Shown here: in pieces, positions 1 to 64,000 of the stretch | How positions within the stretch are numbered: the first letter of the stretch is position 1 | Layout: every line of letters starts with the position of its first letter | Assembly (NCBI RefSeq): GCF_964204865.1 | Contig: NC_135261.1 | Span: forward strand, 17,732,001 to 17,796,000 | Origin: Styela clava | Lineage: Eukaryota | Direction of reading: 5' to 3' | Length of the DNA stretch: 64,000 nt | Program-made: the position numbers and the translations under genes | Notes under the pieces: generated by a model | The model's input: the letters and a program-made list of their open reading frames with translations, nothing else | Database searches by the model: none | Told to the model about the DNA's origin: nothing

Positions 1-826
1 TGAAAGGGTCAGACAGCTAGAAATGTTCATATTTGATGCAGTGGCACAATGATTTCTGATGGTTTTTAACAGTTTAGTAATTTTGTATTTGATACGAATG
101 GTGGTATCAGTCCATCATATCCTATCTAAGCGCGTCATTCGCCGAGATAGGTATGTTTAGTTAACCGGCAATTTGCACCCTGTGCGCCTGCGGTATCTGA
201 GCTGGTGAAGTTGATAGCCAAAAGATAACCTTTGAGTATATAAATAAAAATGTATGGTATAAACTGCTTGAATCAACAATTATATAACAGGACATTAATT
301 AGACTGAATTTATCTTTCTCAAATTTAGAATCAGATAGCATAAGGAATATTAGAAATATTGTTACATCGCCTTGTGCAATCTCCGAGCACGGAAACAAGG
401 ATAAAAGTGCTAGTCAAACCGCAAGCTCAACGAGACAAATTCAAATACCATTGTTGTCACTAATGTTTAGTGATTCAATCGAAATTATCCCATTTATTTC
501 ATCCCATTTCCCATTTTGCATTCAGAATCGAGAAGAATTTTCTTCCTATAATTTAAATTTTAGAATAGCTAGTATAATTATCTAATCTTGTTTATTTAAC
601 TTTTTTAACATACATCAGAGAATAAATAATTAGGCTAGCAAAGGCCACCTAATTCTTTATGTTAAAATGTATCTGAATAGGTCAGGCATTATGATCAAAA
701 TTAAATTCCGCGTGATTACTTGAAGATCGTATTTTAACTCGTCAAATTACTATTATGCTGCATTTCTCTTCTTCGTCCCATGTTAGACTTTCAAAGTCTC
801 TTCTAGCTATTTTTTGTATATTGGTG

Positions 827-832
827 TTTATT
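827..832 (-). promoter_or_regulatory. Candidate polyadenylation signal of the mosaic gene
   Basis: AATAAA on the minus strand about 110 nt past the stop; weak evidence in AT-rich DNA. Confidence 0.35.
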
Positions 833-939
833 GTCATAAATAACACTATTTATGTATTGTAACATATTGAAGCGCCCTTTAATTAAAACAACTCAAAAAT
901 TGTAGCAGTATATACATATTTATATATCAAAATTCTTCA

Positions 940-3900
940 CTAACAATCAAAAACTAAACCTAAGCCCTGACTAGGTATCATAACGTTAGACATTCCGCCG
1001 TTTCCGGCATAACATTTTCTTAGTGCAGTCATTTTGCTGATAAAAAGATCCCTGCTCGAATGCGTGTAAAGTCCATACTGTTGTCCATTAACATTTTCTG
1101 GGTAGTACATTCGATACGATCCTTCGTTTCTCTGGGTTATGTATACGTTTTGATTCATTTGCTTGATTTTTGGATTGATTCCAGATTGTTTGCAGGAACC
1201 TTTTGGCTCGATATCCACAAATGTTATATCTTTTATTGCATCAAGCAAATTTCCGCTGAAATTACAATCAGTAACTGGAATCACAAAATCTCAGTATGGT
1301 ATAATATGGTCGATAGTGGTCGTGCACTTCGGACTTCCATTTTTAAATAGCTAGTGAGCATTTATTAATATTTTTGCTTGTATTCAAAGATAAATAGATT
1401 TCGAAATAAAATAGGATTTGAAAACGTATGTTACCTGCATTTCACCTCTATGCAAGCAGCAGACATGTTTCTATCTCCCCAACTTATATCTTCTCGGAAT
1501 CCGTACAATTTTCCAACCATATTTAGTCTCTGCCCAACTAAACTTTTTGCCAAAATCCTGGTTCGGTCACCTCTTATGCCAATCTGCAGTTTTATTAAAT
1601 ATTTTAACGAAACCAGACAATGAATATATACTACTGTTCTTATAAATGCATACCACGGATTCATAGTCTTACATTAATCTTTAATTTACCGCTAAAAAGC
1701 TATCTGACGTCAATACGTTACATACATACATAGAATAAGTTTTCTCACAGTGAGCTGTTATTCGCTCGAAAGTTGTCTTTTATTTTAAGAAATGAATTCG
1801 TGAACCCAAAGGATTTCCATGGTACTTGAATGTTGAAATCCCTTTTATTACTATTTAAAATATACTTTATGATTCAATGCCGCACATTGATCAACAACTA
1901 TCTTACTCGATCATCTAAAGGTATTAAAGACTTTCAAAGTATAAGTTGTACTGAGTATAAATATGAAGAAATCAATCACCTTAATGTAGCAAGTTGTGAA
2001 ATCAAAAGGTTTCGACCACCAGTTGAAGGGTGTATTATACCAAGTACCGAGAAGATTAGTCTCTTCTACTGGAGCTGTGTTGAATTCTTTTACGTATCTT
2101 GACTGTCTGAAAACACAAATTCAATTAGAAGAAAGTATATCATTGCCAAATTAGTTTGAAAAATGATGCAACGAAGCATTGTTTTGAATAACAATATTAA
2201 CATTCGAAGTAAAAAGAAAATATTTATGTATTGTCCCCTACTTGAAGATAAAATCATAAATCTATATATATATATTAGTTACATATAAAAGCGGTGATGA
2301 TCTTCTCTGATAGATGCTAGTTGGCATTCCTCTTTCGTTTCGTATATAGGACCTCTCAAATTTTCCTTTGTTGAATCAACATCGAAATTAATAGAATTGT
2401 CTTCGGAATTGACATATACTCTAAAAGTTAGCACAGAAAAAAAGCGTGATTTATAAACAGCATGTCGGCACTACTGTAGTTATCGAGTGCCACCATCAAA
2501 CACAAATATAGTTTACCCTTTGTAAACATTTGTACAAAAAAATGTTACAAAAATCTAATCGGTGTAAAATTTACTCAATAGTTAAATTTCAAATGATTTG
2601 ATTACTGACAGCAAATAATAACTACTTATAAGATCGATGTCATACTTTAGGTGGTACAATAAAATAAATAGTATATTTGCAGAAAAAAATTGTTATTCTG
2701 TCAAGTATGAAATACGCAAAATGAGTTTAACAGAAACACATATCATACCCCTGAATGTTCTTCAGCTCCTCGGGATTTAACGTAGTGTTTCCGTTGATAT
2801 AAACTGAGAATAGGCAACAAAAATGTATGTTATATTGAGAAAAAAACAGCGTATAATAAGTTAAAATTAATTCAATGTGGCTTCTTTTATGAACAAAAAC
2901 ACAAATTAAACAAATTTGGAACGTTAGAAAAATCAACGTTTGCAGAAGGTTCCAATATTTATCACGTGCGCAATTTTTTCTTATAAAGTTGTAATTTTCG
3001 ATGAGTACTAAAAATTTATTTATTCACCTTTAAATTTTGCTGTAAATAGATCTTCATCGCACGGCAAAGGGAGACAAACTCCTTGAGATCGTGTCGTAAT
3101 ATCTTCTACAGATGTATACCAAGTATTATTTGCTTTGTAAATTCCCTTTGCAATCAAATCATCTATTTGTTCAGCAATTCTGAAGTCATTAGTTTTGTAT
3201 CCTCGAACTGAACGAAGAAATATATGTCTGTTGTTTATGAATTCCAATAATTAAACTTGAAAACTCCGTTGAACATGTTATCTTTACCTTTGACATAGCA
3301 TAACTTCCTTGCAGCTCGTGCTATTGCCAGATAATTATGAGATTCTGTGAAGTCATATTCACAGACGAGATCCTTTCCATTTCTGCTTTTCTTCTGATAA
3401 TTAAGATATTTAGCAAATAAGTGAATAAACCAATTCGAAAGCTATCAAACAGCAACTCCGATATATTTTTTAATTCTCTTAATTAAAATCGGTTTTTGTT
3501 TTGAAAAAACAGGATCAAATAAGCCTTTTGACTTGATATTTTATTAAGTAATTTTTTTGCCGACGGATTGTCAGCGTCATACCATGCTGCAATGTAGCTT
3601 CATCCCAAACCTCAAATCTTTGATGTTCTTAATTTTTTTTTTTCAAAAAATTTATTTTGTATTAATTATCATGATAGGGATAAAGTTACAACCTTCAGCT
3701 TTTCTCTCTGATCCCATTGTTGAAAAAAGGAGCTCCATTCCCATAAACTCAAATCTTCATCTCTATCTTTACGATTTGATATATGATTGACTGATGGATA
3801 TATCACCGCCTAAATTCGAGTATTCTTATTAGTAAATAATTCTATTAGAGACCTTTAAATGAGAGTGTGAAATTCCACAAATGAATGAGTTATCTCTATT

Positions 3901-6900
3901 GTTTTGAACTACAGTTCATGACAGAGGATTTTAAAACGTACTTTATAACACAGCTATTTTACACAATCGGTCTATCAATGGTAAAGATACTAACAATGAG
4001 TCTAGCTCTCCTAAAATTTAGTCAAATTCGAAAAGTGCGAGCATACTTTTATGTTTTATTGGACACGAAATGGGCATAAGTATCGTTTTCTTTTTATTAA
4101 TATTATATTGTTTTTGATCAAGTTGTTAGTAATATTCCTGTTGCGACCGTATTAAAAATCGCTTTTCCCATTAACTACTAAACCAATCACTTCCGAATTT
4201 TCAATGGTTAAACATTACATTTTTCGCTAGAAGACTGTTTTATTTATTTCAAAAATTTTTGTCGCCCCGATGAGATTTGTTTTTTATGTGAGATGACGTA
4301 TTCAAATAAAAAAACGGCGCTTATTGGGGCGGTTCCGGCTTCGCGTTAGCGATTTCGCGTTCGGGCGTAGTCGTGAACACTGCGGTATGGTAGCGGTAGG
4401 CTACTATGACAAACTGCATTCCCATAGTACTTCGTGTCCATATATTTGAGCATCGCCCTCTTGTTTGTTTATATATAAAGTAATAAACACTGCGGCAAGT
4501 GAGCAAATTGGTTTTACTTAAACATAATAGAATATTATCCTTGAAATAGCGGCTCACTGTAATTTTACCTTCAAATGCATCAACGCTTCATCTCTCTGTC
4601 CTCTGAACATGCAATACAAAATATCATAGAACAACATCAATTCTCCTCTGCGTGAATAAAACGTTCCTGGTGTTGTTTCAATTTCATATCCCCTCTCGTT
4701 GACATATTTTGCATTATAAGTGACCTATAGAGAAAAACAATTAGTTGAGTCTAAAGGTTACATTTATTTTTAGTTGTTTACAAATTGTTGCTTTGCAATA
4801 AGCAAGTACAAGTAATTGGAATCATTTTGTTTTTTCATATGGGATTTATTAATAATGTTCGCCTAAACCAGTGGTTCCCAACCTTTTTTTATATCGCGGC
4901 ACACTATTGAGCTCTTTAAATATTCGCAGCACACTCATCACAAAACATGAACATTTTCTACTCAAAAGGCCATTTTGCTATAAAATAATATAAAACAAAG
5001 AAGATCTATCTGATAAGCGAATTTCATTCATGTAAATACAACATACCCTGTATTTAGTAACAGTTATATATAGAATAATAATGGCGGATGTCAGTGGGAC
5101 TGTTGTGCCTGGTGCTTCTTTACTACTGCTGCAATTTGTGAACGAATGTGCGAAAGACATACTCTTAATTCTTCTTCCGTGTTTTTAAGTCGTTCTAGTT
5201 TTTATTCCTAATATTGTTTAGGTAAGAAAATCCAAGCTAAAAGATGTAAGAAGTTGAACTAGTAACCTGGGAATCAGAGTATCAGAGACATAGTTAATTT
5301 AATCCATAGAATGTAAATAAACAGTTGCAGAGGAGGTTCACGGCGCCACCCGAGGTGAAAAAGCGTTGCCTAAACCACTTGCCTAAACTGATAAATGTGT
5401 TTATAATATAAAAAAAAATATTATGGTATACTTCACAATATTTTCAATATATTTATTTTTATTTTTTTTATTTCTCTCACCTTACCCTCATATGGTTGAC
5501 CGGACAGTTTGTAGAACGACACGGGATTGACTGACATTGATGCTTTTTCTAAGTTTATTGTCCACTCGTTCATGGAATTATTTTCCGTTAGTTCTTCTGA
5601 TATCATTGGTATTTGAATATCTATGAATATGGATCCGCCATTCTTTTTAAATTTCAATATCTGTTAATATAGTTTTGATAAATATCTAACACATAGAATG
5701 AACGTTTTATTTCAACGGTGATACCGTAGGAGAAAATTAAGCGTTAGCAAACCTTTTTTCAAGGTTGTGAAACACTTTTGATAAACCAGTTTTCAAAGTC
5801 GGTTATTAGATAAAATTTACCTTTTTAATAAATTTACCTTCATTGTTGTTAAGAATAATTTTTGGTTGTCTTCAAATCTAAGTAAGAACTCTTGTAGTCC
5901 GGCTTCAAAATATATCGTAAATGTGCCATCTACATTTGTAGTTGTGAGAAATTCACCATCATGATATATTAAACCGTGTGAAAATGGGACATAGTTTCCT
6001 TTATCACTGATTCCGTAAGCTCTAAAACAAAATACAGCAATGCTTTCATTTTATTAATATATTTTAATGTGTTATTTTCATTCATATCCAGTTTTTCGTC
6101 AAATTGGAGTGCAAAATTGCAAACGTATGCTTGTTCTACGATTTTGCAGCATTATTCTTCCAAATATAAATCAAATTATTTCGAGAAAGTATATCACTAT
6201 ATACGGATTATAAAAAACTCATTTGTAAAAATGTAAATTGCAGTTCTTTCAACTAAACGTTTCTCTCATTCCACGTTTACCTTCCATGGAACGATGTTCT
6301 CGAATTAATGCACTGTTGACATTGACACCGGGCAACCTTCTGAACAGTTATCGTATAGTCGTTGTAGAATGCATCTGTAGTATAGAGGAATGAAGTATGA
6401 ATTTCTGTATAATCATTAGCAATCGTATTTTGTGCGCCGAATCTATGATTTCGTGGAAGTTCAGGTTTCAGGTATCTCGAGAGTTGCAGTCAGGTTCGAG
6501 CCTGAGTTACATTTACCTTTCATCATTAACCAGTCATCAAACTGTTCTGCTACTGCTACTACAATAAAAGCTATTGGCCAAGAAGTGGATCTACACATCG
6601 TTTTTTCCTGTAATTTTTATTGAGAAAAATCTTCTTCCAAAACTAGCAGGCTGATCGATTTCAAATGTTCAGTACTTGTATTGCTATTGGTTATCTGCCG
6701 ATATTTAGAGAAAACTGGTGCTCTCAGGCCTTACCGATGCTCTAACGAGAAACATGTACGCCGTACACTCGATCACTGGCGATTCATTTCCATCCAAGCA
6801 GTCCCATTATGTATTAAATTATATCGAAGTTTTGGCATATTCACCTTTACACTCAAGAATTTCATTATCTTCCAAAGCAATCCCACAGCAGGTATTTTGT

Positions 6901-7021
6901 CTTGAAGAACACTCTGTATACGAACATGTCCCGGCATTATATTGTACAGTGCGGTTGTATTTGTCGAAGCAATACGGAACTTCAATTAAATGAGGTCTTA
7001 ATTCACATTTTCCAGATTTTC
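940..7021 (-). CDS. CILP-like C-terminal region (Cys-rich segment, beta region, C2 'NTPPHase-homologous' part; exons 33-45)
   Basis: Colinear motif matches to vertebrate CILP as recalled: [14 protein letters not shown]~CCGISKTEEREIQC; VARCQCQQC~VAKECSCQRC; [13 protein letters not shown]~SFYRQNGEPYIGK; CYVKVRGY~CFVKVRAY; [14 protein letters not shown]~GPIYAFENLRAC..HFRFY; [14 protein letters not shown]~WWPKPMEFRACYIK; [20 protein letters not shown]~VGKLYGIRD..SAACLEFKCSG; PKGSC~PQGSC; GLGLVFDC~GVALTFNC. Confidence 0.85.
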
Positions 7022-10000
7022 CTTTAATATAATATAAAATAAGATATAGATTAGAATTTTGTTGGGGTTAGATATATTGTGGAAATTACTCAACGTCATA
7101 ATTTCCCTCTGACATATACAATACCTCCATATCATACTTTTAAGTGTCGACGATAGAGTCCAAAATGACAACTCCCATGCTTTCTTATTTGAAAATTTGA
7201 CATTGCAGTTGTTCGTTTAAACTAGTAACTTTTAAAACTTCGGATCTATATTCTAAAATGACCTGGGATTAGTAATTATAGTTCGATCTGCAAAGGCATA
7301 AAAACCTGGGGTTTTTGAATCTAGTGCTGATCAACAAAATTCAACTGAATCAGCTAAAAATTACCTTGACAATAATATGATCCGATTGGGTCTTGGACGC
7401 ACGTTTGGTCCTCATCACAAGGAATATCTGCACATCTTATACCTCCTGCTTCGCAAATACATTGGTTCTCACAGTTTTTCGTCCAAAAAAGTTCAAGATT
7501 CTGAAAAATAAAAAATAAATTGAAGTAATATCATTTTCAATTTTTTCTATATTATACCTAAAATGGTATAAAAAATTTTTTATACTTTATAAATCATCCC
7601 ATTTCTTTCGCATCCACAACCTTCAACTCGACATCCTGAAAAGTAAAATCAGTAAGAATGTTACCAGTAATATTTAATTAAACTAAAATTCAAAATAACT
7701 TTTATAATTTGCAGTTACAAATGAATGTACTTCTAATGTACTCAATTCTCTTGTTTGTGAGTAAAATATAATTTGATTTAGAGTATTTTGGAAATAGTTC
7801 ATCAGTGAAACGTTTGAAAAAGATTTATTCGACAATAACCGAACAGTTTTCACTTTTTTTCAATTTGGATAACATATTCGTTCAAATCTTTAAGCGTAAT
7901 GTTGCCTGAACAATAATTGAATCCATCTCCATTGAATCCTTCTCTGCAAAAACAAATGTAGCTCCCAGGAGTATTGACACAAATAGCATCTGCGTGACAA
8001 GGTTGTGATGCACATTCGTCGATATCTACAATATAATGAATGTACTTCTGTTAATATTTTTTTCATTTTTTCAAAATTGTTGTTTGATTCTTCTTGATAT
8101 TATTTCGCTTTTCCTTTCAACTACTGAGACAATTGCTTTGAAATTTTCAGTGGTTAAATATTGTTGTTGTGGTGGCCTATTTGGGTGTGTGACGTCATCA
8201 AAATTGAAATTTGCGCACCGTGTGGCGGTTCCACGATATCATTCCAGCGATCATTTGGTCAGCAAATTCGTTTTTTTATCGACGAGGAAGACTAGCGGTA
8301 CCGTGAAAGACTTGATACTACTGCGTTTTTGCAATCTTGTCTGCTTATTTAAGCAATGCTCTCATGTTCTAAATCTAAGACATTGATCAGTACTGTCAAA
8401 CTGCAAATTACTAAATCTAAACTATTTTTGTTTCTTCGTTTCTTCATAATCACAGATCACACTGAATTGCCAACTAAGAGTTTTAATCCAATTGAGTGTT
8501 CTGAATAAACAATTACCGTTACACACTGGATTCCTTTTTAACCATTTTCCATTATTCCTGCAAGTGTTGACAAAATCTCCCTCCAATTCATATCCATTTT
8601 TACAACTGAAAAATATGATTTCTCCTGCCTCAGCTGATGTGCCTTCCGCCCAAAATTCAACTTCTCCGTTTTCAATACTTAGTGGAATAGGACAAGGAAC
8701 AGAAACTACAAAATAGTAATTAATTTATTAATATTTTATTTAAGACATGGACAAAACACTTATATTGTAGTTGGGAAAACTGATTTAGTTTTCCAGGCCT
8801 TTTGGAATAGTAAAGTTATTATTTATAAGTCATGTCAGGTACTGATTATTTCATCCTACTGAAAATAAATTTCAAAAAATTAGAATGGGAACTGATTATG
8901 AGCGACAATATATATATAAGTGACATCAGGTCAGCAACAAGAAAACAAATTTGCAAGATGTGTGAAGTGTTAACTGGAAGTGAATTGCGTACATACATGA
9001 ACAATTTTCACGTCCATCTCCTTTGTATCCTAATTTGCAGACGCAATGAAAAGTTCCGGGACTGTTGATGCAATCTGCGTCAGGATGACAGTCATGAACA
9101 GTCCTCAAGCAGTCTCGAATCTTAGTGTAGTTTGTAGTGCCTTCCATATCGCATATTGTTGTACGACATTCGTCAATATCTGAAGATATTTTTGTATTAA
9201 TGGGTATAATACGTTTTTATCGCAATGACAGCTGTGGTCATGATTTGAATGTGTAATATTTTCACCCAAGTTATAACGTCTACAATAGCACAATAAAAAT
9301 CTGCATCAATAAGAAGACTTGGAATGAAGAATGGATAACTAAACTGTGCATGTCTCAAGACAAGATGTTATTAAATAGAATTATTTTTATAAATCAGGCG
9401 TGTGCAGCATTTTTGTCTGAGGGTCTTATAACCAACTTCAGACACCTAGCTTGGCCGCACAAAATATTCAGTTTTTTCATATACACAACGATTTGAAAAA
9501 TGCCCACAATAAGAAGGCAATAGTCTTACGGTAATAAAGGGCAAAACGGCCACACCAAATGGCTTGGCGGGCCGAATTGTGGCCCTCAAGCTGCCTGTTG
9601 CACACCCCTGCTATAAATCATCTTTCAATTATATCAAATATGCCCGAACTTCAGGGCCTGGTACAATGCTTAAAAAGTGATTTTGATTTGGTATACAGAA
9701 TAACCCTTGAGATAATTTTTCTTGAATTCCAAAATAATCAAAATGATTGTTATGGTTTAAAGATGGGTGTGGTTGAGTGGAATTCCATGAGAATATCTTT
9801 ATGAGATCAAACGCATACCACGTTCAGCAAGTGAGATCGCATACAATATTGCCACCTAAATATGCATACCCAAGCATGCCGGAGGCTCGAATGACCATTT
9901 TCCACTTTCTAAGCATTCTGATGTCATTACTCGCATGACTGGTGATCCATATCCAGAACTGCAAATGTATTCAATCGTGTCTCCAATCTTCCAATCGTCC

Positions 10001-13000
10001 TGGTTTCTCGGTATGTGGAACCCCGCATCAATGGAAGGAGGTTCATCGCACAATTTTTCTGAAAATCATTATTCTAATTGCATTCACTCGAATTTTGACA
10101 TGCCCATGTCATTAAGTCAAATATTACAGGTTCTACTGCAGGGGTGGGTTTTGGATAAGGGACCAAAATTTTGCCCACCTAGACTGGCGGCCATGTAAGT
10201 GTGACGTGAAAGGTTACATTTTATGAAGAATATTTACAGTGTTACAAAAGCAAAAATGGAAAACAATAAGCCTCGTGTCAAAGCTAAATTTGGACCTCTA
10301 GAAGTATGCGCACCAAGATGGCGCACAACTTGAAAATGGTATGTGTGTGTACCGGTTAAGATTCAGGTTGTACGACATCTTGGTGCGCATACTTCTGGAG
10401 AACCCTAAATTTAATCACAATCTCAACAAATTCTTTAAGCTATTTTTTAAATAAAACTTCATAATTAGGTTTTACTTTGGTTGTGGCAGCATCAGGCGGG
10501 CCAGATTGAATTGCCCATGTCAGTTCTACTGTCATACCTTCACAATAGGGCTCAGGTCCTGCCCAACTACCATTTTTTAAACAAGTACGGAACGGTATCG
10601 TTGTCAGTTGAAAACCTTTATCACATTGATATTCCACAATATCATCTTCCACAAATCCGTCGCTCATGGAAATCACCAAACCATTTTTTGGAGCATTCGG
10701 TGTTGGACATCTTTCTGCATGCATATATTAAAAGTATTTTATGTCACATAGGTATTAAGTAGTGCTTATTTTCAGTTCATCAGTATGGCGTGTGTGTCGT
10801 CAAATAATGCGTTCATCATTGATATTGAAGTCTGTTACAGAATCAATTTAAAAGAAACCAATTTCTCTCGAATTCAAAAGCTGTCAACGATTAAAGATAC
10901 TAGAAAATTCGAATACGAGATAGCTCGTTCTTAAATTGTTTGACAATGCTATGTTAGACCAATAAGCTAAGATGTGAATTCTGAACACTACTTGTATGTA
11001 ATATTAAATTCTTGAGTTGCATGAGACAAAATCTTTACTCACCTCGACATGTTGGGTCTTCACCATCCCATTGTCCGCTTTCTAAACACGTTCTAATTTT
11101 GTCTCCTTTTAGGTCGACATTATTATAACAACTATATGCAATCGCTTCACCTACCAAATATGCCGGTCTTTCTGGCGTAAATCTGCCATTTCGGATAAAA
11201 TCTGGTTGGGCACAGACAACTGGAAAAACGGAATGGAAACAAATTTGGTTGTTAATAATTTTCGATATTTATACTTGACTCAAAGTAATCGAAAATTCAA
11301 TCTAACTATCGTTTTGTTAAAGAATTTTAAAGGGTGTGTCAAAATCGACGTTTCCCACTTGTGCCACACTTGTCCCAAGTTTTTTTCTAACGTATACCAC
11401 ACTGGGCCCAGTTGTATGAATTCATATGAATACACTGACCTTCTGCCAACGTAATATTTCTATCCTAACCCAGAACATATCTTACCTCAACTCGTTCTCT
11501 ACAATCTAACCTAACTCATCATAGTCGGATAAATAAGTGTGGGACAATTGGGAATAGTATGGCCAAGTGTGATATGGGGTACATCCGAGTGTGTGACACG
11601 ATTTCTTTAAGATACCGAAATAATACCTTTTTCTTTGCATGTCGGTTCTTTATTCGCCCAAGTTCCGTTGCTTTCGCAGACTCTCCAGGGAAATCCATTC
11701 AATTCGTAACCCATTGTGCAAAAGTATAAAATTCTGTCGCCTACTCGATAACTTTCTTTTTCCGGGTAGATTCTTGTGTTTTCCATTACATTCGGTGTCG
11801 GGCATATGACATCTGATTTTAAAAAGAAAAGAAATTTATTCATCACGAGTTGTTTCTTCACCTGAAATTCTTTAACTGAATGTATTTTTAAATATATGAA
11901 TCATTGAAGAAATTACGTGCAGGGAAATACGAAAATATGGTTCAGGTTAGAGGTAACTCAAAATAACACAAATTTACTTAATAATATGAGTTTAAAGTGA
12001 AAAAATCCTAACGCACATCAAAAATAGCGTGAAAGGTTTACTGAAAATTGAATAGGGAGGCGCTCTACACCAAAATTAATTTTATTAACAATATCTATGT
12101 GGATTTTCTAATATTTGAAAAAAAAATCCTATCATCAGTTTAATTTTATTCACAATAACATTTTTAGGAGGCACAACAACAAGTTGGCCGACTACTTTTT
12201 TAATACTTAAAACAAACATATTTGTGATTACCTATGCATTCCGCGCCATCACCAACTAAGCCTTCCTTGCAGGTACAATAATAAGATCCGACGGTATTAG
12301 TACAATCAGCATCTTTATGGCAAGTATTTTCTCCTGTGCATTCATTCACATCTTATACAAACAAAAACAAAAATGGTCCCAAGATAATGTATCACTTCAT
12401 TAAATGCGTGATGTAATTGGTTAAATGCAGCACATTGATAATATATTACATACAATATACTCAATTGGAATTCTCCCCAGCTGTGGTCAAGGATATGATA
12501 TGACAAAATGGAAACATTTTAATTACCGAGTTGTCTATCAACATTTGCTTTGTAAGATAATTATGACTTTGTCTGTGGTAAAGGGGAGTACAACGATAAT
12601 TGAATATGATTTGCATGTCCAATTCTATTATTGTAACAGTTATTTTTTGTTAGAAGCTGTTGGCCACTAATTTTTATTTTAAATATGCTTCCTTTTCTTA
12701 TGAAGTTAAGTTAAATGTAAATATCCCGTTTGGGAGCAAAAATCAAATTAAACGTCTCCTATACAATTCTAAAATACCTTCACAAATGTCATCTTGCATT
12801 AAAAAGCCTGGTAAACAATAACAAGATATATCGTCTAGTCCGTTGCATTTGCATTCAACATTTGTGTCAGAATTGACTATAATATCGCCTGTGTTTGAAA
12901 ATAGAAAAGATATGAAAAAATATCGAATCAAACAGACGTCGCTTTTGCAATTGCCATGAAAATAACAAAAACTATAGTGTTGTAACAATCAATGATGTTC

Positions 13001-16000
13001 CCAAAGTCGCATACATATTGATTGCACGGAATCTTGATCGAGCGAGCTTACTTAAGTAAATATTTTTTAAATTCAGAACCCTGAATTTGTAAGTTCAGTT
13101 TATTTTTTACCTGTAGTGGCGCAATAAAATTCTCCGTAAAGAGCTTTCATAGTTTATTTGCTATATAGCTTTTCACTTAGCACTAAGAAATCGTTGATTT
13201 AAACTCACACAGATAATTATGTTATATGCGCTATTCTTTGAATAACGTTTAAACCATTATTGTAAGAAATACCGTTAGAAATATACAATCCGTCTTTGGT
13301 GCAACCACATTCCCTTGGAGTCACACATCTTGTTCCCTCAAGCAAATAACCAGCATCACACACACAATCTTCAACTGTTGTGTTACGACAGCTAAATATA
13401 AAACAATTTATTAAATGGGGGAGGTCAGTGTAGAAAGAAATTACCTCTCATTCGATGTGAAAATTTCTTACTTGATTGACGCTGATGGATTAAAACAAGT
13501 GTCTTGACAAGATGATGAACACCCGTTGTAAGTGCTATGTGAGGGACATTGAAGCTGTGATATTCCTGTCACTGATCTCCAATTACAAAGATCTATTCCT
13601 TCCCTTTTGCAAGCATCTACATATTCTTCAAATACCTGGTGTGGCAAAACAATCTCGACAATTTATAACACAAAACGCAAACTATTACCGTATAAATTAT
13701 GTATACATAAAAGCGAACACAATTTGGCAGGCAAAAAAAAGCTTTTTTGGTGACGTAAGTTTCGTTAGTTGGCTAGTTTTCATGGAGACTTTTCCATATT
13801 GGACTAACTTATTTTGAATTAAATGATGAAATTTCAGTTTCAGTTTACCTACTTCAGTTTCAAATGTTTTCCTTTCCTTTTTTGTTAAAATAATGATTAA
13901 TGTACAATTCAACTTACTTGTGAAAGAACGGATTTATCTCCTTCAGTTACACAGACATCAAATAAACATTTTTCTGTGAACATTTCTGGATCAACATGTT
14001 GATGACAAGATGAAAACTGGCCATCAGGATTTAATAAAGCTCCGCAGTAATCAATAGACTTCCTGTCAAAATATGTTAAATTTCAGGCAGAGTTTTAATT
14101 ATGATTAATCTATTACGAGGCAGCCGATCAAAGTATGCCATCATATTTTCTTCGGTTATGTGGCGCATCGTGGTATGCGTCAGAAATACGCTCGCCACCG
14201 CGCCTCTCCTTACTCTAGGCTGGATCGCAAGTTTGAATCTCATGCGGGATAGTTATGCAAGAGTGGATTGCTGGACTCTTAATGGGGCCGTCATAGTGGG
14301 GTTCACGTAACCGCTGGTCAGTTACGGCTTCCTCCATCATCAAGTCCATGCTTTCGAAATCAATTAACTGGATAACTAATCCTATACCCGACATAGACTG
14401 GTAACCGGACGAGAGGCCGTGGTTCGCCATATGATTAAGCCGTCTTATCGGCTTTTGTCTCCTTGTAATAAATGTGTAAATCCTAAATATTAATATAGCC
14501 TAGCAAATAAATCTCACCACATATCTACTCTTTCAGGAGAACAAACATATGATGTTGCGTGATCACTTAAACAACTTCCCAACTGATATCCACCGACAAA
14601 TTGATCATGTGAACTTGCCATGGATCCTGAAGGTAAGAGTAGGTCGTCCGACGGGTCTCCATTGTAATCTCCGCATAAGCCACGAACCTAATGCACAAAA
14701 ACATATTATATGATCACAGTACTAATTATTATGGCGCAAGCATACGTTGTTTGTACAATGTCAATTGAAATTAGTTGGTGACTTTTCTAGGTTGGTGGTA
14801 TTTCTAAGCCTTTGGCGACGGGTTTTCAAGCACTGACGAACATTTCAGCAGTTTCGAAAGCTAATGTCTGGCTGGTTGATTATTCTATTTTCAATTTGAG
14901 AAAGAAACACAAACAAGCATATTTAAAACTACTTTAAAAAGCCTCTATATATACATACATACCTGTCCCTTATAGCTTTCGTTGAGCTTGATATACATAA
15001 CTTGTCCAGTAAATGATACTTCCAGACCATACGGTGTTGAAACAATTGCAGAGCGCCCGGAACGTGATATTGTAAATAATTTTGTTCTTGCCTCCAACAC
15101 ACGATCATTGTTCATCTATACATTTAAGTTTCCATATTCCAATATCGATATGTAAATTCAGGTTACAATTCAGATAGTACATAGATGTAATATTAGCTTT
15201 AATGGTAAAATATCACTGGGATTTCTACTAGAGATCGCCATTCATTTACATAACAAAATAAATTTAGTTTTAAAATGAAAATCCATATATATATTTTTAT
15301 AATGCAAAACTTGTTACGACATTCAGGTTAAAAAAATTAGCTGTTATTCTTTTTCAGCGGAGTATAAGTTTAATTATTACTAACATTCAGTGCTTGTCAC
15401 ACTGATTTGTATCGGAGATTAAAAATTACAATTCTTGTGTTAAAACGCTAAAAGTTATTGTATATTTACCGTGATTGTGCCATTTTTGTACATAACTATG
15501 TCCAACGCTTTGTCTTGAAGTTGTACTTGTACAGACTCTAGAAATAGTATCCTTTGGGTTTGATCTCTAGAACCTCCTTTGGCACTGACAAGAAACCAAC
15601 GTGGGTCATTAGGTGGTAGGGTATATGATGCTGACATGATATATCCACATCGACCATTGAAGTCGTACCAACCACTTCCATCAAAAGTTGTGTAATGGGG
15701 TGATCCCCAGGCTCTGCAAACATGTGCCGAATCTAAACATATAGGTTTTATTTGGTAACCATGGTAATGTAGATTTTATGAGCTACTAATTGACTCCTAA
15801 GATGTGATCCAATTATCATACTCAAAAAGGAAAAAGTTTGATATTGTTGTAGCATATTTCTGTGGTACTGATCCAATGTTTGAGTATTGATCATTAACTT
15901 GTTTAACTATTTTAAAATCAATCCAATTGGAAATCGGAGAAATTTGTGAATTTTAATATTACTGAAAACTTGTATCAGACGAGCCAATTGGCAAAAAAAA

Positions 16001-19000
16001 ACTTCTGTCGTAGTACCCTACATGTCAATCAGAGCGCGTATAGGGCGTTATTATAGAACATATTATGAAAACGTAGAAACAGAAATCATGTAATTCAGGA
16101 TACCTTCAAAATCTTTCACGCAAGTTTCTTGTCCTAGAATGTTTCTCTTACACGTTTCACTCTCATTGCAAGTATGTAAATTACAAAATGTGACTCCATT
16201 AAGACACTCGCATCTTCTTGTACATTGCCAAGATAATTGTGCTTCTCTGTTCTAAATATAAAAGTCCAACGTTAAAACATCACTCGATTGTGAATATTTA
16301 ATTAAACTTTTAGCACTTATTTAATTCACCTTGTAATACTTTCCTTCAAATTTGCAGCCACAATCCGACAGCGGCACACATTCTAAATCTGATTGCACGT
16401 TATCTTTATCGCAAACGCAACCTGTTACAATTGGAAAATATGCAATATTTCACAATTAAGTATTAAAAAATTATTTTTTACTGACGTTTGAATCATCCTT
16501 GATTAGCAAATAACAATTTTTGGTGACACTGGAATAGGATGACAAATAAAAAGTATATAAATAACGACTGTAGGTGCAACTGCAGTTATGCTTCACTTTT
16601 TAAACATACAATGCTAATATATATGAAGATGTTGTTATTGTTGATTCAAACTTTTAAATATTAGGCTAGTTTACAAGTATCAGATGATATGTATATTTTG
16701 CAAGCTTGTTAACTAAAAATGATATATAATACTTAAAATCTGTAAAATATGAAAATTATTTGCCAGAAAAAAATTTAAAATAAAATTATTGGAAGAAACA
16801 GAGGTGTAGGTAAGTGAGATGTGAATGACGTTTAGTATAAACTAAACCAGATGCTGGCAGTGCAGTGACGGCCCAATATTTTAATCCATTATAATATCTT
16901 GTTACATTTACATCATTTGTGGTTTGTTCGAATAAATATACACAATATCATGTTATGAAAATGTTCCTGAGAGTGTCATTTCATATGTTTATCATATCGT
17001 CACGCTAATAACCGAATTGCGTGAGTCAATTTTGGCGATTTTGAGTTTTTTATAAAATAGGTATTTATGTAATGCTGCGCACCTGTCTGTTAACTCAGAT
17101 TTTATTTTAAGAATTCTGAAACCCATAAAAATGGAGATTTAGTATGACATGCACGTGACATCACAAAGGCAAAATAACCTCGGCGAAGTATTTTAGAGTT
17201 TTTGCATCTCAAATTCTAGCTTTGCGCGTATTAATTTGAATTTATACTACAGTATAGGAAGACGTGCACTTGTGATATTCACTGTCCGAGTCCAATTCAC
17301 CTGGGTTGGCTTTTATATTGGGTGCATTGCTGTTTTATTTCTTAGATTTGATCTTAGTCTTATTTCGGTGGGTGTGCAGAACGTGTTATATTGATGCAAT
17401 ATATATTTTTAAACATGAAAAATAATGTAATTGAAACTGATTAGCTATTTTGGGGATTAGACATTGTAGATACTGAGAATTACATTCGTTTTTGGAATGT
17501 TCAGTTTTAGGACTGGTGCGTATAGTACAGTTGTAAAATTGCGTATGTCCCCAAGTCATAGACACATTTTTGCCTAAGTCACAGTGCGCCATTATGACGT
17601 CACTTAACTGCGTCATACAAATTAACTTAAATCCGGATACGATCAAAAAAATGAACCATGGCAAATTATTGATATTTATAAAATGATATTTATATTTATG
17701 ATATTGAATAAAATGATATTTATGATATGAGATGAGATGATATTGAATAAAATGATATTTAGGATATGAGATATTGATATTTATATTCATCCGGAAGCAG
17801 AGAACAGTCGAATAAACGGCTTACTCAAATAGCGAACAGCTACTGCTTCTCGTCCGGTTACAAGTCCAAGTTGGGCAAGTGATTACTTCAGTAGTTATTA
17901 TTCGTTTCAGATGTATGTGATTGATGGTAGCCGTGTGGCCCATCCAGTTCATGTGAACCCCCCTAATACAGCAAGGAGTTCAGTAATCCTCGTGCCCATA
18001 ATTAACGACCACAAGATTTGAACCCGCACACAACAACCAGAGACGCGATTCGCCAACCGTAATTTTCGTAAGATTTTATTTTATGCGTATTATATCCATA
18101 TATACCACAGAACTATATGTTTTAATGCTTTTACACCCTGTGAAAGTTTGACAAAATTAGTATTGCTGCAAATGATGTGATTACGTTACAAACAACAAAG
18201 TACGTCAGGCACCCAATATCACCTTTAATCTACCTTCAACGCACGTTGTAGAAAAGCAATAATCAGCGGCATCGGGATCTAAGCAGGTGTTTGGGCAACG
18301 ACTAGTGCAATGCGAGTACGAAGAATGTGATTGACACTTCATTACTGCATGTGAATAACTTATTATTATTATTATTATTATTATTATAAATTATGTTGGT
18401 AATTTATGTATTAAAAATAAAATTAAACTCACTTTTATTGAGTGAGCTTCTCCACTCATTTATCTCAATTCCTCTTCTCTGGCAGTTTTCAACATACGCA
18501 GCTATTGAGGATTCCGAAGCATCATTTGATCCATTGTGATAACATACGTCATAAAGACAGTTCTGAACAATAGAATGATATGAATGTAATATGTATAATA
18601 ATCTTCTTACAGGGTATTCAATTAAAAGAAGATTAACACATTTCTCGGTTATCATAACACTGTTTAACGTATTATAAAACAGGCAATCTGTTATTCTATT
18701 TATACAATGAAAAATAAGTCAAACAAATCTACGAAAATAAGTTATTGGTAAACCTGATGAAAAGTTTCTGACTCAACAGAATAACAAGCAGCAATCGGAC
18801 CATCTGAATTTGTGATGACAGAACATTCATCTTCAAATTGCATCAAATTATTTGAATCCAAGCAAGATGATTCAATCATGACATCAACAGAGTTACAACT
18901 TGAAATCAAAATAATTGCATTCTTTAGAAAAAAACGGTATAAACAGTAATTTTGGAACATTTTCTGTAAAATTTCGTTGGAATTTTTTCAAAACTAGTCA

Positions 19001-22000
19001 TGAATCAGACTTTCGATGAAGTATGCCATGAATCATTACACATCTTGTTTTGAATACAGATAACAATCGAACTATGCAAAACTGTATTGTTAATTATTCA
19101 CTTATGTATTCTGTGAATACATTTATTAAATTGATAAAATCTGGTTCATTTGACAAGGTTGTTAAAAGATATCCATCAAATAGGTGTTAACTTTCTAGTT
19201 TTCATTCATAAAATGCTGAGACATTGTAAAAAGCCATATCACCTTTTTGCCGGGTTCGTGGTAGGAATGAGATAGTGATTTCCAAACGTGTTTGTTTCAG
19301 TTAAAACAACTAATCCACCCTGAACTGCAAAATCATCTTCAGGACTATGGTTGTAATTGCCACACAATCCTTCAAAACGGAATAAACGGTTTTTACTATA
19401 CAACCTTATCAGACACAACTAGGCGCATTTTTCATTTCAAAACACTACTCGTAAAAAATTATATTATTAGTTCACTTGCTAATAATTTTGCTCATTCTTG
19501 GATCGAACCGCTGTGTTTTTGAGAGAATGCCCAATCTTCTCGTATAACCGAATGTGAGATTAGGTTTTCAGGTTTAAGTCACCTGTATTTATTTAAAAAA
19601 AAATGTAAATCGACGGACGGTACCATCACGTGGCGCAGTGTAAACATCGTCGGTATTTAAAGTAGCCTAATAGATACTGAATGTAAACGTAAACATATAC
19701 AAACATGCTTGTGCAAAATACTCTATTATCTATGTATACATAAGACGAAAAAACGTAAGAGAAAAAAAAAAGTATTGTGAGATATATTTTCAGTTCATAT
19801 ACCAATCGCAAATATAATCAATACTATGATAGTAGAACATCTCAACATAACTCATTGGACACGTAGTGGACATAGAGATCGTTTCAATATTATGTTGTTG
19901 TTGTTCTTGTTTTTTGACACGTTTTTAAAAAGTCGCTTTTCTCTTTGATTACTGGTCCAATTGCTTTGAAATTTTCAGTAATTGAGAATGAAATTTTTTT
20001 CTAGAAGACTATTACTTTTATTGATTTCTAAATTTTGTATGAATTCCATGAAATTCGATATTCTGTGTAATATTTTCATCCATGGGAAGGAACATGGATT
20101 TTAGTCCGCGTGATGACTGGCTGTACGTTTTGATTCTGCAAAATTCCTGCTACTGGAAATTTGGATTTTTCTATCGGTACCGGTAGCGTCAAAGGTACCG
20201 GTAAGGACTGATTCGCCCTCGTCTACGTGTCTATATATTTGAGTGTTGCTCTCTTGTTTTAAATGCAGCGGCACGTAATTGAGTGGTAACGGAGGTAAAT
20301 GTGGCTTGTGTGTTTATATGGAAATTGTACAAACAACAAGAACGATTATCACATGTATTCTACACAAATGGTATATACATATGATTATGTATATGCAATT
20401 ATTATAATCATGACAATAAATTCAAAGTTAAATTGGAGGCACATATCACTATCTATGTCACATGCTATCGAATTATAACAGAATAGATGCCTCAAGAATT
20501 TGCATACATTATCGAATAGTTTTCTTGCATTTTTTGAAACCTTGCTATCATGATCAAGGTTAACTTTATCAATCTCGCTGTTGAAGGTAGGAAGGACAGA
20601 GTGTTAATTAAAAAGATAAAATCAAAAAAGCAGACACACGATTATTTGATAACGGATGCTTCTAAAACTTGTATGGTTCTCAATTTTTAACAATTAAAGT
20701 ACGTAGTGTTCATCAAAATATTTTGATACTTGGGTTATAGGATAACAAAATATCACTTGTGCCTGCAGGTATTATAATATTATTTTTACATCAATTTATT
20801 CGGTGTGAAATTTCAATTAATCTACCACATCATTGTAGTAAAACAGATAATATCGCTATTCATACAGGCTTGTAATTTGATGTGGCATTCCAACTTTCGG
20901 TGGGTTTGTTTAATAAATTTATCTCTTTGTCTCAGATACTGTTTATAATTTCGCCATTTTTATATATGATAAGATGTTTGAATAAAAATATATACCAAAT
21001 AGACCTTTTGTGTCACCTGATGTATTGTTACTCCAATATCAACAGTTTAGGCTTCATAATTAGGTTTAAAGTATATGTAAAAGAATCTATCTCGTACCTT
21101 CTGTGTTACCGGAGTATTTGTCTGGTAGACCTAATGAAACATATCCCTGTCCATCATATGTAACGGTCATATCGAAATTTGTTGAAAGTTCTATAAATCT
21201 TCCGCTTGTTCGAATCACAAATTTGTTCTCGACTTCGAAGGGAAGACGTACTACAACTTTGTCCACCTACAATTTTTTTTTGTTTAACAAAAAGTAATGT
21301 AAAAAGACTTGATAGTACATATCAAAAGTGTATATATATATATATGTAATAAGATAGATTATCTTTATACTCTGACAGGCGGAGTCACAATACTTTTGCA
21401 AGTCGGCATTCATGTTATAAGATCAGCCACATTCATATATTTCCTTTTACAATATATTGTATTCAAATTATGTACTAAAATTGCACACCAGAAGTTTGTT
21501 TAACTTCGGTCTTTTCAGAGTTTTCAAAAAATGCACATATAAAATGGGTAGATTCAGGAACTTTATTTAATAGAAACGATTTTCTTTGTTGAAATATTTT
21601 TAAATTGTAAAGTGAAAACCTTGATTTCCAATACTCATTGTAAGTAGTGATAGCGTCAAACGTTTTTAATAATGGATGATTCAATGTTTTTCTTGTTTTT
21701 ACCAAGATTCTTTTTCCATATTGCATTTCAACTTGTTGTCCGAAAATATCAATTGTAACTTTTCGAATCCATGTTTCGCTTTTCAAAATTCTTGAATTTT
21801 CAATCTGAAAATTTTAATGTTAGTTTCAATATTGTGCAATGAAGAATATAGGAGAAAGACAAGTTTCTAACAACAAACATATGAAAGTGCAAGTGGTTTA
21901 CTTACTGATACATAAAATGACTCAATTGAAACATTGCGTGTAGATTTTGCCATGGTGTAGCTACAAGTTCCTCCAAACTTGTAGTTTCTTCCATCAAATG

Positions 22001-24926
22001 TTGTATAGTGAGGAAATCCAGTAGTAAAGCAGTATTTGATATTATTAGTATCTGAAACATACAAAATAAAATGCATGCTATATTTAGCTTACAATATAGA
22101 CACGACAGCGTTCGTTAGTTTGAGTAACTATTGAATTGATCGGCATGTTAATTTTCCATACTTCTCTTAAAAATGTCGAATGATTTCGATGCAATGTCCA
22201 CTTGTGTATTGTATTATGATTTTTTTTCGTATAGGATAATTTTCTGACATTCATGGAATCTACATACGTGTATATACGAAAAGTTTGCTTGAAAACGATT
22301 ACTTATGCATTTCGAAAAAATATTCACATAAAACTATAATGTTTAATAAAAAGTTGCACCCTTTTCAACACAAGTTGGAACATTGCTGGACCATTCTGAG
22401 GAAGAGAGGCAAATAAAATCGGATGATTCCTCAAGTTCATATCCTGAATTACAAGCAAATTGTATTCTATCTCCTTCGGAGAATGTTTGAGTCTCAGTAG
22501 AAGTCATATAACCATTTGTCGGTGGTAACGGTCGTTCGCATTCTGTAAAACATACAATAATGAGTATATATTATCAATTTGAATTTTTCCTCCGAGGGGA
22601 ATAATAGGTAACATCGCAAATTGACTTATGTTAGTTATCTAAGACATATACATATCGAGTTATTGAATAAAGTGTTCTGGCTTACAGTTATGTACAATAT
22701 ACAAAGGACTTTTCAAATGCACTCACTTGAATCACAACAATATCTAATTTTGTAATCATTGCAAACTCTATCATCTTGTTGTTGATTGATACAAGTTGCC
22801 CCATAATTTTTCTCAATTTTGATCACATCTTCTCCCAAAGTATAAGGATCCCCGTTTAAAAGTCGAACCTGCGAGGAGTATATAATCACTCAAACAACTT
22901 GCGCTCTTCCGTACGCAAGATTGTAAGAAAACTACAAAATAAAGCCTATAGCCACGATTGTAAGCTATGGCGCATTCAGGAACCTAAATCTTTTGCAATC
23001 ATATTTTCTTTCAAACACTTACGTTGGTTATTTTATTATTCTCCTAGATTTCAAATTTCGAAGAGATTTTTTTAAATCATTCTTGTACTAAATGGGCATC
23101 ACAAAATTGCATCGTTCCAAATACTTAAACTGTGTTTAGATGTTGACACATGTGTATAAATTGAAGCAACATATTTAATAAACAACAACCTGGTCCGACA
23201 AATATAGGCATCACACTGTTGTTGAAAATATAATATCATCGTAATACGTTTACCAAAGGCCGTGTTAAGAAATTCATTCTTATTTATTTGCGATAATCTT
23301 TCGGTGTTTCGCTACGGAACAATAGGATGAAAGCGTAAATTAAAAATGTAAATACCTCCATGCCGGACGGTTTGTCACATTCAACGACCCCTTCGGCTCT
23401 GTGATTGCTGAATAACTCAAAATCTCCTGCCCCTTTCGGATCATCGTCATTCGCCCACGAACCCCAAGCCCCGGTTTTGCAACTTCCAAATTGTGAGGTG
23501 CCTAGAATATCATGCATAAAGTCGAATAATATTTTATTTTTCTATTTACTATTTACGTGTATTACAACTATATCCAAAAGTTTCAAAATCGTATACGTGT
23601 CATTTAAGTTTGAATACGTGATGTCATTTGATTAGTTTGTCGGATACAATGAAGAGCTAGCTCACGTGACCATGTATACAATTTCACTGAACTGACATAG
23701 TATCAAAAAATGAATTGATGACTTCAATGTTTCTTGACATAACTTAATATTACCTGGGAGGGCACAGCGATATTTAACGAAGATGTAAGAATTTCCATTC
23801 AAACATGGATTGCCGAAAACATCTTCGCTAGCTAACAAAGTACAGCGTCGCTTTCCGTGGCAAACTTTCCATATAGTGTTGAAAGATGAGTACGACATAC
23901 ATTCTTGGAATGTTTGAAATTTTAAAATAATATCAGGTTTTGGCTGCAGACACCTGGAAACAGTAATTAACATAAATTAAATTACTTCATAGTTCAAAAT
24001 AAACACATGTGATTGACTGTATTACAAACGAATTATATATAATATATAAATGAACGATCGGAAAAATGCTAATTATCACCACGAAAAAACATAATTATAG
24101 TATTTAAGTTCATTGTTGCTATCTATGTTATAAAGTGGTATTTACGACACTTATATTATAAACGACAATGAGATGTTGTTTGTACTTATTGTAACGGAGT
24201 ATAAATCAAATTGTATAAAAGTTATATAATATATTTGTTACATACACATTTCTTTCCATTCTTCCATAATAAGCATGGTCAATAGAAAGTAAATGAAAAT
24301 CTTGGTTGCATTCTAATGTTGCTTTTTGATTGTTGCAAATGTATTCAACTTTAACTTCATTTTCTAGAAAATATATCAAAAATAGGTATCGTGAATGTAA
24401 TTTACTCATAAGATGTACCTTTATTACAATTCCATACCGTCATAAAAATTGTCATAGCAACCACATAAAACAACCATAAAAAATAAAACGAAAATCAGCA
24501 CCTTTTCGTTGTTTTAATGCAGTAGCATAGAGTGTTTATAGTGGGTTTAAAATGAATAAATAAATGCCTAATGTTCGACCATATTATTATAAACAAAAAC
24601 CAGTATAACTTTATATATAAAATTTTAATTTTTAATAATTGGTGATTGAAAATACTCCACAACATAATTCGATCGAAAACATAAGATAATCATCAGATCC
24701 AGGTTTACGTTACCAAGCATGTTGGCAACGCTTCTTCCAAGACAATTCGCCCGCAGCTAGTGTTTTCTAGGTATACTGTATATGATCTGGAGATGAGTGG
24801 TTTGAAATACCACATTCGTCATGTTCCATATTTATTGTTTTACCAACCTGTAGTTTCTGGGTTATTCCTTTGAGAGGATGTGAGAGCAAATAATAATGTC
24901 CAAAGAAAATAAACAACGTAATTCAT
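940..24926 (-). CDS. Secreted CILP-related mosaic protein (SUEL-WxxW-Sushi-VWD/C8/TIL x2-EGF/Sushi-CILP C-terminus), ~45 exons, ~2222 aa
   Basis: Hand-assembled exons: 24926-24848, 24363-24246, 23953-23754, 23501-23356, 22868-22727, 22542-22360, 22051-21906, 21804-21703, 21266-21098, 19369-19243, 18898-18754, 18562-18433, 18344-18234, 16421-16330, 16251-16104, 15732-15470, 15115-14963, 14687-14518, 14062-13918, 13635-13472, 13391-13273, 12888-12778, 12351-12232, 11812-11627, 11219-11043, 10714-10538, 10058-9870, 9179-8997, 8705-8517, 8025-7906, 7635-7586, 7500-7365, 7021-6845, 6374-6281, 6021-5838, 5660-5481, 4724-4569, 3809-3693, 3393-3288, 3207-3028, 2803-2749, 2420-2283, 2106-1980, 1583-1435, 1255-940. 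All introns are GT-AG except one GC-AG, phases are compatible, and the total of 6669 nt is divisible by 3. Confidence 0.85.
4869..5380. mobile_element. hAT-type non-autonomous element in an intron
   Basis: Left end CAGTGGTTCCCAACC, degenerate right end ..AAACCACTT, 8-bp TSD GCCTAAAC on both sides. Confidence 0.7.
7365..12351 (-). CDS. EGF-Ca and Sushi/CCP array (EGF, 4x Sushi, EGF, Sushi, EGF) plus TILa-like module (exons 23-32)
   Basis: EGF exons start DVNEC or DIDEC and contain CxNxxGSYxCxCxxG. Sushi exons follow CxxP...NG...G...YxCxxGY/F...C...GxW...PxC. Each EGF and Sushi exon is a symmetrical phase 1-1 exon. Confidence 0.9.
9395..9610. mobile_element. hAT-type MITE
   Basis: TIRs CAGGCGTGTGCAGCA / TGTTGCACACCCCTG; TSD (T/C)TATAAAT. 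A related end lies at 48182-48240. Confidence 0.8.
10292..10404. mobile_element. 113-bp hairpin MITE with GG...CC ends and 8-bp TSD (Merlin-like termini)
   Basis: CTCTAGAAGTATGCGCACCAAGATG ... CATCTTGGTGCGCATACTTCTGGAG; flanked by CTAAATTT on both sides. Confidence 0.8.
11332..11587. mobile_element. Degenerate MITE-like inverted-repeat element
   Basis: CACTTGTGCCACACTTGTCCCAA versus TTGGGAATAGTATGGCCAAGTG, with internal CCTAAC repeats; no clear TSD. Confidence 0.45.
12778..15732 (-). CDS. Second VWD-C8-TIL assembly (exons 16-22)
   Basis: [14 protein letters not shown]...[40 protein letters not shown]...[46 protein letters not shown]. Confidence 0.9.
14160..14470 (+). mobile_element. tRNA-derived SINE-like element
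   Basis: A-box-like TGGCGCATCGTGG and B-box-like GTTTGAATC. The body (GGATTGCTGGACTC..GGGGTTCAC..GTAACCGGACGAGA..GTTCGC..TAAGCCGT) is shared with the inverted copy at 17790-18065. Confidence 0.7.
16104..22051 (-). CDS. First VWD-C8-TIL-TILa assembly (exons 7-15)
   Basis: [44 protein letters not shown]...YVENCQRRG...[20 protein letters not shown]...[18 protein letters not shown]; typical of zonadhesin/FCGBP/tectorin. Confidence 0.9.
17670..17790. repeat. AT-rich degenerate minisatellite (ATGATATT-based) at the SINE tail
   Basis: Repeated AAATGATATTTA / TGATATTGAATAA units. Confidence 0.6.
17790..18065 (-). mobile_element. Diverged second copy of the SINE-like element
   Basis: The minus strand has a B-box GGTTCAAATC followed by GGATTACTGAACTC..GGGGTTCAC..GTAACCGGACGAGA..GTTCGC..TAAGCCGT. 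Confidence 0.65.
18360..18388. repeat. (TTA)n microsatellite
   Basis: About 9 TTA units. Confidence 0.85.
22727..23501 (-). CDS. WxxW (Mucin2_WxxW / CILP N-terminal) domain, 2 exons
   Basis: [19 protein letters not shown]...[10 protein letters not shown]...[23 protein letters not shown] follows the WxxW...P...GDxE...CxDYxxRxCC consensus. Confidence 0.85.
23754..24363 (-). CDS. SUEL-type (rhamnose/galactose-binding) lectin domain, 2 exons
   Basis: [28 protein letters not shown]...VC...[35 protein letters not shown] matches the SUEL pattern A-x-YGR ... C-x-GK-x-x-C ... FG-[DN]-PC ... Y-x-C. Confidence 0.85.
24848..24926 (-). CDS. Exon 1, signal peptide of the mosaic gene
   Basis: Translates [26 protein letters not shown]: a hydrophobic core then small residues, followed by a phase-1 donor G|GTTGGT compatible with the next exon. 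Confidence 0.75.
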
Positions 24927-26614
24927 ATTCCACTGTAAATGTATTTTATTAGTTTATCTAGACATGGAAGTTCATATAAAAATCTGCTTTATTGTCAAAA
25001 TACGTCGTGAAATAGCTCCCAGGCAAAATTTCAATTCAGACTTAGTAATTGTCACATTTATCGGAATAATTCATCTGATAAAACAGAAACAAGTTTCAGT
25101 AATATTGGTGTTAAAGCTATTTAACTGATTTCAAGACAATTTGTATATTGTAAGTTCGTTTTAGATTGAATAAACCAACTTAAAAGCAGCTTTTTGGGGT
25201 ATTTATCCCAATATTCATCTTTTTTGAAAATCTAGATCAATTTTACTCTGTTTTGACTTATTTTTAAGAAATATCAAGAAATTGCAAATATTTTAATCGT
25301 AATATAAAGAAATAAATTATTTCTAAATAATATTCAAAACTTCAATTTACTGTTCTCTTTCCTTTGCTATATAAACATTTACTATAAATAGTTACTTAAA
25401 CAATAAAGTATTCATTAATTCTGTACTGTTGAATTTAAAAGGAATAATCCGTCCCATCATCCTTAACGCGTAATTTGACAAGAACCTTTAGTGATATTTC
25501 AGCGTGGTCTTACAAAATAAATAAACGTTTGAAGCCCGGAGGGAATAAAGTAAATGTCGCAGACCTGAAACCTATTTAATTTTTTATTAACATAGGCCCT
25601 GAACACAAAGGAATAAGTTATCAAATTCACTTCTCAACAAACTTGTGACAATTTTCCCCATTTACCCCTTGTATAAACGCCATTTCTTCCATTTCGATAT
25701 TCTTCAATTAATACTGCTTAATATACTGTATTTATGTATACAAAAGCATCATTGATTTGATTAATTCAAATTATTTGTTGAATCCATAACATAGAACCAC
25801 AAATAGCTGAGAATATTGGAAATATTGAAATAAAGTAGAGCTCAAATGGGTGTAAGATGGACACATATGTGGCGATACCGATCGTTGTAAACTTTGTAAA
25901 TTGGCGATTTCTAGTTCCCTGATATAATATAATATCCAGAAGAAATCCGAATTTTAGAGTAAACGCGTAATTCGAAAACTTTGTTGCTGTAATGCATATT
26001 ACTAATCAAGGTTCCGTAACTTGGATACTTTTTTGGTCTGTGGTATAAAACTAAAACTCTATGTTCAATTGTTCAATAAGCCAAATTTTGGCAAAAATAT
26101 ATCGCTTTTTGTTTTAAATTTAAATGTTAGTTGTAACAAATAACCAAACGACAGAGCCCTATATATATTATCCTACTGTATAATATATCATGCCTCTAGC
26201 TGCCACTAAAGAGCAAGATTATCGAATGTTCATTCAGGTGACAGGGATTATTGAAGTTTTTTCAACCCCCAACGATATCTCTGCCAGAGAACACATATCT
26301 ATCAATACTATACGCTTTTACTACGTAATGTAGAGGTTTGCTCGTTCCATGCATACAAGAAGTTTGGAATACACGAATGCATATTGGCAAGTGTATTTTT
26401 ATGAAAAAGAGAAAAATGTAAGCTCATGTGAAAGTCAAAATGCTATTATTTTCCTAACAAAAATAATCCCTTTGGATCAGAATGTGTGTGTATTTTGATA
26501 TTGAACTTGTAACAGATAAATACCAAATGATAACTAATGAATCTTATTAGTAAGTAATTGCAGTTTTGGCAAAGGTATGTACAACTATATTTATACCTAA
26601 TTTATAGTATAGAC

Positions 26615-26929
26615 CAGGGCTACTCAACTATTTTTACCGAAGATCCGCATACAAAACTTCAAAGTTATTTGCTTCCGGTGTTTCCAGAAATTATATTTCG
26701 ACATTCTTAAACGCGCACTTCCTCGACCGGCTTATGATTATCAACTAATCAAGATTGTTTATTTGGCGTTATAGTTCTTTTCATATATATTCAAAACAAT
26801 AAAAGTCAGTTTATAATATAAAACTTCAAAAGTAGGGCTAATGATCCAAAATAAAGAATTAGGTGTGGTCCGAATCAATTACTCGAAAGGTCCGGATTTG
26901 GACCGCGGTCCGCCAGGTGAGTAGCCCTG
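26615..26929. mobile_element. hAT-type MITE
   Basis: TIRs CAGGGCTACTCAAC / GGTGAGTAGCCCTG; perfect TSD GTATAGAC. Confidence 0.9.
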
Positions 26930-27001
26930 GTATAGACTATAGACAATTGTAGTGAACTGTATTTTGTTTGATTGGCATGAACGTCATAACAAAAATAGAT
27001 A

Positions 27002-27431
27002 CCGCATTTCCGGGCGAATAAGTCTACCCGGCCAATAGGACGAGGCCCGTTTTCAAGCCTGAATTTTTTTTTGCATTTAACCTGCTAATAAGTCGGGGTA
27101 GTGAAATCACATCAACATCGGAATCTCAAATTACCATGCAATGCCTTTTGAGCGGTCGCCGCGTTTGCGCATTGATTAAAATAGCCTATAATGAAGTTTT
27201 CTTGTAGCGTAATATTCAATCCAATAACTAAGGGAATTCAAACTGTCTTGAAATTTTAATCTACTTGTGTTCAAGTCGCGATTGCGTCCACCATAAAAGA
27301 ACATTACCTAATACATAATGAGGCGACACCAAAAAAATGAAAATTATCATACTCGCCTAATAAGACGACCCCCTCAAACTCAGGCCAAAAATTTGGGCCT
27401 AGAAAAGAGACTTATTCGCCGGGAAATACGG
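27002..27431. mobile_element. Tc1/pogo-type MITE
   Basis: TIRs CCGCATTTCCGGGCGAATAAGTC / GACTTATTCGCCGGGAAATACGG with TA TSD. The same right end recurs at about 58865-58889. Confidence 0.85.
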
Positions 27432-30400
27432 TATATAATATTTTATACTCATTTTTTTTCATGAAATTTCGCTTTATGGGTCTTCCTATCACCTACTTGA
27501 TTCCATGTCAGTGTTGACTTGAAATGTTACCTGCCAATTTCAAGAGTTTCGCAACGATGTTTGTAAAAAAATATAACTTAATTGTGTGTTTGCGTCGTGT
27601 TTACTGTTTTATGCTAAAATGCGTATTCAACTTTAGAATTTTAATATCTTGACGAATATGAGAGTAAAACGAGGTGTAAGTGGTGTAATATCACTTGCAA
27701 CAGAGTAACAAAAGTCCAACACAAAAGGGCGTGACACTTCGCAAATCATAATCCTAAATAATAATTCGAAAATTGGATCTAGCATGTAATACAATTTTAA
27801 GGAACTTTGAGAGGAGATTAACGGTAATAATTGATGCTTGGGTAAAAGTCCAGGTTTCGAAAATGCTTTTATCCTTTTCACGGTAGATTACGTGGAATGG
27901 TATCTTTGGCCATTGGTACGTTTCAAATTATACAAAGTATTCAGAATTTTATTTATTTTTTTGTACAAATTATACAAAGATACAATTTTTTTTTTAAAAA
28001 GTATACAAAGTATACGGGATTTTCTCAGTATAGTCGTACGCCATAAACAGTGGCGAAAGATTGCAACTTGTCATAGTTAACAGCAATGCTTGTCTGCATA
28101 TTCATTATTTCATAAAAAGTTGTTTCTTTTGACCTGTTATTATTTTTTTTGTTATAAAACGTATTGAACAATTGGTCTAATTTATATATGTTAGCTTATC
28201 CTGTACATCTCCCAATTTGTGTATTTTAATGAAGTGATAAAATTCTGTATATTTATTTCGTATAATTTTGGAACAGCTTTGTTAACAGCAAAATATATAT
28301 ATAAATCTGTAGGTGTATTTTCACGGCAATTTGTGATCCAGGCACGTGTTCCAGATACATATAATTCACCGTGAATATTAAAACCATAACATTTTGAAAT
28401 GCATCAATTATTACCGATAATCTCAAATACAGCTTCCTTGAAATTATGTTACACGCTAGATCCAATTTTGAAATTTCTAACCTTACCAAAAATGAGACTA
28501 AAAAGAAACCTTTTTTTTTTAACTGGCGTTGAAATACTAAAGCCGTTTTTGTCTCTAATGTCAAAATTACTATACTAAAATTATAGGAAATATAGAAAAA
28601 TTACTAGCAAACTACACGTATGCAAGAAATAGATTTGGCCTCCCACGTGATCTATACTGTGCTATGTTGAATGTTTATTTAAAAGGCTTTTATTATTTTA
28701 TTAAGATTCTTTAATTATTTTTTGTATTTCAAATTGTACTCTGTATGGCGAGTTGAATTCCACATTTCTTGACTAAGAAACCTCTAGACGCATTTGATCT
28801 TCTGACCGTGAAATTATAGTGATCTTTTGAGAGTCAACGTTAAGTCGATAAAAGTATAATTTTCAACGGATTTGTACGTGGATTTTGGGCATCAAAATTA
28901 TTTTCCATGGTGATGATGAAATTGAACTATTTCGAATCTAATGGATTTTAGCGTATCAATTGTACCATTATTAAAAATCGAACTTCAAAATAATGGTACT
29001 CTGCTATTCCAGCAATAAATTGTATTTGTTTTACACTTACAAAAATCTTCATGACTTTCTTACATTAAGGAGTTGTAGGTTCGATTTTAGGTGATTTTAA
29101 TAGATAAAAAGAATTTTCCTCTGTATATTTCTTAAAAAATGTTCCATTCCTAAATTCAAATTGACAATAAAAACAGAAAACCAAAAATATCTTGCAGTGT
29201 TTTGTAGAATAATAAAACTATTTCGATTTAGTCTTATTCTGTAAAACTTCAGCAGTCAAATATTAGTAAAAATGATAATTTTGATTTGTTATTGAACCAT
29301 ATTTATGTGAATATTTACAAATGAATCCATTGGCATTATATTATATTGTTTACAACAAAAATTCGAGTCACTAGGTTTAATATACCCTATCTATAAACTT
29401 GTTTGAGGTTCACGTGGCGACTCGAAGTCGCTTTTTCTTGAAAAGAACTAATTTAGTGGAATACAAACGCAGCGGGTTACGGATAAATATATATTGTATG
29501 ATAAGTTTCAGTTGGAGAATCTGAAACCATTAAATTTTTATGAATAACAAAGCACGCACAAAACGTATTATAACCTAATATGCCGACAATCCGTCTCTAT
29601 ACCAGGGATAAAGTTATTCGCCAAAAATTACCGTAACCATGGGCGACTTTTTTATATGTATTTTAATATTTTTTGAATCATATAATATAATAACTGGATG
29701 ATACAAAAGGCATAGCTTTAATTTTGATTACAAAACGGAAATTGTGTAATATTATAAATCGAAATCACGCTGGGAGATGAGGCGTCATTGACGTGATTTA
29801 AAAGTTAATTATACTCAGTGAAATCTGTCTGTGTGGTCCTGAAAACGCTTTCCCGATATTGCCGTATGAATCTCAGGCACACTTGTAGAAAGTTAAAACT
29901 TGCATTCTCATAGATGATAGACGTTTAAACAACATAACTACTTTGTCATCTTCTTTTCAGTAATAGAAATATATGACAATTTATTGTGGACTTCTTACTA
30001 TTAAAATGTAATTAAATAGTTTAGGTGCTAATTAGCAGTAGCCATATTAAATATTCCCGATACGGTTAGCTATTGCCGAAACTTTGAGCTTTATTCTGAA
30101 ATCACTTAATGAAATATTCTATATGGAATTGTTGAGTTCCGGGTTTGAACCTATATAAAAATAATCTGGTTGTAATATATCTGCCAACTCCTTAATCAAA
30201 CAATTCGAATCGTAAATATCGTTTTTCTTTTTTCATTTTGTAAGTTCATTTTGAACAAAAATGCCCTAAGATTAATTTGCTGAAAAAATATAACCTGCAT
30301 CAATAACCTATTTGTGCCGTAATGAAATGCACTACAATTTTCTTGATTGTTTTTCTGAAATATTCATTAACTTAAGATTTTTAAGATAACTTGGGGTTAC

Positions 30401-30846
30401 TATAGTATATTTTTTTTACGTTTACATGGTAATTGTATCCGAAATATTAGAACAACTGACGATGTGTGAATTGTTTGAGACCATTTCGACATCATTTGCA
30501 AAATAGGGCCTACCTTGTCATCCAATTAGTTACACGCATGAGTGGATTATCGAAATTCTTTCGTGGTTGTCAAACGCAGCCAGATAGATAATCTTGTCTT
30601 CTTACAATAATTTATTTTGCAAAATTATTGAATGTTTGGAGATACGGCTTTATTTATTCAAAAGGATAAAATTATACAAAAACTGAATTTTAATTTATTG
30701 CGTGCTCACGGTGAAATACTACGATGAAAGTGCGTAAGAAACCATTAGTTGATTGTGCAAAATAGGTGAGCAGCAGCGACTGTTAAAGCGCAATGAAATT
30801 GGACTAATCTAATCCTGTGAAAACAACAAAATCCAATTCCATCCTT

Positions 30847-30984
30847 TTGTCATCCACCTGAAGCGATTGATGTAAATAATATAATACCTTTGATGAGCGA
30901 TAAAGGTATTTATGGATTAGTTTCCGCCGAGAAGATTCGACACATGCTGTTTTCGAGTTGTTTTGTTCTATGAAATAATTACCG
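30847..30984. promoter_or_regulatory. Distal conserved non-coding block upstream of Six3/6 A (paralogous to 38279-38426)
   Basis: Colinear shared words TTGTCATCC, TTGATG, AAGGTATT, TTCCGC, GAAGATTC-ACACATG and ATGAAATAATTACCG in otherwise unalignable DNA. Confidence 0.7.
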
Positions 30985-33900
30985 TATTACCCAATATTAT
31001 CTTAAAGAACACATGACCTCGTTAAGAAGTAAGAGCTTAGGTAGAATTACATATCGATTGTGTTGAGCTAAACAAATTGATGTTGTTCATTTCTCACATA
31101 TGAATAAATGGTCTAAATTTAGTACTAATGTACTAACGGGAATACGCATCATATGCATTGCAATTCTTTAAGAAATTACATATTTAATAATTACAAAAAT
31201 TGATAGCAGAATAAGAATGTAATATTTGGATAAATCCTTGTATTCATTTTACAATTTAGATCGAACAACATCAAGTATTCGCCGCAAAAATAAGCATCCT
31301 CTAAGCGTATATTTATACTTATTTGAAAATAAACTCTAAATCCTAGATTAAAAGGACTTTACTTTGTTGTTTCGGCTGCTTACACTCTTACAAAAATGAA
31401 CCAAGCTAACAGATATTTCCAACTTATTTCAGTATTAGTAATTTAATAATTTTCGTTAATTCTTTTCCTTCATCAAATTTTCATCAATTTAATGAGTTTC
31501 ACTGGTACCTGTTTAAAAAAAATCTAGCATTTTCATAATAGTATCGATGTGCGATGATTTTTAATTTATTTCATTGACTAATTGGATGAGATAAACATAA
31601 ATATAACATACCGTTATTACCCAACTTTCAAAAAGTCGATTGGGATAAAAGTCATGAAGCAGATGATACAATCAATAAACAAATACTTCATATCATGAAT
31701 CTATTAGTTCATTGATGTAAAACAATTAGTATTATCAACATGTTGTTTTCGACGATAAGCTGATCATTTTATGATCTTCAGCAAATGCATTTATTGATTT
31801 TTAACGCATTTGGTTAAAACGTCATATATATACATAATTAGTTACTATATCGGTTAGGTTTAATATAGCGAATTCTAAATTTATCCATACTAAATCATCG
31901 TCATGCATGCAGCCCTCGAACACTAAATCGAACACTACATAAATAAGTGAGAAAAAAAATCAATATTGAAATAAATTCATAAAATATGTGCATTTGAAAC
32001 AACGAATAGAACAGCGGCATTGCGTTGATTATTCAGTGAATTATTTGAATTTCGAAGCATGGGGTAGAAATATCTTAAAATATAATTATCAAGAAAGATA
32101 ATTTAACAAATTCTAATTATTGGTATAATTTTTTTTATCAATCTCAATTTATTTCTGAAATATCTGTCGTTGATGCAACAATTATTATTCAAAATAGTAA
32201 AGCACACACTAAGTATAACATACAAGCTAAGATTTTTGATGCACATCGATGAAAAATGATCAACATGCAATATAAATTCAATGTCAATATGTTGATTTTA
32301 CACAAAATTAGAGATAAACAGAATTATAGGATCCGATGCTTAAAATGAATACCGTCGATTTACAAAACTGTTAGTTTATGGACATAATAATCTAACCAAC
32401 TCACTTTATTGAATCTAGTTTTCACACATAGTATAGTGTTTATTACCAAATGTTTTATTTTATTCCAACTTTTTCAAGACGATTGATAGAAATAAGTTTG
32501 AAATGTTGATTGTAATCTAATTCTAATACACCAGAAACTTTTCAAATAGAATCCGTCTAAAAATAAATCAAAAGGTAACCGTCTAATTATCTTAAAATCT
32601 TCTATAGATTTCGAACATTTTTACAAACTGGAAAACTTTATTAAAATCGACAAAAACACCGTTTGCCCCATAGGTCATTATATTTATTACTCTTGTTTAA
32701 TAATGCTTTCTTTCTGATCTCAATCCATGCAGCAGACACGACTAATTCGGCGTGAATATTTAAAGCCATAGATTCCAAATACCATCAATTATTACCAGTA
32801 ATCACATTCATGGCATTTCTTCAAATTGTTTTACACACTAGATCTAATTTTTGAATTACCGGTATACCCAGGATCGAAAACTTCAGACATTTTATTCTAT
32901 AGCTACGTTCTGGTACTACTGAATGAAACTAGCTTGATAATAAAAAATAAGTTCACCGATTTAAACATTAAATATGAAAAAACAAATGGAAAAATACGGA
33001 AAATATATCTATGTGATATATGTCTATGCCGACTTCCCTCACGTATCGGATTTGGTTAGTTAAAAACTATAAAAAAACTTTCGTCGCTTTAAAAATGAAT
33101 GAATACTAATAAATGATCACCACTGAAATCTTATTCGTGCAAAAATCTGGTGCCGGAAGGGACCAACGGAATATTTCTGTCATAGCGTGAGGGTTTTCAG
33201 TTTTAGGTAATTACCCTAATACATAGCGAATCAATAATTTCACACATCCATTCATGAAGGGTAACCAAGTGAATACTTATTGACAATATTGTCTCAGTAA
33301 GAAAATTTTCGTGGCCAATAGCCACTGATGTCACGTTACGTTTATCTGGTAATGGTATATAACAAATGAAAAATTAGAAACAAAAGCATATTTATTGCTT
33401 GTAAAATTTTTCAGTCAAGTGGAAGTATGGAGCAGATACACAAATAGAAAACAGACGAACAAACATAATAACATGTAAAAATCATGTATAAAAGACAATG
33501 TATATAATGCATACTGGGTCCATCGCAGTAACTCCATATTGATGAATCATGATGTTTTCGCACTAACATATTTTGATTATGAAAATACTGTATACAACAA
33601 AAATAATATACGTGCAGAATCACAAGATTTAGGGTTTATAAGATATTGGTCATCCACTTAGGCTGTGAGAAATTTAAGTTTATCGACTTGCTGCCTATCA
33701 AATAGAAGTTGTGCGTGAGATGTGATGTCTGAAGTGCGATCTGTTGACTCCAATAAATCCACGACTATTCAATGACTTCAAAAAGAGATATCAATATGCT
33801 TAAAATGAAGGCTACATTATTAGGATGGCCGTCTTGTAGTCGGGACACTTTCGTTAGTAAAACAATACGAACAACACAAAATGATGTTTAAAATTCGACA

Positions 33901-34075
33901 AACTTAATATTGACGCAACAAAGGCGGTTGTTGGCTTTTTGTTGATAGGTATCGTAGTTTGTTTGTAGCCTATACATTTCAGACATATCATTGCAGAAAC
34001 AAATTTATATATCCAGTATATATCATGTTGTGATGTTAATTGATATCAATTAAGATAATTTATAAATCTGTTATC

Positions 34076-34190
34076 CATTCACGAAAGCAGATTTGATCGC
34101 GTGTCTTCACAGTTGATACACATACATAAATCCTGTAATCAGTAGCGGGTGACACGCGCGTACTAGTCAAGGTGTGAAGTGAAAACATGG
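34076..34190. promoter_or_regulatory. Middle conserved non-coding block upstream of Six3/6 A (paralogous to 40103-40205)
   Basis: CATTCAC..TGTCTTCRCAGTTGA..ATCAGT.GC..GTGAYACGCG.GT..AGTC..GTGT is shared in the same order. Confidence 0.65.
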
Positions 34191-34726
34191 CTATTGAAAG
34201 GTGTGAAAGAATGACATGACTAACATAAAGATTTTCGAAAATAGCAAGACATTACGAATTTATCAAAACTTTTATTTTATAGTATTTTTTAAGCACAATC
34301 GCTAATAGATAGATAATTTTTATGATATTAAACTTAGATTTTCATTCTGTGAATAGCAAGAAATGTAACAGTGTTAAATATTCTCATTAGTCCGCGCATA
34401 GTGCATAGTAAGAAATTGTTTTTATTGTAGAAATACAGCAAAAATAAAATAAAAATGCAATTAAACAGGGTTTTCTACATAACAAATTCATTGATTCATC
34501 TTTATTTATGCTCCTTCTAAGACTCCTTCCTATGTTTTTGATCCAGCCAACCGTAATCAGGAATGGAAGAAGCAAAATACTGTGAAACTAATTTATGATT
34601 TCTATCTTAATTTCATAAGTCTTGTGTAACGATTTTAAATTAATCGCCTGTACTTCTCAGCATGATGGATTTCATTCTGAGAATCTATTTTAACCCGCCG
34701 GAGAAGAGAATTGACAGAGCGAATTG

Positions 34727-34753
34727 GAGAAAAAATGGGGATTATGACGTCAC
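34727..34753 (+). promoter_or_regulatory. Proximal motif of Six3/6 A: K50 homeodomain site GGATTA abutting a CRE (TGACGTCA)
   Basis: GAGAAAAAATGGGGATTATGACGTCAC, about 246 nt before the ATG; counterpart at 40637-40662. Confidence 0.6.
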
Positions 34754-34972
34754 CTCATTTTCTCTTTTTATTGGACGAAAAATTGAAACTTGATCACTTT
34801 GAGTTTTGAGGAGCGTTCTGCCATACGTTGAAGTCAAATCGCATCAAGTAGTAGTTTTGTATGTAATATAAATTTCAACCTACCAGCAAAGTATGAGAAT
34901 GTGAAAAGTTGCTCCTCAATATTGACTCTCTTCTTTTTTTTCAAGGTAATAACGAGAAACATATTTAACATC

Positions 34973-36401
34973 ATGAAGTTGTTTCCACGGGTAGAAATTG
35001 CGGAAAGCAATGATGATTCTGATTCAGAAAAATCAGCCAATTCAATTTCGTCTGCCGAAGATATTCAACAAACACCATGTGTTTCGGGAAAATATTTCCC
35101 TCTCAGCCTCCCGAACATTGCTGCTTCTATGGAAAGATTAAAGAATATGTTAAATTTTGTGCAACAACGTTCTAATACGACACCGATGTTCCCTCTACCT
35201 GTTCCCACCCTTGGATCAACCCAAATTTCAACAGTTTGCGATGCTTTGGCGGAAAATGGAGACATCGAAAGGCTTGCTCGATTTTTGTGGTCCCTGCCCG
35301 CGACACCTTCAATTATGGAAGCTTTGCAAACAGACGAATCAATTTTAAGAGCAAGAGCACTTGTAGCATTTCATCAAGGTAACTTTAGAGAAGTCTATGG
35401 TATTTTGGAACAACATAGATTCACTGATGCTGCATGGCACCATCGATTGCAAGCGATGTGGTTAGAAGCTCATTATCAAGATGCCGAAAGATCACGAGGC
35501 CGTTCACTTGGTCCAGTTGACAAATACAGAATAAGAAAAAAGTTTCCATTACCGAGAAGTATTTGGAATGGAGAACAAAAAAGTCATTGTTTCAAAGAGA
35601 GAACAAGAAATTGTCTTCGAGAATCTTATCTCCGAGATCCATATCCAAATCCGAGCAAAAAGCGTGAACTTGCAAGATTAACTGGTCTTTCGCCTACTCA
35701 AGTTGGAAATTGGTTCAAAAACAGAAGACAGAGGGATCGTGCTGCTGCTGCGAAAAATAGGTAAGCTTGTTTAAATAAACATAAAAGATCTTTGAAACGT
35801 ATCAATTCCATATTATCATTCTATTTCAATTTTGATATTTTTTTCTTTATGGCGCAAAAGCTTGACTATAAATACCTTTATTCCATTTGCACATTTCTAT
35901 ATTCGTATTTGCTCTATGGCTCATACATATTTTTACCTTTTTTTTAGAGTTATGCACCACGAACAAAATGGCGGAGATCACATGTCGTCGACATTAAATA
36001 TTCAGCAAGGTACAACGCGACAAAATTCGATCGAAGAACAACTGAATCACTACAGAGAGCTATCAAGTCCAGGCGATCTCGATACTTCTAAAAATGTATT
36101 AGGATTTTCAACGCCATCTCCAACTCTTAATGATCAAAATACGTCAACAGAACTGATGATGTCATCGATGTTTCGTCAAAAAACTAATGATTCCTCACCG
36201 CAAAAAAATTCGGAGAATTCAGAGCGTTCAGCATTTGCTGAATTCAGTAAATCTTCGAGTTTTATGTTAAATCACCATGCGTTTCTACCCTTTGGAGACA
36301 CTTTGGGTAGCCGCAACAATCCCAACTTCAGAAATACTTTCGGATCCCCGGAAAAAACCATCGACAACACCGACGCACAAAATTTGAATATTCACAAATA
36401 A
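34973..36401 (+). CDS. Six3/6: Six3/6 homeobox transcription factor, paralog A (exons 34973-35760, 35948-36401; ~413 aa)
   Basis: Six domain [14 protein letters not shown]...[20 protein letters not shown], homeodomain [11 protein letters not shown]...[10 protein letters not shown] and the Six3/6-diagnostic tail AAAAKNR. Phase-2 GT-AG intron directly after KNR; AATAAA at 36526. Confidence 0.95.
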
Positions 36402-38278
36402 TACTACAAGATTTTTGTTATTGTATAATTTACTCAAATATCCAGATAACAACATATGGATGAACTGTTTCTTTGAATAATTTCAAAATAATAATTTTGA
36501 ATAATTTGAATTAATAATAATAATGAATAAAAATAATTTCACGTTGAATATACAACCTACAAATCGTCATAATAAGATATGAGAGTTGTTTGTATTCGTG
36601 AATGCGTTGCATAATGTAGTTTTTATCAGATTTTAAAAGAATTCATTCGTATTTTATTTCTGAATGAATTATGTCGAATTTGAAATGGAGCACTCATTGG
36701 AATGTTTTTTTCATATTGTAATATAACTGGTAACTTTTATAATAATAAATACTGATGTATGAACAAAAAAGTTGCATTGGCGTGATTCAATGGTTTCGTT
36801 AGTTTATAGCTATAACAATAAAATCACAATTTAGTTGAATAAACTATTTGCTTGAATTGTTTGTTTCGAATTCAAAACGTTGGGTTTTGGCCAAGTATCA
36901 TGCAGCAGAAAAACAAAATCAATATTAATTTTTGTAATGGTGTAGTGGGTAAGGATATATCACAAATTCTATCTCAGTTTGATTCAAAATTGACACGAAC
37001 TCTTGTGTAACCTAATCCAAAACAGAAGTCTAAAATTTTTGTCAATACTTTATTAAAGTATCTAAATCATTTAATATTTTTTTCTTTTAATAATATGATT
37101 TTATATACTCTTATTTGGTGAGAAGGCAGATCAGCAGAAGGTATACCAGAATACAGTTACTTACCATACATATATTAGTGCTTTAAAACACGCGTGCGAA
37201 AGAAAGATTAAGTTTAGTCCCCACAGACGAAAATTGAGAATTCATATTAATTTTAGCTTTATGAAATAATCTATTATTTTGTTGCTGTACAATCAATCGC
37301 AGTCAATTATTTCCTAAATTCGAATACTGCTCGGAAAATTTATTTGGTATCTTGTGCTGAACAAAAGTGCATAGTATAACTTGCAATCCACACTCAACAT
37401 TTAGCTCATTTCACAAAATAATCGACTCTCAGTTTAATGGAAAATATAGCATCCTGTCCACGGCCATGTTTGTGGACAATAAGACTTTTAAATTTGTTGC
37501 GGGGCGGTATTTTTAAGTTAAGAGATTGAGCCCTGATCAAACTCAATGTTTCGTAAAACTTAAATATCAAAGGTCGTTGAGGATTTAAACATCGACAATA
37601 TGGCGTCTCTCCATCAAAATATTGAATGGAGGGGAATATGAGCTCAGCAGGTTTAGAGCAGATATAATGTGTCATAGAGCTTGTAATAACGACATCAGAT
37701 TTTCTATTGAGTCTGCGTTAAAAAAGAAGTAAAACACCAACAACAGGGCTTCGTCTCTTAGATAGACAATCTGACTATATTCTACTGCGATTTAAATTTC
37801 ATTGACGCATTTTTATTTTGACGAAACTTAGTTTGAGCTATTCTAGTACACAAATTTATTACACTTTAAATAATCTTTAAATGAAAACAATTAGCTATAA
37901 AATTAAATTCACACGATAAATCGTATGTTATGTATAATGTCAACAACGTGCTAAATTACAGTACATAATAAAATACACTTTAGTCAAATTATCTATATAC
38001 AGGATTTTGCCATAATTTCATGCCCTAATATAATAACGCATCAATATTCTATATGCGATAAAAAATTAGTAATCTATCATTTTATTTTATACACAATAAA
38101 TAAAATTGTACTTTTCAATTTATCCCCAAATCTCGTTGTTTCCCACAATATGTAAACATGTATATTGTGGATGATTAGTTAACACTTTAAATTGTTGTGA
38201 TTTTAAACATATTTTGATTTCATTGTTGGGAAAACAAGTTAATCCCATAAAAACACAATAAAAATTAATTCCGTCCCG

Positions 38279-38426
38279 TTGTCATCCCACTCGAAGTAAA
38301 TGAAATAAATAGCATTAACACCGTTGATGCGTGATTAAGGTATTAGGGATTTAAATTTATTTCCGCTGTGAAGATTCAACACATGTCGTGCTCAGGTGAT
38401 GTACTTAACCCATGAAATAATTACCG
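38279..38426. promoter_or_regulatory. Distal conserved non-coding block upstream of Six3/6 B
   Basis: Paralogous to 30847-30984. Confidence 0.7.
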
Positions 38427-40102
38427 CATTTTATACACATCACCTCCATCGATTTCTATTTATATCGATTTAGTCAAACCAAGCGAATAGGCATCGCTAA
38501 TTTATCGCAGTGGGACATTAAGTTACAAAAATTTGAAAGACAATTTTCAGTTTCTTTTTCGTGACAGATATTATTTAAAACTTTGAAGGAATTTACAAAA
38601 TGGATGGTTTTTGAAGATGTTTGAAAATGTTGTTTTACTGTATCAAGTTAACTTAAACTGAATAATACTGGTTTCAATAAATTTCCGATGATCGAGTTAT
38701 CTATCTCAAATCATGTCAACAATGTTTAAAACTAGTATCCATTGAAAGTCCTTATCGAATTATGAGAGGAAATTCATTGTCACTGCACAAACCAGCCATG
38801 TTAAATACATGCAGAAAATATTATTTTGATAGTCCATTGAATATTCATATTATCAATAACACATTCGGTGAATAAAGTTTTCTGGGAATGAACATTGTTT
38901 TAATCTAACTTAAGGAATTTTAAGTCTCTTAAATTAGGATTATACAATTCTTAACATGTTGTTTTACCGACTTGACATCAAACAAAAATAAGTAAAAACA
39001 ACAAACGTTTCCGACGGTGCTTTATCTTTATTTATAAAGCTTTCGGGTGATTAGATATTAATCATGGCATATAATCTGAATGCGAGAAAAATCCTAATTA
39101 ATAGTAATGGTATTAAAATATCAAAGAACAGCACCTCTGAGCAAGCCAAATATGAATTAAATACCAAATGTAATATATACTCACATTTTGAAGTTATAAC
39201 CTAAAAACTATTTTATTTTATCATCTTGCATTACTAATACAATTTTGTGTTGAATGTGAAGCCCGTCTGCCTTACTAATGTAATCAACTTAGCGTCAGAA
39301 ATTTAATGTAGACAAATAGTTTTTTTTTGCTTTATTTATACTATTGGTGATACAAGTTGTTGTACGTATTCTCGCAAATACGTCAATAACTGTACGCATA
39401 ATAGTAACTACAAAACATCTTTTCACCGCATGAGCTCTAGGAGAGTTTTTTTAAATGTGAAAAGAATAATAATTATCATTTCACAATTTAGTTGATTTTC
39501 ATGTGATGTTTGTTCGAAACTTATGAAAAAAATGTTTCTAAGTAACCAGAACCAAAAGTTTCAAGCTTAGTTGGCATTGTTTTGCCATTCGTCAGAGAAT
39601 GTGAATTAGCATCTAATCATAGTTTTGAAAGTGGGCTTTTTAAATCTTGTGTTATATAAATACCCAATACGAAATTTTATGTATTTCGGTTAACGAAATA
39701 ATCACAAATTTTAGATTATAAAGACATTAATTTTCGATATATCTGGAGTTGGATTTTGCTGCAGTGTTTTTTTTTACTTTTGCAAAGTTAGTTGATGAAG
39801 TATTACCCAATTCACAGGTTATTATCTATAGTAAATATTATTGATAACTAAGATTCGAATTCCTCACAACAGATGAGTTTTTAATCAATAAAACAATACA
39901 TAATAATGTTGATGTAAACTTATATTGACTTCTTCAAGTTGTCATCATTAAAAATAAGAGGATAATATACAGATAAACTTGTATGAAACTTGTAGTAAGA
40001 AGTGTGATGTCACACAAAGCTCTCGTGTCAACCCTGTGCCGTGATGTATCGTGCAGTGCTGGTAATTAGAAATAAGTATAGATAAGTAATTAATCCTCTT
40101 GA

Positions 40103-40205
40103 CATTCACAAAAACATATGTTGGATCAAATGTCTTCGCAGTTGAATTTACAAAAATGCTTTTATCAGTTGCAAGTGATACGCGTGTCGAAGTCGAAAGT
40201 GTAAA
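40103..40205. promoter_or_regulatory. Middle conserved non-coding block upstream of Six3/6 B
   Basis: Paralogous to 34076-34190. Confidence 0.65.
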
Positions 40206-40636
40206 ATTTATTTTAGCGCTAAGTATGTTATTGATAATTACTATCAGTATGATTTAATATTTCATAATTTATTCAAAATAAATTAACAAGTACGAGAAAA
40301 CAAAGAAAGTTCATAAAAAGAATATAATAAGTTTTATGTACAATTGAGTTTGTTAATGAAAATATTTCAATTTTCGAAAGTTACTTTTTTTTTCTTAAGC
40401 TCGCTTCATTTTTTTATTTCAACAAATATTGTCACTTCCCATTCAAAACTTACTGATGAGAACACGTTTAAAAAACTATTACGCATTTTAGTTCATCTAT
40501 TTTTTTTTTTGGATTTTTAAATTTATAAATAAGTTATAGTTGCTGTCGTATATACTCTGCGTGATATTTTCTTCGGTAAATAGGACTCATTTGGTCTGGA
40601 ATAAGAGAACGCAGAAAAAGGAATTAGTGCTTACGA

Positions 40637-40662
40637 GAGAAAAAATAGGGATTAGACGTCAC
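40637..40662 (+). promoter_or_regulatory. Proximal motif of Six3/6 B: GGATTA plus CRE-like GACGTCA
   Basis: GAGAAAAAATAGGGATTAGACGTCAC, about 247 nt before the ATG. Confidence 0.6.
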
Positions 40663-40883
40663 GAAAATTCGACTATATTAAGCGAAATCTCTGAGATGAT
40701 TGAGCAATTCTTCGACATTAGTATCCTGAGTAGTTTTATTTGTAGAATGCTTGGCAGCCATTTTATGAACTGTTAGTCACTTGGGGTTTTTGCACATATA
40801 TTGAATCTCTTTTATGTTAAATCTCTTTTATGTATTGTATTAAAAAATTTTATAGTATATAGTGAAAATATTGGCTATAAAAC

Positions 40884-42414
40884 ATGAAGTTGTTTCCACG
40901 CGTAGAAATCGTAGAATCGAGTGAAGATTCTGATTCTCGAAAATCGTCAACTACCTCAAACTCTTTCGATGATATTCATTCAACTTTCCCTATGATAGAA
41001 AAGGTTTCTCAGGCCAATATTACTGCTTCCATGGAAAGAATTAGAACAATGTTGAGTTTACTTCAAAGATCTTCGCAAACTCCGATATTTCCTTTCCCTG
41101 TTCCGACCCTCGGTTCAAATCAGATTGCAAAAGTTTGCGATGCCTTGGCAGAAAATGGAGACATTGAGAGACTTTCTAGATTTTTGTGGTCTCTTCCAGC
41201 AACACCAGTAATTATGGAAGCTTTGCAAACAGACGAATCAATTTTAAGAGCAAGAGCACTTGTAGCATTTCATCAAGGTAACTTTAGAGAAGTCTATGGT
41301 ATTTTGGAACAACATAGATTTACTGATGCTGCATGGCACCATCGATTGCAAGCGATGTGGTTAGAAGCTCATTATCAAGATGCTGAAAGATCACGAGGCC
41401 GTTCACTTGGTCCAGTTGACAAATACAGAATAAGGAAAAAGTTTCCATTACCGAGAAGTATTTGGAATGGAGAACAAAAAAGTCATTGTTTCAAAGAGAG
41501 AACAAGAAATTGTCTTCGAGAATCTTATCTTCGAGATCCATATCCAAATCCGAGCAAAAAGCGTGAACTTGCAAGATTAACTGGTCTTTCGCCTACTCAA
41601 GTTGGAAATTGGTTCAAAAACAGAAGGCAAAGGGACCGTGCTGCTGCAGCTAAAAACAGGTTGGTTGTATAAAAGTATTTTTTTGCTTCTCGTAAAACTG
41701 GTCGATGTCAATATCTTGTCATTCCAAAAATATAATCGCGTCACCAAAAATGTGACAAGTTGAATGGCCACTTACAGCACAAACAGCTCCGCTCTTTTTT
41801 TGAATTTACGAGATATGGATTGCGTGGCACATCAAGTGTGCAACCACCAAAAATATTTAAACTTTTAAAAATAAAGACGTTAACTACGTTTATCAATAAA
41901 TATGCACAATCTACAAAAAAAAACTCTATAACTAACTCATGATTATTTCAGACTTATGAACCACAAACAAAATGGCGACGACCAACTTTCGCCAACGTCG
42001 GGGATTTATAGGCTTGGTGGAGAAGAAAAATCGTCTGAAGAGCGGCTAAATTATCAAAGACAAGCGTCAACCTCGGACGATCAAAGCTCTGTTGAGAATC
42101 ATACAACTCAATATTTAACACCTTCCTTGGCCGCAGCGGGATTTGCAGAAGCATCAAGCGAAATGTTGCCTCCGGTATATCGATCCAATTGTAGTATTTC
42201 TCCAATGACAATGATTCTAGATAAATCACGACATGTGCAATTTCGCAAATCTTGTGATTCATCAACTGTGTTGAATAATTTCGACTCCTTCTTACCTTAT
42301 CACGGCAAATCTGATTATCCAAGCAATAAACATTTTTCAAATTCCTTGAGATGTTTGGAATCAGCACACAGCAAGGCAAATGCTCGAGAAATGAATGACA
42401 ACAAAAATGTTTGA
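40884..42414 (+). CDS. Six3/6: Six3/6 homeobox transcription factor, paralog B (exons 40884-41659, 41952-42414; ~412 aa)
   Basis: Same domains and same intron position and phase as paralog A. Exon 2 is open and starts [13 protein letters not shown] (A: [13 protein letters not shown]); AATAAA at 42474. Confidence 0.95.
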
Positions 42415-43746
42415 GCTTGACTTAGATTGAATTTGATAGTTTTAAATATTATTGAAACTTTTTCTCAAAAATGAATAAAAACTTTGTGTACTGTGTCTAA
42501 TATTTTTTCATTGGTCGTACTTCAGTTGAATATGGAATTAAACGATCACAAAACGTTCAATAGCTTAAGATAAAAACAAAGCAAAAAGTCAGTTTGTCAA
42601 GTGCATTATGTCTCAGAACGAAACCACGTCTATTTCAGTATACAGAAAAACTATTTGAAAATCTTTTAGCTCGCCGTTTTACTTTAAACGATAAAAATCA
42701 TCATTAAGTATACTTTTCTTGGTTGGTATATTTTTATCTACAAGATTTTGTGTGCATTTGATATTACATATTTCCTTCCTCGAATACTAAAACATTACTT
42801 TCGATTTATTTGAAGTACACAAATGAAAATGTGTATGGGTCTCTATGAATCTCTAAAGTAAATGTGAATATGACACTTGGATTGCATAAAAAAGAAAGAA
42901 AGGCAGTTGGTTCATTACCGACTATTAATTTTTATGTTTTAATATTAAATTTAATACAAATTCCGAAAATGAACTGAAGATGTATCGCACAAATTCTCTT
43001 TCAACTTCTTTAGAAAAAGTAGGAATCTTTTGTGTGATAGTTTAGTATGCATGCAATAATCTAATACTAGTCGAGAAAAGCATTTTAGTTTAAATAAAAT
43101 AGGAATTAAGTAGCAATAGTACATCTGGGTAAATTGTCCTTTTTCGAGTTGGAACGGAACGCCGAAGAATCGAAATTTTGTTGTTCTTACCTGGACACAT
43201 TGGCTAATTGCGATAAAAAAAAGTCTATTTAAATATCTTCGTATTTATCCTTGACGTTTGTGTTAGGTGACAATGAACAAATAGTAATATTTATTCCACA
43301 CATGATTTGTTCGTAACGTTTTTACTATTCAAAATAATAATCAAATTACACTTCGCACCAATAGGTATATGCATTTATTGATTTAAGTAAACCAAGCGAA
43401 TACATAGAACTAAATTTCACTAAATAAAGCATATTTTCAACGCCATCAATACATTAAGTACATGTTCCATTTTGGAGTGAATGTTAAAAGCGGGTTGTAG
43501 TTTGAAAATAATTTGAATTCTATATGTATATATATAAGGCTGTTTAACTTACAGATAATTAGATGCCATTTCAGTGTGAGTTTTACAAAACACTTTATAT
43601 TGATGAAGTAAAATCATTCTTAGTCTTTATAGGTTTTTGAAATTTGTTAGTTGAACGATTATACGAATAAAACTTAAAATCCTCATTGCACCTATACTGT
43701 TATTTTTGTTAATTACGTATTCGCTATTATCAAAATTATTACTTTC

Positions 43747-44804
43747 AATTATTATACAAACATCGCTTGATTTGGCATCGACAGCTGGAATAAATTTTAT
43801 ATAATTGTATTTTGCCACTTATGTCAGTCAGTATATGTTTCATTACCAATTTATGGCATATTTTAAAATTCAATAAATTCTAATATATAGGTTTTACATT
43901 ATAATAGAAAACATATAAAGTATTCAAGCATCCTAATGCATAATTCATCTTGAAAATTAAGCATCCAAATTCATCATAAAAATTAATTTTATACGAGTTT
44001 TTACCGAATAACAACAAAAATTCATCGATGCTGTAATTATAAAATAAACGAAGTCAAAGTATAATATATCCTTGCAATGCATATTAATTACCCTCTACAT
44101 TGAAGGCCGGGTATAATTAAATTCCTGTGGATTTTTAAGGTTTCCCTTCAGGTATAATCATCGTGGAAACATGGTGAACGTTTCAATTATCAATACCTCT
44201 CCGAACGTTCCAATATTCTATATTCTTGTGCTTAATATATCTCCCTTATTACTCTAAATATTATCATAAAATTATCCCTTTTAATTATTAATTATTATAC
44301 AAACATCGCTTGATTTCGCATCGACAGCTGGAATAAATTTTATATAATTGTGTTTTGCTAATTATGTTAGTCAGTATATGTTTCATTACCAATTTATGGC
44401 ATATTTTAAAATTCAATAAATTCTAATATATAGATTTTACATTATAATAGAAAACATATAAAGTATTCAAGCATCCTAATGCATAATTCATCTTGAAAAT
44501 TAAGCATCCAAATTCATCATGAAAACTAATTTTATACGAGTTTTTACCGATTAACAACAAAAATTCATCGATGCTGTAATTATAAAATAAACGAAGTCAA
44601 AGTATAATATATCCCTGCAATGCTTAATTACCCTCTACATTGAAGGCCGGGTATAATTAAATTCCTGTGGATTTTTAAGGTTTCCTTTCAAGTATAATCA
44701 TCGTGGAAACATGGTGAACATTTCAATTATCAATACCTCTCCGAACGTTCCGATATTCTATATTCTTGTGCTTAATATATCTCCCTTATTACTCTAAATA
44801 TTAT
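43747..44804. repeat. Recent tandem duplication of ~520 bp (43747-44264 / 44290-44804)
   Basis: Two near-identical direct copies with scattered substitutions and small indels. Confidence 0.9.
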
Positions 44805-46161
44805 ATATATATTCTTCAAATATTGTCGCAGCATGATGTCATTTCTTGCTCATTTATCAAATCTACTTAGCAAGCTTAATCGTAATTTCAAAATAAGGAT
44901 CAGAGAAGCGTTACAAATTTGTGTTTTGTGACGCCAATTTTACATATTTGTCAGTGAGTAACTCGATCAATAAAACGTTATTATCGTAACACAAATTTGT
45001 GTGCACGCAATGGGTGGTTTAACTTTAAATGTATTCGTTTGCCATAGTGGCATTGTGGGTTGGAGATTACATACCATATTTTATTAAACGCGTATATGTC
45101 AAATTAGTTTACAAAAAAATTGAAAAGAAATATTTGATTTAAAACAACCCTTTGACAAAATACAAAACCCAAAATAAAAATCGCATTATCTCTTGTTAAT
45201 GTAAATAATCTGAATTCTAGTTTCGAACTTGATGGTGCAAAACTGGAATATACTAGAAGAGAACTATGTCGTACGGATCCCAAATGACAGAGAAATGAGA
45301 AGAATCAGTCTGTTATCTAAAAATTCGTAAAACAGAACACAATTGATGTTGACGTTATTCATAAACATCCTTAATGGTGTCTATTTATAACGATTCACAC
45401 CAAAAAAAACATAAACAACTTTTTTTAAACTTCGTACTTTACTGGAATAAAATTTCAATCAACAGTGAAACGATGTTATGATTAAAACTGCTTTCACCAG
45501 CATTATAAAATATGTGTGAGCTCTGTCCTGAAAGAAGGTTTATCTTCAGATTCACATTTTCCGGTAAAACGACCGGTATAAATTACTGTCAAAGATGAGT
45601 TTACTGCACTCTTTTTGCAATCCGCGTTCAACAGAAAAACATCGAGAACGTTAATCTCATTTAGACGGAAGAGCAATATATACGATGATTGTGCGGAGTC
45701 AATATGGGGAGTAATTACATGGTTGGAGTCAAATTAGCTTAAAACGTTTTACCAACTGTAAAACATTTGCTCCTCAGCGAAAACATTATTACAATCGACC
45801 CCAAATCTTTTTATCGACAGATTAGATTTCATTGAGTTTCATTAACTCTGAATTACCACCAGAGTTCGGTGTTTAGACCTGAATTTGAAAGGTTTAGTAT
45901 GATATTAGATGGACGAGAAACCTGTTACCTTAATTATTGGAATATAATACGAAAAACAATTTGTTTTTCTATTACGAAGGAAAGAGAGTTTCCTGATTTA
46001 TGTAATATCTCGATTTTACATTGGTTATACAAAGTCGAAATTAGTACAATATATTCTATATTTCCGTTTTTTGCATGTTATTATTTCTTCAGTTCATATT
46101 GTTTGCTCATCAATTCCTCGTATATTACGCAAGGTCTGGATCGATATATGACTGAATAGAC

Positions 46162-47163
46162 TAGCCTGCACAACTCAAATTACCACGAGGGCCGCAAGCA
46201 TAAATCTGAAGGCCCGGCGGGCCGCAAACTTTGCCACATACATATTTCACAAGATGAACTACAAATCAAAATAATATTGTGAAACAGTTAAATTTAATGA
46301 AACTCTTTCATTACTGGGGAGCTTAAAAATATGAAAAATCTTATTCTCTTTAGTAAAAACAAGGTACAGTATTTTTGCATATGAGATGACAAATATGTAT
46401 TTAGTGGTTCATCTACCTTGAAAACCCACCCTTCATTTTCAATATTTCTCTTTTATTAGAATTAGGTATTGCGTGTTGCAGTAAAAACTGACTGCAGGAA
46501 AATATTTCACTCAGGTTCCGTTTTGTAAAATCGTCCCAAATATATGTATGACAATTTATTTAGTCAGATCTACCATTATTGGATATTTCCATTGTAGCCT
46601 GGACAAATAATCCGTTTAGTAGCAATAGATAGATCTTCCTCTGTTGTACTTTTTTGACTGTTAAATTACATTTTTTTACAAAATCTGCTCCAATTTATTT
46701 GAAATTTTACAATAAATAGCAATATCTTTTGTTCAAAAATCAATTTGATTCAAAAAAAACTTCAGTTTCATAACCTGCCAGTAAAAAATAATGGGGCTAA
46801 TAATAGGTTGCTAATATGCACTAATGGGTGTGAGATTGTACACCGATATTGTTTTAAGCGTGATTCAGTTTGAATACTGAGATATCTAAATCAGGGTTTT
46901 CCACACTGGGGGGCGAGAGGTCAAGCGACGAATTTCATGGGTCGCGGAGGGCACACCAATTTCACACAACGTTCGATATTTATTGAAACTAGTGCAAAAC
47001 ATAAATCTCACGATTTCGAATACGAGTAGCGGCGCGCTTGCATAACAATGCCGGCTTAGGCTGTTAGACCTGAGAAGTGGCGTGTTTCCAAATTACCCGC
47101 GGGCCGCACAGAAGTATCTAGCGGGCCGCATGCGGCCCGCGGGCCGTATGTTGTGCAGGCCTG
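46162..47163. mobile_element. hAT-type non-autonomous element (~1 kb)
   Basis: Ends ..GCCTGCACAAC / GTTGTGCAGGCCTG, GGGCCGCA subterminal motifs, TSD GAATAGA(C/G). Confidence 0.8.
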
Positions 47164-50043
47164 GAATAGAGAATTGCACTACATAACATAACACTTTTAT
47201 CAATAAACGAGGTCATGTGTGCATTGAGATTAAACCCTATAATAGGTTATTATTCGAAAGATTATAGTACCTGAACGCAGCATGCATTGTATCTTCGAAG
47301 CAGGACAAAATTTAAGACGATATAAGTAATCATTACAAGTCTGACGCGAAAACAAAACAAGCGACGTCTCTGCCAGAGATTGCGCATGATCGTATGCACC
47401 TTCAGGAACTGGACACTTGTCGTATCTTATTTAAACAATAGCTACAGAAGCTATATCATAAGCAGTATCTAAAAGAGTTTATGTGGCGAAAATAAAATTG
47501 ATATTCCTTCTGTTTTTTTTTTTTTTTTTGTGGTACTCAATTAAACGCAATATTCGGAATATATCTTCTTCTTATGTTGTCTAGAACAACCGAGTCCTAT
47601 CATCAACAGATTTCAAAGCTCGAGCAGTCGAGTAGACAAGTAATCAAGTATTTATGAGAAATAAAAAATTTTCAAGTTGAAATGTGTGTCAGTTTGTCCA
47701 GGCCGCAATCGAGTAGAATTACTTTATATTAACAATTCGAGTCACTCCAAGTCTTTGAAATTAGTTATTCGTTAACAATTAGATTGAATGAGAAAACATA
47801 TACGAGGACGACATGAATAATACAACTCCGATTAAGAAATTATATAATTTTTCAGTGTAGAACTGCACGTTAGTAAATAGCCTACCGTTTGAAGCGATTC
47901 CTTTTAATACAATCATCCCAACAGCTATACGCAGTAGTGAATTCCGCATAAATGAGGGTATTTCGAAAAAAAATGCAAATGAAATGTTTGGTCTGGTAGG
48001 TGCAATGCTCATAAACCCAGTTTGAATACTGAGAACCTTTTTGAAGGGACAAGTTCCGAAAGTTCAGAAAAACACAATTCATTATAATATTTATAAAATA
48101 AGCATTATTTTGTAGACGGGAAAGAGTTTGCAGTTCGGACGCCAATCATATCTGATATTATTTTTTGAATATATTCTAGGACAGGAGTGTGCAACAGGCG
48201 GCCCGCGGGCCACAACTCGGCCCACCAAGCCACTTGGTGTAGACGTTATAACACTCAGATTTTCCTCATCAAGAATAAAATCGTAATCCGACAGTTTATG
48301 TTTAAAAAAGCGATCACGTGAGTAAATTTACATAATGCTTTTTGCTCTTGGCGCTGCGTTACATCTTTCGCCATTTGCCCGGTTCCTTGATTATTGACAG
48401 GCTAAGCGATTGCTGCATTTCTCTTCTCTTGCATTTTTCGCGCCGCTCTAGTTGTTGTTAATATTTTGATTCGTTGTGTGCATGGAAAAACTAATTTTTT
48501 GTATAGCCCAGCTAGATGTAGGGGGATGGTTATATGGCCCACCGACAAAAATGTCCCAGGCACCTGGTCTAGGAGGTTTAGTACGGTCACGAAAGCTACA
48601 GGCCAAATATGACAACAATACTACATACACGTACATATCGATGATCTGCACTGATGTATGCACTCACGAGACAAATGTCGTGGATCACGGTGAAGAGATC
48701 CAACTTTTATTGACGCGTTTTATATTCATTCCAATTCAAATCCGTGGAGATGCTGAGCCTAGCTGGACGAGAAACAGATGATTCACTCAGAATATCCTCC
48801 GAAATTGAAATTGGAGCTGCATCAGAATTATTATAACGATTTATTGATAATATTTTAGGTATTTCCGAGTTCAGAGAGACCTGTCACCCGAATCAAGTCC
48901 GTTTCGGAAGATTTAGTTGTTTATCCGACTTCTTATCAATACAAGAATAAAGAGTAGTGTCGCCAGCACAAATGAATATTCGATTATTTGGAAGGTTATT
49001 GATGGTCATTAGGAAGAGTGCAGGAATAAGAATTGCGCCTTTTTATGGCCTGGAACGCTGGCCATCGAGCATAATTTTTATTTTCGTTTAAGGGTAACGA
49101 GCGCTATTGCTTATTCACAGAAATGCATGACAACAAAACGACAAAAAGAATTCCAGTCGTACAAATCCTCATCTAGTTCATTCATTTATCAAAATAACAG
49201 TGTGCATCTATGACGTGACAAAAAAGCAATGGTAAGTGAGGATCAAACAATATAATCAAAATTGAGATGAGGATTGATTTCAGATTCAAAAATCTCTCAT
49301 CACGTGCGACAACGCTATTGTACTTCACTGCCATCTCGCGTACGGAATAGCGAAGCATATAGTTATTGCCCTGCAAGCATTTTTCATAATATATATTTAT
49401 TATATATAAGTTTATAACTTATCAAGAGAAGGTAAGCTATTTGTAGTTTATGTGATTATTACAAAAAAGAAAAAACAGATCCCAATACCCGAAACATGTT
49501 GCACGTCAATTGCGCAATTCCATGAATCTATCCTACTGCTGGATCAGATCTTCAGAAAATGCTACTACTAGGATGCTAAGCTTTATTTGCCGTGAGCTAG
49601 CCACTGTTTTTAATGCTTACTGTTTATAAACACACAATAACAGACCCAGGTAGGTAGATTTTCCCATTCCATCCTGGATGTGTGACCTATTTCTGCAAAT
49701 GTGTATCTGTGTATTCTCAACGATAACTATTTTCCGACAGTTTACTTTCTCTGCCAGTCAGTGGAAAATTTAGAATATTTTTGGCCGATGATCGAAGAAC
49801 TCTACCCATTCCATGGAATGGTAACTTTTCATCAATATATACAAAACTCCATAATTAAAATAAGGTCAAGTTTATTATTCTGTGAAAACATTAAATTTGC
49901 CTGACAGTTTAAAATAAAGAAAATGATGAATGGACATTTGCAAAGAAACCATCTAAGAGATATTATTTCTCAGTAAACTCAAATAAAAAAATCTATCTAT
50001 ATAACATTTAGCATCAATTTCAATCAGTTGATACATTGTCGAA

Positions 50044-50931
50044 TCACGAAGTGATGTGTTTTGTAAACACAAAAATAGGATACACCATTTCAACTTTTAA
50101 AAATATGTCTTCACTCAAAAAAACATTTCCGAGTTCGAGTGCCTGTCTGATGTTTAAATCAAAAATCTCGAGAGGATCTGTTGTTGGCTTGTCATGTTTC
50201 ATAAAAATAGCATATTCACCTGCAGTTCGGAAAACGTTTTTGAGTTGACGAAGGGTCATTTCTCTTTCACATACAATTTCTTGAAGCCATAATTTGGACG
50301 AATTTATGATTTGTTCATAAAATTGTCGATTTCGTTCTAATGCCGCAAAATTATTAGAATATGATTTTACATTGACAAAGAAGTCGGCAACAATCGGATT
50401 TAGTAAAACTATCTTATGTCTCCAGTCAGTTCCTCCAACGGAAAATTTTGTAATATTGCCCCAATTAATAGTATAAACAGCACAACATCCGCGCGGTTTC
50501 AGAACTCGTTCACATTCTTTCTCAAGTAATTGTAAGTCAAGAAAATGAATGGAAGTGGCGCATGTGATGAGATCAACACTGTTGTCTTCTACAGGAAATT
50601 TATAACTATCTACCAATTCGAAAGCAACGTTTCTACATTTGTTTAGTCGTTTTGCTTCTTTGATTTTAGCTTCGCTGATATCAATCCCCAGTATTGATTT
50701 AAAATGCGACGTAAAAGTTTGCGTTGACAATGTTCCACTTCCACATCCAACGTCCAACATTTTATCAAATTTTCCTTTTTTTCTTCTTGCATGTTGATTC
50801 TTCTCTAGATAGTTCATGATTGCTTCACGTAGCGCATCCGGGTAGGGAGGTCGATATATTGCATATATGTATGCTAATTCTTGATCTTCATACAATCGTA
50901 TGAAATTTGTACTGCTACCTTCCGACGACAT
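50044..50931 (-). CDS. Class I SAM-dependent methyltransferase (Methyltransf_11-like), coding region without introns
   Basis: Open 295-aa frame from the ATG at 50931. Motifs: YRPPYP, motif I MLDVGCGSG, GIDISE, FPVEDNSVDLITCATSIHF, ERVLKPRGCCAVY. Confidence 0.9.
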   Translation of the reverse strand: MSSEGSSTNFIRLYEDQELAYIYAIYRPPYPDALREAIMNYLEKNQHARRKKGKFDKMLDVGCGSGTLSTQTFTSHFKSILGIDISEAKIKEAKRLNKCRNVAFELVDSYKFPVEDNSVDLITCATSIHFLDLQLLEKECERVLKPRGCCAVYTINWGNITKFSVGGTDWRHKIVLLNPIVADFFVNVKSYSNNFAALERNRQFYEQIINSSKLWLQEIVCEREMTLRQLKNVFRTAGEYAIFMKHDKPTTDPLEIFDLNIRQALELGNVFLSEDIFLKVEMVYPIFVFTKHITS

Positions 50932-53328
50932 TCTTGACGCCAAATGAGACTGGTCTAATCCAATGACTATATATTTATTTGCAATTATGTATCACGTTTT
51001 CAGTAAACGATAAATCAAACATCTTGTTAAGCAGACAGACTGTCGTGATTCTACAACGTATTTCTTGCATGAGATGACAATCTAGGTCGAGGAAGATGGG
51101 CAAGGATGGGTTAATCGTTAGACATTGAATGATAATGTTAGAAACGAAACCAACTTTAATAAAGGAAAAAGCAATAGCGTTGTGCGTTGTTAGATTGTCA
51201 CGATATCTCATGCAGTATGAGGTAATGTTCATGTATAATGCATGATAGTTTGCACATAAATTTTTGTATAGGCAAATAACTGTGTTGAAAGTATAAAGCA
51301 ACACCTTTTTACGCCAAGTACGCTTTTTAGTACGATTGTTTCTGCCAACAATCGTACCTTCCAAAATCCAACAATCGTCCATATTTATAATAATTATTAT
51401 CAAAATGAAGCTGATCTATGAATAAAGTTCTGTGAAACGCTTAAAGATACACAATGTGTGCAGGCGACTAAGAATGAGACTCATTAGGCAATCAGAAAGA
51501 AAAAGAAACATGCATACCTAGCAGTCGAAGTTTACTTAAGAACCAAGACTAATGAAAAGAAAAGCTTATATTCTGTAAGCTATCACAGCTATCAATTTGG
51601 CAAACAAACGACTAAGACGAATACTATTTTGCTCACATGTATGCAAGAAGTAACTCAACTCATTGCGATATTTCAGTTCATGCGTGAATTGGGTACCTTT
51701 TTTTGTCGTTAAAAGACGAATTTGACAATATCAAGGTTCAAACGTTCATCATAAAGTATTTACAAATACTTATTCAAATGTTTCAAAAACTTGCGCACGA
51801 CTCTGAAGAAGCAATTTCAATATTTTTGTTTTCTTTGGTCTGCACAACTTTCAGATGTCAAACCTATTTGCAGTTCAAGCAGAAACCAAGAGCTGCTATT
51901 ATCATTTTAATCCTAAATCAAAAAATGGCCAAGAATGTACAACCTCCACTTCGAAGCCAAATGTAACCTGTTGATAAGCAGACGCAATTGATGAAAATTT
52001 GCCAGCCAATTTGCCAGCAAGTCTAATTTTAACCTCAGATTATCTTTGAGTGGTTGTTATTGCAAACTATAATTTCAGTACTATACGAGTCATTTTTTAC
52101 ATGTACATAAAGCAGTAGAAGAAGAGTCTAATTTCGTTCTATCGTTTTCAAAGGTGAATACGTGTTTTTTCTTCTTTTGTTTGTAATGTAGCATTCGTTA
52201 CCGCATTGTGAGTGATCCACTCAAAAAAGTGTAGCCCAATACGAGATTTTTTATTTGACGATTTATAGTAATTTAACATAGAATGTAATTATGTTAGACG
52301 CGTACATACGCCTGTTTGTGTCCAACATCATCTTTGCGACACGAAATGGAGTAGAACCGCGACGGTCATGCTTGACGAAACAAAAATTTTGGTGATATGG
52401 CGAAATTTTAGGTGAAATATCGGATCTCATAAGAATTTTGAAAAAACGTTTTAGCCCCTGGCGACTACTTTGATCATTAACCAACTGAATATTTAAAATC
52501 GATTGGTCAATTATTCACGAAGAAAACCCATTTCTGACAATAAAAAATAGACTTAAAATTGTCCTAATTTAAATTTATATTTCGCCATCGTCATTCGAAA
52601 TCTCAGTGCACTAAAGGCATACGAGTGCTTGTTTGTGACAAGTTGCCAACTGTTTTTAAATACGTTTTTTGCATATCGTGTATGAGTGAACAGCCCATAA
52701 CATTTGATATACTCCAGTACACCCTTAAAGTTTCATTTACATCCCAGGGTGCACTATTCATAATCTAGATATATAGCGCTGGCGTACGTAATTCTTTCAG
52801 GCAAATCTGGTACTTACCAGTGACGCTTTGACAATTTCAATCTTTCAGCATACATGGGACCTAATCAATTTATTTATATTCTGTGTGTCGTTGTGAGACG
52901 TAAATTAACAGTCTTCGTTTCATTTGTCTTCCATGACCGTGATCTTAACCCATAATTCTAACTGAGATTTTTGAATAAAATAGTGCATATGACTGAAAGT
53001 TTTGCAATCATATATGAAATTTATCTTTAAAAACCGATACCCATAACATTCTTCATCGCTGTGGGGTCGTGAAAGTCGTATCCGTTTGCTGTAATCATCG
53101 TGCTCAGGAAGCTGCAATCGATCGTTGCATGCTCAGAATCGCGACACTGTGTAGGACTGAAAAAAGACAGGTGGACTAGAGCAGTCCTGATAAACTGGCG
53201 GATTACATTATAACGCGCGCACACAATGTCACCCTGGAGCGGTGGTTTCCGCGGCACCCCAGGTCATCTATTGTCACTCTATTATGTCACAGTAAAATGT
53301 GTGAAAACGTTGAATGCGCCAAATTATG

Positions 53329-53653
53329 TGAGGTTTCAATATATTTTTGTTTGCTTCCATAATTGAATTGTACCAATTAAAAACATACCTGTTGAATCTA
53401 ATTTCTTATATGTGTCCCGAAGCTAAATATTAAACGTCGTCAAGGTAATCAAAATATAATTCCAAGAAGCAAGTCTATTTATGAAATATATTTGAGGTTT
53501 CAATATATTTTTGTTTGCTTCCATAATTGAATTGTACCAATTAAAAACATACCTGTTGAATCTAATTTCTTATATGTGTCCCGAAGCTAAATATTAAACG
53601 TCGTCAAGTTAATCAAAATATAATTCCAAGAAGCAAGTCTATTTATGAAATAT
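53329..53653. repeat. Tandem duplication with a 164-bp period
   Basis: 53329-53489 and 53493-53653 appear identical apart from one substitution (CAAGGTAATC / CAAGTTAATC). Confidence 0.9.
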
Positions 53654-54650
53654 TAGTATATTTTTCTTAAAAATAGTATGGAAGCGAAGCAAATACAGTA
53701 GAAAAAAAGTCTGAACTAAGTAAGTTTTATGGCATTGTTTGTAAAACTGTAATAATGATTAAGGTGAGAAGTCGAGATTTAGTCAACACGCAGGTGTACA
53801 ACGGGTATGTCCAGGCCGTCGTTGATGACTTCGACCAAACCAGACTTCATCAACGTCGGCGGCACACGCTGCAAGACCTATCTTCCCCGGATTTGTATGT
53901 TCAATCTTGTCTGAATTAATTTAGGACAGGACACTTAGCCCGTGAGTGCTCAAACCCTCTATTTTGCCGCCTGTGTAAAAGTCCGGGCATGTGCAGAGGG
54001 AGTGCACCGATTTTCCTAATATTCTATCCACCAATACAGCAAGAGATAATGTACCACGCAAAAACGAACCCCCGTGCGATAGCCCTCTTGGGAAACATTC
54101 AACTAAACCCATGGTGAGAACTTTGAGATACAGCTTCTCGAAGATAACAACAAAGGTCCCATAATCACAGGTGGAGGAGAATAAAGATGATAGAAGAAAA
54201 GAGCTTTCTAATATTAATAATAATAGTGGCAGTTTTCATATTCGGGTCACGGTGGATATCCACCCAACCCCCGACTGAGATTGATGAGATTTCCGAAAGA
54301 TGCTGGAAGTTGGCTGTTTTTAACATCGCCAAGCTTTAGGTGAGCTCTGATGAATATCTCGCGTATTTTCGTAATAAAATTCGCAGCCATCATAAATCCA
54401 AAGAGCCGGGTCCGAACTGGGACTAATCTAAAATAGGAAAAAGTCCTTCCCTCAGGAACGACAGGATGGGACGAGAGTGTTTGTCGTCAGACCAGACGTC
54501 TCATCTACTCTCACCCCTAGTAACTTCAGGGTTTTCTCGAAACTGTCTACCGGGGAATAAATAACAATCAAACTCCAATTTTCTATAATCCTCCATTTCC
54601 GTACTCTTCCACATTGGTGCCGTTATCCGACCACAGTGCTGTGGAGGAAA

Positions 54651-54715
54651 CTGGCACGAGATGCATACCACATATACCACGAGATGCATACCACTGGCAC
54701 GAGATGCATACCACG
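54651..54715. repeat. Short tandem repeat CACGAGATGCATACCAC x3
   Basis: Three copies read directly. Confidence 0.8.
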
Positions 54716-56621
54716 CTGTGACACTGTCGTTCTGTTCTTCTGGGTGTGGCTGTTAGCGTGTGCTGTGGTTGGCAGGGGGTAGTTGTCTGAGTGTGATTGG
54801 TTTTCGTTTGGATTCTGGTCATGAGTGTCTGCCGGAGTGCCTCTGGTATCCGGTGGGTTATCAGGGATGTTTGTTTGTGACTGCGGGATGGGGATTTGTT
54901 GGATGTTTTTAGGCTAGGCAGTAAGCCGATATTATTGTTTTAGTACAGTGCCATTGCAGTTATTTGAGCGTTGTATTTTTGGTTGCTGTCATGGAATTAG
55001 CTATCATCAGTACTGTTCAGAGTGTTTTTATCGTATATTCTGTTTTCTTCCATTTTGCTGCCTGGTACTTGTCGCTTTATTGTATGCTTGTCGTTTTGTT
55101 TGGAGTATTTGGTTGTGTTGATATTGCTAATTAATAAATAGAACAAAATAGTATAAATTGAAGTGAATATTGAGAGGAAACTTGACGTCAGATCATATTG
55201 GAAAATATTCTGAACTTGGATAATTACTACATAGACTGCAGGTACGCTACAGTAGCATCTCGAGTGGTAGTTTCGTATGCCAGAACGCATTCTATACAGT
55301 TTGATTTTGTGATTTACGCACTGTTTTTGATTTTAAGGTACACAAATTTAAGTTGTTCGCTTTTTTGCTTTGCCGATGCAGCAAAGAGTTGAAATATATT
55401 TCTTACATTATGCGACGGAATCGTTCGTTTCAAAGTTTCATAACTTAAAAAATCCAATTATTTATCTGTTTCTAATTATTTATTTGCATTCTGGCAGTAA
55501 AATTCATTACATCGCTCACTTGATTACGTTGCTATTACGAAGACGCCATTATGACGGTCGCTGTTTGACAGTCTCTATTTGGATCCCGAGCCCAGGTTGC
55601 CACCGAGTCCCTATTTTCATGATCTTTTGACCTCATTTGAACTCATTTTAGTCTAATTATAAAATTATCAAGATGAAATAGCATGTCAAGAATACTAATT
55701 TGTGCAGTTCTCAAGATTGTTAGAATGAGAAACACCGAAGATATTGGACATTCAATTTTTCCTATATCTTTAATTTATTGGTCGAAATGTATGGGCGGTT
55801 ACGCAAGATATAAACTCAAATTTCTAGCTAATTGTCGGGTTTTCAGAAATGGTAATCAAGTTTTTTTAATAGGGAAAGTGATCCATTTAAAAGCTGTTGC
55901 TCTAAATTTTGGGTACAAGTTTTGCTTACGAGATCGGCCACAGCTGATACAATAATAGCGCCACATATACACCTAATTGGCCATCGCTTATTTTATTTTT
56001 TGTCATTTCCTGGTATTTTTCCGACCTCGTCTTCATAGGATCCTCCTCTCCTTCATTTTCTTTCTAATCTCATAACTTCGTCATCCTGCATCTTTTTTTT
56101 CTCTTTTCTTTTTGCCTGGTCAAGACGAAATACTCGCCACTAGAGGGTATAAAAAGGTAAGTATAAAAAGGCAAGAATCGATAGGTCGAGGCCTACTAAC
56201 AGGGAAAAGTGCAGGTCAAAGAAATTAGCCTTATTATGACCGGGAGCGCTGGTCAGCGAAGAGCAGCAAAGAAATTATTTTTTTTTTATCTTGAGGCCCT
56301 GAGGGTAACGAGCGCCATTGCGTGTTCACAGAAATGCACGACAACAAAACGACAAGAAGAATTTCAGTCGTACAAATCGTCATCCAACTTATCTACTTCA
56401 TTCGGTAATTAATTCGTCAAATTAACAGTATACATTTTTGATGTGACAAGATAGCAATGATGTATCAAATAATATAAAAAAAAATTGCGATTGAGATCGA
56501 TTTTAAATTCGGAAGCCCTTCATCGCGTGCGACAGGGCTATTACACTTTACTGCCATTTTGCGTACGGAATAGCGAAACACATAGATATTGCCATGTGGG
56601 CAATTCTAATTATATATAATA

Positions 56622-57822
56622 CAGGGGTCTCAAACTCATTTTACTTGGGGGTCGCTGATGCAGAGTCTGGATGAGTCCGGGCCGCATCAGGTTTTCCACA
56701 ACAAAAGCTTAGCAACTCGTTCAAATTTTATTCCTTGTGCACTTCAACTTTATCTGTGCAGATGAAACATGTCGTGATGCTTCTATGCTCAACAAAGAAA
56801 TATTGCATTTTCCATTTTTTTGTAATTGTCTGTGCTCATCACCAACCTTTCTATTTACTGAAACTTCACTTCCAACGACACGTTTAGGGATTAGCGAAAT
56901 TATAAAATTCCATCTTGTAATAACTGTTGCGCTGATGTTTCAAAGCATTTAGCCGATGGACAGTGATGTTTCGCCACATGGGGAACATGATTACAATGTA
57001 TCGAGATAAAACTAAGCGTTAGTGATTGTGACGTCAAAAATTATGGAATACTGTTAAATTATTTCAGGTGGTCCCTCGATCGAATATCAGGCCTACAGAT
57101 ATGGTACTGGTAGGTTACCGCACCGCATATTCCTTTCAGGGGATAGATGATAAAATATTTTGTTTTGCACTACGTGACTATATCTTATATTACGGAGTTT
57201 CCCTTTTTCAGCCACGGAACACCAAAAATTAGAGGGTTAAATTGATAAAGAAAAACGGTGCAATGTAGGGATTCTCAATGGTTTAGCCGTGGCGAGTTGA
57301 AAATTCGCGACAAACTTTCAGCATTTTGAAGTAAAACCAGGTAGAGATGGAGGAAGAACGGATGACCTTTTGCCTTTATTCTTTAGACTTACTTGTTTGT
57401 CTTTAAAAAAACCAAAAGAAGTACTGTAAATTTGATAATGAAATTAACAGTCAAAAAGCTAAACCGACGGTTAACGAAAATGCCACTACCCTAACTTAGT
57501 TAGTCCACTTTAGGCCGACGTTGACGCGATTTTAAACGGTCAGTTGGGCAACAACTTCGTGATTCTGAGATCACCATGGCGACCAATTTAGATGTATTTT
57601 TGATTCCTTTCCCACGCAACACTCGGAAGATGCTCGCGGAACATTAGTGTTCAGCGGAACACAGTTTGGGAAGCGCTGTTATATTGAAAGCAATAATCAT
57701 GTTAACTGAGATAAGTGACTTGTGGGCCGCACTAACATTAAACTTTAATACCAAGGCGGGGGCCACAAACTATCATCCTGTAGGCCGCAATTGGCCCGCG
57801 GGTCGCGCGTTTGAGACCCCTG
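56622..57822. mobile_element. hAT-type element with a nested hAT element (57193-57678)
   Basis: Outer TIR CAGGGGTCTCAAAC / GTTTGAGACCCCTG with TSD ATATAATA. The inner element ends GTTTGGGAAGCGCTG with TSD TTATATT(A/G). Confidence 0.85.
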
Positions 57823-58071
57823 ATATAATATATAGATGAGTTTATAACTTAATAAAGGGATGTAGCCTATTTGTAGGTTGTGTGCTTGTTGCGAGTGAAG
57901 AAAAACAGATTCTAGTACCCGAAACATGTTGCACGGCAATTGCGCAATTCTATGAATCTATGCCACTGCTGGATCAACATTTCAATCTTTATAAAATGCT
58001 ACTACTAGAATGCTAAGTTTTATTTGATGTAAGCTAGCTACTGTTTTCATTCATATTTGTACACACACATT

Positions 58072-59925
58072 CAGGGTTGTCCAAAACGAATCGAATATTC
58101 GAATGTATTCGAATATCAAAGTATTCGAATACCTTTTCGGCTGATTTTCGAATAATTCCGAATAGTAGCCACTTTTCGCCGTAAACGTGGTGTTTCGTTT
58201 TACGGGAATCTTTAAACGACTTATTACGCTGTCTCACGTATTGTAATGACGATGAAATAGAATCGGCACTTTGATTGTTTATATTCCGTGCGACCGTGCG
58301 TCGCATAGTGGCATAGTGTTGCGACACATTTGAGAAAGTATGTTTATATATATTTCTATGTGGCCTGCTTATTATTAGCATAAGTCTTCTCAAGCATGAT
58401 TTGTGTAACCCTATATTTGGGTCTCAGGGTCTGCCAAATATGATATTTAATCGCAGGCCGGTTATCGTTACTTTAAAGAGAAACACGGCCACCGAGATAA
58501 AGTGATTTGCGACCCTTTCGTTTTGCCGATTCAGCAGAACACGACACAGCTGCGAAATAACCCGTGCACACAGTGTAGTACTTATCACATTCCAAAATTA
58601 TTTCAACAATCGGGTTAATAGGTTGTCCAAAATGATTGCCCATTACAACTCAAATTTACCGCCCAATTGTTAAAAATAGTTAATTCTGTGAGTATGATTC
58701 TACCAAACTAACATGATCTGGTTCTAAACATATAAAATTATTAGCGCATATCATCATAACTGAACAACAGGGACACAATTTTTCTACCCGTCTTATTGGA
58801 GGCCTATATGGAAAAAAACCTTTTTTGAGTGCTAAAAATAGACATCGTCCTATTTGCCATGTGGACTTATTAGCCGGGGAAATACGGTATTTATCTAATA
58901 AAATGTCAAAGTTGGAAAAACAAGTCGATTTATTAGAAAATAATTTCTGGCAAATAATTTTGATAACGATAGCTAAAAGTATCGATCCTTTACCAGGATG
59001 ATTTTTTGTTGCGCAAAATAATCCAATCCATGACTGATACCAGCATTTAAAATGTCATGCCGTATTAATGTAATTCTGTTCAACGTAACTCATGGTTGTA
59101 TCGACAATCTGTGGACATAAAATGTGGGGTAAACTGACCGATATTATTAAATATTGATTCCTATTTTCATATTTTTTCGTGATTACGAAATTAAGAATGA
59201 AAAACTAATTATATTCGTTACAATATCACGGCAATCTGTGGACATAAATTGTGTGGCAAAACTCGCGATTAATATTAATTTTTGATTCCTATTTTCGTAT
59301 CTACAAAATACAACGGTGATCTAAGGACTTAGAATGTGTGGTAAACTACCCGATTATAAATAGTTTTTTATTCCTATTTGCATATTTATAAAATAATAAA
59401 AGTATTATTACTCAAACATACAACGGCGATCTGCGGACTTAAATTGTGTGGTAAAGTTCCCGAATATAATTAATTTTTGATTCGTATTTTTGTACTCACG
59501 AAAAAATTGTCACGAGTCGGAAAAATAACTCATACTTTATCCCGCTTTTTGGCAAATAATTTGGATAATGGTTGGTAGTTAAAAGTATGGGCGTTTCACT
59601 AGGATGATTTTGTGTTGCGCAAATATTCAAATCCATCATCGATACCACTATTGCCGTATTAATTTAATTCTGTTTACATGACTCATGGTATATAAAATAT
59701 ATACTGCAATAATCTGCAAATATGAAATGCCTGGTAATATAGCTAGGTTGTAACTTGTAGATAGCAGTTATTCCATTGCTTATTGTATATATGGGAATTC
59801 CTACATACATTTAGATAAGCATCAATTAGTGGATTTTATTTTCGAAGTATTCGAAATTTCATATTCGAAAAAAATAATTTCGAATGTATTCGAAATAGTG
59901 AACTATTCGGTATTGGCCATCCCTG
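58072..59925. mobile_element. Composite non-autonomous DNA element with ATTCGAAT subterminal repeats
   Basis: Ends CAGGGTTGTCCAAAACGAAT / ATTCGGTATTGGCCATCCCTG; many TATTCGAA motifs near both ends; internal ~120-bp tandem repeats at 59105-59490; absent from the paralogous site near 49635. Confidence 0.75.
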
Positions 59926-61789
59926 CGGACACATTAATTAACCCAGGTAGGTAGATTTCTCATCCCGGATGTGTGGCCCATATTGCAGATGTGATGTCAA
60001 ACAAAGTGCTTTCATGTTCATGATGAGAACTGCAAAATAAGACTCCATTAAACCACGGAAGTTCGTTGACAAGTTTCCAAACAGATGTCAAAATGGCTTC
60101 CTCCTAAATCCTATTTCAGCTGTCACCCGATTCTTGTTTCGAAACAAAATTGGTACTTACTCATTGGTAAATCCAAAGAAAGTTGCAATGGTGCTGAACT
60201 AGGTTTTAGACGAAGTCCATTTAATTGTTTTCCCACAAATGGGCGTGGCAAAATCATTTTTCATAAACTTATGGCTTATATATTCAAACTCTGTTTTTGC
60301 GGTTGCCTAATCATCACTACCCAGCCATGAATCAAGCGAATTCAGACTTCTTCATGACGCAATTGTGATATATTGTTACCAACTTGTTCGTCGTTGTTTC
60401 AATTCTACAGTATCTTATGGATATATACTGTTTGTTTTGTCCTTCCTTCACTTATTCAAGCCATGATACATATAATAAGTTAATAATAGCCCTGATAATT
60501 TGATGTACTATCAAGCACAGTACGAAGTAAGTCTGCGATTCGGGCGATGCATCTTGCATTATTGGAAAGAGCCAATAGTCGGAAAATGAATTGTTATGAT
60601 CAACTCGTTTACTCCTAAATCACTTGTCAATTCCTAAATATGCGAGAAAATCACATAAAGAAAAAGTAGTCAACAAAGTGTGCAATGATTGTACGCCTGC
60701 ATAAACAACGAATTTTGCCACGTTGTCAATGTTTAGTTTTATTTCGACTGAAACGGTGAATACGCAGCCATGATAACATATTCTTGCATATATCAATATG
60801 TTTTTTTTTTATCTATAATACCCATTGGTCATTTGCCTATCTATATTCAGAATTAAATTGTAATACATACTAATAATTATACCCGGACAATTATGAACTT
60901 TTGGCGAATTACATTTTTTTCGCAAGATGGGCCATGATCAATCCGTCTTCCTTGTATATCTTCAAAATTGGAAATTCCATCCAAAATTCAATATCGAAAT
61001 TTTGAGAACGAGGCGATTGATTGTAGCTTCCTGAGTGTGATGGTTTGATTTTCACGAGCTCATAGCGAATGTTAATGCATTATTGGATTCGAACACCATC
61101 AATGTATGTCTCAAAGCTACGCACATCGAGGTTCAATGCACTCATGTGCAATAGTTTAATGGTTTTATACGGAAAAACATCATTTGATTGATAAGATATA
61201 ATTGCAGTATTCCAATATATAAACATATGTGCAAACCTAATTCCCGACAAATCAAATGATCTTGTAGATGAAGCAAGTTTAATAATAGTAGTATTTGATT
61301 ATTTCTGAGCAATATATATAAATATATATGATAATATACACTCTCGAATTTGAATGTAAACTTACGGACCCCCTGGACAGTGAGCTACTGGTGGAACTTG
61401 GAGCGCTGCGGAACCCCAGTTTTTTGCTTTTTGCACTAATATGTGACGGATATGAGCGTAGTCTGCGCAGCAACCGGTTTCAGTTCACGATGCAGTGTCT
61501 ATTGCTGAACTAATCTGATTAATGGGAATAAACAATGCCTGGGAGAGAGTTTAAATGATATTATGTCACCTTTTATAAAATCTAGCTTTTATACAATCTA
61601 GCCTTATCAATAATAAATTCAATTTTTATACAAGACTTATTGCTTCTCAAGAATACTTTTTTTCGATATTTTACTTGCTTGGCTAGTCAGGGAAAATTTA
61701 AAATATTTTTTGCTCGTGATCTAAGACCTTTACCCATCCCGTGGAATGGCAACTTTTCGCTGGTATAAACACAATTCTATACTTTAAAC

Positions 61790-62230
61790 CAGGGGTGTGC
61801 AACCTTTTTTATTGGCGGGCCAAATACAAGTAACTGGGTGATGCCGCGGGCCGCACCTTTATTTAATTTAGGCTTTCTGGTAGTTGCAAGCACAAAAATT
61901 GTCTATATTTGCTATTGATCTTACGGTATTATTAGGGGTTCTTGCAGAAATAGTAGCTTAAACTTCTGAAGAAACTGCTATTTAAATTTTTTGTCACACC
62001 GACTTCAAACGAATGCAGTGAGAAACACGTTTTTGTAATATAAATCGTGTATTTTGTCACAGAATTTTGCTAGCTTATTTTGCTAATATGACTGGTATGG
62101 GCTTTGCGACGAGAAAGAATAAATACTCGTTTTGCGGGTACACCATTCGAAATTGTTATTTCTCCGCGGGCCGCACAACTTCTTCTTGCGGGCCGCATTT
62201 GGCCCGCGGGCCGCAGTTTGCACACCCCTG
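61790..62230. mobile_element. hAT-type MITE
   Basis: TIRs CAGGGGTGTGCAA / TTGCACACCCCTG; perfect TSD CTTTAAAC; empty site near 49860. Confidence 0.9.
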
Positions 62231-62437
62231 CTTTAAACTAAGGTCGAATTCATTATCCTGTGAAAACATTAAATTTGACTGACAATTTAGTATTGAAATA
62301 TGAGAAAATAATTAATTGACATTTATGAAAAAACCCTCTTAGTGTATGAGGTATTTTTTCTCAGTAAATTCAAAGGAAAAATTTATATGACATTTCTAAA
62401 TATATATGTCAATTTCCCCTCATGATATATTGTCGAG

Positions 62438-62973
62438 TCACGAAGTGATATGTTTGTAAACACAAAAATAGGATACACCATTTGAACTTTTAAAAATAGG
62501 TCTTCTTTCGAAGAGACATATCCGAGCTCGAGTGCCTGTCTGATGTCCAAATCAAAAATCTCGAGAGGATCTGTTGTTGGCTTGTCATGTTTCATAAAAA
62601 TAGCATAATCACCTGAAGTTCGAAAAACGTTTTTGAATTGACGAAGGGTCATTTCTCTTTCACATACAATTTCTTGATGCCATAATTTATACGAATTTCT
62701 GATTTGATCATGAAATTGTCAATTTCGTTTTAATGCCGCAAAATTATTAAGATGTGCTCTCACATTGACAAGGAAGTCGGCAACAATCGGATTTAGTGAA
62801 ACTATCTTATGTCTCCAGTCAGTTCTTCTTACAAAATATTTCTTAATATTGCCCCAAATATTAGTTTAAACAGCACAGCATCCGCGAGGTTTCAGAACTC
62901 GTTCACATTCTTTTTCAAGTAATTGTAAATCAAGAAAATGAATGGGAGTGGCACATGTGATGAAATCAACACT
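62438..62973 (-). pseudogene. Pseudogenised 3' half of a methyltransferase paralog
   Basis: Aligns to 50044-50580. TAT->TAA near 62866, CGA->TGA near 62720, and a 1-nt deletion near 62455; homology stops abruptly at 62973. Confidence 0.9.
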
Positions 62974-64000
62974 TTTGATTTTGGTCGCTCAGACGAACTT
63001 TGCAAATATTCAGACTTGTGCAGGGCGATAGAATGGTACGTTGCTTGTTTTAATTGAAGGTCTTCAAATAACATTTCACTGATGATGACGCATTATAAAA
63101 AATATATATGATAAAGGAACAAGCAAGTAAATCTAAGAAAATTACTACAAATTATACAGTTTTCCAGATATTGCGTTGTATAAGATAAAAGACGCACCTA
63201 TATATGCTTTTAGGCACTACAAACAAAAGCCATGAAAGCAATGGAGCGTCACAATAATAGAATTAGATTCATTTCACAATTACATTCACAGACATAATGT
63301 ATCACAATGATTTTACTACTGAGTTATTTTAGTAAAACTGCCTGGTTTCATCTCCTGATAATATAGAAGAATTGCGCTCACTGAGCACTACCTCATTGTC
63401 AGATGGGCAAACACCACTTGGTTTGGTTCTAAGTTATCAGATGATTATGAACAAGTTGTGATTTATATGACAGTGATATATGCAAAACAACCTAACAAAA
63501 TAAGGATATTTATCACACACCACAGTTACTACCAAGTGCAGGGCCAACTTCTGGTATCAGGAGCACCTTGATGTGATAAACAAAAAATGTTATTGCAATC
63601 ACCAGGGTCACACCGGACATGGCATGCATGCAAAGCTTACTCCATCAAGTAACATCATTCATTCTATCACCAATTTACTGTGAAAGATTCTGCATGAAGT
63701 CCCAAGTTTTCAATATTAATTTTCTTTTTTATTCATCATTTTTACAGTTAGCAAATATGACCAATGCTAAAAGTATGTGTTTTCTCATTCTGAATTATGT
63801 TAAAATTGTTGCCCGATTCCGAATCTTGTTAATTCTTTCGTGCACTTTTATTATTATAATTTCTTTTTTTAGTGGGTAGGGTACTCTAATTCAAGTTATG
63901 CTCGACTTCCAGTTTTCACTGCATTTTGTTTGTCTGTTGACTTTTTGTGTTGTTTTATTCAATACTGACTGAATTGAGTGTATTTATGTATATATATTCA

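What the first reader, a model, noticed from the sequence alone, without database searches (positions are those of the whole stretch)
940..24926. Giant CILP-lectin-mucin/FCGBP-complement mosaic: CILP ends enclosing a VWD/Sushi/EGF core
Seen: 45 phase-compatible exons join into one ~2222-aa ORF, signal-SUEL-WxxW-Sushi-[VWD-C8-TIL]x2-EGF-Sushi x4-EGF-Sushi-EGF-TILa-CILP C-terminus, with no TM segment noticed. Established: vertebrate CILP1/2 are WxxW-TSP1-Ig followed by this C-terminal region, while VWD-C8-TIL arrays belong to FCGBP, zonadhesin, tectorin and gel mucins. Inference: this is a CILP-family gene whose TSP1/Ig middle is replaced by about 1300 aa of mucin-like and complement-like modules, with a sugar-binding lectin added in front. 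It could be a secreted matrix, mucus or recognition scaffold. I do not know a described protein with this architecture, and an automated annotation would probably label it zonadhesin/FCGBP-like and miss the CILP end.
Basis: partly seen in the sequence, partly recalled or inferred. Interest (0 to 1): 0.85.

Follow-up and report, generated by a model that had tools for sequence, protein, structure and literature searches.

The report
Sea-squirt CILP–mucin-type mosaic matrix gene
This is a real, single 44-45-exon gene of the sea squirt Styela clava, named only "zonadhesin-like" by automated annotation, which encodes a secreted 2,185-2,222-residue protein with a sugar-binding lectin head, a mucin/complement-type core and the full tail of the cartilage protein CILP; this domain mix turned up in no other protein searched and has not been studied.

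Summary
Observation confirmed. The window is Styela clava, contig C16:17,732,001-17,796,000. The minus-strand gene 24926->940 is LOC120329335.

- **Gene model.** RefSeq XP_039251867.2, "zonadhesin-like isoform X1", 2185 aa, is encoded exactly by 44 exons.
- **Domain order.** Signal, SUEL lectin, WxxW, Sushi, two VWD-C8-TIL units, an EGF/Sushi array, TILa, then CILP_5th/CILP/CILP_8th/CILP_C.
- **The tail is CILP.** Its last 659 aa align end to end with lamprey-to-teleost CILP1/2 (E about 1e-67 to 1e-70). It shares 12 consecutive intron phases with Styela's canonical CILP gene.
- **What it lacks.** No TSP1, Ig, furin site, GDPH, FCGBP_N, PTS region or TM segment.
- **Relatives.** No other protein listed in a 5.8-billion-sequence search combines VWD with CILP domains. 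Styela has two partial look-alikes: SUEL-WxxW-CUB-Sushi-CILP on C4, and SUEL-WxxW-Sushi-VWD...EGF without CILP at C16:13.26 Mb. The Ciona counterpart shows no CILP tail.

No paper describes the gene. The scan also holds an unverified note of a VWD-on-CILP chimera on another contig (s1-829496); I could not locate it. Verdict: new variant of a known kind, moderate interest.

The parts
24848..24926 (-). Exon 1: start codon (24926-24924) and hydrophobic signal peptide
   Evidence: Exact match to P0001 residues 1-26. It is the most hydrophobic 19-mer of the protein. Sequence read.
23754..24363 (-). SUEL (rhamnose/galactoside-binding) lectin domain, two exons (24363-24246, 23953-23754)
   Evidence: Pfam SUEL_Lectin 3e-9 on the second exon and 1.6e-12 on P0001 residues 43-129. 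PDB relatives are rhamnose-binding lectins 5h4s and 2zx0.
22727..23501 (-). Mucin2_WxxW (CysD-type) domain, two exons (23501-23356, 22868-22727), with the single WGSW motif
   Evidence: The two halves hit profile positions 1-41 and 48-88. The whole domain scores 1.7e-15. Best non-tunicate matches are the N-terminal WxxW domains of vertebrate CILP (E 3e-12 to 8e-9), about equal to MUC5AC CysD.
22360..22542 (-). Sushi 1, one phase 1-1 exon
   Evidence: Pfam Sushi 5e-10; phases.
16104..22051 (-). First VWD-C8-TIL-TILa unit (8 RefSeq exons plus the skipped exon listed next)
   Evidence: VWD 1.6e-9, C8 3.7e-10, TIL and TILa hits. The VWD starts GFPHY, not GDPH. Junction 21098->19369 is in the RefSeq model.
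18234..18344 (-). In-frame 111-nt exon (phase 1-1, 6 Cys) absent from RefSeq isoform X1; encodes the N-terminal half of the first TIL domain
   Evidence: Pfam TIL 5e-4. Acceptor ...catgcag| and donor |gtagat; with this exon the TIL domain is complete and parallels unit 2. tblastn gives 45% identity to the second TIL of P0001. My own model picked it.
12778..15732 (-). Second VWD-C8-TIL unit plus a short EGF-like exon (7 exons)
   Evidence: VWD 5e-11 and 1e-5, C8 7e-11, TIL hits. The VWD starts GSPHY. Best solved relative is FCGBP 8rde, 9.8e-282 for the whole protein.
7906..12351 (-). EGF/Sushi array: cbEGF (12351-12232), Sushi x4 (11812-9870), EGF (9179-8997), Sushi (8705-8517), cbEGF (8025-7906). 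All are single phase 1-1 exons; the last has a GC donor.
   Evidence: Pfam EGF_CA/EGF_3 and Sushi hits, E 2e-8 to 1.6e-14. Phases and the GC-AG intron. Three DxD/NEC calcium-binding motifs.
7365..7635 (-). TILa/VWC-like cysteine module, two exons (7635-7586, 7500-7365), immediately upstream of the CILP part
   Evidence: Pfam TILa 3.5e-6. A 343-nt intron links it to the next exon.
6845..7021 (-). CILP_5th-type exon, phase 1-1; first exon of the CILP tail; has no ATG or signal peptide of its own
   Evidence: Pfam CILP_5th 3.2e-4, below the gathering score. It is colinear with the start of the vertebrate CILP alignment. The equivalent exon has the same phase in the canonical Styela CILP and in the C4 paralog.
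3693..6374 (-). CILP domain (PF23591) and the following unnamed CILP middle domains, 5 exons (6374-6281, 6021-5838, 5660-5481, 4724-4569, 3809-3693)
   Evidence: Pfam CILP 6.4e-6 on the exon and 5.7e-11 on P0001 residues 1611-1695. Intron phases 2,0,0,0,0 are identical to the canonical CILP gene. Isoform X2 ends at 5484 through an alternative donor.
2283..3393 (-). CILP_8th domain, 4 exons (3393-3288, 3207-3028, 2803-2749, 2420-2283)
   Evidence: Pfam CILP_8th on exons (2e-3 and 7e-5) and 8.3e-12 on P0001 residues 1861-1988.
940..2106 (-). CILP_C domain, 3 exons (2106-1980, 1583-1435, 1255-940 including the stop codon)
   Evidence: Pfam CILP_C 4e-7, 9e-9 and 5.8e-17 on exons and 6e-42 on P0001 residues 1995-2185. 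The last exon is fused relative to the canonical gene.

Best explanation
One protein-coding gene of Styela clava (LOC120329335) encodes a secreted, cysteine-rich, N-glycosylated extracellular scaffold of 2185 aa, or 2222 aa with the extra TIL exon.

Shown:
- It is a true member of the CILP gene family by its tail. That tail comprises 13 exons and about 660 aa, is colinear with vertebrate CILP1/2, and has the same intron phases as the canonical Styela CILP gene.
- The canonical TSP1-Ig middle is absent. In its place are a Sushi, two VWD-C8-TIL assemblies, an EGF/Sushi rod and a TILa module.
- A SUEL lectin precedes the N-terminal WxxW domain.
- Nearly all module exons are symmetric phase 1-1, so modules can be inserted or removed without breaking the frame.

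Inferred mechanism:
- The SUEL domain binds galactoside or rhamnoside glycans on matrix, mucus or microbes.
- The VWD-C8-TIL units drive disulfide-linked self-association, as in FCGBP, VWF and mucins, but without GDPH self-cleavage.
- The calcium-binding EGF/Sushi array forms a semi-rigid spacer and protein-binding surface.
- The CILP tail supplies the still poorly understood matrix-interaction function of CILP. Unlike mammalian CILP-1 it is not released by furin.

The likely role is a polymeric lectin/matrix or mucus component. The tissue is unknown.
For: Single gene:
- The RefSeq protein matches 44 exons in the window exactly, with canonical splice sites.
- RefSeq isoforms X1 and X2 both span the core-to-CILP junction 7365->7021.
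- That intron is only 343 nt. The CILP_5th exon has no ATG and starts in phase 1, as do its equivalents in the two other Styela CILP genes.
- The window has no gaps, and the gene is single copy in the genome.

CILP identity:
- Pfam CILP_C 143.7 bits, CILP_8th 45.9 bits and CILP 42.7 bits.
- The 659-aa tail aligns end to end with CILP1/2 at E 1e-67 to 1e-71.
- Twelve consecutive intron phases are identical to the canonical gene. Chance is about 5e-6 by my estimate (per-intron match about 0.36).

Secreted scaffold:
- Signal peptide, no TM segment, 138 Cys, 17 N-glycosylation sequons and 3 calcium-binding EGF motifs.
- Closest solved relatives are FCGBP, VWF and mucins for the VWD units, CR1/CR2/factor H for the Sushi array, and rhamnose-binding lectins for the SUEL domain.
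Against: - The single-gene reading therefore rests on gene structure and on a predicted (XP_) RefSeq model.
- RefSeq isoform X2 stops before CILP_8th and CILP_C, so part of the output may lack most of the tail.
- CILP_5th scores below Pfam's gathering cut-off.
- All functional statements are inferred from domain families. No expression or binding data exist.
- The SUEL domain has NPC where rhamnose-binding lectins typically have DPC (sequence; the motif is from my own knowledge), so sugar binding is not assured.
Confidence: 0.85

Rival explanations
1. These are two adjacent genes: a SUEL-WxxW-VWD-Sushi-EGF gene and a separate CILP-like gene. The reader and Gnomon merged them into one model.
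For: Styela has a paralog with the head and core but no CILP tail (C16:13.26 Mb). The Ciona counterpart models also lack a CILP tail. Ciona's old 6372-aa model was later split, so models of this locus type are unstable. I obtained no RNA evidence.
Against: The junction intron is 343 nt. The first CILP exon has no ATG or signal peptide and starts in phase 1, which matches the preceding exon. The equivalent exon is internal and phase 1 in both other Styela CILP genes. Both RefSeq isoforms cross the junction. A CILP tail without a signal peptide could not be secreted.
Confidence: 0.07
2. It is one gene, but the CILP tail is a recently captured, functionally dispensable 3' appendage. The main product would be a tail-less isoform like X2, making the gene effectively an FCGBP/zonadhesin-like lectin.
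For: Isoform X2 (1739 aa) ends after the CILP domain and lacks CILP_8th and CILP_C. The tail is much more diverged from canonical CILP (about 26-28% identity) than the Styela canonical CILP is from vertebrate CILP (45-48%).
Against: All 13 tail exons are open, have canonical splice sites, and still score far above the Pfam cut-offs (CILP_C 143.7 bits). The C4 paralog keeps the same tail with a different middle, which argues that the tail is maintained.
Confidence: 0.08

Closest known systems
Vertebrate CILP1/CILP2 and the canonical Styela clava 'cartilage intermediate layer protein 1-like' (XP_039261724, C13:8.88 Mb)
   Same: It has an N-terminal WxxW domain. The C-terminal ~660 aa are colinear from CILP_5th to CILP_C. 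Intron phases are identical over 12 introns with the canonical Styela gene.
   Different: It has no TSP1 or Ig domain and no RX[KR]R furin motif. It adds a SUEL lectin and about 1300 aa of Sushi/VWD-C8-TIL/EGF modules. The tail is only about 26-28% identical, against 45-48% between canonical Styela and vertebrate CILP. The last intron of the canonical gene is absent.
FCGBP / zonadhesin (the source of the RefSeq name 'zonadhesin-like')
   Same: It has repeated VWD-C8-TIL(-TILa) units. The best full-length database and PDB matches are FCGBP (27-31% identity over about a third of the protein; 8rde at 9.8e-282).
   Different: It has only two units. It lacks FCGBP_N, which defines FCGBP according to PMC4948705. 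It has no MAM domain or TM segment as in zonadhesin, and no GDPH autocleavage motif. None of the 120 listed relatives carries a CILP domain.
Ciona intestinalis 'IgGFc-binding protein-like' XP_078495955.1 (1458 aa) and the older 6372-aa model UPI00052148B7
   Same: The Ciona proteins are colinear with it through SUEL, WxxW, Sushi, two VWD-C8-TIL units, EGF and Sushi. Identity is 33-36% over 940-1330 aa.
   Different: The Ciona protein has a CUB domain before the Sushi. In the old model it has a much longer EGF/Sushi array. No CILP tail is detectable, although the old model ends inside an EGF and may be incomplete.
Styela clava paralogs: C4:13.12 Mb (SUEL-WxxW-CUB-Sushi-CILP tail) and C16:13.26 Mb (SUEL-WxxW-Sushi-Sushi-[VWD-C8-TIL]x2-EGF, no CILP)
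   Same: The C4 gene shares the lectin-WxxW head, the CILP tail, the intron phases and the fused last exon. The C16:13.26 Mb gene shares the head, the split WxxW exon and the VWD core.
   Different: Each paralog has only half of the combination. Only the window gene has both the VWD core and the CILP tail.

Membership tests
CILP family (cartilage intermediate layer protein) | CILP_C domain (PF23599) above the gathering score | tested here: met
   143.7 bits against a cut-off of 27, on P0001 residues 1995-2185. Exon-level hits.
CILP family (cartilage intermediate layer protein) | CILP_8th (PF23730) and CILP (PF23591) domains above the gathering score, in canonical order | tested here: met
   45.9 and 42.7 bits against a cut-off of 27. 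The order is CILP, CILP_8th, CILP_C.
CILP family (cartilage intermediate layer protein) | CILP_5th domain (PF23708) | tested here: inconclusive
   The exon 7021-6845 scores 21.2 bits, below the 27-bit cut-off. The region is nevertheless included in the end-to-end alignment to CILP1/2 and has the same phase 1-1 exon as the canonical gene.
CILP family (cartilage intermediate layer protein) | End-to-end colinearity of the C-terminal half with CILP1/2, and shared gene structure | tested here: met
   Residues 1527-2185 align over their full length to lamprey, shark, coelacanth and teleost CILP1/2 at E 1e-67 to 1e-70. Twelve intron phases are identical with Styela canonical CILP.
CILP family (cartilage intermediate layer protein) | N-terminal Mucin2_WxxW domain | tested here: met
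   57.9 bits at residues 145-226. Most vertebrate CILPs listed carry PF13330.
CILP family (cartilage intermediate layer protein) | TSP1 repeat and Ig (I-set/C2) domain between WxxW and the CILP tail | tested here: not met
   P0001 has no PF00090, PF07679 or PF13927 hit, whereas the canonical Styela and vertebrate CILPs have them.
CILP family (cartilage intermediate layer protein) | Internal furin-type cleavage site that splits the precursor (described for mammalian CILP-1; from my own knowledge) | tested here: not met
   No RX[KR]R motif occurs anywhere in P0001.
FCGBP | FCGBP_N domain (PF17517) plus many VWD-C8-TIL units with GDPH autocleavage motifs (definition in PMC4948705; the GDPH feature is from my own knowledge) | tested here: not met
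   Only two VWD-C8-TIL units, no PF17517 and no GDPH; the VWD domains start GFPHY and GSPHY.
Zonadhesin | MAM domains, mucin-like region, VWD array and a C-terminal TM segment (from my own knowledge) | tested here: not met
   No PF00629 hit. No TM segment and no PTS-rich stretch; the maximum S/T/P fraction is 0.35 in 60 aa.
Gel-forming mucins | Three N-terminal VWD-C8-TIL units, PTS domains and a C-terminal cystine knot (PMC4948705) | tested here: not met
   Two units, no PTS region, and a C-terminus that is CILP_C.

The most novel reading that the evidence does not exclude
The CILP tail may be a portable matrix-interaction cassette that ascidians have coupled, through phase-1 introns, to at least three different middles: TSP1-Ig, CUB-Sushi, and Sushi-VWD/EGF/Sushi. 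The window gene would then be a disulfide-polymerising, lectin-headed 'polymeric CILP' with no counterpart in vertebrates. It could be used in the tunic, the filter-feeding mucus net or pathogen trapping. Because its tail sits in a different context, it would give a handle on the still unknown biochemical role of the CILP C-terminal half.
Probability: 0.3. Interest if true: 0.55.

Novelty: new variant of a known kind. Interest (0 to 1): 0.4.

Why it matters
CILP is a disease-linked cartilage and heart matrix protein, and the role of its C-terminal half is poorly understood (my own knowledge). This gene shows that half is a modular unit. Its gene structure is conserved between the two Styela genes compared, the canonical CILP and this mosaic. 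In the closest invertebrate relatives of vertebrates it is combined with mucin/VWF-type polymerising units, complement-type repeats and a lectin.

Together with the two half-matching Styela paralogs and the Ciona counterpart, the gene is a clear, testable case of exon shuffling in a chordate matrix gene family. It also shows how an automated name ('zonadhesin-like') hides family membership.

The significance is evolutionary and annotational rather than a new principle.

Tried and rejected
- **RNA evidence.** No junction evidence was obtained.
- **Long proteins with a similar CILP tail.** A search with P0001 region 1520-2185, over candidates of 1200-3800 aa, found only the protein itself.
- **Whole-length search.** None of the 120 listed relatives has a CILP domain.
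- **Canonical CILP tail search.** It was saturated by vertebrate CILP1/2, so it could not reveal other non-canonical architectures.
- **Last-exon phmmer against 1.8 billion representatives.** Only 9 hits. The unnamed Logan and ENA fragments could not be followed up.
- **Structure prediction of the CILP tail.** Not done. The tail exists only as part of a 2185-aa protein, above the 1200-aa limit, and a joined sub-sequence has no reference.
- **Joined models.** They were used only inside scripts to count exons and phases. Searches used single exons by reference or the public protein P0001.
- **Three weak CILP_C loci on C19.** They match only one exon and show no VWD or Sushi nearby, so I rejected them as further mosaics.
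- **The other scan note.** I looked for the VWD-on-CILP chimera noted elsewhere in the scan (s1-829496). By Pfam co-location, no second locus has both VWD and CILP_C.
- **Phylogeny of the tail.** Not attempted. Without a referenced C4 protein and without an outgroup it would not resolve the order of events.
- **Literature.** Searches found nothing on this gene or architecture.
Full report
**What is in the sequence.** The window is AT-rich (about 33% GC) and has no N. On the minus strand between 24926 and 940 there is a long series of short open segments. Scanned one by one by reference against Pfam, they give the following hits in order:
- SUEL_Lectin.
- The two halves of one Mucin2_WxxW domain.
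- Sushi.
- VWD, C8, TIL and TILa, then a second VWD, C8 and TIL.
- EGF_CA, four Sushi, EGF, Sushi, EGF_CA and TILa.
- CILP_5th, CILP, CILP_8th and CILP_C.

A crude splice-site and codon-usage dynamic programme of my own joined them into a 46-exon ORF.

**Identity of the gene.** A phmmer search of 1.8 billion representative proteins with the last exon returned a 2185-aa protein, P0001, that ends exactly with this exon.
- P0001 is XP_039251867.2, 'zonadhesin-like isoform X1' of the ascidian Styela clava. In its earlier version it was 'uncharacterized protein LOC120329335'.
- An exact spliced alignment places all 2185 residues and the stop codon on the window as 44 exons, from 24926 to 940. There are 42 GT-AG introns and one GC-AG intron.
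- The window is therefore this species' own assembly, at G000:C16:17,732,001-17,796,000, and the gene is single copy.
That exon is 111 nt, phase 1-1, has a good acceptor and a usable donor, and contains six cysteines.
- With the extra exon the first TIL domain is complete and parallels the second unit. Without it, as in RefSeq X1, only the C-terminal half of that TIL domain is present. Whether the exon is constitutive or a cassette needs RNA data.

Searches used single exons by reference or the public protein P0001.

The structural arguments are nevertheless strong.
- The intron between the TILa exon and the first CILP exon is 343 nt.
- The first CILP exon (7021-6845) has no ATG or signal peptide and begins in phase 1, which matches the preceding exon.
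- Both RefSeq isoforms cross this junction. X2 (1739 aa) diverges only after residue 1737, through an alternative donor at the end of exon 5660-5481.
- The equivalent CILP_5th exon is an internal phase 1-1 exon in both other CILP-type genes of the same genome.

**Is the tail really CILP?** Yes.
- On P0001, CILP_C scores 143.7 bits, CILP_8th 45.9 and CILP 42.7, against cut-offs of 27. CILP_5th is sub-threshold at 21.2 bits.
- Residues 1527-2185 align over their whole length with the C-terminal ~720 residues of lamprey, shark, coelacanth and teleost CILP1/2 (E 1e-67 to 1e-70, about 26% identity). They align equally with the canonical Styela CILP (E 1.5e-71).
- The exon structure gives independent support. 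From the CILP_5th exon onward, the intron phases of the window gene are 1,1,2,0,0,0,0,1,1,2,2,0,2. Those of the canonical Styela gene XP_039261724.2 on C13, mapped exactly, are identical, and its exon lengths are similar.
- Matching 12 shared intron phases by chance has a probability of about 5e-6 by my estimate (per-intron match about 0.36).
- The canonical gene has one further intron inside CILP_C, near profile position 165. The window gene lacks it.

**What it is not.**
- P0001 has no TSP1 or Ig domain, so it lacks the canonical CILP middle. It also has no RX[KR]R furin motif.
- It is not FCGBP. It has no FCGBP_N domain, which defines that family (PMC4948705), only two VWD-C8-TIL units, and no GDPH; its VWD domains start GFPHY and GSPHY.
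- It is not zonadhesin. It has no MAM domain and no TM segment.
- It is not a gel-forming mucin. It has no PTS region and no cystine knot.
- It does have a signal peptide, 138 cysteines, 17 N-glycosylation sequons, one WxxW motif and three calcium-binding EGF signatures.
- Its closest solved relatives are FCGBP (8rde), VWF and mucins for the VWD units, complement receptors and factor H for the Sushi array, and rhamnose-binding lectins for the SUEL domain. None of the 60 listed hits covers the CILP tail.

**Relatives and origin.**
- In a search of 5.8 billion sequences with the whole protein (candidates of 1200-3800 aa), the best hits are vertebrate FCGBP and zonadhesin, at 27-31% identity over about a third of the query. 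None of the 120 listed proteins carries a CILP domain.
- A search restricted to the tail found only the protein itself.
- The nearest tunicate protein is Ciona intestinalis XP_078495955.1. Its order is SUEL-WxxW-CUB-Sushi-[VWD-C8-TIL]x2-EGF-Sushi, colinear with the Styela gene.
- An older 6372-aa Ciona model continues into a long EGF/Sushi array. It has no CILP-like part, but it ends inside an EGF and may be incomplete.
- Within Styela, CILP_C occurs at C13 (the canonical gene), in the window gene, at C4:13.12 Mb, and as single-exon traces at three C19 sites.
- The C4 gene reads SUEL-WxxW-CUB-Sushi-CILP_5th-CILP-CILP_8th-CILP_C. In a crude model it shows the same tail phases and the same fused last exon as the window gene.
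- A further gene at C16:13.26 Mb reads SUEL-WxxW-Sushi-Sushi-[VWD-C8-TIL]x2-EGF... and shows no CILP part.
- VWD occurs at 20 or more loci, but only the window gene has both VWD and CILP_C.
- The window gene therefore combines the head and core of one paralog type with the tail of another. Almost every module exon is phase 1-1, the classical signature of exon shuffling.
- The data do not say whether an ancestral full mosaic lost parts in the paralogs and in Ciona, or whether a tail was joined to a core in the Styela lineage.

**Likely function (inferred).** The product is probably a secreted, disulfide-linked, multimerising lectin scaffold of matrix or mucus.
- The SUEL domain would bind glycans.
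- The VWD-C8-TIL units would drive self-association.
- The EGF/Sushi rod would act as a spacer and binding surface.
- The CILP tail would interact with matrix.

The tail is far more diverged (about 26-28% identity to canonical CILP) than canonical Styela CILP is from vertebrate CILP (45-48%). That points to altered or relaxed function. Isoform X2 lacks most of the tail.

**Novelty.** The gene is in RefSeq only as a predicted protein with a misleading name. No paper mentions it, the locus, or a VWD-CILP architecture. It is a new architectural variant of the CILP family, and equally of the VWD-C8-TIL proteins, not a new kind of system. The scan's own index also lists an unchecked note on another contig of this genome describing a VWD assembly on a CILP scaffold (s1-829496). 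I could not locate such a second locus.

Noticed in passing
window 18234-18344 (-): An in-frame 111-nt exon encoding the N-terminal half of the first TIL domain is missing from RefSeq isoform X1, which leaves a half-domain. It is probably a missed or cassette exon.
   Followed up: partly
window 5481-5660 (-) and downstream: RefSeq isoform X2 (1739 aa) uses an alternative donor about 3 nt before the end of this exon and ends two residues later (...YEG+HL). It thereby lacks CILP_8th and CILP_C. I did not locate the alternative terminal exon.
   Followed up: partly
window 7904-7905 (-), donor of exon 8025-7906: This is the only non-GT donor of the gene, a GC-AG intron.
   Followed up: no
L002:4918 -> L001:4292 (-), = G000:C4:13,120,292-13,130,918: A paralog with SUEL-WxxW-CUB-Sushi followed by a complete CILP tail (about 1100 aa in a crude model). 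Its tail has the same intron phases and the same fused last exon as the window gene.
   Followed up: partly
L021:5504 -> L022:6283 (+), = G000:C16:13,260,504-13,271,283, with further EGF exons up to about 13,286,300: A second paralog on the same chromosome, SUEL-WxxW-Sushi-Sushi-[VWD-C8-TIL]x2-EGF..., colinear with P0001 residues 36-1016 and with Ciona P0065. No CILP part was detected.
   Followed up: partly
G000:C19:7,046,055-7,047,315 (+); C19:4,166,647-4,166,757 (-); C19:4,335,706-4,335,816 (+): Three loci match only the first ~40 positions of CILP_C; one also matches the end of CILP_8th. No VWD, Sushi or other CILP exons were detectable within 30-40 kb. They may be highly diverged CILP-like genes; compare scan note s1-823022.
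   Followed up: partly
proteins P0065, P0256, P0257 (Ciona intestinalis): An older 6372-aa Ciona model has been split in the current annotation into 'IgGFc-binding protein-like' (1458 aa), 'P-selectin-like' (463 aa) and presumably more. The true extent of the Ciona gene is unsettled.
   Followed up: partly
protein P0006 (6679 aa, ENA, unnamed): A giant protein of unknown origin has five separate stretches weakly similar (E 1.7e-6) to the last CILP_C exon.
   Followed up: no
window about 34973-42414: Earlier scan notes on this window (s1-823049, s1-822959) report a tandem pair of Six3/6 homeobox genes with a gene-conversion tract. I did not examine them.
   Followed up: no
G000:C18:9,644,292-9,663,226 (-) and G000:C3:18,630,257-18,636,378 (-): These are tandem arrays of near-identically scoring Mucin2_WxxW exons. 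Together with at least 20 VWD loci, they indicate a large expansion of mucin-type modules in this genome.
   Followed up: no
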